Part shown: in pieces, positions 1 to 15,153 of the stretch | Position numbering within the stretch: position 1 is the first letter of the stretch | Layout of the letters: every line of letters begins with the position of its first letter | UHGV virus genome: UHGV-0197611 | Origin: a virus | DNA: 15,153 bases | Direction: 5' to 3' (one strand) | Program-made: the position numbers and the translations under genes | Notes under the pieces: generated by a model | Told to the model about the DNA's origin: nothing | Databases searched by the model: none | The model's input: the letters and a program-made list of their open reading frames with translations, nothing else

Positions 1-110
1 ATAATATTTCGTCCACCGATACCCTTTATTTGGGTATCGCGAGTAAGCCCCAGAATCTGGGTGTTACTCTTACTACCCAAACTACGGGTAGTTTCCGTAG
101 TTTCATGGTC

Positions 111-179
111 GAGTTGCAGATCTGCAACTCACCCACCAGCCAACCCATTTTGGGGCTGTCGGGAATATCAACCAGTTAC
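111..179. repeat. Left-end repeated module, copy A: perfect 20-bp palindrome GAGTTGCAGATCTGCAACTC (111-130) followed by CCAGCCAAC (136-144), ATTTTG (147-152), TCGGGAATATCA (159-170), AGTTAC (174-179)
   Basis: Read directly. The same ordered set of motifs recurs at 422-482 with near-identical spacing. Confidence 0.7.
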
Positions 180-421
180 TGACAATGCTCTGGGCGTTCT
201 GTCTAGCTGGTGGCTGTGGCTGGACGCTAATTTTTGCGTACCACTTTTGCGCACTTTTTCAGGGTCGGATTTCAGATCCCCACCATTCTGGGAGCAGTTG
301 CAGGGGCCGAATAAATCAATAGCCGTGCTGGTAACGTTTTGCATGACAAGTTTTGACAGTTTTTTATCTTCCGGCCTCCTCAAAATTGAGGATTGAAGAA
401 AAGTCAATGGGTTAGGTCATC

Positions 422-482
422 GTGCAAATTTGCACTATGCCAGCCAACGCAATTTTGCGTTATCGGGAATATCAGCAAGTTA
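422..482. repeat. Left-end repeated module, copy B: 14-bp palindrome GTGCAAATTTGCAC (422-435), CCAGCCAAC (440-448), ATTTTG (452-457), TCGGGAATATCA (462-473), AGTTAC (477-482)
   Basis: Read directly. Lies immediately 3' of the 96-aa ORF on the minus strand, whose TAA stop at 480-482 sits inside the AGTTAC motif. Confidence 0.7.
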
Positions 483-770
483 CCGCCGCAGTCGTTCCGG
501 CTTCTTCCACTGGTAAGTATTTTTCGCGCTCTCCCTCCGTTGTTGAGAACGGCGACGGTATGCCAGCAACTCAAGGACTCTGGTTCGTATGTTGCGCATA
601 TCCACGCCGTTAAGCTCAATACCGTCACGGCGCATCACCTCAGCCACCACACGCGCGTAATTTTCGGCTATCACGCTGTCCGGCTGTGTAGCCTGTTCGT
701 CAGGCTGCTGACTGATTCCGGTAATGCGGCGAATTATTTTTAGTAGATCAGTTTCAGTCATTCTCGTCAT
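480..770 (-). CDS. Hypothetical protein (96 aa), translationally coupled to TerL; basic C-terminus
   Basis: ATG at 770-768 overlaps the TerL TGA stop (ATGA, 767-770). No recognisable motif. A plus-strand ORF (393..743) overlaps it and cannot be fully excluded. Confidence 0.5.
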   Translation of the reverse strand: MTRMTETDLLKIIRRITGISQQPDEQATQPDSVIAENYARVVAEVMRRDGIELNGVDMRNIRTRVLELLAYRRRSQQRRESAKNTYQWKKPERLRR

Positions 771-2428
771 ACCCCATCAAACGCCGCAAGTCGCTCTTTG
801 TGGCTGTCGCTCATATCAAATGCAAATTCCTCATGCTCTGCCTGGAATGTGCCAAACGCCATCAGCGCCGCAACGCTCGGGTCTATCTTGTTGGATGATT
901 TTTTCTTGTTCGGCTTGATATTGGCGTTCGCGTCACTCTGCATCACAACATTACTCATTGACCAGGCCAGCACCGGATCACCACGATGCACAATCACCTT
1001 CCGGTTAACAAAAACTTCGAACGATTTCGCCGCCGGACTGAAACGAAGGTATGTTTGCGGGAACGGCTCCACCTCAAATCCTGCCCCCTGTAGCTGCGTC
1101 CTCAGGTGCGTGGCGTTCCATGTATCGAAGCCCACCAGCCTGATATTGAAATTCTCTGCATCCGCCATGATGTCATCACGGATACGGTCATAATCAATGC
1201 AGTCACCCGGTGTTGTGCGTATCCAGCCCGCCTTTACCCACTGGCGATAGATGGCGCGGTTTTTATTGGCGGGGTTCTGTAGCTGAAATTCCGGCAGATA
1301 GTGACGGGAAACCAGCATAATCTTTTTACCGACCGGAAAGGCATAGCACACGCTGGAAATATCGCTGGTTGATGATAAGTCCAGCCCCGCGTAGCACTCC
1401 TGCCCGTATAAATCCGCCTCCGCGAACGTTCCGGCGCACTCCGCCCATGCACCGTTACCCATCCACGGCGTAGCCCCCTGACACCAGATATTGAATCGCT
1501 TGGTGAGCATTTCCACCCACTGCGACGGAATACCCCGCGCTTTCTGGATGGTTGAGGCCAGTTTTTCACGATCGACGGAAACATCGATATTTGGATTCGC
1601 CTTTATCCACATCGCCGGATCGTCAACCTCGCTTTCATCATCCAGCTCGTAAATCAGAACGAACATGGATTCGTTCATCTCTTCACCATCCAGTATCTGA
1701 CAGCAATAGTCATAGTGTTGTTTACAGGCTGAAACAACGTTGCTCCCCGATGTGGTGATGGCAAATAACAGCCCCTCCGGACGCGCCCCCATCCCCAGCT
1801 CAAGTGCGGAATAAACCCCGTTGTCTGGGTGCAGGTGATATTCATCCACAATGGCAAGACTCGGGTTTGTCCCCTCAATGGTTGCCGCTTTTGCTGCCAG
1901 TGGCTTTAACAGGCTGTTGGTTTTCGGGTGTATCACCTTGTGCGCCTGAATATTTACCCGCTTTCGTAACGGTCGGGATAAAAGGCACATCTGACGCGCA
2001 TCATCAAACACGATCCGCGCCTGATCACGACTCACGGCGGCGGTGTAAATATCCTGCTGCCCGTTTTCCATAACCAGAAACCAGTTAGCCAGGATAGCGG
2101 CGACCGTGGATTTGGCATTTTTTCGCGGTACTTCAATGAATGCGCTGGTGTATTTGCGCCGTCCGGTGGCCTTAACCTTAAAGCCCAGGATGCAGGCAAA
2201 GGCGAACTGCTGCCACGGCTCCAGTTCAATGGGACTACCGCGCATTGCGCCTTTTACGTGCGGACACACCCGGGAAAAGGCAATAAACCGCTCCACGACA
2301 TCCGGATCGAACGTGTAAAGGGAGTTTTCAAGGTCAGAAAAATACCGTTTAACGGCCTGTTTCAGTCGTTTACAGGCCGTAATTTTGCCGTTTTTTACGC
2401 CTTCTGCGTACTCATGCCAGGCGGTCAA
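767..2428 (-). CDS. terL: Terminase large subunit (HK97-like Terminase_1 type)
   Basis: 553-aa translation with deviant Walker A-like VPRKNAKST and Walker B-like LAIVDEYH, and overall large-terminase character. The only in-frame start before the conserved N-terminus is TTG at 2428-2426. The TerS stop (2412-2414) overlaps the 5' end. Confidence 0.92.
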   Translation of the reverse strand: MTAWHEYAEGVKNGKITACKRLKQAVKRYFSDLENSLYTFDPDVVERFIAFSRVCPHVKGAMRGSPIELEPWQQFAFACILGFKVKATGRRKYTSAFIEVPRKNAKSTVAAILANWFLVMENGQQDIYTAAVSRDQARIVFDDARQMCLLSRPLRKRVNIQAHKVIHPKTNSLLKPLAAKAATIEGTNPSLAIVDEYHLHPDNGVYSALELGMGARPEGLLFAITTSGSNVVSACKQHYDYCCQILDGEEMNESMFVLIYELDDESEVDDPAMWIKANPNIDVSVDREKLASTIQKARGIPSQWVEMLTKRFNIWCQGATPWMGNGAWAECAGTFAEADLYGQECYAGLDLSSTSDISSVCYAFPVGKKIMLVSRHYLPEFQLQNPANKNRAIYRQWVKAGWIRTTPGDCIDYDRIRDDIMADAENFNIRLVGFDTWNATHLRTQLQGAGFEVEPFPQTYLRFSPAAKSFEVFVNRKVIVHRGDPVLAWSMSNVVMQSDANANIKPNKKKSSNKIDPSVAALMAFGTFQAEHEEFAFDMSDSHKERLAAFDGV

Positions 2429-2768
2429 GTTCGTCCTCTTCCTCTGTTTCCGGTGGATTTCTGCGACGGCTTACCGGGTCAAAACCCAGCAAAGAAGCCA
2501 TTTTGATCATTATTCTTTCTGCGTCAGCCTTTGCGCTCAGTGCGGGGTTTCTGCTCTCGCTGCCCTGACTGTTAACAATGCTGAACCCGCGCGTCGCAAG
2601 GTCTTCGACGGCTTTGCGGTATATGGAGTAGTTAACACAATACAGTTCCAGATTGCTCCAGTCGGCGGGGGTAAGGTCTTCCCGCCCGGAAAGCTGGCGC
2701 GATTTTTCCTTCCACTGCCTGACCGCGATTTCATCCAGGTAAGCGGGGGCTTTTGGTGGTCTTGCCAT
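2412..2768 (-). CDS. terS: Terminase small subunit (P27-family-like)
   Basis: ATG at 2768-2766 gives 118 aa beginning MARPPKAPAYLDEIAVRQW... with the conserved LELYCVNYSIY segment typical of P27-type small terminases. The longer track ORF (to 2909) starts upstream at a non-conserved extension. Confidence 0.82.
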   Translation of the reverse strand: MARPPKAPAYLDEIAVRQWKEKSRQLSGREDLTPADWSNLELYCVNYSIYRKAVEDLATRGFSIVNSQGSESRNPALSAKADAERIMIKMASLLGFDPVSRRRNPPETEEEDELDRLA

Positions 2769-2887
2769 GTTCTTTTTTCGCCCAATTATTTTCAAAAAAA
2801 TTACCGTGCACAAAAATTTGAGGGGGCGGTCGGTGTCCGGCAGGGACGGTTTCGTCCTGAAAACCACCCCCACCCCCTCTGACGGCC
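2769..2887. other. Structured intergenic region between HNH gene cluster and terS; candidate cos/packaging-initiation region or attenuator
   Basis: G/C-run inverted repeat GAGGGGG (2820-2826) / CCCCCTC (2873-2879) enclosing an imperfect hairpin CAGGGACGGTTTCGTCCTG, flanked on the terS side by A/T runs. Its position between HNH and terS is where HK97-type cos sites are expected. Confidence 0.3.
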
Positions 2888-3073
2888 TCACCAGCGATTG
2901 CGAAAACATTCCATGACCTCGCGGTCACGGTCGGTTAATCGCTTCGCTGTGGTGCGTTTTGTGCGCCCTGTCCTGTTGGCTTTGTGCTCTGTCTCCTGTG
3001 TCTTCCATGTGTCACGCTGCCTTATCAGTCCACGTATCAGCCTGGTTTGCTCCTGTTCAGTCATCATCGCCAT
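2888..3073 (-). CDS. Small basic hypothetical protein (about 61 aa), start overlapping the HNH stop
   Basis: ORF MAMMTEQEQTRLIRGLIRQRDTWKTQ... fills part of the 288-bp gap between HNH and terS. No clear RBS. The track's 126-aa version overlaps HNH in another frame and is unlikely. Confidence 0.3.
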   Translation of the reverse strand: MAMMTEQEQTRLIRGLIRQRDTWKTQETEHKANRTGRTKRTTAKRLTDRDREVMECFRNRW

Positions 3074-3497
3074 ACATCCAGTCGTTACGGTGTGCCGCCC
3101 GTTCTTCCTGCTCGCGATACATGCCCGCTTTACGGTTTGCTTTCGTGGCTGGATCTTCCCGTGTCGTCTTACGGTTGTGGCACGTCTGGCACAATGCCTG
3201 GTGATTCCACTCAGGCCAGAAGAGAACATCACCGCCGCCATTGATGGGAATGATGTGATCCACCACAAGAGCTGGCGTATAAATCCCCTTAGCCAGACAA
3301 CGCACGCATAACGGGTTTTTGCTCAGGTACAGGGCGCGGTATTTGTCCCACTGTCGGGAATACCCGCGCGCGCGGCGGTGTCCCCGTCTGGCATCCTCTG
3401 CACGCCATGCAGCCCGCCTGTGCTCTTCACACTTGCCGGACTTCACGCGCTTATTACAGCCAGGCTCAGTGCATCGCCTTAATGGTTGCCACGGCAT
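3057..3497 (-). CDS. HNH endonuclease (terminase-associated type)
   Basis: 146 aa with Cys pairs (CTEPGC, CVRC, CQTC) and the HNH core DHIIPINGGGD...NHQALCQTCHNRK. ATG at 3497-3495 overlaps the upstream gene's TGA stop (TGATG). Confidence 0.88.
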   Translation of the reverse strand: MPWQPLRRCTEPGCNKRVKSGKCEEHRRAAWRAEDARRGHRRARGYSRQWDKYRALYLSKNPLCVRCLAKGIYTPALVVDHIIPINGGGDVLFWPEWNHQALCQTCHNRKTTREDPATKANRKAGMYREQEERAAHRNDWMYGDDD

Positions 3498-3799
3498 CAG
3501 TACACCCCTACGTCACGATAAACTGACCAGAGCGCAGAAATAGCCATAGGCAGTTCCGAGTGCTCCACTGGTGAAACCGCTTCCCGGTTCTCGTACAGGA
3601 AAGCGATGTACATCAGGCAACCAACACGCATTGCCGGGGTAAATTCCAGCCCGTCTTCAAAACGTTTCCCGATATGCTTCTGGCAGGCTTCCAGCGCCGC
3701 ATCGGTATACATTTTCAGAAGTTCGCCTTCACCGGATAAATCATCATCAAGTCGAAGATGTGCCCTGACTTCATCAGGTGTAATTCTGGCTTCACTCAT
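3497..3799 (-). CDS. Head-tail connector protein (gp6-like, Phage_connect_1 type)
   Basis: ATG at 3799-3797 preceded by GGGAGA RBS. The 100-aa product MSEARITPDEVRAHLRLDDD... matches the characteristic N-terminus of gp6-like connectors. The track ORF begins at an upstream GTG. Confidence 0.75.
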   Translation of the reverse strand: MSEARITPDEVRAHLRLDDDLSGEGELLKMYTDAALEACQKHIGKRFEDGLEFTPAMRVGCLMYIAFLYENREAVSPVEHSELPMAISALWSVYRDVGVY

Positions 3800-5006
3800 C
3801 TTTTCTCCCTTTAATTTCCACAGTCTGTTTCCATGCCTGGCTGAACTCATCACCACCTTCACGCGGCGGCATACCCTCACGCTCACGGGCTTCGTTCGGA
3901 TTCATGATCCCGTTCTTAATCCCTTTCTCATACGTGGCATAACGTTCGGTGGGTGTGGCGCGTAATAAATCGGCTGAATCAAACTCAACCAGATAACGGG
4001 TACCAGGTACGGGAGAAGCCACCAGCAAAGCGGCCTTGATTTGCTGTTCGAAGTTCGCCAGCCACGGGCGCATTGTCATGGTCAGAAACGCGCGGCTTGC
4101 CTCGCTGAAATTGCTGTAGGTGCTGTTGCTGTATTCCTGCAGAAAAATAGGCGATACGTTGAACATGCGGGCGATGTCTTCAATGGAGAAGCGACGGGAG
4201 GCCAGCCATTCCGCATCCTGGTTACTCATTCCCAGTTGCCTGTAATCCATGCCCCCTTCAAGGATTGGCGTTTTTCCGGCATTTTTCGCCCCCTTGTAGC
4301 GTTCCAGAGCATCCAATGCCTGTTTACCTTTCACGCCGTCCAGCCATTCGCCTGACGTGATAATCCCTGCCGCCATCATGCCATCTTTCATAATGCTGGC
4401 TCCGTGGCGCTGTTGAGCAAGGCCAAGCCCAAGTGCCTCACGGCAAATCGTGACGGGGGAGCGCCCCAGAAAGCCATCATCCGAGGCATAGCGGAGATGC
4501 AGAACTTCTTCCTGTAAATACGTGCGCACCGTTCCTGTATAGGGTTCGGTGATGGTATAGCGGTATTTGTGTGCGCCTGTGCGTTCCGGTACAACACACC
4601 CCGGCGCATAAGGATGAAGTGATTTTGGCTGCCCGTCCTGCCCCCACTCAATAACCGCATAGGCGTTACCGTTCAGCAGGCAGTGACGCATCATTGTGCG
4701 TTTAAACTGGTAAGGTGTCTGGCACGAATTAGGCTGCTCATTCAGCAGAATATCTACCGGGTGACTGTCCAGCCATTCCCGCGCCTCCCTGCCCTTGTCA
4801 TTACGTACCAGATACAGATAACACGGCATCGTGGCCACCGCCTCAGCGATGACAGAAACCGCATTCATCACTGCAGGCAATGATTCAGCCGTCCCGGCAG
4901 AAACATATTCTCCGGATCCGGTATTCGGTACGCCGGACAGCGCCAGAAAATCATCAATGGACAGGTTACGCTGCTCGCTTTTTTTACGACTAAAAGGCCA
5001 CCACAT
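3792..5006 (-). CDS. Portal protein (HK97 family-like)
   Basis: About 400-aa product downstream of the prohead protease and upstream of the connector. Start chosen at ATG 5006-5004 (MWWPF...), 1 nt after the protease TGA stop. The track's TTG start at 5096 would overlap the protease gene by 90 nt. Confidence 0.85.
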   Translation of the reverse strand: MWWPFSRKKSEQRNLSIDDFLALSGVPNTGSGEYVSAGTAESLPAVMNAVSVIAEAVATMPCYLYLVRNDKGREAREWLDSHPVDILLNEQPNSCQTPYQFKRTMMRHCLLNGNAYAVIEWGQDGQPKSLHPYAPGCVVPERTGAHKYRYTITEPYTGTVRTYLQEEVLHLRYASDDGFLGRSPVTICREALGLGLAQQRHGASIMKDGMMAAGIITSGEWLDGVKGKQALDALERYKGAKNAGKTPILEGGMDYRQLGMSNQDAEWLASRRFSIEDIARMFNVSPIFLQEYSNSTYSNFSEASRAFLTMTMRPWLANFEQQIKAALLVASPVPGTRYLVEFDSADLLRATPTERYATYEKGIKNGIMNPNEAREREGMPPREGGDEFSQAWKQTVEIKGRKDE

Positions 5007-5007
5007 A

Positions 5008-5568
5008 TCACAACCCCGCCAGCTCAGACCAGCGATGACGATTATTTCCTGTCGGGCATAATTCAGGGTGCTGTGCAAACAACGAACGGTGGGCAATCTC
5101 CACGCCAGATTCTGGATAAGCAGGCATCGACGTTATTGTGATTTCACGGAGTTCAGCGGCGGTTACGGTACGCAAATACGGTTTTTGCGCGATACTCCAC
5201 TCCTCGCATAATGCGCGAAAACCAAAGCTCATTCCTGTAATGTCGCCACGCTCCACCAGCGTAAGCACATCTTTTCCAAGCTGGGTATCCGGCGGTGTCA
5301 GTTCAAAACGTAACCCGGTGTTATCCTCAGTCAGTACCAGAGTGCCGGATTTGGTGCGCCCCAGCAGTTGGGTATAGTCATGCTCATACAGGCAGCGCAC
5401 ATCATTACCCGCCGCCAGATAGTCAGCAAAAGCCCCCGGCGTGAACTGTTCGCGGAATTCGTCCCAGATAATTTCTGAAAGGCTGTTCCAGCGAACGGCA
5501 TACCCCACCAGCTTTTTATTGCTGGCGGTCAGTTCAGATGTGCGGATTTCAAAATCGGTGTTTTTCAT
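5008..5568 (-). CDS. Prohead maturation protease (HK97 family, S78-like)
   Basis: 186-aa product with the typical N-terminus (..LVGYAVRWN..) and size. ATG at 5568-5566 with GGAG upstream. Sits between capsid and portal. Confidence 0.88.
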   Translation of the reverse strand: MKNTDFEIRTSELTASNKKLVGYAVRWNSLSEIIWDEFREQFTPGAFADYLAAGNDVRCLYEHDYTQLLGRTKSGTLVLTEDNTGLRFELTPPDTQLGKDVLTLVERGDITGMSFGFRALCEEWSIAQKPYLRTVTAAELREITITSMPAYPESGVEIAHRSLFAQHPELCPTGNNRHRWSELAGL

Positions 5569-5587
5569 CGGTGTACTCCATAAAGCT

Positions 5588-5609
5588 GAAAAAGGAGGCC
5601 GCAGCCTCC
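5588..5609 (-). terminator. Intrinsic terminator/attenuator immediately downstream of the major capsid gene
   Basis: Minus-strand stem GGAGGC-(TGCG)-GCCTCC (plus 5594-5609) followed by TTTTTC (plus 5588-5593), 14 nt after the capsid TAG stop. Confidence 0.6.
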
Positions 5610-5622
5610 TCCTTACTCATGA

Positions 5623-6792
5623 CTAGCCAGCTTTCATTTCCAGAATTTTGATGGCGTTTGAATCCACCACACCACCGCCCAGATATTTATCCGTGTGGAC
5701 CTTGTAGAATCCGGGTTCAGTAATGTTGTCCGGTCGGGTGCGAATCCCTGTTACATGATCAACGATGAAATAACCACGACTGAAATCGCCAACCGCTAGC
5801 GGTGCTTTTCCTGCGCCGATGTCCGGCATGGACTCCAGGCAGTAAACAGGACGACCAAGCAACATATCCGGCGCACCTTCTTTAAGGCTGTCGCGCCAGA
5901 TATAATCGCCGTTCTCATTTTTCAGCTTCTGTAGTGTCCCTGCCGTGCCCGAGTTCATCACCCAGACGGCATTTTTGCGGTATTTCGCTTTCAGCTTGTA
6001 GAGAATGTCGATCAGTTCGTCCGCTGTAATGGCGGTTCCACTTGCCGCTACCATTTTTTCAATGGTGCCAAAAGCGCGGGTTTTGTCACTGGTCGCCGCA
6101 CGGGTGTAAGCCATGAAGCCTTTCGGCTTGCCGTTACCGTTGCCATTAACAAAATCATCCTCTTCGGTGCTGGCGAACGTGTCGGCAATTTCGGAGGATA
6201 ACCAGCCCAGAATATCCACCTCTGAAAAATCTAGGATTTCCTGCGTGGTTTTCGGGTAGGCGTAGATCGGGTTCAGCTTGATGGTTACGCGTTCAATTTT
6301 CGGGGTGTTGGTTTCACTGCGTGCGCTGCCTTCTGTGCCTCGTCCTACAGTTGCGCCGCCAGTGGAAACCAGTTTCTGAAACTCATTTGATTTTGCAGTC
6401 TTCACGGTCGCGATCACGCGCATAACACTGTCATCCTGTAGCTGGCGCATGACTTCGCGATCAAGCTCAGGAATTACGGTATATCCGCCATCCCTGCCGC
6501 TGTCAGTGCTGGTGGACAGAGATCGCACATCTCCGGTTACGATGTAGTTACGCAATTCATCAGATGATACTTTCTGGATGCCCGTTCCTGGCTTGCTGCG
6601 TTCTTCATCAGCCACAGACTCGAGGCGGGAAATGTCTGTATCGAGGGAATCAGCTTTTGCACGCAGTTCATCAAACTGTTTGCCCTCGTCATCGTTCAGG
6701 CTGCGGTTTTCACTGTCGGCTTTTTCCAGCAGGGATCGCATCTGGTTTTTCAGGGCGTTTTTTTGCTGGCGGAGCTCGATTAATTTCTTCAT
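5623..6792 (-). CDS. Major capsid protein (HK97 fold) with N-terminal delta/scaffolding-like coiled-coil domain
   Basis: 389 aa. The N-terminal ~100 residues are charged and coiled-coil-like (MKKLIELRQQKNALKNQMRSLLEKAD...) and are followed by a capsid body. ATG at 6792-6790. Gene order capsid-protease-portal. Confidence 0.9.
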   Translation of the reverse strand: MKKLIELRQQKNALKNQMRSLLEKADSENRSLNDDEGKQFDELRAKADSLDTDISRLESVADEERSKPGTGIQKVSSDELRNYIVTGDVRSLSTSTDSGRDGGYTVIPELDREVMRQLQDDSVMRVIATVKTAKSNEFQKLVSTGGATVGRGTEGSARSETNTPKIERVTIKLNPIYAYPKTTQEILDFSEVDILGWLSSEIADTFASTEEDDFVNGNGNGKPKGFMAYTRAATSDKTRAFGTIEKMVAASGTAITADELIDILYKLKAKYRKNAVWVMNSGTAGTLQKLKNENGDYIWRDSLKEGAPDMLLGRPVYCLESMPDIGAGKAPLAVGDFSRGYFIVDHVTGIRTRPDNITEPGFYKVHTDKYLGGGVVDSNAIKILEMKAG

Positions 6793-7039
6793 GAAGGTTT
6801 TCTCGTATTGGTTAAGATTCAGGACGTGAAACCAACACGGAGGGAGCGCCGCCCGACACTCTCGGCATCTCGCAGATCAACCCGGCATCGCGCAGGGGAT
6901 CGGACGGCAACAGTGGCGGCTCACGTCTGAGTGCCACTATTTAAGATATGGATCAAAAAATTGATGTAAATAAGGTATTTTTGTTACGAACAGTCTTGAA
7001 TGTTAACACACAAATAATTTACAAAAATGCTGATAAACT

Positions 7040-7786
7040 ATGGAGATTCAAGTGACAAAAGAAATTCTTGCTGTTCCTGGGATGCGACCATCCCCATTGT
7101 TCAAAAGGACTTATAAATTAGTTCGGGAGATTGACGAAAGATTAACCAAACTGATTCATAGATGGCGATTTTTCAATGCAGGCCCCCCCATGAAAGTTAC
7201 TGCATATGATGGAACAGAAATATGCTATCAAGGTTTGGCATTTAAAGGTACTCCCGTTCAAATTTTTTGGAATGGTTTTATCGATCCTTACATTGAAAAT
7301 AACTCAGAAATTGTTTTAGAGCAGACCTCCGCGTTAGCAATTGAATGTCAATTCTCAATAGAGGAGTCAATCGAGGAGGCTAAATTACTATTACTTGTGA
7401 TGATTCGCAGGCTTTACTATGAAATGGCCGAAACAGATAAAATATTAAGAGGTGATGGGTTTTCCTTCCCAGAAAAAAAAGACGTTAGTGGTTATATTGA
7501 AAGTATCTCTCAAAAAATCATAGAACATGCTGAAATTGAAAAGCTAAAAAAAACGCATCCAAAACAAAACATATTCAACATAGCTACTGTAAATAGCCAA
7601 TACGTACAACTTGGTACAAATAACAATATTAATATACAAGAGCTCTCTGAGTTCTTCTCAAAAATTGCATCAACTGGTGAAAAAGAAATTATTACTCTCT
7701 CAAAAAACCTTCTTAAGAAGGCCTACTCAAAAAACTTACTGAGTAAAGAAAACTATGAAGCTCTAATATCAAACCTTAACACATAG
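7040..7786 (+). CDS. Hypothetical protein (248 aa), first gene of AT-rich plus-strand cassette
   Basis: Long ORF in a markedly AT-rich segment on the opposite strand to all flanking modules. Its C-terminal region (FNIATVNSQYVQLGTNNNINI...KNLLKK) is paralogous to the C-terminus of the next gene. No strong SD upstream. Confidence 0.72.
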   Translation: MEIQVTKEILAVPGMRPSPLFKRTYKLVREIDERLTKLIHRWRFFNAGPPMKVTAYDGTEICYQGLAFKGTPVQIFWNGFIDPYIENNSEIVLEQTSALAIECQFSIEESIEEAKLLLLVMIRRLYYEMAETDKILRGDGFSFPEKKDVSGYIESISQKIIEHAEIEKLKKTHPKQNIFNIATVNSQYVQLGTNNNINIQELSEFFSKIASTGEKEIITLSKNLLKKAYSKNLLSKENYEALISNLNT

Positions 7787-7845
7787 ACAAAATACACTTT
7801 CAAATCTACTAGTTAAACGCAAAAGCGATCACGAGGAGCAACATA

Positions 7846-8355
7846 ATGGATCTTAACGTCATGGCATATCCAGAAAAATTCACAATCGCAGGAGTTGAAT
7901 ACAAGGGGAAAAGAAACTCAGCTGAAAAAAAAGTGCTAATCCCTTATACTGAAGAACCAGATATTAATATTGGAGATGAAATCACTCAAAAACTAGGGAA
8001 GGGGGAAATAATATTAAAAGTAATTGATATGTCATTTTTACCAGGAGGTACACTCAATGTTGGTACTAATCACCCTCACATGCTTACATTAAAAGTCGAG
8101 AATCTGACTGCTAATGAACATAAACCAAAACAATCTAGCCAAAATACATTTAACATTGGTAACATATCCGGTACACAGGTTCAACTCGGTGAGCATAACA
8201 ATCTTATTGTAAATCTCAGCATAACTGAACTTGTTGAAAAAGTTTCTCAATCACAAGATCCTCAGGCAAAAAATTTGCTTAAGGATTTACTAAATAATAG
8301 TACGGTAGCCAGTCTCGTTGGTGCTGGTGCGTCCGCCTTGTTAACAATGCTTTGA
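7846..8355 (+). CDS. Hypothetical protein (169 aa), second cassette gene; short hydrophobic small-residue C-terminal tail
   Basis: ATG at 7846 preceded by GAGGAG (7833-7838). Shares the module FNIGNISGTQVQLGEHNNLIV...KNLLKDLL with the upstream protein. Ends in TVASLVGAGASALLTML. Followed immediately by a strong hairpin. Confidence 0.8.
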   Translation: MDLNVMAYPEKFTIAGVEYKGKRNSAEKKVLIPYTEEPDINIGDEITQKLGKGEIILKVIDMSFLPGGTLNVGTNHPHMLTLKVENLTANEHKPKQSSQNTFNIGNISGTQVQLGEHNNLIVNLSITELVEKVSQSQDPQAKNLLKDLLNNSTVASLVGAGASALLTML

Positions 8356-8356
8356 G

Positions 8357-8388
8357 TATATGGCCTGGCAAAGAGCCAGGCCATATAA
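8357..8388. terminator. Bidirectional hairpin between convergent genes
   Basis: Perfect 13-bp stem TATATGGCCTGGC / GCCAGGCCATATA with 6-nt loop, 2 nt after the plus-strand stop (8353-8355) and 1 nt before the minus-strand stop (8390-8392). No long T-tract on either side. Confidence 0.55.
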
Positions 8389-8389
8389 T

Positions 8390-8650
8390 TCATTTCTCAC
8401 TCATCCAATTAGGAGGTAGTGGCATTTTTTTCCTTAAAACCTGCAAATGCTCAATCAAAACATTAACCTGCTCTTGATTTGTTGCAAGGATTTCATCTGA
8501 TAGCGTGCTACGAATAAAATCATGATGGTCAATCCACAGTAAACCACCATTTGCAAGGGCCTGACGGTACTGAGTGGTAGGCATTGAAGCAATATCATGA
8601 AGTCCGAATTGATCAAAATAATTGTTTATTTCATGCGTCAGAATCGGCAT
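8390..8650 (-). CDS. Hypothetical protein (86 aa)
   Basis: ATG at 8650-8648 with AGGAAG RBS. AT-rich. Located between the iteron origin and the cassette, convergent with the cassette. A tandem TTTATCTAA x2 (8664-8681) lies in its 5' leader. Confidence 0.6.
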   Translation of the reverse strand: MPILTHEINNYFDQFGLHDIASMPTTQYRQALANGGLLWIDHHDFIRSTLSDEILATNQEQVNVLIEHLQVLRKKMPLPPNWMSEK

Positions 8651-8792
8651 TATTTCTTCCTATTTTATCTAATTTATCTAATTTGTAGTCATTTTTAACC
8701 AGTATTCGGTCAAATCAAGCGCGTGTTTTTGTGTGCTTTACTGTCATAGTCTTTATCTCACAGCAGTAAATTAAAATTTTTGCGTTTTAACC

Positions 8793-9020
8793 CTTCACCT
8801 GTTCACCTTTTGATATTTTATCTTTTAATTCATAAGGTTAAGGGGTGAACAGTTTCACAAAAACTATTCACCAACTGTTCACCACTGTTCACCCTTGAAG
8901 CTCAATAAACAATCAAAAAGGTGAACAGTGAATAGTTTGGTGAACAGTTCATAAATAACTGTTCACCCTATAATATACTGATATAAAAGATATTTATGAC
9001 AGGGTGAACAGTGGTGAACA
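8793..9020. repeat. Iteron array / putative origin of replication (P4 type I-like octamer TGTTCACC)
   Basis: Nine perfect copies of TGTTCACC/GGTGAACA in both orientations (plus strand 8800, 8876, 8886, 8960; complement 8844, 8920, 8939, 9003, 9013), plus degenerate copies (8793, 8865, 8928), interspersed with AT-rich spacers and lying immediately 3' of the replication gene. Confidence 0.8.
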
Positions 9021-9034
9021 GTTATTCCATAAGT

Positions 9035-10852
9035 TTAATTTTTGCTATCGTCATTAGTGACCGATACACATGATGGCATCCAGTCTTCTGATTCCTCCGT
9101 CAGTGTCACGTTTGAACGCAAACCGTGCTTCGTTTTCCGTTTCATATACTCCCTGCCATATTCCGCCATTGCCCCCGGCATATCTTTACCGAAGCGCGTC
9201 AGTGTTACAGGTTTACCAAACCCATGTGCCCTCATATAAGCCAGATAGGCATGATAGAGATATCTGCGCGGGCTGAATGGCACAATTTCAGCATTACCCA
9301 CTAACAGGCCATCACACATTACCGACGCCATGAGATAGCCGCAGAAGTCCACCAGCGAATCCCCCTCTCGCTTTATCGCCAGTGCTTCTTCAGATTTCTG
9401 CTGCTCATATAACAGGCGTCTGGCTTCGTCCTGGTTAGCAAACCGTGTAAGCAGATGGCGAATCACTACCGCCAGCTCACCTTCTATTTTTTCCGCCAGC
9501 ATCGGATCACGTTCGTTCTCCGGTACAACTTCCGAAAAATTGAATATCACCCGACGACGTGAGATCCCCCCGCTGCGGTCACTGAATGACATGGCGTTAT
9601 TGTTAACCGCCAGCACTACTGCCGGAATACGCGTTGAGTAGGGAGCTTTGTGTTTCGGGTCAATTGCCACCTTGTCACCGCCTGTAATGGCCTTAATCCC
9701 TGCCCCATCACCAGCGTAGCGGGTCATATCCGGCATGATAATCAGAGAAAAGCCAACCACTAACGCACGTTCCCTTGCATCTTCCAGCGCCTTCATGCTT
9801 GCTGATACTGTATTAGCCTTACCCGCCAGCATGGTGCAAATCTCCGCCATTACGCTTTTACCGCTTCCACCAGGACCAGTTACCTCAATGAATAACTGCC
9901 AGTCATATCTGTTCGCCAGCACCATGAATAATGCCGCCAGTACACGATCCGCTTTGCGATCATTCTCAGCCACCGAACGGTGCAACCACTTCCAGAAATT
10001 CGGCGCATGTGTTGCCAGCGTTTCCCCCTCTGCTGGTGGGCTGAAAGGTAATTCACTGGCAATTAACAACCAGTCGTTTTTGTTATGCTCCCGAAAATTA
10101 CCTGTTCTGGTATCAAATACCCCGTTACTGAATCCAATCAAGTTACGGGCTGTATTCCCCATTACAGGCAAACTTAACTTCATGGTATCGACCGCTGATT
10201 TAATAGCGTTCTGTGAATAGCTGATCTCCGCATCAATGAAAATCTGCGCCATAGCACGCTGTAACTCTTTATCCTGAACCGGCTCCCATACAACGCCGTT
10301 GTAATGGTGAACAGTGTCAGAGTCAGCATGAATCGCCAGTTCACCACCATAATGTGCCAGGAGAACTTCGCCGCGTTGACTTGCTCCCATCTGGTTAAGC
10401 GCCAGTGATGAAGCGTTATCGTCTTTTACCCGCTCTTTTTTCTTTACAGGCAGTTCAACAACCTTTTTCTTTTCCGCCAGCTCTCCCCGCTCACGCTCCA
10501 GATATTCGCGCCAGTTCTCCCGTTTCTGGCTGTGCATTCCTTCAGGGTAATAATCAGCATCCCTGACACCTGCCGCTGCCAGTTTCTGCCCGATGGTATT
10601 AACAAGTCCCGGACGCAATAACCCCGCCTGATAGAGACGCACACGATAGCGTCCGTCTGGTACGATTTGCAGGTTGTCCAGTTCGGCAAGTTGTTGCTCT
10701 CCAAGCCAGACAGGTGGCACGTTATCGCCAGCCAGTCGCCCGTCCTGTTCCTGCCACTGCTTCGCATGTGCCCACGCATCACTACCCGCAAAAATGATGA
10801 CTTCCGTCATTTTGTCACGCGGTTGGTGTTTTAAATTTGGCGCTTTTTTCAT
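9035..10852 (-). CDS. Replication protein, P4-family primase C-terminal (D5_N-like) + SF3 helicase (alpha-like)
   Basis: 605 aa from ATG 10852-10850, which overlaps the upstream gene's stop (ATGA). The track start is an upstream GTG. Walker A GPGGSGKS and Walker B-like SLIIMPD. Iterons lie directly downstream. Confidence 0.88.
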   Translation of the reverse strand: MKKAPNLKHQPRDKMTEVIIFAGSDAWAHAKQWQEQDGRLAGDNVPPVWLGEQQLAELDNLQIVPDGRYRVRLYQAGLLRPGLVNTIGQKLAAAGVRDADYYPEGMHSQKRENWREYLERERGELAEKKKVVELPVKKKERVKDDNASSLALNQMGASQRGEVLLAHYGGELAIHADSDTVHHYNGVVWEPVQDKELQRAMAQIFIDAEISYSQNAIKSAVDTMKLSLPVMGNTARNLIGFSNGVFDTRTGNFREHNKNDWLLIASELPFSPPAEGETLATHAPNFWKWLHRSVAENDRKADRVLAALFMVLANRYDWQLFIEVTGPGGSGKSVMAEICTMLAGKANTVSASMKALEDARERALVVGFSLIIMPDMTRYAGDGAGIKAITGGDKVAIDPKHKAPYSTRIPAVVLAVNNNAMSFSDRSGGISRRRVIFNFSEVVPENERDPMLAEKIEGELAVVIRHLLTRFANQDEARRLLYEQQKSEEALAIKREGDSLVDFCGYLMASVMCDGLLVGNAEIVPFSPRRYLYHAYLAYMRAHGFGKPVTLTRFGKDMPGAMAEYGREYMKRKTKHGLRSNVTLTEESEDWMPSCVSVTNDDSKN

Positions 10853-11148
10853 TTCTGCTCTCTCCACGCGGCAATCATGTTTTTCAGTTCCTGTAGTTTT
10901 TTATCCACATCCACACGTGACACATGGTTATTTCTGGAAGGCGGGATTTCCCGCCCGAATCTGCAAATAAAGATCTCCACGTTCAGCGAGCTATGAAATG
11001 AATAGCCATCACGAATAAAGTACACACGGTCAAACATTATCGATTTTACTGTTACTCTGTTGCCGTTCTTATCCCGATAAATAGCGCCGGGGATAATTTT
11101 GGGATGTGCATAACCGCTGGCAGTCAAGCCAGATAAATACGTTCTCAT
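10849..11148 (-). CDS. Hypothetical protein (99 aa), translationally coupled to the replication gene
   Basis: ATG at 11148-11146. Stop overlaps the primase start. No recognisable motif. Confidence 0.6.
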   Translation of the reverse strand: MRTYLSGLTASGYAHPKIIPGAIYRDKNGNRVTVKSIMFDRVYFIRDGYSFHSSLNVEIFICRFGREIPPSRNNHVSRVDVDKKLQELKNMIAAWREQK

Positions 11149-11154
11149 GATTAT

Positions 11155-11475
11155 TTATCCCCGATTTGAATCAGTATTCGCTTTCTTTATGGCATTTAAT
11201 GCATCTGTGGCATTTTCAATGGTGCACCGTAACGAAATATCAAAATGTCCAAGCATTGCCAGTAACAAACCGATATTACCCATATCAATGCGCATGGCCT
11301 TTGCGTCATATTCCTCATTTTCTGACGCATGCCACATCAGGCTACCAATTGACGCAACAGCCATTGATATATTGTCAGTAGCCCCATCCGCAGCGGAATA
11401 AACCTTTTTAGCAATATCATGCTCACAGTTAAAATGCGGATTAATCAGGTACTGGTAATTTGACATATCAGGCAT
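11155..11475 (-). CDS. Hypothetical protein (106 aa)
   Basis: ATG at 11475-11473 preceded by strong SD AAGGAGGT with 5-nt spacing. Overlaps the stop of the upstream small ORF. Confidence 0.65.
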   Translation of the reverse strand: MPDMSNYQYLINPHFNCEHDIAKKVYSAADGATDNISMAVASIGSLMWHASENEEYDAKAMRIDMGNIGLLLAMLGHFDISLRCTIENATDALNAIKKANTDSNRG

Positions 11476-11671
11476 GGCGCACCTCCTTGCGGATACGGGC
11501 GGTGAACACCATCACGCAGCCAGCTGGGGATTGCTGGCGGGCTTCCTGTTCACTGGTGGCCACGATGGTAATCACACGCGGTTTTGCGGCGCTCAGGGCG
11601 ATAAAACGCCAGGTGAATTTATTCAGGTTGTGCGAATCCCGCCCTCGCGGGTGTGTGGTATGATTTAACAT
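11468..11671 (-). CDS. Small protein (67 aa), possibly Icd-like (host cell-division inhibitor family of P4-like elements)
   Basis: ATG at 11671-11669 with GAGGT RBS. Product MLNHTTHPRGRDSHNLNKFTWRFIALSAAKPRVITIVATSEQEARQQ... resembles my recollection of Icd-like proteins; not verified. It is the C-terminal part of an otherwise implausible 304-aa ORF. Confidence 0.45.
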   Translation of the reverse strand: MLNHTTHPRGRDSHNLNKFTWRFIALSAAKPRVITIVATSEQEARQQSPAGCVMVFTARIRKEVRHA

Positions 11672-11752
11672 AGCTACCTCGATAATCTTGCTATCGTTGG
11701 TGGTTAGACGCCCTACATGTGTTGCGAGCACTGCGGGGCGTTGCTCTTTTAG

Positions 11753-11798
11753 GTGTATTTCACCTTTGCTTTTTAATTTACTCACTGGTGAAATACAC
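11753..11798. promoter_or_regulatory. 12-bp perfect inverted repeat GTGTATTTCACC / GGTGAAATACAC with 22-bp spacer in the divergent regulatory region
   Basis: Read directly. Arms resemble the ori octamer (TTCACC core). Followed on the plus strand by T-runs and a TATACT -10-like hexamer (11829-11834) upstream of the small plus-strand gene. Confidence 0.5.
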
Positions 11799-11864
11799 TT
11801 CAAGCCTTTTTTTATCATTTTTTTTGCGTATACTGACATACACCAATTTTTAGGAGATCCAGAA

Positions 11865-12044
11865 ATGGCAACTGGTGCAAAGAACGCAAAATCACAAATG
11901 ACAACTGTCAGAATCCCACATGAAGTAATGGATGATATTGAGCAACTTAAAGAACCTGGCGAAAGTACCGCTGGTTTTTTAGTTACTGCCGCAAAAGGCG
12001 AGATCAAACGCCGCCAGCGGCGCAAGGCCAAAGAGCAGGAGTAA
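11865..12044 (+). CDS. Small charged protein (59 aa), candidate DNA-binding regulator
   Basis: ATG at 11865 preceded by AGGAG (11853-11857). Product MATGAKNAKSQMTTVRIPHEVMDDIEQLKEPGE...KRRQRRKAKEQE. Transcribed divergently from the replication operon. Confidence 0.5.
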   Translation: MATGAKNAKSQMTTVRIPHEVMDDIEQLKEPGESTAGFLVTAAKGEIKRRQRRKAKEQE

Positions 12045-12101
12045 CCATCACCAGCGCCGTGATGCGGTGAACTGTGGCGCACAGGGTTACAGGTATCTAC
12101 G

Positions 12102-12281
12102 ATGACTGACAAATTATTAAAGAAATTATCCTCATCTAGGAAAAAACAACGCAAAAATGCGGTAAACGAACATGAACCGGAGAGATTCGCACCATGTGCG
12201 TTTGTCCTTGAGAAGTACCTTAAAGAGTATTCCAGGAAAATATGCTCATTGCAGGCATGGCAACAAATCGATCCAGACTGA
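12102..12281 (+). CDS. Small hypothetical protein (59 aa)
   Basis: ORF not in the supplied track (below the size cut-off), found by reading the sequence: MTDKLLKKLSSSRKKQRKNAVNEHEPERF... Weak RBS. Lies between the upstream small gene and a plus-strand terminator. Confidence 0.3.
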   Translation: MTDKLLKKLSSSRKKQRKNAVNEHEPERFAPCAFVLEKYLKEYSRKICSLQAWQQIDPD

Positions 12282-12345
12282 TAGCATTGCCCACCAGCCG
12301 ACAACCTGGTATTCTGGATATGCTCAAGTTTAGTGTTATGCCACT

Positions 12346-12373
12346 GGCGACCGCCCCCGGTCGCCTTTGTTTT
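12346..12373 (+). terminator. Rho-independent terminator of the plus-strand small-gene unit
   Basis: Stem GGCGACCG-(CCCC)-CGGTCGCC followed by TTTGTTTT, located just before the convergent alpA stop. Confidence 0.65.
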
Positions 12374-12390
12374 ATATACCATAACTCACC

Positions 12391-12612
12391 TTACGCCGAT
12401 TTCAGTTGTGCTTTGGGTTGACGATCAAGCCAATCATTAACCTCAGACAGCAACCAACCGACAGAACGAGCCCCCAACTGACGACGGGCTGGAAACACCC
12501 CTTTCCTTTCCATCATATAACGCGTCGTTCGGCAAATACCGGTAAGGCGTCGGCATTCCTCCTCACGAATGATGCGATCAAATTGGTCTTGCGATGATTT
12601 AACTTTGCTCAT
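12391..12612 (-). CDS. alpA: AlpA-family transcriptional regulator (phage/prophage regulatory protein)
   Basis: 73 aa from ATG 12612-12610 (GAGGG upstream), containing ...CRRLTGICRTTRYMMERKGVFPARRQLGARSVGWLLSEVNDWL, which matches the AlpA HTH and SVGW signature. The track ORF extends further upstream. Confidence 0.85.
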   Translation of the reverse strand: MSKVKSSQDQFDRIIREEECRRLTGICRTTRYMMERKGVFPARRQLGARSVGWLLSEVNDWLDRQPKAQLKSA

Positions 12613-12674
12613 ATGGATATGCCCTCGTTTATTATCGTTCGAGAGCATATTGATAATATGCTTAGAATATTTAG

Positions 12675-12705
12675 GTGATATCACATATTTTATATGTGAT
12701 ATCAC
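12675..12705. promoter_or_regulatory. Paired palindromic operator-like sites GTGATATCAC x2 (12675-12684 and 12696-12705), centres 21 bp apart, upstream of alpA
   Basis: Read directly. The second copy overlaps the stop codon of the 245-aa gene. A further palindrome AGCATAT-TGATA-ATATGCT lies at 12644-12662. Confidence 0.5.
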
Positions 12706-13439
12706 GTTCGCCCTAAGTATTTAGCCCACGTATTCTTATCTGTTGCGGGAAGAAACACCCCTTTCATCGCTGCCGCAGCCTCTAAAACAGCGATCACTTT
12801 AGCAACTGGAGCAGTTCCAATATCTATATCATCCATTTCTGGAATTAGTTTGATTAATGCAGGGATCAACTCAGCTTTCTTCGCAAGAGTTTTTGGCGAT
12901 TCTCCCATTTTTCTTCCAGGCATGGTTCCAACATCTTTGATATGCTCCAAATCCTTAGCCATTACACATAAAAACCTTCTGTCGATCTCAATAGCCCCAT
13001 CACTCATAATTTGACATTCCCAGTTTTCTGATTCAGGACGAGTTGAAAAAAAAGATGATACTATCCTTGCATCATTGCCAATAAATTCAAGTTCAGAAAA
13101 ACTTTCCCGATTTAGATAGAAGAAACCGCAAAAATTCTTTGCAAGATAAGAAGCCACACCAAAATAATTTACCCATTCAAAATCGCTACCAACAGGCTTC
13201 ATCCCTGTAATTACCCAGCGATCCCCTTGCAACATCCCTCCAGAATCAACATCAATATTTTCAACTAATGATTTTGGTATAACTAGCGATTTACATGGAT
13301 GACAGTTTGGAAAATAAACAGAAATATTCAAAGCACCTATAGCAGCAAAATGATATATATCATTAAGCGTACATCCCAGCTTCTTTGCTGCTTCAGGCAA
13401 TGGATAATATATACGCTCAGGGATGCTTATCTTTTTCAT
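12702..13439 (-). CDS. Hypothetical protein (245 aa) with N-terminal HTH-like segment; between integrase and alpA
   Basis: ATG at 13439-13437 overlaps the integrase stop (ATGA). N-terminus PEAAKKLGCTLNDIYHFAAIGAL looks like a helix-turn-helix. More AT-rich than int and alpA by eye. Confidence 0.75.
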   Translation of the reverse strand: MKKISIPERIYYPLPEAAKKLGCTLNDIYHFAAIGALNISVYFPNCHPCKSLVIPKSLVENIDVDSGGMLQGDRWVITGMKPVGSDFEWVNYFGVASYLAKNFCGFFYLNRESFSELEFIGNDARIVSSFFSTRPESENWECQIMSDGAIEIDRRFLCVMAKDLEHIKDVGTMPGRKMGESPKTLAKKAELIPALIKLIPEMDDIDIGTAPVAKVIAVLEAAAAMKGVFLPATDKNTWAKYLGRT

Positions 13440-14659
13440 TTCGCTACCTTCAATATTTTTACATTTGAATACTGACCAGAAATAACCTCAAGCCGTTCCA
13501 TCCATTTATTTAGAGCGTCTAGTTTTTCTGGTAAGTACTGGCTACGATTGTATATGGCCATTACACCACCTAATGTGTGACCGAGAAGCTGTTCAACAAC
13601 ATGTGGTGCAATCCCCATGTTATTTAGTGTGGTAGCAAACGTCCTGCGCAGGTCGTGAAGTGTCCACGATTCAATATGCCCCAGACGCTTATATATCATC
13701 CTCCCCCATTGGCTGACAGCTTCTGGTTTCTTTATTTCACCCAACAAAAGACCTGAGTTTTTGTGTTGCTCTATAAGCTGTTGGATGAATGGGCGTATTA
13801 CCACTGGAATAGGGCGCAATATCTTCTCTCCGCCTTTGCTGTGTTCTTTAGGCACTGTCCAGATCCAATCCTTTAAATCCCACTCTGTAATACGTGACAA
13901 CCGAAGCTCCTGGGTTCGACATCCAAACACCACCAATAGACGCAACAACGATGAATAGTATGGTTTAAATTTCTTACCTGAACATTCCTGCCAAATATCT
14001 GCTAACTCTTGACTGCTGTGTTCCCTATCGCGCTTATTCTGTTTTCTACCAACATCATCGATAGTCAGGTCATCCAGAGCATTGCTAACCGCATAACGAT
14101 GTACGCGGCAAAACTTCAGAGCCTGCTTACACATCTGCAGCAAATAACCAGCTGCCACTGGAGCGTCATTCCTTACTCTAGCGAAACACTCCAGCCAATG
14201 CCGGGTTTCGCACATTGATAACGGATAATCACCTATATAGGGGAAAATATGCTTCCTCAGTTGCTCAATGTGTTTATCAACATTCGTGCGCTTGTAAACG
14301 GCGTATTCTCTGATCCAGTAATCCAGAGCCTCTTTTACCGTCACTGGTTTGAGTGTTTCATGTATTGCCACATTTAACCGATGCTTTGGATTTTTACCTT
14401 CAGCAAGCCATGCTCGACACTGTTCACGTTTCTCGCGCGCAGCTTTCAGAGAAAGATCCGGGTAGTTTCCAAGCTTAACACGCTGTGAATACGATTCACG
14501 CCCACCAATCCGGAAAGAGAAATACCAAGTAAGAACGCCAATTTTTGACACCTTGATACTCAATCCATCACCGTCAGCATAAAATCTATCTCTATCGATT
14601 TCCCTCCCCAGCATCTTACGCAACGATGTATCGCTTAATTTGTTCGTTCCTCCAGCCAT
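13436..14659 (-). CDS. int: Tyrosine site-specific integrase (P4-like)
   Basis: 407 aa from ATG 14659-14657 (AAGG upstream); the track start is an upstream alternative codon. C-terminal catalytic signature HDLRRTFAT...LLGHTLGGVMAIYNRSQY and a typical N-terminal arm-binding-like region. Confidence 0.92.
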   Translation of the reverse strand: MAGGTNKLSDTSLRKMLGREIDRDRFYADGDGLSIKVSKIGVLTWYFSFRIGGRESYSQRVKLGNYPDLSLKAAREKREQCRAWLAEGKNPKHRLNVAIHETLKPVTVKEALDYWIREYAVYKRTNVDKHIEQLRKHIFPYIGDYPLSMCETRHWLECFARVRNDAPVAAGYLLQMCKQALKFCRVHRYAVSNALDDLTIDDVGRKQNKRDREHSSQELADIWQECSGKKFKPYYSSLLRLLVVFGCRTQELRLSRITEWDLKDWIWTVPKEHSKGGEKILRPIPVVIRPFIQQLIEQHKNSGLLLGEIKKPEAVSQWGRMIYKRLGHIESWTLHDLRRTFATTLNNMGIAPHVVEQLLGHTLGGVMAIYNRSQYLPEKLDALNKWMERLEVISGQYSNVKILKVAK

Positions 14660-14685
14660 AGAAAACCTTAATTCATATTGAAAAC

Positions 14686-14707
14686 TGACTGCACCACTGA
14701 CTGCACA
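14686..14707. repeat. Int-proximal direct repeat copy 1: TGACTGCAC-C-ACTGACTGCAC-A (two tandem TGACTGCAC units)
   Basis: Identical 22-mer recurs at 14920-14941. Copy 1 lies 27 bp upstream of the int start codon. Confidence 0.75.
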
Positions 14708-14875
14708 CTTTAATATTACCCTATGAACAGAAATGAACAAAGGTAAACTAAAGAAACAACATTAATCATTTTATTCAATAAGTTATATAAACACTAACGA
14801 ACCATGACAAACTGTAAGAAACATAGGTTTTGATAATACGGCATGAACTAATTCAGGTTAGCTAAATGCTTGATT

Positions 14876-14912
14876 AAAAAGGCGCTACTCGGCATGGGGA
14901 AGCGCCTTTTTT
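14876..14912. terminator. Possible bidirectional intrinsic terminator
   Basis: AAAAA - GGCGCT - 14-nt loop - AGCGCC - TTTTTT. The stem is short and the loop long, so stability is uncertain. Confidence 0.4.
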
Positions 14913-14919
14913 ATTAAAA

Positions 14920-14941
14920 TGACTGCACCACTGACTGCACA
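14920..14941. repeat. Int-proximal direct repeat copy 2 (identical 22-mer)
   Basis: Read directly. 234 bp from copy 1, on the far side of the hairpin. Confidence 0.75.
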
Positions 14942-15153
14942 TAAGCACGAACGAAACCGAACAATAATAAATAGAATAGATACCTGCCAGTGGTTATGTC
15001 TCCGCAGTGATGTGTTTTTTCATTTTTAATGGGGATAAAAACGGTGTGGTGAGCGGTCCGGAAGACGCCATGGCAAGAGTTTTGCCCCGCTTCTCCCTGT
15101 GCATGATAGATAACCGAGGGCGGAATTCCGCCTTCGGTGCTCACATATGAGAA

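Follow-up and report, generated by a model that had tools for sequence, protein, structure and literature searches.

The window, by which we mean the whole stretch of viral DNA that was analysed (UHGV virus genome UHGV-0197611; 15,153 nucleotides), reads on its minus strand as integrase (13436–14740), AlpA, D5-type primase, HK97-type capsid, protease, portal and connector, then HNH endonuclease, P27-family TerS, TerL (767–2428) and a 96-aa protein (480–770). This is the gene set of a capsid-forming PICI (cf-PICI) as described in bioRxiv 10.1101/2022.09.08.507074. Positions 1–600 are identical in E. coli D8, whose island is inserted between fis and yhdJ, and the 516 nt made up of the last 316 nt of the window and its first 200 match the fis-side junction of that strain colinearly, with 1 mismatch. 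On the int side, D8 enters yhdJ beyond window position 14914, and the junction that the window has at this point was found in one place in no complete E. coli genome. Because of this absence and the colinearity with the D8 junction, the window is the island in its excised, circular attP form, with an arbitrary opening point; this circular permutation fits the right end of the window, for which tandem islands had been considered and rejected. Comparison with the D8 junction places the attP core, a 77-bp copy of the fis 3′ end and the fis terminator, at 14838–14914, and this core holds a minus-strand match (14863–14875) to the IHF consensus WATCAANNNNTTR (quoted, for example, in PMC10380432). 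By the same D8 colinearity, positions 14915–15153 are the rest of the non-coding terminal region and are contiguous with position 1 in the circle; they contain CGAAC arm-like repeats and the palindrome GGCGGAATTCCGCC (15119–15132). The modules of interest had been placed in the 3′ flank of the packaging operon; more exactly, they sit in a non-coding stretch of about 720 nt (14915–15153 plus 1–482) between attP and the gene of the 96-aa protein, the last gene of that operon.

This terminal region is rich in symmetrical elements. Segment X (13–110), a run of conserved hairpins (GATACCC-N7-GGGTATC at 22–42, CCCAGAATCTGGG, and CTACCC..GGGTAG / ACTACGG..CCGTAGT at 72–101), lies between the unit array and the cargo/att side and is present in both cf-PICIs and classical PICIs. 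At the junction of segment X and the array stands palindrome A (111–130), GAGTTGCAGATCTGCAACTC, which is perfect over 20 bp with a central GATC. It is the sole perfect 20-bp palindrome of the window, with 0.014 expected in 15 kb, so that the claim that it is unlikely to have arisen by chance is upheld, and it is kept, with GCAAATCTGC variants, in loci L002, L003, L007, L009 and L030. Palindrome B (422–435), GTGCAAATTTGCAC, is indeed a perfect 14-bp palindrome, but with 0.92 such palindromes expected per window it is, taken alone, within chance; it recurs in many islands at the same place, between a GGGTTAGG-type unit and a block-type unit. The window holds five perfect palindromes of at least 14 bp, three of them in the terminal non-coding region.

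The preliminary description had recognised two modules of shared architecture about 310 bp apart. The shared architecture is borne out by blocks 136–179 and 440–483, which are identical at 36 of 44 positions (82%) over an ungapped alignment, when about 4e-5 such block pairs are expected by chance in the window. The repeat itself thus stands, with an exact start-to-start spacing of 304; both copies are real, and the count has to be raised by one, as a cmsearch with filters off returned exactly three units in the window (133–185, 369–421 and 437–489), all on the plus strand. Unit A (133–185; 45.4 bits), the former copy A, contains an imperfect hairpin at 137–158, CAGCC..CCCATTTTGGG..GGCTG, and the tail TCGGGAATATCAACCAGTTAC, with a perfect match to the IHF consensus, TATCAACCAGTTA, at 166–178. 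The additional unit, U2 (369–421; 42.8 bits), is a degenerate copy (CCTCAAAATTGAGG plus ..AGTCAATGGGTTAGG) with the hairpin TCCTCAAAATTGAGGA at 377–392, the tail ATTGAAGAAAAGTCAATGGGTTAGG and a core, AGTCAATGGGTTA at 402–414, that has one mismatch to the IHF consensus. Unit B (437–489; 47.3 bits), the former copy B, carries the hairpin AACGCAATTTTGCGTT at 446–461 and the tail ATCGGGAATATCAGCAAGTTAC, and its core, TATCAGCAAGTTA at 470–482, represents the WATCAR form of the consensus. The TTA of this core is at the same time the minus-strand stop codon of the 96-aa gene, and the overlap of block B with that gene is limited to this codon (480–482). The spacer between units A and U2 (‘Y-mid’, 186–368), which lies inside the 304-bp segment 136–440, has no conserved reading frame, and a small minus-strand ORF at 168–344 was rejected because its frame is lost in the L009 homologue. 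The modules are non-coding, as originally stated.

Of 5,426 E. coli genomes, only 44 contain the full 304-bp segment, which is missing from most related islands; in many of these (e.g. L002), position 135 is joined straight to position 441, leaving a single module. The mosaic breakpoints, at 135/136 and 440/441, fall inside the shared CCAGCCAAC. Recombination between units best accounts for the 304-bp ‘duplication’ and would likewise change the number of unit copies. Some part of window positions 1–600, either units or flanks, is matched by 1,254 of the 5,426 complete E. coli genomes, that is, by about a quarter.

An exact-pattern scan of IMG/VR yielded 62 loci, which were lined up to define a unit of about 53 nt, and a covariance model was built from the ungapped alignment of 21 units. 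The model found 139 units in 52 satellite loci (530 kb), with 1–5 units per locus in one cluster of at most 500 bp, on one strand and with a commonest spacing of 54 nt. The three units of the window are thus members of a non-coding family of about 53 nt located at the int-distal end of E. coli satellites, within which modules A and B represent the most diverged (‘block’) subtype. The carriers include cf-PICIs, classical PICIs and perC satellites, and the module is common to many of them, beside the last operon gene. EcCICFT073, the prototype and a classical PICI, has three units (E values from 6e-13 to 9e-12) that are outside the seed alignment and lie directly after its phrog_1561 homologue, and a 12-kb circular perC satellite, annotated as a plasmid, has one good and one degenerate unit. 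A protein scan of genome contigs gave no match, and a 17-nt DNA pattern scan of genome contigs gave chance hits only, which the covariance model rejected. We found no mention of these repeats in the PICI literature available to us.

This distribution disposes of the alternative that the region is ordinary host sequence: it is island DNA that is also found in satellites inserted at fis, tqsA, clpS/cspD, phoQ and dinD, the satellites sharing the module sequences include classical PICIs with a different packaging module, and the model detected no unit in 20 kb of D8 chromosome or in the host part of L001. It also speaks against the suggestion that the modules are remnants of attachment-site arms. 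Units do lie on the att side of the last gene, and IHF sites are typical of attP arms; nevertheless, they accompany different integrases at these five sites, are 360–730 bp away from the core, are separated from att in other islands by cargo genes that follow segment X, and have an inverted orientation relative to att in perC satellites. We give this reading almost no credence, and the modules are, as first noted, unrelated to the int-proximal att repeats. A replication origin was likewise considered and dismissed, as PICI origins consist of iterons beside pri-rep (PMC6092414).

The gene next to the array encodes a protein of unknown function (phrog_1561), and the array might be a set of binding sites for this or another island protein, unrelated to IHF or Roi. 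The array adjoins the stop codon of the 96-aa gene in cf-PICIs and classical PICIs, and vB_KppS-Ant, a cf-PICI that lacks this gene, has no unit according to the covariance model. However, perC satellites carry units without the 96-aa gene. The protein family is tiny (39 clusters at 50% identity among 1.8e9 proteins) and the 96-aa protein has no Pfam or PDB match; its AF2 model, of low confidence (pLDDT 68), consists of three helices without a recognisable DNA-binding fold, and its C-terminus is Arg-rich. We therefore consider an array dedicated to an island protein very unlikely.

Each unit is composed of a short palindrome at a fixed position and a conserved tail, ..TTYCGAAANAATCAAYGGGTTAGG or ..TCGGGAATATCARCMAGTTAC. 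The sequence of the palindrome varies between units while its symmetry is kept: at least nine unrelated stem sequences occupy the same unit position (CCTCA/TGAGG, CCCCC/GGGGG, CCTGC/GCAGG, TTCGCC/GGCGAA, CAGCC/GGCTG, AACGCA/TGCGTT, CCCA/TGGG, GCTCA/TGAGC and TTCCACA/TGTGGAA). Stems are 4–8 bp long, rarely 11, around A/T-rich loops, and the mean perfect stem measures 5.1 bp compared with 3.3 bp in shuffles. A double-change test on the model alignment, in which slid controls were blurred by register shifts, gave 36 double-change cells compared with 15.8 in shuffles, and none of 500 shuffles reached the observed score. Among 47 distinct units, the invariant (2-bit) columns are A37, T41 C42 A43 and T49 T50 A51, with column 39 (W, 46/47), column 40 (A, 43/47) and column 44 (R, 47/47) invariant or nearly so, and the invariant columns coincide with the specified positions of the IHF consensus. 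The pattern WATCARNNNNTTR is matched by 43 of the 47 distinct units, and 132 of its 222 matches in the 530 kb of loci fall in units, which make up 0.7% of the sequence; this enrichment is partly circular, because the model was built on those columns, and the informative point is which columns are invariant. For the window, five IHF-consensus matches compare with 1.33 expected, a count that refers to a degenerate consensus. Strong IHF sites typically carry, roughly one helical turn before the core, a tract rich in A/T. In units of the GGGTTAGG type the core follows TTTTCGAAA; in units A and B the sequence there is only ..TCGGGAATA, a weak A/T tract.

IHF is a heterodimeric cofactor of recombination and packaging. 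A role of the array as the packaging site (cos or pac) of the island was also considered, given that a perfect palindrome could serve as a nicking site and that lambda cosB contains IHF sites (PMC9026076), but the evidence places packaging signals elsewhere. No cosN-like site was found in the window, and exact lambda cosN sequences lie outside the array at 7391–7402 of L002 and at 2559–2570 and 3298–3309 of EcCICFT073, the latter pair matching the published cos1 and cos2 (PMC6092414, PMC6739421). The related 16.5-kb element vB_KppS-Ant, which has no units, was sequenced from an induced lysate and is deposited as a linear molecule whose ends lie in the gap between the HNH and TerS genes (homologous to about window position 2854). 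In HK97-type phages, the cos region precedes terS at the left end of the genome, and the ends of vB_KppS-Ant fall where an HK97-like cos would be expected. Moreover, HK97-type TerS binds 15–29 bp from the cut site. A packaging function of the array is accordingly extremely improbable, and this part of the earlier suggestion of binding sites for a regulator or packaging protein is not sustained; protein-binding sites as such are the best reading of the modules, as suggested by the IHF consensus and by a palindrome placed as in roi (see below).

An alternative at the RNA level would be that the hairpins, as part of the 3′ UTR of the packaging operon, serve to stabilise or terminate its transcript in the manner of REP/BIME elements and that, the units having roi sense on the plus strand, read-through of the minus-strand operon would also yield RNA antisense to the roi mRNA of a helper. 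The terminal region folds far better than shuffled sequences on both strands (z of −5.3 on the minus and −6.2 on the plus strand), the array begins at the stop codon of the last gene, and units of the L011 type are 85–91% complementary to roi alleles over about 50 nt. On the other hand, conservation is concentrated on few positions and does not amount to full complementarity, and folding of the units shows no strand preference (p = 0.19). No U-tract is present 3′ of the hairpins of units A and B, and the promoter and terminator scan revealed no conserved signal, the consensus terminator hits being weak, which agrees with the statement that the modules do not look like intrinsic terminators. 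A search of Rfam (at the gathering threshold and at E ≤ 10) together with a tRNA scan returned nothing relevant in the region. The proposal of a duplicated promoter or small RNA finds no support in the same results, namely the missing Rfam match, conserved promoter and folding bias. Finally, in perC satellites the gene upstream of the units reads the strand opposite to them. Since both strands fold equally well, without preference, and the strand of the upstream gene is reversed in perC satellites, a strand-independent role at the DNA level would fit best, and we regard a function in RNA as quite unlikely.

The link of the units to roi became apparent when an array of three units, used as a BLAST query against E. 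coli genomes and phages, matched single units inside genes annotated as ‘antirepressor’ or ‘Roi’ of Stx and other lambdoid phages. We examined three roi alleles, from a Stx2c prophage (L192; IRHPQIEDCGRINGLGL), a VT2-Sakai-type prophage (L193; IRNPPMVVFEKINNLGL) and HK022 (L194; IKPPALQHTNIINDLGV). In all three, the roi gene is intact and carries the unit in frame in its Rha (PF09669) domain, at residues ~42–58, with the palindrome and a perfect WATCAANNNNTTR separated by 14–17 nt. The roi unit was the only match of the covariance model in 12.7 kb of HK022, 8 kb of L192 and 3 kb of L193. The closest relatives are among the three tandem units of L011, two of which are identical to the Stx2c and VT2-Sakai-type roi alleles at 48 and 45 of 53 positions, respectively, and the third unit of this locus carries the HK022-type palindrome CCTGCATTGCAGG. 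U2 of the window is identical to the Stx2c phage roi (L192) at 35 of 53 positions without gaps and is a decayed copy of the PQIEDCGRINGLG-type roi segment. Units A and B share 19–27 of 53 positions with the three alleles (unit A 20–27); their tie to roi runs through the model and intermediates such as CFT073_u1, the gene-proximal EcCICFT073 unit, not through direct similarity. When the three Roi proteins were compared with all satellite loci by tblastn, only residues ~42–58 were recovered (33–56 in perC satellites), with no other part of Roi in any of these loci, and no Rha or ANT domain was present in the window proteins scanned. At the level of nucleotide sequence, these comparisons show the unit family to be homologous to one short segment of roi, a Rha-domain/KilAC ‘antirepressor’ gene. 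Both this homology and the spread of the family through E. coli satellites go beyond the preliminary description.

The roi sense of the units corresponds to the plus strand. Of the 42 distinct full-length units, 37 are still free of stops in the roi frame, although U2 has an in-frame stop, and in this frame the invariant bases are also the codons Ile-Asn-x-Leu. Because of these codons and open frames, coding ancestry could mimic the signal of a binding site. This leads to the most serious rival of a functional array, namely that the units are neutral debris: functionless scars of recombination or gene conversion with the roi gene of a co-resident phage, amplified by slippage or unequal crossing-over. 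Such an origin would account for units that resemble different roi alleles at the DNA level and for arrays whose copy number and composition differ among near-identical islands, and partial antirepressor genes abound in the nin region to which roi belongs. It fits less well with the finding that only one segment of about 50 nt of roi recurs in three satellite families and at least five integration sites, always at a fixed place beside the last operon gene, with invariant columns that are the IHF positions. The symmetry of the palindrome, moreover, is kept across unrelated sequences, and satellite palindromes are as symmetrical as the coding ones or better (CCCCCAATGGGGG versus CCCCCAATGGTGG). 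We consider neutral debris unlikely; if it were the correct explanation, the array would still mark a recombination hotspot that reshapes the cargo end of the island.

The closest known counterpart of the units is the intragenic Roi/IHF site of HK022 roi. HK022 Roi reportedly has a binding site inside its own gene, in close linkage with one for IHF, and this host factor is said to stabilise the binding of Roi there. We predict the site to be located at nt 120–172 of the gene (CCTGCATTGCAG...AATCAATGATTTA), corresponding to nt 6775–6827 of L194. Dependence on IHF is the hallmark of Roi/Rha; Clerget & Boccard 1996 and Henthorn & Friedman 1995 tie the two together already in their titles, and related rha genes belong to phi80 and P22 (Henthorn & Friedman 1995). 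The units have the module of about 50 nt, palindrome plus WATCAANNNNTTR, in common with this site, with an identity of at most 48/53. In the phages, however, the site is present as a single copy inside the Rha-domain coding sequence, whereas the satellite units are non-coding, occur in 1–5 tandem copies with 54-nt spacing in which variants resembling different roi alleles are mixed, and lie, with no other part of roi, in the interval from the packaging operon to attP.

A second likeness exists to the BIME-1/RIB (RIP) elements of E. coli, which lie where transcription units have their 3′ ends and in which REP palindromes enclose an IHF site (Boccard & Prentki 1993; PMC3333891). Both are extragenic mosaics of palindrome and IHF consensus after the last gene of an operon, both vary in copy number between strains, and in both the symmetry of the palindrome survives changes in sequence. 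REP units are GC-rich imperfect palindromes of 20–40 nt with a GTAG tag, dispersed over the chromosome in hundreds of copies and in alternating orientation. The satellite units, in contrast, lack REP sequence as well as a conserved GTAG tag (the hexamer GTAGCC stands before some block-type units only; in A and B it is CCAGCC), their stems are short with A/T-rich loops, and they are direct and confined to phage satellites. As the REP tag, alternating orientation and dispersal are all missing while the IHF linker and the 3′-end position are shared, we treat the resemblance as an architectural analogy. The lambda IHF sites (attP H1/H2/H′ and cosB I1) have the consensus in common with the units and likewise belong to a mobile element, near attP and packaging genes; the units, however, are outside att and cos and are repeated in phase instead of being interspersed with those of integrase or terminase. 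Arrays that titrate a regulator or act as its decoy (datA for DnaA, the iterons of plasmid incompatibility loci) offer a conceptual likeness in their clustered regulator sites outside the regulated gene. They differ from the units in that the putative ligand Roi would be encoded by a helper phage, and titration is proposed here by analogy only.

Based on these comparisons, we tentatively propose that the units are roi-derived IHF sites, and possibly Roi sites as well, that act as decoys for, or sensors of, the regulators of lambdoid phages, a reading that we favour while judging its probability to fall a little short of even. According to this hypothetical scenario, (i) a roi segment freed of coding constraint would have been multiplied beside attP in satellites; (ii) every unit would be a putative DNA site bound and bent by host IHF; (iii) units near a roi allele would be putative binding sites for the Roi protein of that phage too; (iv) the array would offer decoy or sensor sites to the regulators of lambdoid phages, a group that includes several helpers of these satellites; and (v) recombination between units would alter the copy number. 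For modules A and B, putative IHF binding is the safer claim, as they belong to the most diverged subtype. Lambda and CFT073 phage 4 both mobilise EcCICFT073; the region of CFT073 phage 4 contained no unit and lambda is not known to carry roi, so that Roi would not be needed for mobilisation by those helpers. HK022, in turn, is one of the phages that supply tails to cf-PICIs (bioRxiv 10.1101/2025.02.11.637232).

A more far-reaching version, in which the satellites assembled a multi-allelic array of decoy operators next to attP from the roi genes of different lambdoid phages, is possible but on balance doubtful. If it is true, each unit would recruit IHF together with the Roi protein of one class of helper or competitor phage, the satellite would sense or neutralise a phage growth regulator, and the array would represent a cis-acting ‘library’ of sites for phage proteins, evolving through exchange with phage genes. 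The arrays occur in EcCICFT073, the best-studied Gram-negative satellite, and the ways in which enterobacterial PICIs sense and control their helpers are only partly understood. An element in cis derived from roi, a phage regulatory gene whose biology centres on IHF, would offer a testable link between satellite, helper and host factor. In addition, as the satellites retain only the part of roi that comprises the palindrome and the IHF consensus, they may provide a second, independent view of the poorly understood Roi/Rha proteins.

The window represents the entire excised island in its attP form (15,153 bp), circularly permuted. Its start is contiguous with its end (14838-15153 joined to 1-200), and none of the complete E. 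coli genomes has the junction at 14914/14915 in a single place. In the att core, 77 bp from the 3' end of fis and its terminator are duplicated, and a further exact match to the IHF consensus lies within this core (14863-14875, minus strand). Another exact match (8971-8983, minus strand) is located in non-coding DNA that follows the primase gene and is likely the ori region. The interval 7040-8355 (plus strand) probably represents accessory cargo. The conserved perfect palindrome GGCGGAATTCCGCC (15119-15132), also present in the satellite loci L002 (~5965) and L007, forms part of a longer stem, CCGAGGGCGGAATTCCGCCTTCGG, and is followed on the minus strand by UUAUCUAUCAU; bordering the cargo slot, this palindrome is a candidate for the terminator that ends the packaging operon.

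The cos region of this cf-PICI is probably the gap between the HNH/61-aa ORF and TerS (~2770-2900, minus strand), where a G-rich run, GGGGGTGGGGGTGG, precedes A/T tracts. A related 16.5-kb element, 'Escherichia phage vB_KppS-Ant' (LR881103), was deposited as a linear molecule, and its right end is homologous to window position ~2854. EcCICFT073, the satellite of E. coli CFT073 (NC_004431, locus L190), carries two exact cosN sites (2559-2570, plus strand; 3298-3309, minus strand), the second of which is inverted and situated immediately upstream of the phrog_1561 homologue, in a gene order that runs from rppA through this homologue (3374-3655) to three units (3646-3851).

Within the window, the roi frame of the plus strand stays open over long stretches that cross the units (160-320 and 393-743). 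These include a 116-aa ORF fully antisense to the predicted 96-aa gene (480-770), and past unit A (133-185) the roi frame encodes the hydrophobic stretch LLTMLWAFCLAGGCGWTLIFAYHFCALF. Many block-type units, among them those of the satellite loci L003, L010 and L031, are preceded by GTAGCC (e.g. GGGGTGTAGCCAACCC), which recalls the GTAG tag of REP elements. In contrast, unit A and unit B (437-489) show CCAGCC at this position.

A unit also sits between perC and int in the 12,152-bp record NZ_CP148430.1, which additionally encodes antA/antB. Although annotated as plasmid pZ1323CEC0013_1-4, this record looks like an excised circular satellite of the perC/TOPRIM-DUF927 type. In the nin region of the Stx2c prophage (locus L192, 2534-3805), several partial ORF6N/P22AR antirepressor pseudogenes are found immediately upstream of roi, and this region appears to be a recombination hotspot on the phage side as well.

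Follow-up and report, generated by a model that had tools for sequence, protein, structure and literature searches.

Phage-inducible chromosomal islands of the capsid-forming type (cf-PICIs) are abundant satellites that make their own heads, borrow tails and thereby move DNA between species, and both their definition and their gene order have been published (Alqurainy et al., 2022; He et al., 2025). SatelliteFinder detects them in 13% of Enterobacteriaceae genomes. The prototype, EcCIEDL933 of Escherichia coli O157:H7 (bioRxiv 10.1101/2022.09.08.507074), is 15.4–15.5 kb in length, fills a T=4 head and, according to its published gene order, carries int-alpA-replication followed by capsid-protease-portal-connector-HNH-terS-terL, without tail or lysis genes. 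Each of the three characterized cf-PICIs has both an adaptor and a connector, and these two proteins together determine tail compatibility (He et al.).

The DNA analysed here (the window, 15,153 nt in its entirety) very probably represents a complete cf-PICI of E. coli, written in its excised, circular (attP) form. The minus strand encodes, in series, an integrase, AlpA, a D5/P4-type primase-helicase with iterons, the major capsid protein (MCP), an S78 protease, portal, connector, HNH protein, TerS and TerL, so that the element (15.2 kb) resembles EcCIEDL933 in gene order; Pfam scans located every gene named in the original prediction, in the order given there. From one att core to the next the element measures 15,153 bp, within the range of about 10–18 kb for cf-PICIs. 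Since the class has already been described, this finding is correct but not new: the element is a further E. coli example and introduces no new principle. It does, however, provide a clean case at the fis site, one whose limits are fully defined and in which att, arm sites, ori and a putative cos have been mapped (Table 1).

Table 1. Features of the element, in window coordinates
Feature	Position	Strand	Basis
Complete cf-PICI (very probable), one unit, circularly permuted excised/attP arrangement	1–15153		Alignment to MS6198 L001
Conserved, strongly structured non-coding block, about 140 nt, four consecutive hairpins	13–150		Shared with classical E. coli PICIs
44-nt imperfect direct repeat (136–179/440–483)	136–483		Repeat analysis
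Conserved protein of 93–96 aa (orf96), basic C-terminal tail, last gene of operon	480–761/770	-	phrog_1561
Large terminase, TerL	767–2428	-	Pfam 2e-52 and 4e-26
Small terminase, TerS, P27 family	2412–2768	-	Pfam 4e-23
Putative cos: G-run GGGGGTGGGGGTGG ... GACCGCCCCCTCAAA, then T-run, TerS start	about 2817–2879	-	Layout as HK97 cos junction
61-aa protein	2888–3073	-	phrog_3173
HNH endonuclease, packaging accessory as HK97 gp74	3057–3497	-	Pfam 9e-10
gp6-like head-tail connector (Ad1 type)	3497–3799	-	Pfam 8e-5; PHROG 'head-tail adaptor Ad1' 2e-28
Portal protein	3792–5006	-	Pfam 2e-92
Prohead serine protease (S78)	5008–5568	-	Pfam 7e-46
MCP, HK97 fold, N-terminal delta-like region of about 100 aa	5623–6792	-	Pfam 5e-71
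Accessory gene 1, 248 aa, 35% GC	7040–7786	+	ORF
Accessory gene 2, 169 aa	7846–8355	+	phrog_5789
Hairpin, 13-bp stem, between convergent genes, bidirectional terminator-like	8357–8387		Sequence
86-aa protein	8390–8650	-	phrog_1957
Putative origin: 10 iterons GGTGAACAGT, both orientations, directly 3' of replication gene	8798–9022		Motif count
Replication protein, D5_N/DUF5906 P-loop/Pox_D5 primase-helicase	9035–10852	-	Pfam, NCBIfam
DUF4222 protein	10849–11148	-	Pfam
106-aa protein	11155–11475	-	phrog_15327
Icd-like protein	11468–11671	-	Family match, PHROG
YlcI/YnfO family small protein	11865–12044	+	Family match
AlpA-family regulator	12391–12612	-	PF05930, 3.4e-14
245-aa protein, low GC (39%), variable slot between int and alpA	12702–13439	-	ORF
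Tyrosine integrase with arm-binding domain, P4-type architecture	13436–14659	-	Arm-DNA-bind_3 1.4e-17, Phage_integrase 8.5e-16
Arm-type repeat pair (CTGACTGCAC x2), integrase side of core	14682–14707	+	Repeat analysis
att core, 80 bp: last 17 nt of fis plus fis terminator	14835–14914	+	Aligns to both island ends in MS6198
Arm-type repeat pair (A/CTGACTGCAC x2), opposite side of core	14916–14941	+	Repeat analysis

Boundaries and integration site

The window is 100% identical to an E. coli MS6198 island that has fis on one side and yhdJ on the other, though it is circularly permuted with respect to that island. Positions 1–14914 correspond to 10320–25233 of the MS6198 locus (L001) and positions 14835–15153 to 10001–10319, both at 100% identity; the length calculated from that locus (25233-10081+1) is 15153, exactly one unit, and the two window ends adjoin each other in the integrated copy. 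The window has one att core and the integrated copy has two, attL and attR; the second att repeat sought at the outset is present in MS6198, one core at each island end. Of 5426 complete E. coli genomes, 5424 have this core at the 3' end of fis. Metagenome contigs from IMG/VR and JGI yielded no attP junction.

These alignments alter the extent originally proposed, 480–14941: the feature is the whole window, its ends being contiguous in the integrated copy. The description of a nearly complete island with an uncertain left boundary holds as regards the island, yet the island is complete, and the uncertainty is removed by the circular permutation and the single attP-type junction at 14835–14914. 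Tail, baseplate or lysis genes to the left of the window would, as first argued, have indicated an ordinary prophage; in MS6198 about 780 nt of non-coding island sequence past TerL and orf96 is followed instead by chromosomal fis, and the pseudogene yhdJ lies outside the island on the integrase side. EcCIEDL933 appears to differ in its integration site: the O157:H7 genomes listed have a single match to the fis core, and the fis site is therefore taken as empty there, whereas the element described here uses the fis 3' end.

Capsid and packaging genes

The packaging genes form one operon on the minus strand (MCP, S78 protease, portal, gp6-like connector, HNH, 61-aa ORF, putative cos, TerS, TerL, 93-aa ORF), the coordinates of which match the proteobacterial cf-PICI order capsid-protease-portal-connector(s), hnh-terS-terL. 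All seven packaging components (capsid, protease, portal, connector, HNH, TerS and TerL) have significant Pfam scores and intact ORFs, and ORFs are intact throughout the element. The operon order is also that of KpCIDSM30104- and EcCIGN02175-type cf-PICIs and of a Klebsiella element (L245). The MCP is 63% identical over its full length (386 residues, E=8e-155) to PDB 9GYI, which according to its authors is the T=4 capsid of EcCIEDL933 (bioRxiv 10.1101/2025.02.11.637232); the alignment runs end to end and includes the 'connector loop' region (residues 227–248) with just a one-residue gap. Together with the literature, this similarity supports the proposed match to capsid-forming PICIs. The connectors of the two islands are expected to be about 60% identical.

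The packaging module (about 450–6937) is 93–99% identical, mostly 97–99%, in many proviruses with other integration and replication modules, and the same architecture recurs in Enterobacterales, Pasteurellaceae and Orbales, with 144 related loci in all. The putative cos lies between HNH and TerS; of 113 distinct related loci, most have kept its motif upstream of TerS, even at a TerS identity of 61%, and three metagenomic viral contig ends coincide with it.

Absence of an adaptor gene

Comparison with described cf-PICIs confirmed the gene order but revealed that the PF05521 head-completion or 'adaptor' gene, the second head-tail gene of EcCIEDL933, is missing. The 112-aa protein of a close relative (L005) gave no tblastn match in the whole window, and the gap between portal and HNH holds one gene only, the gp6-like connector, which is the sole head-tail joining gene present. 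The PF05521 protein is one of the 11 SatelliteFinder core components, of which 9–10 suffice for acceptance as a cf-PICI. Among the relatives, 110 of 144 have the PF05521 gene between portal and connector; the remaining 34 loci fall into at least seven connector clusters and several genera, and include a coherent clade of 25 loci with its own connector allele. The element points to a recurrent variant in which one of the two demonstrated determinants of tail compatibility is lacking.

It is tempting to speculate that this adaptor-less architecture, in which a diverged gp6-like connector comes straight after the portal, marks a working sub-class of cf-PICI whose head-tail interface differs, although we consider this rather doubtful. 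In such a sub-class, head-closure protein and tail might both come from the helper, or the connector might dock another tail class, its nearest true-phage counterparts being those of the contractile-tailed SfI/SfII/phiP27 group; either stable tail-less particles would not be made by the KpCIDSM30104 route, or the helper range would be different. The element could also be a cf-PICI by descent that is crippled or differently dependent, its own particle being no longer transferred or an extra helper neck protein being required, in that filled heads lacking the adaptor would not be closed alone and would not join the tails of the studied islands. The prevalence of the gene among relatives, and its presence beside the connector in every characterized cf-PICI, favour this second explanation, which we nevertheless regard as unlikely, given that the one-gene state recurs across so many connector clusters, genera and a whole clade, and that the remaining genes are all intact, observations that speak against decay and for a working variant that is being maintained. 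Helper range and packaging specificity can be approached experimentally through the adaptor-less variant, the cos motif conserved among relatives and the hairpin block that classical PICIs also have.

Proposed life cycle

Our working model for the element as a cf-PICI takes its steps from the characterized relatives EcCIEDL933, KpCIDSM30104 and EcCIGN02175; its induction, the size of its capsid, its packaging and its dependence on helper tails are predicted by homology. Integration at the fis 3' end, by means of the tyrosine integrase, the 80-bp core and the arm-type repeats, is shown by the sequence itself. A helper phage would set off alpA expression, leading to excision and to replication from the island's own origin. 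Island MCP, protease and portal would then assemble small T=4 heads with room for about 15 kb, and the TerS-TerL-HNH complex would cut the putative cos between HNH and terS and fill only these heads. Finally, the connector would dock a helper-supplied tail, a step that, since the adaptor gene is absent, may differ in detail from that of the studied islands.

Relationship to tailed phages

The element shares with HK97 the families of its MCP, S78 protease, portal, gp6 connector, TerS/TerL and HNH packaging factor, and also the position of its putative cos between HNH and terS, with a similar layout of G-run, C-rich segment and T-run. HK97 differs in its 39.7-kb genome, its T=7 head and its order of terS-terL-portal-protease-MCP-gp6-..., followed by tail genes. 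The HK97 MCP was not found by phmmer at E<=0.001 with the MCP of the element, and among solved capsids from outside the PICIs, those of the Rhodobacter gene transfer agent come nearest.

Head and packaging proteins drawn from phage families, together with connectors whose nearest true-phage relatives (34–40% identity) are in SfI, SfII and phiP27 of the contractile-tailed group, might suggest an HK97-like prophage remnant that has lost its tail and lysis genes. We consider such an origin very improbable. The gene order is neither the phage order nor its rotation (SfII and HK97 both have terS-terL-portal-protease-MCP-Ad1-Hc1), as the original prediction of a permuted head module had it; the 15-kb unit is directly bracketed by the att repeats, beyond which lie fis and yhdJ; its replication and regulation modules are of the PICI/P4 kind; more than 140 loci across bacterial families contain the same tail-less unit; and when the whole window was compared by megablast with 50,697 phage records, the best of them (vB_KppS-Ant, 16.5 kb) reached a coverage of 34%. 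The expectation that nothing tail-like would be present was also borne out: searches of Pfam, PHROGs, NCBIfam and PADLOC matched none of the unassigned ORFs to a family of tail or lysis proteins, no ORF of the window has a holin-like hydrophobic segment, and the tail, lysis and immunity modules of an intact HK97-like temperate phage are absent from the 15,153-bp unit and its chromosomal flanks.

Replication, regulation and accessory genes

The integrase gene adjoins the att core and arm repeats. The 2022 search criterion was a divergent regulator pair by int; here alpA has the same orientation as int, and the only small gene on the opposite strand, that of the YlcI/YnfO protein, is convergent with alpA rather than divergent. 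A 304-aa ORF at 11468–12382 was rejected as one real gene, and the Icd-like protein was taken instead. The primase-helicase is akin to the C-terminal region of P4 alpha, scoring 95.6 bits against TIGR01613 ('primase, P4 family'), below the cutoff of 108.7. The iterons reported beside the replication gene are real; the whole window has 13 copies of GGTGAACAGT, where chance would give 0.88, and 10 of them lie within the putative origin.

The module of integrase, AlpA, Icd-like, DUF4222 and primase genes is of the kind found in classical E. coli PICIs (EcCICFT073 type; PMC6092414, PMC6739421), and an island at clpS in O157 AR-0427 has the same gene series and shares the distal hairpin block and an orf96 homologue or remnant. 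That the element is a P4-like satellite or classical PICI with some captured head genes is nevertheless scarcely credible, as its MCP-protease-portal-connector-HNH-TerS-TerL set is complete and intact, portal and head-tail genes are forbidden for classical PICIs in SatelliteFinder, no Sid, Psu or Delta-type protein of the P4 capsid-size hijacking operon was detected by Pfam or PHROG in any ORF, and the P4 resemblance is limited to the sub-cutoff primase region. Classical PICIs use helper capsids and a lambda-like cosN plus Rpp, whereas the element described here encodes its own heads and terminase; the window contains no lambda cosN and no detectable Rpp homologue, and orf96 resembles no PDB structure, either in sequence or in fold. 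The small ORF and repeats noted earlier past TerL are present, the 44-nt repeats flanking a variable insert of about 270 nt that is missing in some relatives.

The 245-aa protein has no match in Pfam, NCBIfam or PADLOC, and in the Klebsiella element the same int-alpA slot holds an unrelated DUF6387 protein. That element further differs in possessing a PF05521 gene, an AAA_25 helicase-type replication module and other genes past TerL, but it has the same three accessory genes in the same place, two on the opposite strand (244 aa and 169 aa) and an 86-aa ORF. The accessory genes of EcCIEDL933 differ from those found here. The C-terminal part of the accessory gene 1 product resembles the product of accessory gene 2. 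Separately, the phage record vB_KppS-Ant itself looks like a further cf-PICI.

Gene content and classification

All open reading frames (ORFs) of the window are intact, and the gene list and minus-strand order given in the original prediction were borne out by a six-frame ORF listing and profile scans (see table). The iterons that it had claimed are real, with 10 copies of GGTGAACAGT lying directly 3' of the replication gene, and the motif has 13 matches window-wide against 0.88 expected. An Rfam scan of the window gave a single sub-threshold let-7 match, which fell on the iterons and is due to chance, and no tRNA or tmRNA was found in the window. No window ORF matched a tail, baseplate or lysis family in profile scans, and none contains a holin-like hydrophobic segment.

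Features of the UHGV-0197611 window
Feature	Position	Strand	Basis or remark
Hairpin block	13-150		four hairpins in series
44-nt imperfect direct repeat	136-179 / 440-483		
93-aa ORF (orf96)	480-761	-	last gene of packaging operon
TerL	767-2428	-	profile scans
TerS, P27 family	2412-2768	-	profile scans
Putative cos, HK97-like motif	~2817-2879		
61-aa ORF	between HNH and TerS	-	ORF listing
HNH	3057-3497	-	profile scans
gp6-like connector	3497-3799	-	profile scans
Portal	3792-5006	-	profile scans
S78 prohead protease	5008-5568	-	profile scans
Major capsid protein (MCP)	5623-6792	-	profile scans
Low-GC stretch between 86-aa ORF and MCP gene	7040-8355	+	248-aa and 169-aa genes
86-aa protein of no assigned function	8390-8650	-	ORF listing
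Iterons	8798-9022		
Primase-helicase, 605 aa	9035-10852	-	profile scans; D5_N/DUF5906/Pox_D5
106-aa protein of no assigned function, then DUF4222 protein	between Icd-like gene and primase-helicase	-	
Icd-like protein	11468-11671	-	profile scans
AlpA	12391-12612	-	profile scans
245-aa protein of no assigned function, low GC	12702-13439	-	slot between int and alpA
Tyrosine integrase, arm-binding domain	13436-14659	-	ORF listing and profile scans
CTGACTGCAC tandem pairs	14682-14707 and 14916-14941		either side of att core
80-base att core	14835-14914		

Phage-inducible chromosomal islands of the capsid-forming class (cf-PICIs) are defined as elements of 10-18 kb with an integrase and with regulation and replication modules, lacking lysis genes and a tail module (He et al., 2025), and in those of Proteobacteria the genes for morphogenesis stand ahead of hnh-terS-terL (Alqurainy et al., 2022, bioRxiv 10.1101/2022.09.08.507074). 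The gene order of the window, earlier described as permuted, is this published order; in contrast, in SfII and HK97 the order is terS-terL-portal-protease-MCP-Ad1-Hc1 and HNH lies next to cos at the far end, and the window order is no rotation of theirs. The window MCP is 63 % identical over 386 residues (E=8e-155) to PDB 9GYI, which according to its authors is the T=4 capsid of the cf-PICI EcCIEDL933 (bioRxiv 10.1101/2025.02.11.637232), and the 'connector loop' that they single out falls inside the alignment; HK97 gp5 was not detected against this MCP at E<=0.001. In length the unit (15.15 kb) agrees with the 15.4-15.5 kb with which the EcCIEDL933 T=4 head is filled, the comparison with this island resting on the papers and on 9GYI. 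A 'phage' fragment propagated on EDL933 was considered as EcCIEDL933 DNA and rejected, as it belongs to another cf-PICI lineage and not to EDL933. The packaging module (~450-6937) recurs at 93-99 % identity, mostly 97-99 %, in many IMG/VR proviruses with differing integration and replication modules, and relatives at 59-77 % MCP identity span Enterobacterales, Pasteurellaceae and Orbales.

Taken together, the published definition, gene order, MCP match, unit length and module sharing argue for filing the element as a cf-PICI, and the same interpretation in the original prediction is supported by gene content and order, the MCP likeness to 9GYI and the lack of tail and lysis genes. Its presumed life cycle we infer by analogy from the characterized islands. 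Descriptions of the class date back to 2022 and its catalogued members number hundreds, so the window is a further well-delimited member and not a new kind; what goes beyond the published accounts that we found is only the adaptor-less head-tail module, the conserved putative cos motif and the hairpin block common with classical PICIs. After the EcCIEDL933 capsid, the Rhodobacter capsulatus gene transfer agent has the solved capsids closest in sequence to the window MCP (E ~1e-54).

Between the MCP and replication genes lies an accessory trio of low GC, comprising the partly paralogous 248-aa and 169-aa proteins and the 86-aa ORF. A Klebsiella cf-PICI with another replication module has kept the trio in the same place; the trio matched no known families or defence models, and a fold search was uninformative. 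The int-alpA interval seems to be a second slot for variable cargo, given that the slot of a Klebsiella cf-PICI holds a DUF6387 gene unrelated to the 245-aa gene of the window.

Integration site and boundaries

The window is 100 % identical to part of the E. coli MS6198 chromosome, to which it aligns as two pieces, window 1-14914 corresponding to 10320-25233 of the MS6198 locus (L001) and window 14835-15153 to L001 10001-10319. It is a circular permutation of the integrated island, both ends of which match the 80-base att core. The two-piece alignment and the presence of this core at both island ends argue that the window is exactly one excised-form unit (25233-10081+1 = 15,153 bp) with one attP-type junction; the left boundary, at first thought uncertain, is thus that of a whole unit, circularly permuted. 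In MS6198 fis borders the island at one end and the pseudogene yhdJ at the other, the genes beyond them being ordinary chromosomal ones, and the tail genes just past TerL that would mark an ordinary prophage were looked for there and are absent. Physical cos ends were rejected as an explanation of the window ends, which are contiguous in MS6198 and in a related locus (L012).

The final 17 nt of the fis gene (…YGMN*) together with its terminator make up the att core; of 5426 complete E. coli genomes, 5424 have it in a single copy, at fis. The tandem pairs of CTGACTGCAC on each side of it fit putative arm-type sites, such as the arm-binding domain of the integrase would lead one to expect. In 20 complete E. 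coli genomes, with isolates from human, dog, pig and seawater, 80 % or more of the element is present. Neither the attP junction nor the window start had an exact match in IMG/VR and JGI metagenomes, and we found no paper naming the MS6198 island.

Head-tail module

All three characterized cf-PICIs have an 'adaptor' and a 'connector', and the tails that can be joined are set by these two proteins (He et al.). A closely related locus, L005, encodes a 112-aa PF05521 'head completion protein' between portal and gp6-like connector (L005 10251-10589), of which there is no trace in any frame of the window. The space between portal and HNH, measured across 144 related loci, has room for two genes in 110 and for one in 34. 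The clade of the window (25 loci) is entirely one-gene, and its connector is an allele of its own that shares 56-59 % identity with the L005 type; further one-gene loci, from Leclercia, Pantoea, Erwinia, Serratia, Gilliamella and Xenorhabdus, are spread over at least six other connector clusters. For SatelliteFinder 9-10 of its 11 markers suffice, so adaptor-less islands are already counted, and a functional account of them was not found in the literature. The nearest true-phage connectors to that of the window are those of SfI, SfII and phiP27 (34-40 % identity), and the L005-type connector matches a broader set of phages; this difference may serve as a lead.

Putative cos

For terminases of the HK97 type that have an HNH partner, the cut is made at a cos situated between terS and the gene for HNH. 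In the window this region has 119 non-coding bases, running on the minus strand as GGGGGTGGGGGTGG, ~35 nt, GACCGCCCCCTCAAA, TTTTT…, a T-run and, last, the ATG of TerS; the layout at the HK97 cos junction is the same. Most of 113 distinct related sequences, down to 61 % TerS identity, have retained the motif upstream of TerS, and the ends of three independent metagenomic viral contigs fall in the ~65-nt zone, which we regard as a putative cos with an HK97-like motif.

Distal region and orf96

The hairpin block is conserved and non-coding (RNA fold z = -7.0, either strand), and 718 of 5426 E. coli genomes contain it. Hairpin 1 shows one compensatory change, one lineage has lost 9 nt of hairpin 3, and Rfam gave no match to the block. 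A classical PICI beside clpS in an O157 strain, which forms no capsids of its own, has the block at its distal end (L249 17001-17169), adjoining a truncated orf96 homologue, and the block is flanked there by a duplicated unit resembling the 44-nt repeat of the window. A lambda-type PICI cos, at the block or at the window junction, was rejected, as neither the window nor L249 contains a GGGCGGCGACCT cosN, and blastn showed no meaningful similarity to the lambda cos region. The 44-nt repeat duplicates the orf96 3' end and brackets a variable insert of ~270 nt, which is absent in three related loci (L004, L012 and L016) and is other sequence in two (L009 and L014).

The C-terminal tail of the orf96 protein is strongly basic (YRRRSQQRRES…KKPERLRR), and a basic tail is also a mark of its family, which is large and very conserved (962 clusters, all unannotated). 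An Rpp/TerS-like DNA-binding role found no support from sequence or fold searches: orf96 matched no solved chain by sequence at E<=1, and its weak AF2 model (pLDDT 68) gave no Foldseek match at E<=0.001. In a Klebsiella cf-PICI the place of orf96 after TerL is taken by a gene (L244-L246 1747-2361) whose 204-aa product weakly matches Lambda_tail_I, and then comes a 116-aa ORF, so that the post-TerL position varies among cf-PICIs.

Follow-up and report, generated by a model that had tools for sequence, protein, structure and literature searches.

The non-coding segment at 2786–2879 (minus strand), between the gene for an HNH endonuclease and terS, is very probably the HK97-type cos site of a capsid-forming PICI (cf-PICI), at which HNH-assisted cleavage would leave 3′ overhangs. 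It is an ordinary cos, in the place where a specialist would expect one. A preliminary description of the DNA had placed the island's own packaging site between HNH and terS, and this placement is supported by three independent lines of evidence, namely similarity to cos sites with known ends, conservation of the non-coding sequence, and breaks in two Klebsiella virion assemblies.

By gene content, the window (the whole 15.2-kb stretch of DNA that was analysed) is an Escherichia coli cf-PICI. Such islands are described in the literature as elements of 10–18 kb that carry an integrase, a replication module and their own capsid and packaging module, with no tail or lysis genes. All of these modules were found in ~14.5 kb between fis and yhdJ, and no tail or lysis genes were detected among the island genes by annotation or by Pfam and PHROG profile searches. 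Among 515 complete E. coli genomes, several have a chromosomal island that is identical to the window over the 1.1 kb queried (2400–3500); strain MS6198 has it between fis and a yhdJ pseudogene. The gene order of the island is int, primase, capsid, protease, portal, adaptor, HNH, terS, terL, with a small ORF between the last HNH codons and terS:

13436–14740, minus strand: integrase
9035–10867, minus strand: primase-family replication protein
5623–6792, minus strand: major capsid protein
5008–5568, minus strand: prohead protease
3792–5006, minus strand: portal
3497–3799, minus strand: head-tail adaptor
3057–3497, minus strand: HNH endonuclease, 146 aa (Pfam HNH PF01844, E=8.8e-10; phrog_144, E=3.6e-45; RefSeq annotation)
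2888–3073, minus strand: small basic ORF, 61 aa from the first ATG (RefSeq WP_001251188.1; phrog_3173 over its full length, E=6e-27)
2412–2768, minus strand: terS, P27 family, 118 aa, ATG at 2768–2766 (Pfam Terminase_4, E=1.6e-23; TIGR01558, E=6.7e-18)
767–2428, minus strand: terL, 553 aa (Pfam TerL_ATPase and TerL_nuclease; phrog_9, E=2e-180)

The HNH gene is the terminase-associated nuclease of HK97-type packaging modules. The TerS of the Klebsiella element KpCIDSM30104, whose database entry is named phage vB_KppS-Ant, is 83–85 % identical to the island TerS, as is a TerS encoded on a contig of a phage preparation propagated on E. coli EDL933. Identity to the TerS of phi644-2 and ST64B is 32–33 %.

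Genes of the packaging operon were said to be tightly coupled apart from a 288-bp gap between HNH and terS. Both statements hold. Portal and adaptor overlap by 8 nt, adaptor and HNH by 1 nt, HNH and the small ORF by 17 nt, and terS and terL by 17 nt, and the gap between HNH and terS spans 2769–3056. Since the small ORF overlaps the 3′ end of HNH, the non-coding remainder is the 119 bp at 2769–2887, as first described. A promoter or operator driving terS-terL apart from the capsid genes would account for the one sizeable non-coding gap in an operon whose genes otherwise overlap, and for the A/T-rich downstream half of the stretch. This is nevertheless a very unlikely primary role, as the coding (minus) strand yielded no sigma-70-like site, the lone plus-strand match is at the level of chance (1 against 0.5 expected), and the conserved blocks resemble phage cos sites rather than promoter hexamers.

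Read on the coding strand, the stretch runs from the small-ORF stop as stop-GGCCGTCA GAGGGGGTGGGGGTGG TTTTCAGGAC GAAACCGTCCCTGCCGGACAC CGACCGCCCC CTCAAATTTTT GT GCACGGTAATTTTTTTGAAAATAA TTGGGCGAAAAAAGAAC ATG, the ATG being that of terS. Positions given as + or − are counted from the cut. The parts of the cos site and its downstream flank are:

2864–2879, minus strand: upstream G-run element GAGGGGGTGGGGGTGG; its core GGGGTGGGGG is invariant across cf-PICI variants
2854–2863, minus strand: TTTTCAGGAC, which together with the G-run element makes up the left conserved block of cos
2833–2853, minus strand: variable spacer, holding most of a hairpin at 2841–2859 (conservation figures taken from 2830–2849)
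2823–2832, minus strand: predicted cleavage site (cosN equivalent) CGACCGCCCC, from alignment to the ends of phi644-2, D3 and HK97
2786–2822, minus strand: left-end block CTCAAATTTTTGTGCACGGTAATTTTTTTGAAAATAA, including TCAAATTTTT at +2 to +11
2786–2809 (+14 to +37), minus strand: predicted TerS-binding site GCACGGTAATTTTTTT(GAAAATAA), placed by position in comparison with HK97
2769–2785, minus strand: variable leader and ribosome-binding region of terS (conservation 0.77 over 2769–2789)

The cos motifs occur only once within the island.

The cos sites used for comparison were the end junctions of the linear records of HK97, HK022, D3 and phi644-2, with the ends of HK022 and D3 taken from the ends of those records, plus the circular ST64B, the Pasteurella cf-PICI Pmp8 and KpCI. 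For HK97, both the cleavage site and the TerS-binding site have been mapped experimentally, the minimal TerS site lying at +15 to +29 with T16, the C:G pair at 21 and an A-tract at 24–29 that it requires (PMC11331095); this published numbering fits the HK97 linear record base for base. For phi644-2, virion DNA carries 10-base 3′ extensions, 5′-CGCCCGCTTC-3′ on the right (PMC2920897), and CGCCCGCTTC forms the last 10 nt of the phi644-2 record. The phi644-2 record ends with ...GGGGAGGGGGGTGAAAAAG...CCGGGACCGCCCGCTTC and starts with GTCAAATTTTCACGCCCGCGAAAAATGAAATTTAA, and the HK97 record ends with ...GGGCAGGGGGGGGGATCAAATC...ATGACCGCCGCCAAA and starts with GTTTGAATTTAACGCTAACCCGATTTTTTTAG. When aligned (a slash marks the cut), the ends read ...GGGACCGCCCGCTTC/GTCAAATTTT in phi644-2, ...GGACACCGCGCCCCCA/GG in D3 and ...GACCGCCGCCAAA/GTTTGAATTT in HK97.

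The shared blocks are the G-run (−41 to −56), GGAC(AC) followed by a C-rich 10-mer that ends up at the cut, the motif TCAAATTTT at +2 and an A/T tract at about +21 to +30; HK022, D3, the circular ST64B and Pmp8 follow the same block plan. The last G of the G-run lies 40–42 nt before the known cut in HK97, HK022, D3 and phi644-2, and the G-run ends 41–44 nt before the predicted cut in the island, ST64B, Pmp8 and KpCI. It had been proposed that in HK97-type cos phages the circular map has cos between the HNH gene and terS, and the arrangement of the island agrees, with HNH at 3057–3497, the blocks at 2786–2879 and terS at 2412–2768. The order HNH-cos-terS is also found in ST64B, phi644-2, HK97, HK022 and D3. 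Linear records begin 36–49 nt upstream of terS and end after HNH; the record of the circular ST64B begins 15 nt upstream of terS.

Among the relatives with known ends, HK97 and HK022 share with the island the order HNH-cos-terS-terL, a G-run ending 42 nt upstream of the cut, C-rich sequence at the cut, an A/T-rich segment at +1 to +12, and a T7 tract that is part of the mapped HK97 TerS-binding site. These phages have 3′ cohesive ends, and cleavage is stimulated by their HNH protein, gp74. In contrast, the HK97 TerS lies outside Pfam Terminase_4 and the island TerS inside it, and BLASTP of the island TerS against HK97 gp1 gave no similarity, so that the comparison with HK97 is one of DNA architecture only. 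The contacted bases T16 and C:G 21 of HK97 lie within CTAACCCG, in place of which the island has GCACGGTA; this replacement fits a separate packaging specificity. The overhang sequence also differs, and complementarity between the G-run and the overhang is absent in HK97.

The Burkholderia siphoviruses phiE125, phi1026b and phi644-2 (overhang CGCCCGCTTC) share with the island a P27 TerS, at 32 % identity, and HNH as the last gene. The phi644-2 sequence GGGAC-CGCCCGCTTC/GTCAAATTTTCACGC...AAAAATGAAATTTAA aligns with GGACAC-CGACCGCCCC/CTCAAATTTTTGTGC...TTTTTTTGAAAATAA in the island. The phage TerS differs in having ~40 extra N-terminal residues, no small ORF lies between HNH and cos in this group, and the second tract is A5 in the phage whereas it is T7 in the island.

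Alignment to these ends predicts a minus-strand cut between 2823 and 2822, with an uncertainty of ~3 nt, and a plus-strand nick between 2832 and 2833. Cleavage at these positions would give a 10-nt 3′ overhang, 5′-CGACCGCCCC-3′, on the minus strand (2823–2832). Packaged DNA is thus predicted to finish with ...GGACACCGACCGCCCC-3′ on the right and to begin with 5′-CTCAAATTTTTGTGC... on the left, to within ~3 nt. The cut was placed at 2823/2822 (...GGACAC-CGACCGCCCC/CTCAAATTTTT...) because a single register satisfies four anchors: TCAAATTTT at +2, as in phi644-2; a T7 tract that begins at +23 here and at +24 in HK97; GGACAC at −16 to −11, as in D3; and the spacing between the G-run and the cut. 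The motifs aligned are short and of low complexity, and other registers would move the cut by as much as 3 nt. The T7 tract itself (2794–2800) is at +23 to +29 (+24 to +30 in HK97), is invariant, and is preceded by a conserved GCAC(G/A)GT. Binding of TerS at 2786–2809 is suggested by this placement; the binding mode of HK97 TerS was transferred by position only, because the two TerS sequences are not detectably similar.

Conservation was determined from an alignment of 58 distinct versions of the region from the 3′ end of HNH to terS, taken from IMG/VR loci. Mean conservation and the proportion of invariant columns were as follows:

Whole non-coding stretch, 2769–2887: mean conservation 0.87, 44.5 % invariant columns
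HNH third codon positions: mean conservation 0.75, 7 % invariant columns
terS third codon positions: mean conservation 0.81, 28 % invariant columns

The non-coding sequence is under functional constraint, well above the level of synonymous sites. The constraint falls into three conserved blocks, GGGGTGGGGG(N)GGTTTTCAGGAC, CC(C/T)CCTCAAATTTTT and GCAC(G/A)GT(N)ATTTTTTTGAAAATAA. Within 2790–2816, 74 % of columns are invariant, and TTTTTTTGAAAATAA is invariant in the 58 variants. Between the G-run block and the cut lies a spacer of ~20 nt that varies freely, as do the ~20 nt immediately upstream of the terS ATG. The spacer, as measured over 2830–2849, has a mean conservation of 0.81 with 25 % invariant columns, and its sequence is replaced in other clades.

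Inverted G5/C5 runs and an internal hairpin had been noted in the stretch. The inverted runs are present, as a 10-nt inverted repeat at 2820–2829 and 2870–2879 that is 90 % complementary with 40 nt between the arms; one arm is really the conserved G-run and the other the C-rich overhang region. In shuffled 100-mers from the window, 9 or more G within 11 nt are expected in 0.23 % of cases, and the window itself has only one other such run. The hairpin is also present, at 2841–2859 in minimum-energy folds; its standing as an element of the site did not survive comparison, as it is clade-specific and not kept in other cf-PICI clades. It was rejected as a functional element and is regarded as incidental, because other clades have different sequence in place of its 3′ arm and the changes to the stem within the clade are one-sided.

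Folding of the stretch is modestly unusual (z = −2.1; 5–7 of 200 shuffles fold equally well), and the RNA fold of the transcribed strand is a long GC stem of −45 kcal/mol (z=−2.05). With this stem followed by AAAUUUUU, and with pairing of the G-run and the C-rich cut region in the minimum-energy fold of 8 of 10 relatives, the stretch could be read as mainly a transcriptional or RNA element, in which a G-run/C-run stem and then a U-run act as a terminator or attenuator limiting terS-terL expression. Several observations make this reading unlikely. In HK97, HK022, D3 and phi644-2 the blocks fall precisely on the physical ends of the DNA, the pairing is not kept in HK97 and L062, and the loop, at ~40 nt, is long and variable. 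Because the arms are homopolymer-like and always on the same strands, the recurrent pairing is indistinguishable from two separately conserved motifs, and covariation is not demonstrable. A terminator scan made no call on the G-run/C-run stem; the two weak sites that it returned on the minus strand (2930–2911 in the small ORF and 2885–2870 over the G-run) are at chance level, with 0.9 expected. Likewise, Rfam gave no match with E up to 1 over 2600–3200 on both strands. An intrinsic terminator, which would be a short GC-rich hairpin with a loop of 3–8 nt and a T-run directly after it, was rejected as a candidate, the loop of the G-run/C-run stem being 40 nt. A secondary regulatory role for the stem structure could still accompany its role in a cos site.

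The third line of evidence comes from assemblies of virion DNA. A pattern scan of genome contigs found matching regions in Kluyvera and in Klebsiella pneumoniae ATCC 13883, which is presumably the same strain as DSM 30104, the host strain named for vB_KppS-Ant. The vB_KppS-Ant sequence shows 0 mismatches to the ATCC 13883 chromosome in 3000 nt on each side, and is without exactly 69 bp in the intergenic region between the small ORF and terS, the two ends of the record bordering this gap. On the ATCC 13883 copy the homologous cut is predicted at ...CCCGCCCC/CTCAAATTTT; the missing segment reaches 31 nt from this cut on the right-end side and 38 nt on the left-end side. Tagmentation libraries of linear molecules lose a few tens of nt at both physical ends. 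The vB_KppS-Ant genome (LR881103) was a de novo SPAdes assembly from Nextera XT libraries of particle DNA (PMC8006926). In the record of Klebsiella phage P12620-1, ~90.6 kb belong to another phage; a cf-PICI segment of 15.9 kb comes next, which runs from codon 1 of terS to 5 nt before the small-ORF stop, where the record ends. This linear contig, too, is interrupted between the small ORF and terS. Both virion-derived Klebsiella assemblies end within 31–76 nt of the predicted cut.

About 80 IMG/VR contigs, many of them prophages in bacterial assemblies by identifier, span the region unbroken. Two metagenome contigs, L251 and L274, end ~25 nt upstream of the predicted cut, and therefore a part of the breaks may reflect assembly; those in the virion assemblies could in principle also stem from low coverage of G-rich or A/T-rich stretches. 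No contig starting exactly at the predicted left end was present among the IMG/VR and metagenome contigs searched. One candidate for such a start, L224, was rejected since its boundary is a storage cut and not a contig end. Mapped DNA ends of any E. coli cf-PICI were not found in the searchable literature.

Members of the cf-PICI family encode their own packaging machinery. If the island packaged its DNA by a headful (pac) mechanism, or from a site elsewhere, the repeats described here would be incidental. This is the least probable of the explanations weighed, and hardly credible: HNH, a P27-type TerS and an HK97-like TerL make up a cos-type module, conservation is well above the synonymous level, and the virion assemblies break at the HNH-terS gap. 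In addition, packaged KpCIDSM30104 DNA has been reported to form concatemers via cohesive ends (He et al., bioRxiv 10.1101/2025.02.11.637232).

For a cos site, the following course of packaging is proposed by analogy with HK97. After excision and replication, the island TerS would bind the A-tract site GCACGGTAATTTTTTT(GAAAATAA), ~14–37 bp downstream of the cleavage point. TerL and the island HNH protein would then make staggered nicks around CGACCGCCCC (2823–2832), leaving 10-nt 3′ cohesive ends. Packaging would proceed from CTCAAATTTTT... into terS, terL and the rest of the island and would stop at the next cos, with the G-run side entering the capsid last.

The site has the same tripartite logic as lambda cos (cosQ-cosN-cosB), in which the cleavage site has an element upstream of it and, downstream, a segment for TerS binding that adjoins terS. 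In contrast to the island, lambda has 12-nt 5′ overhangs, no HNH partner, R-sites and an IHF site in cosB, and unrelated sequence. A lambda-type cos (Nu1/A, 5′ overhang) was rejected, given that TerS belongs to Terminase_4/P27, an HNH gene is present, and the sequence aligns with cos sites that have 3′ overhangs. The G-run (2864–2879) may be a termination or docking subsite like lambda cosQ, the term 'cosQ-like' being one of analogy only. Other satellites that possess a cos, namely P4, cos SaPIs such as SaPIbov5 and classical E. coli PICIs such as EcCICFT073, resemble the island in that mobilisation depends on the cos in the satellite's own genome. However, these satellites copy or mimic the cos of a helper and use the helper terminase (which is redirected by Rpp in EcCICFT073), whereas the island has its own HNH, TerS and TerL with an adjoining cos, as described for cf-PICIs.

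Cf-PICIs cross species by packing only their own DNA into their own capsids, and this exclusivity must reside in the cos/TerS pair. The searchable literature does not give the location of cos in cf-PICIs and infers only the mechanism. The present analysis contributes nucleotide-level predictions for cut, overhang and TerS-binding A-tract, recognition of a fixed-distance G-run as common to distant HK97-type cos sites, and evidence for the adjacent small ORF as a genuine gene of narrow lineage. The prediction bears on specificity against HK97-like helpers, on minimal cf-PICI delivery cassettes, and on the function of the G-run and the small ORF.

The small ORF had been described as arginine/lysine-rich, and it is so, with 16 R+K against 9 D+E in 61 residues. 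Its true start is probably the third ATG (3064–3062), giving a protein of 58 aa; the corresponding M4 is invariant and its codon shares bases with the HNH stop (ATGACTGA), an arrangement suggestive of translational coupling to HNH. The proposal to look for the ORF in related islands was followed up in the alignment, where it is open in 51 of the 58 variants with indels in frame. There are three sequence subtypes with a common C-terminus, (S/T)(E/Q/D)R(D/E)RE..ECFRNR(W). In the C-terminal third, conservation by codon position is 0.91/0.93/0.77; because variation is concentrated at third codon positions, the constraint is on the protein and not on a DNA element, and this coding part was rejected as a cis element on the same grounds.

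In the remaining 7 of the 58 variants the ORF is broken by a stop, frameshift or deletion, and these variants keep the cos blocks. The ORF is therefore not part of cos. Neither the Pasteurella cf-PICI nor any of the phages compared has it, and together with the disrupted variants this indicates a real yet dispensable, lineage-specific gene. No match to the protein was found in Pfam, NCBIfam or PADLOC, in the PDB by Foldseek of its AlphaFold2 model, or by tblastn in 50,697 phage records. That it serves as a packaging accessory is a guess from its position. The wider proposal that the G-run is a hitherto undescribed obligatory subsite of HK97-type cos, docking HNH or the translocating TerL or serving in termination, and that the phrog_3173 protein is a packaging specificity or accessory factor peculiar to enterobacterial cf-PICIs, which would help to separate packaging of the island from that of the helper, is speculative and, taken as a whole, rather doubtful. 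A profile search of 1.8 billion representative proteins returned only 10 clusters for the small protein, whose family is limited to a few enterobacterial clusters, and its AlphaFold2 model consists of two helices (pLDDT 77).

A G-run of 9–13 nt, whose end lies 40–42 nt upstream of the cos cut, was found in all four phages compared, HK97 (loci L091/L090), HK022 (L211/L210), D3 (L213/L212) and phi644-2 (L087/L086). The element is common to these phages despite their differing hosts, and it is present in HK97 although the HK97 TerS falls outside the P27 family. No account of such an element was found in the literature searched. Two metagenome contigs (L251 at its start, L274 at its end) terminate within the variable spacer, about 25 nt from the predicted cos cut on its upstream side; these terminations may represent either physical ends or breaks in assembly close to the G-run.

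The 61-aa basic ORF between the HNH gene and cos is disrupted in 7 of the 58 cf-PICI variants (L011, L018, L041, L053, L062, L080 and L081). The lesions comprise a stop codon at position 45, an 11-nt deletion that shifts the reading frame, and a large deletion. The conserved non-coding cos blocks are kept in all seven.

When compared with the P27-family TerS proteins of phi644-2 (L086:50–526) and ST64B (L084:16–510), the cf-PICI TerS (118 aa, window 2412–2768) lacks approximately 40 N-terminal residues, with only a short MARPPK arm retained at its N-terminus. Window 2798–2819, AAATTTTTGTGCACGGTAATTT, shows partial two-fold symmetry centred on GTGCAC (2806–2811), which is GTCGAC-like. The predicted cut lies just upstream of this partly symmetric sequence, which shares positions with the predicted TerS site.

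Two virion-derived records were also considered. vB_KppS-Ant (L002, LR881103.1, whole record; see also L216, 3675–3904) is the cf-PICI of K. pneumoniae ATCC 13883, which we take to be the same strain as DSM 30104. Its gene set comprises int, primase, capsid, protease, portal, HNH, terS and terL, and 69 bp around the predicted cos cut are missing from the record. This identification corrects that of its authors, who deposited it as ‘Escherichia phage vB_KppS-Ant’ and described it as a filamentous ssDNA prophage (PMC8006926).

The 106.5-kb record of Klebsiella phage P12620-1 (PQ569648.1; L088, L214; cf-PICI part 90645–106503) is labelled ‘complete genome’ and appears to be a contig of another phage, of about 90.6 kb, joined to a 15.9-kb cf-PICI contig. 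The join point is exactly terS codon 1, and the sequence upstream of it bears no relation to cos.

Elsewhere in the island, four ORFs are listed:

480–770, minus strand, conserved ORF of unknown function (phrog_1561, E=1e-53), directly downstream of terL
7040–7786, plus strand, ORF in the low-GC segment
7846–8355, plus strand, ORF in the low-GC segment
8390–8650, minus strand, ORF in the low-GC segment

The first has no Pfam or NCBIfam family, and the two plus-strand ORFs of the low-GC segment gave no match in Pfam or PADLOC. The segment itself (7001–9000), situated between the capsid and replication modules, probably represents accessory cargo; its GC content is 32–37 %, whereas that of the packaging module is about 52 %.

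Follow-up and report, generated by a model that had tools for sequence, protein, structure and literature searches.

The stretch of DNA analysed here (15,153 nt, referred to below as the window) contains a replication gene, rep, which is followed on its 3' side by an intergenic segment crowded with copies of one octamer. The locus raises the question whether these repeats form the replication origin of the element and, if so, where the primers come from, as a preliminary description of the segment had remarked that the adjacent replication protein appears to lack an obvious primase domain.

The octamer array behind rep

The preliminary description had counted nine perfect and several degenerate octamers in mixed orientation, separated by AT-rich spacers and lying directly 3' of the replication gene. 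An exact search of both strands bears this out. The window contains 11 perfect copies of TGTTCACC; nine of them fall inside 8792-9020, where three degenerate copies bring the number of sites to 12. Dinucleotide-preserving shuffling of the whole window (200 shuffles) gave 0.54 ± 0.72 copies with a maximum of 4, and when the 384-nt intergenic segment alone was shuffled 20,000 times, no more than 2 copies arose versus the 9 observed, so that a chance origin of the repeats is excluded. The sites and parts of the array are the following.

8792..9020: whole iteron array, putative origin, with 12 sites (nine perfect, three degenerate) in a dyad-symmetric layout that is kept in relatives
8800(+), 8844(-), 8876(+), 8886(+), 8920(-), 8939(-), 8960(+), 9003(-), 9013(-): perfect TGTTCACC sites (exact search)
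8792-8799, plus strand: degenerate site CCTTCACC
8865-8872, plus strand: degenerate site TATTCACC
8927-8934, minus strand: degenerate site TATTCACT, with a 1-nt deletion compared to its relatives
8792..8893: left half-array, inverted copy of a P4-ori-like unit (sites 8792, 8800, 8844, 8865, 8876, 8886)
8920..9020: right half-array, P4-ori-like unit (sites 8920, 8927, 8939, 8960, 9003, 9013)
8808..8843: left AT-rich spacer, 36 bp, AT 0.81, candidate melting region
8968..9002: right AT-rich spacer, 35 bp, AT 0.80, candidate melting region
8894..8919: AT-rich centre, 26 bp, AT 0.73, between the inverted half-arrays

Read in the direction of rep, the array consists of two sites, a 35-bp spacer, one opposed site, three further sites and the 26-bp centre, after which the same arrangement returns as a mirror image. 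The two half-arrays are 71% identical to each other as an inverted repeat, and the AT content of the spacers and the centre (0.73-0.81) exceeds that of the whole window (0.53). The distances from site start to site start are 9, 44, 21, 11, 10, 34, 9, 10, 21, 43 and 10 bp; if 8792 and 8927 are taken as the starts of two of the degenerate copies, distances 1-2 become 8 and 44 and distances 7-8 become 7 and 12. Most of them are near whole helical turns. The conserved core of the iteron is somewhat longer than the octamer (ACTGTTCACC), TTCACC being the part that is invariant across relatives. The first site lies 14 nt past the rep stop codon (9035-9037, minus strand), and at its other end the array is separated by ~140 nt from the next minus-strand gene (8390-8650).

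No RefSeq annotation covers the array, an Rfam scan of the window at gathering thresholds gave no match, and a full-text literature search for the octamer retrieved only unrelated primer matches. DnaA boxes, the IHF consensus and GATC are absent from the array, and neither a sigma-70-like promoter nor a terminator is predicted in the intergenic segment; the missing promoter, DnaA box, IHF site and GATC cluster count against reading the array as an origin. Isolated TGTTCACC copies are present at 10306-10313 (inside rep) and at 11501-11508 (inside the icd-like gene), a number close to chance level, and a copy with one mismatch at 11547-11554 lies outside the array as well. A second iteron cluster is found nowhere in the island.

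The island and its replication protein

The window is 100% identical to the chromosome of E. coli MS6198, where the whole island is inserted between fis and yhdJ. It encodes, in this order, an integrase, a 245-aa ORF, an AlpA-family regulator, YlcI/YnfO, an icd-like gene, a 106-aa ORF, a DUF4222 protein, Rep (followed by the array), an 86-aa ORF, two low-GC genes on the opposite strand, and a module consisting of an HK97-type major capsid protein, prohead protease, portal, connector, HNH, TerS and TerL. The RefSeq annotation of the identical island in MS6198 and Pfam reveal no tail or lysis genes. No hijacking gene of the sid, delta, psu or epsilon type is annotated in the island either; sid, delta and psu are, together with a Cnr homologue, P4 features that it is missing. 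This gene content fits the definition of capsid-forming PICIs as set out in the methods of a recent preprint (bioRxiv 10.1101/2025.02.11.637232); the island also has the hallmarks of PICIs and cf-PICIs in general, which are elements of ~10-18 kb with int, alpA, rep and a packaging module but neither tail nor lysis genes. The first reading of the locus is thereby refined: the element is a capsid-forming PICI (cf-PICI) and not a P4-type satellite. The gene rep, its domains and its two neighbours are the following.

9035..10852, minus strand: rep, 605 aa, P4 alpha-like SF3 helicase and putative origin-binding protein (RefSeq WP_001553503.1, 'DNA primase family protein')
10478..10852, minus strand: N-terminal alpha/beta domain of Rep, ~120-125 aa, in place of the zinc ribbon and Toprim primase of P4 alpha
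9554..10369, minus strand: D5_N and DUF5906, SF3 helicase/ATPase core with the Walker A motif GPGGSGKS (Pfam)
9074..9364, minus strand: C-terminal winged-helix origin-binding domain, aa ~497-593 (phmmer versus PDB 1KA8; Pfam Pox_D5)
10849..11148, minus strand: DUF4222 gene, its stop codon overlapping with the start codon of rep (ATGA); EcCICFT073 shares this order of genes
8390..8650, minus strand: 86-aa gene (phrog_1957), which bounds the intergenic segment after the array

The proposed length of 605 aa agrees with a start at the ATG at 10852 and with the PGAP call, and the assignment of the protein to the P4 family stands. Rep is 48% identical to residues 290-771 of P4 alpha (E 1e-163), a region comprising both helicase and origin-binding domain. 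The C-terminus of Rep matches PDB 1KA8, the origin-binding domain of P4 alpha (E 1.8e-24), and the helicase core matches the chain labelled 'DNA primase' in PDB 7OLA (E 2.4e-10), which we take to be the Pri-Rep of a staphylococcal island.

Two apparent counterparts among the neighbouring genes were rejected. Upstream of rep, the 106-aa ORF shows no homology to P4 ORF106/Cnr, and the 86-aa gene is unrelated to the 85-aa gene that follows the origin of EcCICFT073. The low-GC genes between the origin and the capsid module (7040-7786 and 7846-8355, both plus strand; GC 0.30-0.38 versus ~0.52) match phrog_5789, the former with the C-terminus of its product and the latter with the whole of it, and neither has a match in Pfam or PADLOC. 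They are probably accessory cargo, possibly with a function in defence or interference. Between the convergent genes 7846-8355 (+) and 8390-8650 (-), a strong hairpin with a 13-bp stem and a T-rich tail (8357-8387) is likely a bidirectional terminator. On the other side of rep, ~900 nt between its upstream genes and alpA (11468-12390) contain the icd-like gene (11468-11671, minus strand), the divergent YlcI/YnfO gene (11865-12044, plus strand) and a long, implausible 304-aa ORF. The icd-like/YlcI pair recurs in EcCICFT073, and this region is probably a regulatory switch region.

Relationship to the origins of P4 and of other PICIs

The preliminary description had identified the octamer with the type 1 iteron of P4 ori and crr, and this is how it is annotated in GenBank X51522. 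This entry lists 16 P4 'ori type 1 repeats'. All six repeats in ori (9310-9413) are identical to TGTTCACC, and the ten in crr (4291-4590) comprise five perfect and five degenerate copies. In the P4 ori, three sites and an opposed one are followed by an AT-rich spacer of 35 bp and two more sites, as in each half-array of the island, and the right half-array has the same orientation relative to rep as P4 ori has relative to alpha. When aligned with P4 ori (9306-9417), the right half-array is 74% and the left one (reverse complement) 72% identical, compared with 55 ± 3% (maximum 64%) for shuffled controls; with the crr unit, the half-arrays reach only 54-66%. The type-2 repeats of P4 are absent from the island array. 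Furthermore, P4 possesses two clusters, ori and crr, which are ~4.7 kb apart and are both required in cis, whereas the island has a single cluster composed of two inverted ori-like units.

In P4, crr is a cis-acting accessory region, and initiation takes place at the distant ori. Like the array, crr is located directly 3' of an alpha-type gene and carries the same octamer in both orientations; as this cluster directly 3' of alpha is crr, position alone would suggest that the array is crr-like. However, crr consists of two direct 120-bp repeats, each with the order + + spacer - - +, unlike the island array. The array is located at the position of P4 crr but is built like the P4 ori core, duplicated as an inverted repeat, which refines the first reading in a second respect. 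At an Erwinia rhapontici locus encoding a long P4-type alpha, the 450 bp downstream of the gene are free of TGTTCACC, and nine copies lie elsewhere in the 9.4-kb locus; therefore, the placement of the iteron clusters relative to the gene varies among P4-like elements.

PICI origins have been described as lying directly 3' of rep and consisting of iteron sets on both sides of an AT-rich region (PMC6092414); their iterons are given there in a figure only and are not spelled out in the text. In the same study, a pri-rep/ori segment of EcCICFT073 maintained a temperature-sensitive plasmid in DH5alpha in a rep-dependent manner in the pKO3-blue assay (Fillol-Salom et al. 2018, PMC6092414), and deletion of ori in this assay lowered colony formation but did not abolish it, an observation that counts against the origin reading. 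The Pri-Rep of EcCICFT073 (584 aa) is 49% identical to the window Rep from end to end, with the N-terminal domain included. The 288-bp segment downstream of pri-rep contains the same 12-site dyad, but its iteron is TGTCTACC/TATCTACC instead of TGTTCACC, and the wing of its DNA-binding domain differs from that of the window Rep in step with the iteron. The upstream gene order (alpA, YlcI/YnfO, icd-like, DUF4222, rep) is identical in both islands. EcCICFT073 belongs to the classical PICIs and has SSB and PerC downstream, whereas the island studied here is capsid-forming and has its own capsid and terminase genes.

An array directly 3' of rep is also present in a classical PICI of O157 strains (likewise with SSB and PerC downstream), where it is 79.7% identical and stands beside a 608-aa Rep, and in 9 other relatives. 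A 16.5-kb sequence deposited as 'Escherichia phage vB_KppS-Ant' (LR881103.1) has an array with 74.7% identity. The module is therefore common to classical and capsid-forming PICIs. Like a cf-PICI, LR881103.1 carries int, rep, the same origin array, capsid, protease and portal genes, and one of its edges contains the terminal part of a tape-measure gene; this deposited phage is probably a satellite. In the SaPIs of Staphylococcus aureus, the initiator Rep is likewise a self-loading helicase; its homology is distant, neither the iterons nor the DNA-binding domain are related, and a primase is present in SaPIs, either separately or as a fusion.

The array or a close relative of it is found in 689 of 5,426 complete E. 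coli genomes (~13%), always unannotated and always beside a gene for a 'DNA primase family protein'. In an alignment of the array with 8-9 relatives from Escherichia, Klebsiella, Raoultella, Pluralibacter, Kluyvera and Citrobacter, 75% of the iteron columns are invariant versus 34% of the spacer columns within the array. At 72 related loci from other species, short Reps (~570-605 aa) keep the place and layout of the array, and the iteron word varies by lineage (TGTTCACC, TGTCTACC, CTGTCCGC/CTGTCCAC, TCTCTACC, TGTGCACC). Among relatives with 89-93% identical helicase cores, the DNA-binding domain is 76-81% identical to that of the window Rep if the iteron is TGTTCACC, and 63-66% identical if it is TGTCTACC. 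The differences concentrate in the wing of the winged helix, where the TGTCTACC group has a 5-residue insertion; one relative with a 93% identical helicase carries 5 additional aa in the wing and uses another iteron. P4 alpha and the window Rep share the iteron and the wing motif (KRHTKQG-IQTNLTL in P4, KRKTKHG-LRSNVTL in the window Rep; common pattern KR.TK.G....N.TL), yet their DNA-binding domains are only 46% identical. This covariation of iteron and wing is the pattern expected if the C-terminal domain of Rep reads the octamers. The C-terminal domain of P4 alpha is well documented to bind the type 1 repeats, as reported by Ziegelin and colleagues in 1993 and in the paper on the 1KA8 structure.

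Initiation, priming and implications

The origin suggested in the preliminary description is backed by position, architecture, conservation, covariation in the relatives and the tested homologous module of EcCICFT073. On this comparative basis, we consider the array to be the replication origin of the cf-PICI, an allelic variant of the known PICI module 'pri-rep then ori', with a probability of about 0.85. It is improbable that the array is instead a crr-like enhancer acting in cis, after the precedent of P4, where alpha at crr loops to a separate ori. The array does occupy the exact position of P4 crr, directly 3' of an alpha-like gene, and its best alignment to the crr unit (66%) just exceeds the maximum of the shuffled controls (64%). 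However, the island has two isolated octamers only and no second cluster, the half-arrays are nearer to the P4 ori core (72-74%) than to crr, and in EcCICFT073 rep together with the downstream segment sufficed for plasmid replication.

Even less probable is a mainly regulatory or titrating function, be it as a Rep operator acting on read-through, as a site for copy-number 'handcuffing' or as a decoy for a P4-like alpha. The location of the array between rep and a co-directional next gene, with no predicted terminator, would suit such a role; the iteron is identical to that of P4, and P4-like elements are reported from almost half of the E. coli genomes (PMC8628076). Nevertheless, there is no promoter-like site in or beside the array, and its AT-rich spacers and dyad are kept where the iteron departs from that of P4, which fits an origin better than an anti-P4 decoy; moreover, regulatory roles are compatible with origin function. 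The least probable explanation is a structural palindrome (a cruciform, or a hairpin for packaging, recombination or a single-strand origin) or a chance repeat unrelated to Rep: the halves are 71% complementary and the 246-nt segment folds as ssDNA at -48 kcal/mol, far better than shuffles (z = -7.8), but such a fold follows automatically from the inversion of the iterons, the octamers are conserved while the spacer pairing is not, the TerS/TerL/HNH module is at the far end of the island, where a cos site is expected, and the homologous domain of P4 is known to bind this octamer.

If the array is the origin, replication could proceed as follows. Upon induction, Rep would be made from the leftward operon (icd-like, orf106, DUF4222, rep), and the C-terminal winged helix of Rep would bind the 12 TGTTCACC-type sites, as suggested by P4 biochemistry and by the covariation. 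The dyad geometry would suit a head-to-head pair of SF3 rings that melt the AT-rich DNA and unwind it in both directions, as happens at other SF3 origins. Primers would be supplied by the host, most simply by DnaG, or else the N-terminal domain would provide them by serving as an adaptor or by an activity that has escaped recognition. The amplified DNA would then enter the island's own capsids via its own terminase, as its gene content implies.

With no primase recognisable in Rep, either the host or the N-terminal domain must account for the primers. P4 alpha has a zinc ribbon and a Toprim primase (Zn_Ribbon_Prim, residues 30-66, and Toprim_3, residues 210-299, in Pfam); Rep has neither, even at E <= 5, in line with what the preliminary description had noticed. 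Residues 1 to ~125 of Rep have no match in Pfam, a comparison of the N-terminal domain with the P4 Toprim region by hhalign detected no profile similarity (probability 0.3%), and a Foldseek search with it against the PDB returned nothing significant. The Toprim fold is characterised by a conserved Glu and a DxD metal-binding motif. At these positions Rep has IFAG and YQAG, each nearly invariant, and the acidic E/DxD residues are absent; the domain is therefore possibly a degenerate, catalytically dead Toprim-like domain, judged by these motif positions. It is rare, with only 119 clusters in a profile search of 1.84 billion representative proteins. In the full-length proteins among the matches listed, it stands at the extreme N-terminus and is fused to three unrelated ATPase/helicase modules, D5_N/DUF5906 (SF3), AAA_25 and DUF927. 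The N-terminal position is where such initiators commonly have a primase.

No primase-like ORF was found elsewhere in the island. A helper-phage primase is probably not needed, because the Rep of EcCICFT073, which has the same N-terminal domain, replicated a plasmid in DH5alpha without a phage. By analogy with this plasmid, we infer that the host would be the most economical source of primers. Some E. coli genomes encode chimeric proteins, two of them matching Rep aa 1-146, in which the N-terminus of Rep is joined to the C-terminal half of an SSB. As ssb follows the origin in classical PICIs, these chimeras point to deletions from rep across the origin into ssb, and islands encoding them would be origin-less and decayed.

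As to its class, the locus is a known one, a PICI/cf-PICI origin, and not a new element type. Three features of it are new, albeit modest: the iteron and the half-origin layout are exactly those of P4 ori; the ori unit is duplicated in inverse orientation into one compact origin, versus the split ori/crr of P4; and a recurrent N-terminal module replaces the primase. The closeness of one PICI Rep/ori allele to P4 qualifies the published view that PICI origins are unlike other replicons and that Pri-Rep is distant from alpha.

Two questions are raised by these findings, namely whether P4 and PICIs interact through their shared iterons and how primers are supplied to a primase-less SF3 initiator. 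Cross-talk between P4 and the island is conceivable, as both have the same iteron and the P4-type recognition wing. Two linked ideas follow, which we put forward as tentative and rather unlikely: P4-like satellites and islands present in one cell could cross-fire or titrate each other's initiators, and the N-terminal domain could substitute for a primase, either as an adaptor bringing host DnaG to a helicase other than DnaB or as a cryptic primase. If true, such an initiator interaction between satellites would be one not previously described. Furthermore, the analysis locates the putative origin of a common replication module of E. coli PICIs and cf-PICIs, which aids annotation, the engineering of delivery vehicles and the design of minimal replicons.

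Follow-up and report, generated by a model that had tools for sequence, protein, structure and literature searches.

A candidate repressor-operator set, a predicted antisense RNA and an eta-like reading frame in the control region of a capsid-forming PICI-type satellite of Escherichia coli

As outlined in PMC10111431, which summarises Forti et al. 1999, the left operon of P4 comprises P_LL, vis, the nested eta and kil genes, an internal P_LE and the CI immunity RNA. The AlpA/Vis-family gene of P4 is followed by a translationally coupled long open reading frame (ORF) whose C-terminal ~65 aa belong to the Icd/Kil family (in the P4 record, the Eta start overlaps the vis stop); an internal promoter precedes the short form and a primase operon lies downstream. 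In the immI region of P1 (c4 RNA - icd - ant), an RNA of ~77-80 nt acts on the ribosome-binding region of an operon-heading Icd-family gene; c4 is processed from the same transcript and pairs through short complementary loops. The immI region of P22 (mnt / P_mnt-P_ant / arc-ant, sar RNA) contains a small Arc/Mnt-like repressor gene that is divergent from the repressed operon, with operators that overlap back-to-back promoters and provide autoregulation, and a short antisense RNA over the ribosome-binding site of the downstream gene. In the SaPIs, which are Gram-positive PICIs, the satellite master repressor gene (Stl/Str) is divergent from the replication/packaging operon, and in type I toxin-antitoxin systems such as hok/sok a structured, constitutive cis-antisense RNA covers the translation start of a gene for a small toxic protein. 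In descriptions of Gram-negative PICIs, capsid-forming ones among them, AlpA activates the island after an unknown helper signal, and the paper on capsid-forming PICIs mentions no repressor (bioRxiv 10.1101/2022.09.08.507074). In the one paper that we found to list YlcI/YnfO in such elements, the label is just "prophage-associated protein".

The stretch of DNA analysed here (UHGV virus genome UHGV-0197611, 15,153 nucleotides; hereafter the window) is a capsid-forming PICI-type satellite of E. coli. It matches E. coli MS6198 at 100%, between fis and yhdJ, and in RefSeq annotation the identical ~15 kb locus of that strain carries int, alpA, primase, capsid, protease, portal, connector, TerS and TerL genes, which is the gene set described for capsid-forming PICIs (bioRxiv 10.1101/2022.09.08.507074). 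Matches to the control region were found in 993 of 5426 complete E. coli genomes, and BLAST searches of GenBank phages with the module and with the YlcI-like protein gave no match.

The island is like P4 in the gene order given above, with the predicted leftward promoter P_L as the analogue of P_LE, and the origin octamer TGTTCACC is identical in the two elements. It is unlike P4 in that C4/CI and isrK/seqA RNAs are detected in P4 and none in the island, in that the proposed immunity factor is a protein, whose gene and ORF2 lie antisense inside the eta-like ORF, and in that the regulatory RNA is a predicted cis-antisense transcript of the opposite strand. With P22 immI, our proposal shares a divergent small repressor, operators over both promoters with autoregulation, and an antisense RNA over a ribosome-binding site. 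Unlike in P22, the YlcI-like protein shows no significant similarity to Arc or Mnt in sequence or structure, there are three separated 11-bp sites rather than one operator of 17-21 bp, the controlled genes would be Icd and primase genes rather than an antirepressor gene, and the repressor gene lies within another ORF, on the opposite strand. The predicted RNA of the island has the size and target region of P1 c4, but it is fully complementary, comes from the opposite strand and has no Rfam C4 match. The divergent placement of the candidate repressor gene recalls the SaPIs, whose Stl proteins, unlike the candidate here, are helix-turn-helix proteins inactivated by helper proteins. In contrast to hok/sok, the Icd-like gene (a putative toxin gene) is the first gene of a long operon and doubles as the 3' end of a larger ORF.

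Promoters and three putative operators

The control region (11672-11864) is bounded by the leftward Icd-like gene and the rightward ylcI gene (Table 1). The divergent region of ~190 bp and the two 59-aa plus-strand ORFs recognised in a preliminary description are both present, although on the minus strand this region is not intergenic but lies inside the eta-like ORF. That description did not include the third repeat copy at 11833-11843, the leftward promoter, the antisense RNA or the long minus-strand ORF.

Table 1. Features of the control region and its flanks, in window coordinates
Feature	Position	Strand	Details
Icd/Kil-like protein gene, 67 aa	11468-11671	-	First gene downstream of P_L; NF033153 phage_ICD_like 1.6e-18; RefSeq Icd-like
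eta-like ORF, 304 codons	11468-12382	-	ATG 8 nt after alpA stop; Shine-Dalgarno AAGGTGAG before ATG
Predicted extended -10 promoter of antisense RNA (TGGTATGAT)	11656-11664	+	Inside codons 3-5 of the Icd-like gene
Predicted ~80-nt cis-antisense RNA	11670-11751	+	5' stem-loop 11671-11706, terminator hairpin 11707-11742, U-rich tail
Putative operator O1 (GTGTATTTCAC), left repeat arm	11753-11763		Just downstream of predicted leftward start
Predicted leftward promoter P_L	11775-11803	-	-35 TTGAAG (11803-11798), 17-bp spacer, -10 TAAATT (11780-11775), start ~11768
Putative operator O2 (GTGAAATACAC), right repeat arm	11788-11798		Fills P_L spacer
Predicted P_R -10 TATACT, promoter of ylcI-ORF2	11829-11834	+	T-rich upstream, without a good -35; expected start ~11840
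Putative operator O3 (CTGACATACAC)	11833-11843		Same orientation as O2; overlaps -10 end and start site of P_R
ylcI, 59-aa YlcI/YnfO-family protein	11865-12044	+	Shine-Dalgarno AGGAG 11852-11856
ORF2, 59-aa small protein	12102-12281	+	Conserved; basic N-terminus, one predicted helix
Intrinsic terminator of rightward unit	12346-12375	+	8-bp stem with 7 GC pairs, 4-nt loop, then TTTGTTTTAT
alpA (AlpA/Vis family)	12391-12612	-	Pfam PF05930 Phage_AlpA 1.4e-14; RefSeq annotation

The pattern of P_L (TTGA(C/A/G)N, 16-18 bp, TAnnnT) was present in 65 of 67 distinct related regions, its -35 being visible as a conserved TCAA on the plus strand. For P_R, GTATACTG was conserved at ~80-90% across 70 distinct related sequences, which bears out the -10-like hexamer noted previously, and no -35 was recognisable. 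A generic promoter scan detected none of P_L, P_R and the antisense promoter, so that these assignments rest on comparative conservation. The terminator reported to face alpA was also recovered, as GGCGACCGCCCCCGGTCGCC followed by a T-run (12346-12365) on the plus strand. Read on the minus strand, the same hairpin has no T-run after it, and a minus-strand terminator scan of 11400-12750 found none, so that none was found between alpA and P_L.

The control region contains a perfect 12-bp inverted repeat, GTGTATTTCACC (11753-11764) and GGTGAAATACAC (11787-11798), whose arms are fully complementary across a 22-nt spacer. When the 193-bp region was randomised under a Markov-1 model and scored for inverted repeats of at least 12 bp with a 3-45 nt spacer, 0.07% of 3000 randomisations contained one (chance ~7e-4). 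Comparison with 77 related loci revealed that the two arms belong to a set of three 11-bp GTG-N5-CAC sites with fixed positions, which were found in nearly all of these loci. The N5 core differs among loci, with ~20 different cores; it is AAATA in the window and TCAGC in the L031 type, in which residues 11-15 of the YlcI-like protein are KKLEA. The O2 core lies at a fixed -76 from the ylcI ATG and abuts the conserved TTGA of the minus-strand -35, the O3 core lies at a fixed -31, and the distance between O2 and O3 is always 45 bp. On average, 1.95 of 9 positions differ between O2 and O3 of the same locus, compared with 4.47 between loci. The orientation of O1 relative to O2 varies by lineage, being inverted in some and direct in others, so the repeat is not one symmetric element, as had been thought, but two of three sites. 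On these comparative grounds we read the three sites as a protein operator set and not an RNA hairpin, because site 1 is inverted or direct by lineage. The three copies overlap the P_L spacer, the P_L start and the P_R -10/+1.

The repeat arms had also been likened to the origin octamer, nine copies of which (TGTTCACC) lie at 8800-9020. The likeness holds for GGTGAA and for nothing beyond it. The proposal of cross-talk with the replication protein is not supported: the octamer is the same in the island and in P4, whereas the operator cores differ by locus.

The YlcI/YnfO-family protein and its match to the operators

The protein encoded by ylcI matched the NCBIfam profile NF041551 over residues 9-50 (9.2e-18; 64 bits against a cut-off of 30), in agreement with its RefSeq name. 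Its AF2 model (pLDDT 88) has an extended segment (residues 12-18) followed by two helices (19-28 and 35-58), the strand-helix-helix order of a ribbon-helix-helix protein; DSSP assigned no strand in this monomer model. In hhalign, residues 11-32 aligned with residues 8-29 of Arc at E 0.0033, with a probability of only 9.6%, in a register that places FNLRWPREV on TTVRIPHEV; the E-value for Mnt was 0.057, and the strand motif R-x-P-x-E-V aligns with both Arc and Mnt. Pfam gave no ribbon-helix-helix match, sequence search of the PDB gave no significant match and Foldseek against it reached a best E of 2.5, and the best Foldseek E in BFVD was 0.087, entries named as Arc/CopG appearing only at E > 3. 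In two related islands (L079 and L080), the ylcI slot is occupied by an Arc-like protein, and both of these slot-mates match NF041551 at ~1e-3; the one in L079 also matches Pfam Arc (0.038). Within the predicted strand, the variable positions 12 and 14 alternate with hydrophobic positions 13, 15 and 17 and with an invariant R16, and these two variable positions track the operator core. Substitutions in ylcI concentrate at codon position 3, indicating purifying selection. We propose that the YlcI/YnfO-family protein is probably a ribbon-helix-helix repressor.

We compared operator cores between pairs of loci according to residues 11, 12, 14 and 16 of the YlcI-like protein. The core was shared in 205 of 257 pairs with the same residues and in 20 of 2593 pairs with different ones. 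A Spearman test on pairwise distances between strand residues and operators gave 0.44, no stronger than the 0.43 obtained with a control spacer. As the whole module co-diverges, relatedness confounds this correlation, and because the control spacer correlated equally we relied on the concordance of repeats within a locus and on natural swaps. Xenorhabdus loci have the same core and identical YlcI strand residues, with an AlpA that is 33-35% and a primase that is ~50% identical to those of the window. Conversely, the two islands whose ylcI slot holds an Arc-like protein have different repeats, although their Icd and the genes after it are near-identical. Operator type tracks the first plus-strand ORF and not AlpA, primase or the first leftward gene. 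In line with the earlier naming of this ORF as a possible regulator, the YlcI/YnfO-family protein is the best candidate binder of the three sites.

The second gene of the rightward unit is also real. Absence of tblastn matches to ORF2 in 77 non-E. coli loci had pointed to a non-gene, but this was overturned by intact homologues with an ERFAPCAF.LE..LKE motif in divergent islands of E. coli, some of which have a different repressor. The homologues form 27 protein clusters, all from Escherichia. The AF2 model of ORF2 is a single helix of low confidence (pLDDT 70).

A predicted antisense RNA and an eta-like reading frame

In the Icd-like gene, the stretch complementary to the predicted antisense RNA includes the Shine-Dalgarno region and reaches the start codon. 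RNAalifold found compensatory changes in 16 of 23 pairs, and several asymmetries assign the structure to the plus strand: G.U pairs valid on one strand only numbered 179 on the plus and 8 on the minus strand, pairs form in 97.5% versus 84.9% of cases, and the T fraction after the hairpin is 0.51 versus 0.11. The window sequence folds at -32.3 kcal/mol (z -4.2). A covariance model built without the window scored it at 64.3 bits (E 1e-13), on the plus strand only, and gave one plus-strand match each in 76 of 78 other loci. The T-A-n-n-n-T pattern of the predicted promoter is conserved in the aligned loci (T 59/59, A 58/59, T 59/59), and its A falls at a synonymous third-codon position of the Icd-like gene, where CAT, TCT, TGT, GAT and AGT codons all end in T. 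By prediction, the element thus has a covarying structure, its own promoter and a terminator, as expected of a cis-antisense RNA.

Rfam has no family for this RNA. An RNA of the P1 c4 / P4 CI type upstream of icd was also considered, and was dropped because Rfam searches of 11400-12750 gave nothing relevant, either at gathering thresholds or at E <= 10; the same tool detected C4 (74.9 bits) and isrK (60.8 bits) in P4. An isrK-type seqA target inside the eta-like ORF was likewise not matched in 11400-12750 at E <= 10, and the covariance model of the antisense RNA found no match in P4.

On the minus strand, the eta-like ORF lies antisense to ORF2 and ylcI, crosses both promoters as well as the operators and the leader, and continues in frame into the Icd-like gene. 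NF033153, the family to which P4 Kil also belongs (7.8e-21), matches residues 256-298 of its 304. The locus thus has the C-terminal Icd/Kil domain and the in-frame extension from the AlpA/Vis stop that characterise P4-type eta/kil. The eta frame is open through ylcI in 77 of 77 loci (0.43 expected); as its wobble positions coincide with those of ylcI, this is by itself only modestly surprising. Across the 190-nt control region it is open in 66 of 77 (0.02 expected). It is the frame of the first leftward gene in 53 of 69 loci, the other frames accounting for 1 and 6. An eta-like ORF starts 8-11 nt after alpA in five loci. Locus L082 has a continuous 430-aa version, whose PGAP label of BRO-N had no support from Pfam. 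Annotation pipelines cut the long ORF into "Icd-like" and "BRO-N pseudogene" pieces, or omit the small genes.

Proposed switch and alternative explanations

The earlier view of the region as a switch that separates the replication operon from a divergent regulator gene is supported, and related loci carry three lineage-specific operator copies over both promoters. Judging from sequence comparisons, we consider it fairly probable that the region is an immunity switch on the plan of the P4 left operon, with a protein repressor, an antisense RNA and eta-like read-through. During quiescence, the YlcI/YnfO-family protein, probably as a ribbon-helix-helix dimer, would be made from P_R and occupy the three GTG-N5-CAC operators. 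Occupancy of O2 in the spacer and O1 at the start site would shut P_L, otherwise the source of the Icd/Kil-like protein and the primase operon, and O3, over the -10 and start site of P_R, would provide negative autoregulation. The ~80-nt antisense RNA, if constitutive, would pair with the ribosome-binding region of the Icd-like gene, and we propose that leaky P_L transcripts therefore give no toxin.

Helper phages are known to turn on alpA in PICIs, and in our proposal induction would begin in this way. Transcripts from alpA would encounter no minus-strand terminator, and ribosomes coupled to the alpA stop would continue into the 304-codon eta-like ORF, whose translation would take them past the antisense repressor genes and over the operators and the leader. 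Such translated read-through may, as in P4, escape termination and antisense control and deliver the replication genes, while convergent transcription would simultaneously switch off P_R and the repressor. That helper induction leads to read-through is proposed by analogy with P4. A broader generalisation, which we offer tentatively, is that Gram-negative PICI/P4-like satellites may use a previously undescribed three-layer switch, consisting of a YlcI/YnfO-family ribbon-helix-helix repressor with lineage-specific operators, eta-like read-through, and a new ~80-nt cis-antisense RNA family guarding the Icd/Kil toxin. As the repressor gene lies antisense inside the eta-like ORF, transcription and translation from alpA would cross the gene, its promoter and its operators, erasing immunity.

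Among other explanations, the three operators could be real but bound by another protein (AlpA, primase, the product of the eta-like ORF, or a factor from the helper phage or the host), with the YlcI-like protein acting elsewhere, for instance as an antitoxin for the Icd-like protein. We regard this as unlikely. Co-divergence of the whole module means that any linked gene could co-vary with the sites, and one lineage's operator, GGTGAACACCAC, includes the origin octamer GGTGAACA; however, the Xenorhabdus loci retain the core despite their distant AlpA and primase and a different type of first leftward gene, the repeats change where an Arc-like gene is swapped in, and O3 sits on the promoter of ylcI itself, as is typical in autoregulation. 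Antitoxins are common among ribbon-helix-helix proteins and one relative has a weak VapB-type match, but antitoxin genes are normally co-transcribed with their toxin rather than divergent from it.

Silencing could instead depend mainly on RNA, as in P4 and P1, through the antisense RNA and termination overridden by eta translation, leaving the protein to autoregulate or fine-tune. The precedents of RNA control of kil and icd, the strong conservation of the open eta frame, and an antisense motif that is more universal than the repressor type, occurring with both YlcI-like and Arc-like partners, speak for this model. We nevertheless assign it a low probability: O1 and O2 lie exactly over the P_L spacer and start in essentially all loci, which would be purposeless if the protein only regulated itself, and the antisense RNA overlaps the translation start and not the promoter. 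That the inverted repeat forms an RNA hairpin, as an attenuator or terminator in the leader of a divergent transcript, is very improbable. Its arms are perfect over 12 bp and 22 nt apart, and in a scan the left arm alone was flagged as a weak hairpin of terminator type, AGGTGTATTTCACCT, with T-rich sequence after it. This reading is already contradicted by at least seven specificity groups in which the two sites are direct repeats and cannot pair, and the other promoter carries a third copy at a distance of 45 bp. With the predicted P_L start between the arms, transcription would cover only one of them.

If the conserved repressor-operator set proposed here is true, silencing, immunity specificity and induction become directly testable, with ~20 specificity types across Enterobacterales. 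The three-layer switch, if true, would take the place of the CI RNA immunity of P4 and would be the first function for the YlcI/YnfO family, and the locus would carry unusually compact overlapping information. Two predicted promoters, three predicted operators, a predicted RNA gene and an open reading frame share 200 bp, and at the locus as a whole two genes are embedded antisense in a third.

Island layout and the putative operator set

The 1.3 kb around the divergent control region is 100% identical to E. coli MS6198, whose RefSeq annotation carries a ~15-kb island between fis and yhdJ. Judged by the genes annotated there (integrase, alpA, primase, its own capsid, protease, portal, connector, HNH and terminase), the island has the gene set of a capsid-forming PICI as described in bioRxiv 10.1101/2022.09.08.507074. 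Its genes lie on the minus strand, except for the two small ORFs studied here and two hypothetical genes at ~7040-8355. ORF2, the terminator and alpA were found where the preliminary description had placed them. The gene that follows the Icd-like gene (11155-11475) encodes 106 aa, the length of P4 ORF106 (DUF5375; P4 6984-7304), and had no match in Pfam or NCBIfam. Elsewhere in the island, a perfect 13-bp inverted repeat with a 5-nt loop (TATATGGCCTGGC / GCCAGGCCATATA, 8357-8387) sits between the convergent genes 7846-8355 (+) and 8390-8650 (-), and is probably a bidirectional terminator.

Features of the switch region (window positions unless a locus is named)
Feature	Position	Strand	Detail
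Icd-like gene	11468-11671	-	NF033153, 1.6e-18
Extended -10 of antisense RNA (predicted)	11656-11664	+	TGGTATGAT
O1 (putative operator)	11753-11763		left repeat arm
P_L (predicted leftward promoter)	11803..11798 and 11780..11775	-	TTGAAG, 17-bp spacer, TAAATT; comparative conservation
O2 (putative operator)	11788-11798		right repeat arm
P_R -10 (predicted rightward promoter)	11829-11834	+	TATACT; conservation
O3 (putative operator)	11833-11843		third unit copy
YlcI/YnfO-family gene, 59 aa	11865-12044	+	NF041551, 9.2e-18
ORF2	12102-12281	+	
Terminator	12346-12365		
alpA	12391-12612		
Arc/Mnt-looking protein in the ylcI slot	L079 2207-2380; L080 2316-2495		..PPYQMRLPEDFRAQLEEAAK..; E. coli O157 644-PT8; 19KM1776

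The perfect inverted repeat reported in the preliminary description holds: GTGTATTTCACC (11753-11764) and GGTGAAATACAC (11787-11798) are fully complementary and 22 nt apart, and a repeat of such length occurred in 0.07% of randomised 193-bp regions (n = 3000). We compared 77 loci, one genome per species, that encode a relative of the 59-aa protein; Enterobacterales make up most of them, and some Gilliamella and a Pasteurellaceae-like taxon are also represented. The context is kept across these loci, with the primase and first leftward gene on one side and the small gene, followed by alpA and int, on the other. In nearly every locus an 11-bp unit, GTG-N5-CAC (CTG-N5-CA in a few lineages), is present in three copies 5' of the small gene, at fixed offsets; relative to its ATG, the cores sit at around -31, -76 and -98 to -112. 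The N5 core is of about 20 types among loci, yet common to the copies of one locus; over 9 positions, the mean number of differences between O2 and O3 is 1.95 for copies of one locus and 4.47 for copies of different loci.

We considered whether the repeat acts as a hairpin. Five groups, the window's among them, have O1 inverted with respect to O2, but in at least seven groups it is direct (for example, GTGTCAGCCAC or GTGAATCGCAC, each three times). As direct repeats cannot pair, these groups contradict a hairpin, and the conserved feature is a putative set of protein-binding sites, of which the perfect inverted repeat is O1 and O2 in one orientation class. The resemblance of the arms to the origin octamer had also hinted at cross-talk with the replication protein. 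In the origin (8800-9020, downstream of the primase gene), TGTTCACC occurs exactly nine times, counting both orientations, where chance would give 0.54; this octamer is that of the P4 type-1 ori repeat. One lineage's operator, GGTGAACACCAC, does contain it, but the window operators share only GGTGAA with its complement, and operator cores differ between loci while the octamer is identical in the window island and P4, so that cross-talk finds no support. Single exact minus-strand copies of TGTTCACC also occur within the primase gene (10306-10313) and the Icd-like gene (11501-11508).

Predicted promoters and the candidate repressor

O2 adjoins a conserved plus-strand TCAA (TTGA on the minus strand), and TTGA(C/A/G)N followed after 16-18 bp by TAnnnT was present in 65 of 67 distinct regions. 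On the small-gene side, GTATACTG is kept at 80-90%. A generic promoter scan reported neither P_L nor P_R. If these conserved elements are promoters as predicted, O2 would fill the P_L spacer, O1 would cover or follow the P_L start site, and O3 would overlap the end of the P_R -10 and the P_R start site, a placement that would be the classic one for a protein repressing both P_L and its own promoter, P_R.

Several indirect lines of evidence point to the 59-aa YlcI/YnfO-family protein as the candidate operator binder. Purifying selection acts on the protein (18-27 substitutions in third codon positions versus 2-8 at positions 1 and 2), and its confident AF2 model (pLDDT 88) has an extended segment at residues 12-18 followed by two helices. 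PDB, Pfam and Foldseek searches gave no significant match for the fold. At low probability, hhalign placed residues 11-32 on Arc 8-29 (TTVRIPHEV against FNLRWPREV), and Mnt aligned in the same register. In the family alignment R16 is invariant, hydrophobic residues occupy positions 13, 15 and 17, and variation falls on 11, 12 and 14, a pattern that in sequence is that of a ribbon-helix-helix recognition strand. The operator core was common to 205 of 257 locus pairs with equal residues 11, 12, 14 and 16 and to 20 of 2593 pairs with different residues, although this association is confounded by relatedness because a control spacer correlates equally well.

Natural swaps provide the stronger argument. 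Xenorhabdus loci have the strand residues and operator core of the window, together with an AlpA of 33-35% identity, a primase of about 50% and a first leftward gene of another type. Conversely, in the E. coli islands L079 and L080, Icd and the downstream genes are nearly the same as the window's, while the ylcI slot encodes an Arc-like protein (Pfam Arc, E = 0.038 for that of L079; NF041551, ~1e-3 for both) and the repeats are quite unlike the window's (GGTAATTACC twice; TGTAAT three times). Both islands keep the antisense RNA motif described below, the Icd-like gene and ORF2 with the other slot protein, and look like a modular repressor swap.

The YlcI-like protein also carries a C-terminal motif, GEIKRRQR(K/R) (residues 45-53), that is invariant across relatives with differing operator specificities; rich in arginine and located on the long second helix, it may touch a partner that is itself conserved, for instance the DNA backbone, RNA or another subunit. 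Within its coding sequence, on its own strand, lies a terminator-like hairpin with a T-run (11956-11974, CTGGCGAAAGTACCGCTGG TTTTTTAGTT).

ORF2 had no homologue in the 77 loci. Divergent E. coli islands, among them those that encode the Arc-like repressor, do carry intact, conserved copies with the motifs MTDK..K and ERFAPCAF.LE..LKE, and its 27 protein clusters are from Escherichia only. ORF2 is thus probably a genuine gene confined to this lineage; structure prediction gave one helix, at low confidence.

A conserved predicted antisense RNA and the eta-like frame

A GC-rich hairpin and a smaller stem-loop lie between the Icd start and O1 in all loci. RNAalifold of 59 loci predicted three helices, with compensatory double changes at 16 of 23 pairs. 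The plus strand was favored by a G.U strand test (179 cells valid on this strand only versus 8 on the minus strand only), by pairing (97.5% versus 84.9%) and by a U-rich stretch after the large hairpin on this strand only. An invariant T-A-n-n-n-T lies 7-10 nt upstream of the first helix; its A, fixed in 58 of 59 loci, occupies a synonymous third-codon position of the opposite-strand gene, at a codon whose residue varies (His, Ser, Cys, Asp). The window's version of this element is the extended -10 TGGTATGAT. A covariance model built without the window and its closest relative matched the window at 11670-11751 on the plus strand (64.3 bits, E about 1e-13), gave exactly one plus-strand match each in 76 of 78 other loci, and also matched L079 and L080. 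The model had no match in P4, and no Rfam family matches this RNA. The window sequence folds at -32.3 kcal/mol (z -4.2) on the plus strand, versus -22.4 kcal/mol on the minus strand. The complementarity of the predicted RNA to the Shine-Dalgarno region of the first leftward gene would be complete and would extend to the start codon; the anti-SD CCUC is in a hairpin loop in most loci.

The minus strand is also open for 304 codons, starting with an ATG at 12382 and ending with the stop codon of Icd. In 53 of 69 loci, the first leftward gene has a frame that continues open upstream across leader, operators and both promoters and over the entire antisense small gene; the median open length is 182 codons, and the two other frames have medians of 3 and 8. 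No stop interrupts this frame within the small gene in 77 of 77 loci (0.43 expected, synonymous resampling), nor within the AT-rich control region of 190 nt in 66 of 77 (0.02 expected). The start lies 8-11 nt past alpA in five loci. Annotation by PGAP divides such frames: in the related locus L082 (1914-3002), a continuous 430-aa ORF is split into a "BRO-N pseudogene" and an extended Icd-like protein, and in L079 (O157 strain 644-PT8; 2230-2823), the upstream part of a continuous 314-aa ORF is labeled "Icd-like pseudogene". One of the pieces annotated in these two loci is an Icd-like protein of 135 aa. The RefSeq/PGAP annotation of L079 leaves out the small plus-strand genes.

The long ORF ending as the Icd-like gene has the eta/kil arrangement of P4. 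P4 Kil is in the same Icd-like family as the window gene (7.8e-21), and in P4 the start of Eta overlaps the stop of vis, much as the window ORF, preceded by AAGGTGAG, starts 8 nt after the alpA stop. Section 20 of PMC10111431, citing Forti et al. 1999, describes P4 Kil as a short product from an internal constitutive promoter. In contrast to the window, the immunity factor of P4 is the CI RNA; Rfam found C4 (74.9 bits) and isrK (60.8 bits) in P4 and neither in the window region.

Proposed switch

We propose that the repressor, bound to O1 and O2, would shut P_L and, via O3, limit its own synthesis, and that the antisense RNA would keep any leaky transcripts from yielding Icd protein. Transcripts of alpA that are induced by the helper and translated across the eta-like ORF would bypass both repressor and antisense RNA and, converging on P_R, would also shut off the repressor. 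Each mechanism alone is of a known kind (a switch made of repressor and operators, a cis-antisense RNA that covers the start of a toxin gene, and the translated read-through known from P4). In the literature searched, we found no description of this combination, of a YlcI/YnfO role or of this RNA, and the module is absent from GenBank phages; the predicted switch would be of real interest to satellite researchers.

Expression of alpA is the step thought to be under helper phage control. At 12675-12705, the minus-strand sequence GTGATATCACATAT AAA ATATGTGATATCAC forms a perfect 14-bp palindrome around a 3-nt centre. It begins where the 245-aa gene has its stop codon, ~65 nt upstream of the first codon of alpA, and is a candidate operator or attenuator for alpA.

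What the first reader, a model, noticed from the sequence alone, without database searches (positions are those of the whole stretch)
12613..13439. Int-adjacent 245-aa HTH-like protein followed by paired GTGATATCAC palindromes in front of alpA
Directly downstream of int and overlapping its stop is a 245-aa protein. Its N-terminus looks like a helix-turn-helix and its C-terminal two thirds are unrecognisable. Its stop codon is embedded in the second of two identical 10-bp palindromes (GTGATATCAC, centres 21 bp apart, i.e. two helical turns), which sit in the short leader of alpA together with a third palindrome (AGCATAT-N5-ATATGCT). This geometry suggests a dimeric DNA-binding protein controlling alpA, conceptually like a master repressor that senses a helper phage. 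Alternatively it is accessory cargo in an int-proximal hotspot. Either way it is a good candidate for the island's induction switch or for a defence gene.
Basis: partly seen in the sequence, partly recalled or inferred. Interest (0 to 1): 0.6.

Follow-up and report, generated by a model that had tools for sequence, protein, structure and literature searches.

The report
Integrase-coupled regulator with operators before alpA
In this phage-satellite island, an uncharacterised protein made together with the integrase travels with its own pair of DNA palindromes just upstream of alpA (the island's master switch gene), so it is probably a swappable regulator of island induction, though this is untested.

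Summary
A 245-aa ORF (12702-13439, minus strand) overlaps the int stop by ATGA. Two exact GTGATATCAC palindromes lie 21 bp apart, one holding the ORF's stop codon, 62 nt before the alpA start.

- **Setting:** the window is a whole excised capsid-forming PICI that integrates at fis.
- **Conservation:** int, the ORF and alpA keep this order in all 28 distinct related loci. All 25 with the same C-terminal domain carry paired GTGAWWTCAC boxes 20-22 bp apart, with an unconserved spacer.
- **Specificity:** the three with another C-terminal domain carry GGAAWTTCC-type boxes in the same geometry. Islands with 91-99% identical AlpA and 94-96% identical Int, but a DUF6387 gene in the slot, have no boxes. 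The boxes therefore belong to this protein, not to AlpA or Int.
- **Fold:** the N-terminus is an Xis/MerR-like winged helix. Box type, however, follows the basic, orphan C-terminal domain.
a conserved hairpin that sequesters the alpA ribosome-binding site (6 of 9 pairs compensatory).

Best reading: an integrase-coupled DNA-binding gatekeeper of alpA. Whether it represses or activates, and whether it senses the helper phage, is inferred only. The family has no annotation. Its closest positional analogue is the "iolg" gene of Vibrio PICMI satellites.

The parts
13436..14659 (-). int, a tyrosine integrase of 407 aa from the annotated ATG. The mechanical ORF runs up to 14740 from a TTG.
   Evidence: Pfam Arm-DNA-bind_3, Phage_int_M and Phage_integrase. 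RefSeq annotation in L001. Its stop overlaps the next gene's start as ATGA.
12702..13439 (-). X, a 245-aa integrase-overlapping gene. It has an N-terminal Xis/MerR-like winged helix (about residues 10-55), an acidic beta-rich middle domain (56-170), a disordered linker (171-181) and a basic three-helix C-terminal domain (182-245).
12696..12705 (.). Box 1: the GTGATATCAC palindrome that contains the TGA stop of X.
   Evidence: Box 1 is an exact GTGAWWTCAC in 25 of 25 type-1 loci. It holds the stop codon in 23 and starts 4 nt after it in 2.
12675..12684 (.). Box 2: the second GTGATATCAC palindrome, 21 bp from box 1 and 26 nt upstream of the alpA leader hairpin.
   Evidence: Spacing is 20-22 bp in all 25 type-1 loci.
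12675..12705 (.). A 31-bp perfect palindrome (14-nt arms, 3-nt loop) formed by the two boxes plus a palindromic spacer. The extension beyond the boxes is specific to this window.
   Evidence: I2. The RNA fold of the leader gives -34.3 kcal/mol, z = -6.24. The spacer is not palindromic in the other loci.
12644..12662 (.). It is window-specific and overlaps the 5' arm of the alpA hairpin, so it could form an alternative pairing.
   Evidence: I4. Absent from the homologous leaders.
12619..12648 (-). alpA leader hairpin. The 5' arm AUGCUCUCG is 12640-12648 and the 3' arm CGAGGGCAU is 12619-12627. The 3' arm contains the alpA Shine-Dalgarno sequence GAGGG (12622-12626), and the stem ends 6 nt before the ATG.
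   Evidence: Present in every X island and DUF6387 island examined. On 20 distinct sequences, 96.7% of cells are paired, 6 of 9 pairs have compensatory changes, and 0 of 500 shuffles reach this. It is followed by a run of 5-7 T in many loci but not in this window. The empty-slot island L083 lacks it.
12391..12612 (-). alpA, 73 aa, the master activator/excisionase-type regulator of Gram-negative PICIs.
   Evidence: Pfam Phage_AlpA E=1.4e-14. phrog_2790, excisionase and transcriptional regulator. Its role is taken from PMC6092414.

Best explanation
X is a sequence-specific DNA-binding regulator made together with the integrase. Its own paired operator sits exactly where the int-X transcription unit meets alpA.

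**Proposed mechanism**
1. int and X are co-transcribed and translationally coupled through the ATGA overlap. They would be expressed in the quiescent island.
2. X binds as two dimers to the two 10-bp palindromes, which lie two helical turns apart on one face of the DNA. Binding is most likely through its basic C-terminal three-helix domain.
3. The bound complex keeps alpA off. It would do this by occluding an alpA promoter lying in the 26 nt between box 2 and the hairpin, by blocking read-through from int-X, or both.
4. Any transcript that still crosses into alpA folds the conserved hairpin. This buries the alpA Shine-Dalgarno sequence and, in many relatives, also acts as an intrinsic terminator.
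5. On helper-phage infection a signal relieves the block. The acidic, fast-evolving middle domain may sense it. AlpA then auto-activates and drives excision, replication and packaging.

**Status of the steps**
- Shown: the anatomy in step 1, the existence and conservation of the elements in steps 2 and 4, and that the boxes belong to X.
- Inferred: binding itself, which domain binds, the sign of regulation, and step 5.

**Sub-probabilities**
- X binds the boxes: about 0.7.
- This controls alpA: about 0.5.
- Net repressor or insulator: about 0.3.
- Net activator: about 0.2.
For: **Setting.** The island is a capsid-forming PICI at fis. [quoted passage not shown]

**Synteny.**
- An integrase ends at the start of X in all 24 distinct loci where upstream sequence is held. 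In 22 of them it is detected by homology to the window's Int.
- alpA, or in two loci an HTH_17 excisionase-like gene, starts about 90 nt after X in all 28 loci.
- This holds across E. coli, Klebsiella, Serratia, Pantoea and metagenomes, at several attachment sites and with different replication modules.

**Boxes.**
- Paired GTGAWWTCAC boxes 20-22 bp apart occur in 25 of 25 type-1 loci, down to about 31% protein identity, with an unconserved spacer.
- Only GTGA of box 1 overlaps coding sequence, so codon constraint does not explain the conservation.
- Each box is palindromic on its own. Locus L095 carries a within-box double change, GCGATATCGC.

**Specificity.**
- L081 (DUF6387, no boxes), L082 (type-2 X, GGAAATTCC/GGAAATTTCC boxes) and L092 (type-1 X, GTGA boxes) share 91-99% identical AlpA and 94-96% identical Int.
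- Box type follows C-terminal domain identity: at least 45% to the window's for GTGA boxes, 9-27% for GGAA boxes. It does not follow N-terminal identity. L097 is 59% identical at the N-terminus yet has GGAA boxes.
- The C-terminal domain is always net basic and is the most conserved domain.

**Location.**
- There are no further boxes anywhere else in 200 kb of these loci: 1 found against 0.76 expected.
- The boxes lie 2.1 kb from the attP core.
- The distance from box 2 to the hairpin is a constant 24-27 nt.

**Hairpin.** Strong covariation supports it. It occurs only where a slot gene runs straight into alpA, and is absent in the empty-slot island L083.
Against: - No experiment exists, and DNA binding is not shown.
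- The alpA promoter and transcription start are unmapped. The consensus scan finds no sigma-70 promoter on the alpA strand in the leader, and hand-picked -10/-35 candidates are not conserved. Operator-over-promoter is therefore an assumption.
- The boxes lie next to the codons of the C-terminal domain. The link between box type and C-terminal type could therefore reflect physical linkage during module swapping rather than recognition.
- The half-sites are only 6 bp apart, which is unusual for classical helix-turn-helix dimers. The C-terminal fold has no known DNA-binding relative.
- The recognition helix of the N-terminal winged helix lacks the usual basic residues.
- Prototype PICIs with an empty slot are still helper-inducible, so X is not a universal switch.
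- Deleting the positionally equivalent iolg of PICMI115 abolishes excision rather than making it constitutive (PMC10803314). This fits a positive factor better than a repressor.
Confidence: 0.5

Rival explanations
1. X is a positive factor, like iolg of PICMI115. In one version it is a helper-responsive activator that turns on alpA from the boxes. In the other it is a co-factor that works with Int and AlpA in the excision complex, using its Xis-like N-terminal domain.
For: - X has the same position and the same ATGA overlap with int as iolg. Both kinds of element integrate at the fis terminus.
- Deleting iolg abolishes helper-induced excision, and int/iolg supplied in trans restores it (PMC10803314).
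- The N-terminal domain has an excisionase-type fold.
- If the alpA start site lies inside or after the hairpin, the boxes would be centred around -55 and -76, which are activator-like positions.
Against: - The boxes are 2.1 kb from attP, and none lies near the att arms or the int promoter. A role in the recombination complex cannot run through these sites.
- No Vibrionaceae protein appears among the named homologues. Homology to the PICMI IOLG families is therefore not detected, and those comprise 13 unrelated families.
- Islands with DUF6387 or an empty slot carry near-identical Int and AlpA. These can hardly all need X for excision.
Confidence: 0.22
2. X is accessory cargo in an int-proximal hotspot, for example a defence or superinfection-exclusion gene. 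The palindromes are its own terminator or regulatory signal and have no role in alpA control.
For: - The slot is variable: type-1 X, type-2 X, DUF6387 or empty.
- The middle domain is variable, has no known fold, and carries large insertions in relatives.
- Satellites often carry defence genes in variable slots (PMC10085698 and PMC10803314, listed).
Against: - No PADLOC hit.
- Cargo does not explain the strict geometry, with the boxes 24-27 nt from the alpA hairpin in all loci.
- Cargo also does not explain why a second protein type brings a second box type in the same geometry.
- X is always a single gene fused to the int stop, never elsewhere in an island.
Confidence: 0.12
3. The paired palindromes act as RNA, or as a DNA cruciform. 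Box 1 would pair with box 2 to form a stem-loop at the 3' end of the int-X mRNA that terminates or stabilises it, with no protein recognition.
For: - Two identical palindromes are by construction an inverted repeat.
- In this window they extend to a perfect 14-bp stem, and the leader folds at z = -6.24.
- In L096 and L106 the two boxes differ (AAA against TTT) yet remain complementary to each other.
Against: - An RNA stem does not need each arm to be a palindrome, yet box 1 is one in 25 of 25 loci.
- Half-sites GTGA/TCAC are held at sequence level, while the nearby genuine RNA hairpin has drifted through about ten different stem sequences in the same loci.
- In the Klebsiella clade the boxes (GTGAATTCAC and GTGATATCCC) would pair at only 7 of 10 positions.
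- L095 changes both halves of box 2 in a way that keeps its own symmetry but weakens pairing with box 1.
- No T-run follows box 2.
Confidence: 0.08
4. The palindromes are binding sites for AlpA (auto-activation), for Int, or for a host factor such as CRP, rather than for X.
For: - AlpA activates its own promoter in EcCICFT073 (PMC6092414).
- TGTGA/TCACA resembles CRP half-sites.
Against: - Islands with 91-99% identical AlpA and 94-96% identical Int have GTGA boxes, GGAA boxes or none, depending only on the slot gene.
- The half-site spacing of 2 bp is wrong for CRP, which needs 6 bp.
- A host factor would not switch motif when the C-terminal domain of X switches.
Confidence: 0.03

Closest known systems
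iolg (integrase-overlapping gene) of PICMI satellites of Vibrionaceae (Barcia-Cruz et al. 2024, PMC10803314)
   Same: - It is a gene of unknown function lying between int and alpA.
- It overlaps the int stop, most often as ATGA.
- The element integrates at the fis terminus (TACGGCATGAACT).
- The slot is filled by many unrelated families or left empty.
   Different: - No sequence relationship was detected. All named X homologues are Enterobacterales.
- PICMI iolg has no reported DNA motif or domain assignment.
- Its deletion blocks excision, so it is a positive factor, whereas the anatomy here suggests a gate on alpA.
- The host element here is a 15-kb capsid-forming PICI, not a 6-kb minimalist island.
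Stl/Rpr master repressors of SaPIs and other Gram-positive PICIs
   Same: - It is encoded next to int and co-oriented with it.
- Its inferred job is to hold the island's induction genes off until a helper phage arrives.
- It has conserved domains at both ends plus a variable part that could be a sensor.
   Different: - There is no homology. X has no CI-type HTH_3 domain, and no Stl appears among the fold hits.
- X is co-directional with its presumed target, not divergent from it.
- The DNA-recognition module appears to be C-terminal.
- Repression and phage-protein binding are untested.
- X is optional among related islands.
Excisionase/MerR superfamily winged-helix proteins (Xis of phage Pukovnik 4j2n, RdfS 8dgl, BldC 6amk, AlpA-family excisionase 8c3t, MerR regulators)
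   Different: - There is no sequence-level match to the Phage_AlpA, HTH_17 or MerR models.
- The recognition helix has an invariant Asp and His instead of basic residues.
- X lacks the MerR coiled coil.
- X carries 190 further residues of unknown fold.
- Box specificity does not follow this domain.
DUF6387 (PF19924) proteins
   Same: They occupy the same slot, with the same 4-bp overlap with int, upstream of the same alpA hairpin in sister islands.
   Different: - They are unrelated in sequence (hhalign probability 0.7%).
- No paired palindromes follow them.
- Their function is also unknown.

Membership tests
Gram-negative PICI, capsid-forming subtype (the host element) | int at one end, followed by alpA and a primase/replicase, all facing inward. 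The element is about 15 kb. | tested here: met
   Pfam hits for int, alpA and a D5_N/DUF5906/Pox_D5 primase. RefSeq annotation of the identical island in L001. The window is 15,153 bp and closes on an attP.
Gram-negative PICI, capsid-forming subtype (the host element) | It has its own capsid and packaging genes (major capsid, protease, portal, head-tail connector, HNH, small and large terminase) and no tail or lysis genes. | tested here: met
   All of these are annotated in L001 between fis and the primase. No tail or lysis genes are present. The definition comes from 10.1101/2022.09.08.507074.
iolg (integrase-overlapping gene) class of PICMI | An ORF between int and alpA that overlaps int by 1, 4 or 13 nt. 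| tested here: met
   ATGA overlap at 13436-13439. The same arrangement occurs in the homologous loci, with a 14-nt overlap in L116.
iolg (integrase-overlapping gene) class of PICMI | Required in trans for helper-induced excision. | not testable with these tools
   This needs a deletion and complementation in an island-plus-helper strain.
iolg (integrase-overlapping gene) class of PICMI | Sequence membership in one of the 13 PICMI IOLG/ICG families. | tested here: inconclusive
   The PICMI protein sequences are not held here; only locus tags are given in the supplement. None of the named hits among 73 homologue clusters is from Vibrionaceae.
Stl/Rpr-type PICI master repressor | Homology to CI-like HTH repressors or to known Stl proteins. 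| tested here: not met
Stl/Rpr-type PICI master repressor | Binds operators that control the island's induction genes. | tested here: inconclusive
   Comparative genomics ties the paired palindromes at the alpA boundary to X. Neither binding nor the sign of regulation has been measured.
Stl/Rpr-type PICI master repressor | Inactivated by direct binding of a helper-phage protein. | not testable with these tools
Excisionase/MerR winged-helix superfamily (N-terminal domain only) | A beta-alpha-turn-alpha-wing fold that superposes on Xis/MerR structures. | tested here: met
Excisionase/MerR winged-helix superfamily (N-terminal domain only) | A match to the family sequence models (Phage_AlpA, HTH_17, MerR). 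| tested here: not met
   No Pfam hit at E<0.1. The only hit is a weak one to phrog_13283, of unknown function, E=0.0028 over residues 5-52.
DUF6387 | A match to PF19924. | tested here: not met
   No hit for X. Profile-profile probability is 0.7%. The sister-island protein does match, at 6e-30.
Known anti-phage defence systems | A match to a PADLOC-DB model. | tested here: not met
   0 families at E<0.1.

The most novel reading that the evidence does not exclude
X and its operator pair would be the missing phage-sensing switch of a subset of Gram-negative PICIs. In this reading X is a modular, integrase-coupled regulator. A previously unseen C-terminal DNA-binding fold reads two 10-bp palindromes at the alpA boundary. 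The fast-evolving acidic middle domain binds a helper-phage protein. Swapping the whole cassette (type-1 X, type-2 X, DUF6387 or none) re-tunes which phages can induce an otherwise identical island.
Probability: 0.2. Interest if true: 0.75.

Novelty: new variant of a known kind. Interest (0 to 1): 0.58.

Why it matters
**The open question.** How helper phages switch on alpA in Gram-negative PICIs has been open since 2018, as has whether these islands encode any repressor (PMC6092414). The authors of the PICMI study likewise left the role of the integrase-overlapping gene unanswered (PMC10803314).

**What this locus offers.** It provides a concrete, testable cassette:
- a protein family with no annotation;
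- its predicted operator, with a natural specificity swap (GTGA against GGAA boxes) that can serve as a built-in control;
- a conserved hairpin that sequesters the alpA ribosome-binding site.

**If confirmed.**
- It would show that some Gram-negative satellites do carry a dedicated gatekeeper.
- It would show that this gatekeeper is exchanged as a module between islands sharing the same integrase and AlpA.
- It would give a handle for finding the phage-encoded inducers.
- It could also help in engineering PICI-based delivery vehicles with controlled induction.

Tried and rejected
- **Known families for X:** Pfam, NCBIfam and PADLOC gave nothing. PHROGs gave only a weak N-terminal hit.
- **Whole-protein fold searches:** PDB Foldseek and BFVD gave no match with E<=0.001. 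The AFDB library was unavailable.
- **C-terminal domain alone:** the profile against PDB and Pfam gave only noise.
- **X related to DUF6387:** rejected.
- **MS 69-1 as a natural 'slot swap':** hit H20 is a deletion that removed int, X and part of acrE, so it is uninformative.
- **Exact box pair in 185,579 genomes:**
  - 69 loci matched.
  - Most are coding repeats (Gly-Asp-Ile-Thr) or unrelated MAG repeats.
  - The useful ones were L052 and L069 (new X loci) and L034 (a distant relative).
  - L024 has the boxes without X and remains unexplained.
- **A -10 element in the hairpin loop (GATAAT here):** rejected, because the loop hexamer is not promoter-like in other alleles such as CTTAGC or GGCAAC.
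- **A conserved sigma-70 promoter between box 2 and the hairpin:**
  - The scan found none on the alpA strand.
  - Hand-picked candidates (-35 ATATCA inside box 2 with -10 TATTAT) exist in this window but are not conserved.
- **EcCIMP1_002 as a homologue:** it is a different small protein of about 70 aa.
- **Boxes at att sites or at the int promoter:** none found.
Full report
**What the window is.** All genes of the region lie on the minus strand.
- In order they are int (13436-14659), a 245-aa ORF called X here (12702-13439), and alpA (12391-12612). Further on come an Icd-like gene, a DUF4222 gene and a D5-type primase.
- These are followed by a complete capsid and packaging module.
- The same DNA is found at 99.7-100% identity in 19 of 5,426 complete E. 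coli genomes, between fis and yhdJ. It is annotated there as integrase, hypothetical protein and AlpA-family regulator.
- By the published definition this is a capsid-forming PICI (10.1101/2022.09.08.507074) and a 'fis PICI' (PMC10111431).
- The window is the whole excised circle. Its last 317 bases are the sequence that follows fis in the integrated copy. The att identity block TACGGCATGAACTAA lies at 14837-14851.

**Checking the observation.**
- X starts at an ATG that overlaps the int stop as ATGA.
- GTGATATCAC occurs exactly twice in 15 kb, at 12675-12684 and 12696-12705. The second copy contains the TGA of X.
- In this window the spacer is also palindromic, so the two boxes are part of one perfect 14+3+14 inverted repeat.
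- The third palindrome (12644-12662) is real but is not found in any relative.
- The beta-rich middle domain (56-170) and the three-helix C-terminal domain (182-245) match nothing in PDB, BFVD, Pfam, NCBIfam, PHROGs or PADLOC.

**The family and its neighbourhood.**
- A word-indexed search found 17 clusters. A full profile search found 323 representatives at E<=1e-3, of which 96 are at E<=1e-10. Every one that carries a name is a 'hypothetical protein' from Enterobacterales.
- The proteins are modular. They share a conserved N-terminal winged helix (LPERxYYPLxEAAxKLGC..D..H) and have a variable, acidic middle domain with large insertions in some members. They end in one of at least two C-terminal domains: type 1 ends ...TWxKYLGRK, and type 2 ends ...GIKPPVTGSTLADYLKDIELD.
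- I collected 28 distinct loci from genomes, IMG/VR and metagenomes.
- Wherever upstream DNA is held, an integrase ends at the start of X. Wherever downstream DNA is held, alpA (or, in two distant loci, an HTH_17 excisionase-like gene) begins about 90 nt after the stop of X.
- This holds across at least three attachment sites and with different replication modules.

**The palindromes belong to X.**
- All 25 loci with a type-1 C-terminus have two GTGAWWTCAC boxes 20-22 bp apart. Box 1 holds the stop codon in 23 and starts 4 nt after it in 2. The spacer between the boxes is not conserved.
- Only the GTGA of box 1 overlaps coding sequence, so codon constraint does not explain the conservation.
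- The three loci with a type-2 C-terminus have no GTGA boxes. They have GGAAWTTCC-type palindromes with the same roughly 21-bp spacing, and in L082 the same distance to alpA.
- The decisive comparison uses three islands whose AlpA proteins are 91-99% identical and whose integrases are 94-96% identical. L092 has type-1 X and GTGA boxes. L082 has type-2 X and GGAA boxes. L081 has a DUF6387 protein and no boxes at all.
- A second set (L009 against L080 and L084, AlpA 92-94% identical) shows the same.
- The boxes are therefore not AlpA, Int or host-factor sites.
- Box type tracks identity of the C-terminal domain: at least 45% to the window's for GTGA boxes, 9-27% for GGAA boxes. It does not track the N-terminal winged helix. 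L097 is 59% identical to the window at the N-terminus, more than many GTGA loci, yet has GGAA boxes.
- The C-terminal domain is the most conserved domain and is always net basic. The middle domain averages a charge of -10.
- I therefore think the C-terminal domain reads the boxes. The caveat is that boxes and C-terminal codons are physically adjacent and would travel together in any recombination.

**Where the boxes are not.** Across 200 kb of these loci there is one further exact box, against 0.76 expected by chance. None lies near the int promoter or the att region. In the window the boxes are 2.1 kb from the attP core. A role in the recombination complex or in autoregulation at the int promoter cannot run through these sites.

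**Protein site or RNA stem?** Two identical palindromes are automatically an inverted repeat, and in this window they make a strong stem. The leader folds at -34.3 kcal/mol, z = -6.24. I still favour protein recognition, for four reasons.
- Each box is a palindrome in itself in every locus, which an RNA stem does not require.
- The half-sites GTGA/TCAC are fixed at sequence level, while the real RNA hairpin 26 nt away has changed its stem sequence about ten times in the same loci.
- In the Klebsiella clade the two boxes would pair at only 7 of 10 positions.
- In L095 both halves of box 2 changed together (GCGATATCGC). This keeps the box's own symmetry but not its match to box 1.

Both roles could coexist.

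- Immediately before the alpA ATG lies a 9-bp stem with a 12-nt loop (12619-12648). Its 3' arm contains the alpA Shine-Dalgarno sequence.
- On 20 distinct sequences, 96.7% of cells pair and 6 of 9 pairs show compensatory changes. No shuffle or slid register comes close.
- In many relatives the stem is followed by five to seven T and then directly by the ATG, which is a textbook intrinsic terminator. In this window the tail is AUAUCC, so only sequestration of the ribosome-binding site applies.
- The hairpin is kept in DUF6387 islands. It is absent from an island whose int-alpA slot is empty, where the leader folds at z = -0.41.
- Comparing L092, L082 and L081 shows that sequence identity between slot cassettes begins 0-10 nt upstream of the hairpin. 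The hairpin therefore belongs to the alpA module, and everything upstream belongs to the slot cassette.
- My reading is that the hairpin insulates alpA from transcription and translation running in from the int-slot-gene operon.

**How it most likely works.**
- Published work shows that alpA is the master switch of Gram-negative PICIs. It activates itself, its over-expression alone induces the island and harms the cell, and its transcription rises only when a helper phage is induced. The inducer is unknown, and it is unclear whether these islands have a repressor (PMC6092414; PMC11773190).
- Against that background, the anatomy suggests that X is made with Int in the quiescent island. It would bind as a pair of dimers on one face of the DNA at the end of its own gene, and gate alpA there.
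- If the alpA start site lies near the base of the hairpin, giving an ordinary 36-nt leader, box 2 covers roughly -36 to -23. That is a repressor position.
- If the start lies within the hairpin, the boxes sit near -55 and -76, and an activator becomes plausible.
- The scan tool finds no consensus promoter on this strand, and I could not find a conserved one by eye. The sign of regulation therefore remains open.
- The variable acidic middle domain is the obvious candidate for a sensor, but nothing tests that here.

**Comparison with what is known.**
- The closest described thing is positional. It is iolg, the integrase-overlapping gene of Vibrio PICMI satellites. iolg also sits between int and alpA with an ATGA overlap, in elements that also integrate at fis. 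It comes in 13 unrelated families of unknown function (PMC10803314).
- Deleting iolg in PICMI115 abolishes helper-induced excision, and int/iolg in trans restores it. The authors proposed an Int-IOLG-AlpA excision complex. That phenotype is what a positive regulator of alpA would also give, and it is hard to square with a simple repressor. I therefore keep the activator or co-factor reading as the main rival.
- No homology between X and the PICMI proteins could be tested directly. None of the named X relatives is from Vibrionaceae.
- Functionally the model resembles the Stl/Rpr repressors of Gram-positive PICIs. X fails the membership test for that family, because it shows no homology and has a co-directional layout.
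- Only the N-terminal domain can be filed, at fold level, in the excisionase/MerR winged-helix superfamily.

**Verdict.**
- The link between the protein and the palindromes is well supported by comparative evidence.
- The functional claims (binding, repression, phage sensing) are inference.
- The family is uncharacterised, and the cassette structure has not, as far as the searched literature shows, been described. That structure comprises an int-coupled gene, its own operator pair, and an alpA hairpin that sequesters the ribosome-binding site.
- I rate it a new variant of a known kind of system (satellite induction control, or the iolg class). Interest is moderate to good, because it makes a long-standing question directly testable.

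Noticed in passing
window 14837-15153 and 1 onward; L001 3306-3621: The window is a circular permutation of the whole excised island. Its last 317 bases equal the sequence that follows fis in the integrated copy. The fis-terminus att identity block TACGGCATGAACTAA lies at 14837-14851, so the window carries an attP.
   Followed up: partly
window 14682-14707 and 14916-14941: A doubled motif, TGACTGCAC-CAC-TGACTGCAC, occurs as two co-oriented copies flanking the att core. Their near edges are about 137 bp and 72 bp from its centre. They are candidate integrase arm-type sites and resemble the 'doubled motif' geometry reported as unique to helper-embedded PICIs (PMC10111431).
   Followed up: no
window 12619-12648, and the same position in L080, L081 and L084: The hairpin that sequesters the alpA Shine-Dalgarno sequence, often followed by a T-run, is shared by islands with X and with DUF6387 in the slot. 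It is absent from the empty-slot island L083. It may be a general insulator of alpA in this PICI lineage.
   Followed up: yes
L080 2462-3457, L081 2579-3421, L084 2510-3364: In sister islands the same slot, with the same 4-bp overlap with int, holds a DUF6387 protein of unknown function. It is unrelated to X and has no paired palindromes. In L081 a terminator-like hairpin follows it.
   Followed up: partly
window 8938-8958 and 9012-9032: Two copies of TGGTGAACAGTT... lie 74 bp apart, immediately downstream of the primase stop codon. This is where PICI replication origins are reported to lie, so they may be iterons.
   Followed up: no
window 7040-7786 (+) and 7846-8355 (+): Two plus-strand hypothetical proteins lie between the replication and capsid modules, and both hit phrog_5789. 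The first varies between otherwise identical islands (a different protein in MS 69-1). They are candidate accessory cargo.
   Followed up: no
L024 2869-2899 (Trabulsiella guamensis): The exact paired GTGATATCAC boxes occur after a 294-aa Rha/Bro-like ORF in a prophage-like region, with no X homologue nearby. This is unexplained. It may be one of the roughly 1.6 chance matches expected in 596 Gb.
   Followed up: partly
L116 2501-3390: A short X relative (198 aa, reduced middle domain) overlaps a divergent integrase by 14 nt. It is followed by GTGAATTCAC boxes, a hairpin, and an HTH_17 excisionase-like gene instead of alpA. The cassette is therefore not tied to the AlpA family as such.
   Followed up: partly

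Follow-up and report, generated by a model that had tools for sequence, protein, structure and literature searches.

The attP of phage lambda carries five arm-type sites, two on one arm and three on the other, and integration and excision make mixed use of them. In P4 the arm sites overlap the int promoter and bring about negative autoregulation, and P2, on which Yu and Haggard-Ljungquist reportedly published in 1993, is said to have a single direct-repeat pair on each arm. In KplE1, likewise, the arm sites and the int promoter overlap, with negative autoregulation as the result (PMC2951348). What the arm sites of lambda, P2/186, P4 and KplE1 have in common is that they are short direct repeats in the arms of attP, that they lie apart from the core-type sites and are absent from attB, and that they are recognised by a separate N-terminal domain of the integrase.

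A pattern of this kind has also been described in the helper-embedded PICIs (HE-PICIs). There, a "doubled motif" tgTGTATTGCantgTGTATTGCa is present as two co-oriented copies 81 ± 2 and 132 ± 2 bp either side of the attP centre, and it was left open whether its binder is Int, AlpA or some other protein (PMC10111431). The motif was stated to be absent from the attPs of fis PICIs and unique to HE-PICIs (PMC10111431; Williams laboratory, NAR Genom Bioinform 2023), which form a sister clade and whose integrases are described as close relatives.

The DNA analysed here, a viral sequence of 15,153 bp (UHGV virus genome UHGV-0197611) that we refer to as the window, contains two identical copies of the 22-mer TGACTGCACCACTGACTGCACA, each made of two tandem units (TGACTGCAC CAC TGACTGCAC A). 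We consider it likely that these two copies are arm-type sites in the attP of a fis-integrating, capsid-forming PICI. With the HE-PICI doubled motif they share a 12-bp-period tandem, a pair of copies in one orientation whose distances from the crossover are constant but differ between the two sides, and a nearby AlpA gene. The distances are 81/132 bp in HE-PICIs and 80-101/133-154 bp here, with measuring points that are not identical, and the spacing between copies differs (about 213 bp in HE-PICIs and about 234 bp, start to start, here). The sequence differs as well: the HE-PICI core is TGTATTGC, the half-site here is TGACTGCAC, and no fis class equals TGTATTGC. The architecture of the HE-PICI attP is thus common to fis PICIs, with only the half-site sequence differing, and this corrects the published claim that helper-embedded PICIs alone have a doubled motif in attP (PMC10111431). 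Compared with lambda, the arrangement is minimal (2 + 2) and uses an identical sequence on both arms. A full-text literature search returned no other description of a doubled arm motif in fis PICIs; the sites would therefore be textbook in kind but, as the arm sites of fis PICIs, new.

The window is a circularly permuted fis PICI

Megablast against 5426 complete E. coli genomes identified positions 14400-14914 as the int end of an island found in about 20 genomes, and positions 14835-15153 as a segment that comes after fis in other genomes, with 80 bp common to both matches (query positions 436-515). In strain D8 the island sits between fis and yhdJ, according to the RefSeq annotation, and is 99.2% identical to the window. 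Aligned to D8 by blastn, window positions 1-11713 run on directly from positions 14835-15153, with no gap at the passage from 15153 to 1. The integrated island thus joins what the window presents as its two ends, and the window is therefore a permuted whole element that shows attP and has no host junction: it is a circular permutation of an entire capsid-forming PICI of about 15.2 kb, a member of the "fis PICI" group, with a single copy of the core. The initial annotation had placed the element-host junction probably in the repeat region or just beyond it. For this window that was mistaken, as the recombination site lies between the repeats (14835-14849) with element DNA on both sides, and the DNA past the second repeat is not host sequence but belongs to the element too, at its far end on the terminase side. 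The window probably does not derive from a chromosomal segment but from a satellite that had been excised, packaged or assembled as a circle.

The order in D8 runs from fis through the core, about 780 bp of non-coding DNA and a hypothetical gene to TerL, TerS, HNH, connector, portal and protease, and from there through the major capsid, primase, alpA, another hypothetical gene and int to the second core and yhdJ. This is the gene set of the capsid-forming PICIs (10.1101/2022.09.08.507074). The element carries int-alpA, capsid, portal, protease, connector, HNH and terminase genes, has no tail or lysis genes and belongs to the 10-18 kb class, a description of content based on the RefSeq annotation of D8 and, in the window itself, on Pfam matches in Int, AlpA and the primase. 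It also falls among the "fis PICIs" of PMC10111431, being integrated at the 3' end of fis with the identity block TACGGCATGAACTAA. We found no difference between the element itself and the EcCIEDL933 family (fis/capsid-forming PICIs), of which it is a typical member, with the same fis 3' end target, int-alpA, primase, HK97-type capsid, TerS and TerL.

The int gene (minus strand, 13436-14659) encodes a tyrosine integrase of 407 aa with an N-terminal arm-binding domain, and its start codon, an ATG at 14659-14657, is confirmed by a 100%-identical copy annotated in RefSeq. The alpA gene (minus strand, 12391-12612) encodes 73 aa with a Pfam match to Phage_AlpA (3.4e-14), a candidate excisionase or regulator; the 73-aa form agrees with the annotation of D8. 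Between alpA and the Icd-like/YlcI genes lies the sole window segment that does not align to the D8 island (11714-12167), a small mosaic replacement of about 455 bp here as against about 587 bp in D8.

The crossover lies at the 3' end of fis

A four-way alignment of the window, the attL and attR of D8 and the attB of K-12 delimits an 80-bp block of identity among attP, attL, attR and attB (14835-14914, plus strand). The block consists, in order, of AA, the last four fis codons (TAC GGC ATG AAC), the stop codon TAA (14849-14851), the fis 3'UTR and a terminator hairpin ending in TTTTTTAT. Within this block we place the exchange in the segment AATACGGCATGAACT (14835-14849, plus strand), because of the polarity of sequence variants between attL and attR. 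In SCU-125, the stop codon of attL and the sequence to its right show island-type variants (TGA TACTAGTCAG..., followed by a variant terminator) and attR is host-type throughout, and the same polarity is seen in the IMG/VR loci L031 and L028. The placement agrees with the published identity-block consensus of fis PICIs, TACGGCATGAACTAA, and with the excision of Kpn47.16.fis, which was mapped experimentally to within TACGGCATGAACTGATAC (PMC10111431).

The hairpin at the end of the block (14876-14911, plus strand; RNA fold of -24.2 kcal/mol, z = -3.6) is identical to the sequence downstream of fis in K-12. By its sequence it is an element-borne copy of the fis rho-independent terminator, and it takes the place of the host copy at attL after integration; the attL of SCU-125 holds an island-type variant of the fis terminator. 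A tRNA/tmRNA scan and an Rfam search at the gathering threshold gave no match, so the integration target is not an RNA gene. In a relaxed Rfam scan (E <= 1, on positions 14600-15153 and 1-800), positions 14845-14912 gave a sub-threshold match resembling STnc40, a Salmonella sRNA candidate (25.6 bits against a gathering score of 45 bits, E = 0.033), which probably reflects a fis 3'UTR-derived transcript copied by the element. A match to GibS in the relaxed scan was dismissed as meaningless.

Two doubled motifs flank the core

The first 22-mer lies on the P arm (14686-14707) and the second on the P' arm (14920-14941), both on the plus strand and identical in sequence and orientation, and both fall outside the identity block, on either side of the core. 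Their TGACTGCAC units begin at 14686, 14698, 14920 and 14932, which makes two tandem pairs with a period of 12 bp, all co-oriented, and these are the only exact copies of the unit on either strand of the 15,153-bp window. Identity extends somewhat beyond the 22-mer, with 25 of 26 nt shared between 14682-14707 and the second copy ending at 14941. Degenerate copies of the unit, with one or two mismatches, occur elsewhere in the element at chance level only and give no indication of a further regulon. The first unit of the P-arm pair is separated from the int ATG, downstream of it on the minus strand, by 27 bp, and its offset from the G of the fis sequence GGCATGAAC is -154; the P'-arm pair begins 5 bp past the block shared with attB, at +80 from the same G. 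The initial annotation had reported exact copies of the 22-mer at 14686 and 14920, hence four units in two tandem pairs, one of them 27 bp from the start codon of int, with a hairpin between the copies; all of this stands, although the hairpin is nearer the second 22-mer than midway. In integrated copies of the element one doubled motif lies at attL, beside the fis terminator and about 15 kb from int, and the other lies at attR.

Offsets are fixed while the motif sequence varies

A tblastn search of a phage collection with Int yielded only two close relatives, and for this reason we turned to IMG/VR, where a scan with an alignment of Int produced 80 loci. The 3' end of fis is at the core in every locus in which the sequence upstream of int reaches the core. 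An unbiased scan for any 12-bp-offset tandem of at least 8 nt from -260 to +200 of GGCATGAAC, with no sequence specified, found a tandem of 12-bp period starting at -154 to -157 in 37 of 37 distinct P arms. The exception in its start is L042, where there are three units from -168 on and the two core-proximal units are in register. On the other side, a tandem lies at +78 to +80 in all visible P' arms (12 distinct).

The sequences of these tandems fall into at least seven classes, all on the same fis core: TGACTGCAC, TGACTACAC, tTGACTACAC, aTGACTACAC, GTGATACAC, TGTTTATACA and TGTGCCCCAC. Both arms carry the same class in the window, D8, HZ13, SCU-125, L010, L014, L015, L031, L068, L069 and L048. 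An exception is L028 (IMGVR_UViG_3300011481_000018), with two TGACTACAC units on the P arm and two TGACTGCAC units on the P' arm, which differ by A versus G at the sixth base. Because this locus mixes the two, the sixth base of the half-site (G/A) is probably not discriminating, and the TGACTGCAC and TGACTACAC "classes" may represent a single specificity.

The motif is kept where its surroundings are not. The 24-nt sequence ACTGACTGCACCACTGACTGCACA is invariant in islands with about 80% DNA identity in the int-att region and 86-87% identity in Int, and its flanks in those islands diverge, with a 10-bp indel among the differences. SCU-125 has an unrelated P' arm, beside an Abi gene, and yet the identical 22-mer stands 5 bp after the block, at attL. 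The induced Klebsiella element vB_KppS-Ant, available in attP form and with an Int 62% identical to that of the window, has TGTTTATACA-nn-TGTTTATACA at the same two places. When an exact 21-mer was sought in species-representative genomes, four of the six matches were arms of fis PICIs in Buttiauxella, Erwinia and Enterobacter, at the same offsets, and in Enterobacter soli the 22-mer is exact within an otherwise unrelated P' arm. The other two matches, both in MAGs, are unrelated 12-bp coding tandem repeats.

Motif classes follow the arm-binding domain of Int

Pfam recognises Arm-DNA-bind_3 (1.4e-17, residues 8-93), Phage_int_M and Phage_integrase in Int, and the N-domain is homologous to the solved CP4-like integrase N-domains 3JTZ and 3JU0. 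Measured against the Int and AlpA of the window, elements with the same or nearly the same motif (TGACTGCAC, TGACTACAC) are 79-89% identical over Int residues 1-95, 78-89% over the catalytic part and 63-67% in AlpA. The corresponding values are 54-59%, 72-79% and 62-66% for the GTGATACAC class, and 49-59%, 63-79% and 45-66% for all clearly different classes taken together (GTGATACAC, TGTTTATACA, TGTGCCCCAC), a co-variation among related sequences that are not phylogenetically independent in every case. The classes thus track the N-terminal arm-binding domain of Int, and neither AlpA nor the distance to the start of int, which makes arm-type Int sites the best reading of the repeats. The common core, for its part, constrains the catalytic and core-binding regions of Int.

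The initial annotation had suggested arm-type attP sites next to an integrase gene, and here it fares well: such sites beside a P4/CP4-type integrase agree with all of the comparative evidence. The copies lie on both arms of attP outside the shared block, flanking the core at positions fixed to the crossover, and are absent from attB; Int has a separate N-terminal arm domain, and the sequence of the sites co-varies with this Arm-DNA-bind_3 domain while the core stays constant. Location, geometry, absence from attB, conservation and co-variation were each computed directly.

We think it unlikely that the doubled motifs are instead sites for AlpA or for another DNA-binding protein encoded by the element. 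The alpA gene is two genes away from int, direct repeats in the arms of att sites are typical targets of excisionases, and the HE-PICI authors name AlpA as a possible binder of the analogous motif (PMC10111431). But AlpA is 62-67% identical to that of the window whether an element has the motif of the window (L014, L031) or belongs to the GTGATACAC class (L042, L048, L054), and hence its similarity does not follow class, whereas the N-domain of Int separates the same elements at 79% or more versus 59% or less. The neighbouring ORF of 245 aa is more variable than AlpA, and too variable to be the binder. Evidence drawn from sequence comparison thus favours Int over AlpA on a question that was left open in PMC10111431.

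There is, moreover, a second layer of repeats that looks more excisionase-type than the 22-mers. Between the P-arm motif and the core, RAAC repeats on the plus strand form two clusters with 10-bp phasing (14725, 14735, 14745 and 14754; 14789, 14799, 14809 and 14819; overall 14725-14823), eight in all where 2.5 are expected, a count reached in 6 of 5000 shuffles. Three more, at 14949, 14954 and 14959 (14949-14963, plus strand), lie just distal to the doubled motif of the P' arm. Comparable phased RAAC arrays are found, much alike, in all motif classes, and most otherwise unrelated P' arms have GAAC repeats at a spacing of about 10 bp after the doubled motif, sparse in the TGTTTATACA class. These arrays may be sites for an accessory protein (an RDF such as the excisionase AlpA) or may form a bending array. 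An AlpA much more conserved than Int would fit such invariant arrays, and this was not borne out, AlpA being 45-67% identical across elements. Matches to the IHF consensus are at chance level over the window (20 observed, 19 expected); two IHF-like sites positioned in the arms, at 14773-14785 and 14863-14875, are tentative candidates.

The P-arm motif in the int leader

A further alternative, and to our mind a decidedly unlikely one, is that the int-proximal copy is primarily an operator of int, acting in autoregulation as in KplE1 IntS or P4, and that the distal copy is incidental. In most classes the doubled motif does lie 13-36 bp upstream of the int ATG, and overlap of an att arm with the int promoter, with negative autoregulation through arm-type sites, has been described in KplE1, along with the prediction that it is common (PMC2951348). 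However, the distal copy is kept at +78 to +80, yet is 15 kb from int once the element is integrated. In L056 and L062, moreover, the ATG of int is 367 nt from GGCATGAAC, about 190 bp further than here, and the doubled motif is still at -155, which points to a motif position fixed relative to the crossover and not to int. Given this geometry, autoregulation cannot be the primary constraint on the motif. Nor was a sigma-70-like promoter found: promoter and terminator consensus scans of 14500-15153 returned none, and a relaxed -35/-10 scan of the minus strand for the int promoter gave a single 8/12 match and nothing convincing. Control of int fits the arm-type reading as a secondary role. With the P-arm pair inside the leader of int, binding of Int to it may also repress the gene, and negative autoregulation is plausible by analogy with KplE1 IntS.

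L056 and L062 carry another set of repeats, which reaches as far as 270 nt upstream of the ATG of int: three direct copies of TTGTTCCA stand by the start of the gene, and beyond them come four in inverted orientation. This set does not coincide with the TGTGCCCCAC doubled motif at -155, and may be a distinct regulatory element of int.

Iterons, host sequence and island-free sites

It is very improbable that the repeats serve the satellite as iterons in replication or as signals in packaging. Iterons are typically short tandem repeats, and the element is a replicating, self-packaging satellite; but it has a separate dense repeat array elsewhere, and the doubled motifs are tied to the crossover at fixed offsets whatever genes are nearby, such as the Abi gene of SCU-125. 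The separate array occupies non-coding positions 8819-9036, just upstream of the D5-type primase/helicase gene (minus strand, 9035-10867), and is made of direct and inverted GGTGAACAGT-type repeats; it is likely a replication origin with iterons.

The empty attB of K-12 (fis-yhdJ) contains no copy of TGACTGCAC. Among the 5426 complete E. coli genomes the P' arm is present in 30 (5396 are without it) and the P arm in 19. The 22-mer follows fis in the absence of int in E. coli KL53 (2501-5319 of locus L002), yet this is what is left of an island: the P' arm and its 22-mer, a hypothetical gene and a 5'-truncated TerL, followed by an acrF-like fragment and IS3, with the remainder of the island and the yhdJ-acrE region deleted. 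The prediction that island-free genomes would lack the repeats is borne out, exceptions of the KL53 kind being remnants. By chance, 15 kb would be expected to contain about 6e-6 exact 22-mer pairs (1.15e8 position pairs x 4^-22), and the repeat is therefore not a chance one. The repeats also differ from a duplicated att core, as they are absent from attB and are not the sequence common to attL, attR and attB. That they might be host sequence, a target-site duplication produced by integration or a product of chance, as a copy after fis in some int-less genomes could suggest, has next to no probability left and is refuted by the remnant nature of KL53, the K-12 attB, the position of both copies outside the attL/attR identity block and the chance expectation just given.

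In a lineage of E. coli CSF isolates that comprises N24, N64 and also MS20657, a single TGACTGCAC unit is present at P'/attL, and the P arm keeps two. The case of N24 (L098; NZ_CM165898.1, 190-215) is a clean deletion of one 12-bp unit, in effect a natural half-site mutant. Either one half-site is enough, or these islands have been immobilised.

A proposed attP architecture and its implications

Returning to arm-type Int sites as the preferred reading, we posit that two 9-bp half-sites, in tandem with a period of 12 bp, make up each 22-mer. One pair would lie on the P arm, the one next to int, at about 133-154 bp from the crossover, and the other, co-oriented, on the P' arm at about 80-101 bp. 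The four half-sites would be bound by the four Arm-DNA-bind_3 domains of an Int tetramer, which would bridge the arms to the core while its core-binding and catalytic domains act at AATACGGCATGAACT, in the 3' end of fis; binding of Int to the 22-mers, its stoichiometry and any autoregulation are predicted here from sequence. The arms would be folded back with the help of accessory factors, possibly at the phased RAAC arrays and the IHF-like sites, and the RAAC layer may hold a filament of the excisionase AlpA or provide bending. Integration would exchange the 3' end of fis and its terminator for the copies carried by the element and leave one doubled motif each at attL and attR.

Such an architecture would provide a testable attP map for a large group of satellites (several thousand fis PICIs are known, capsid-forming PICIs included), comprising the crossover, 2 + 2 half-sites whose offsets on the arms are constant, the phased accessory repeats and the copy of the fis terminator that the element brings with it. 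For annotation, the motif pair marks both ends of an island precisely.

More tentatively, and with somewhat less than even confidence, we suggest that the integrases acting on this one fis core have diversified into at least five to seven specificities of arm domain and half-site, which could serve as orthogonal identity codes. If so, satellites stacked in tandem at one attB would each excise only as the correct unit, and nature would have supplied in fis PICIs a library of orthogonal pairs of arm domain and DNA site, built on a catalytic and core chassis that stays constant. The doubled motif would then characterise the integrase clade as a whole and not HE-PICIs only. Diverse motif classes on a single core are in any case material for studying how arm-domain specificity evolves and for engineering orthogonal integrases. 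A stacked pair is found in IMG/VR (L030/L091; IMGVR_UViG_2713896732_000002, 27.2 kb), where a TGACTGCAC and a TGTTTATACA fis PICI lie in tandem, with a hybrid junction between them that has the P arm of one class and the P' arm of the other; under the proposed identity codes, this junction would be inert.

Past the P' arm, the element continues with about 720 bp of non-coding DNA before the last gene of the packaging module (14942-15153 plus 1-480). This stretch gave no Rfam match and is a possible packaging or regulatory region. A 26-bp palindrome within it, at 15113-15138, encloses an EcoRI site, and a direct repeat of 44 nt is present at 136-179 and 440-483, its two copies being 82% identical.
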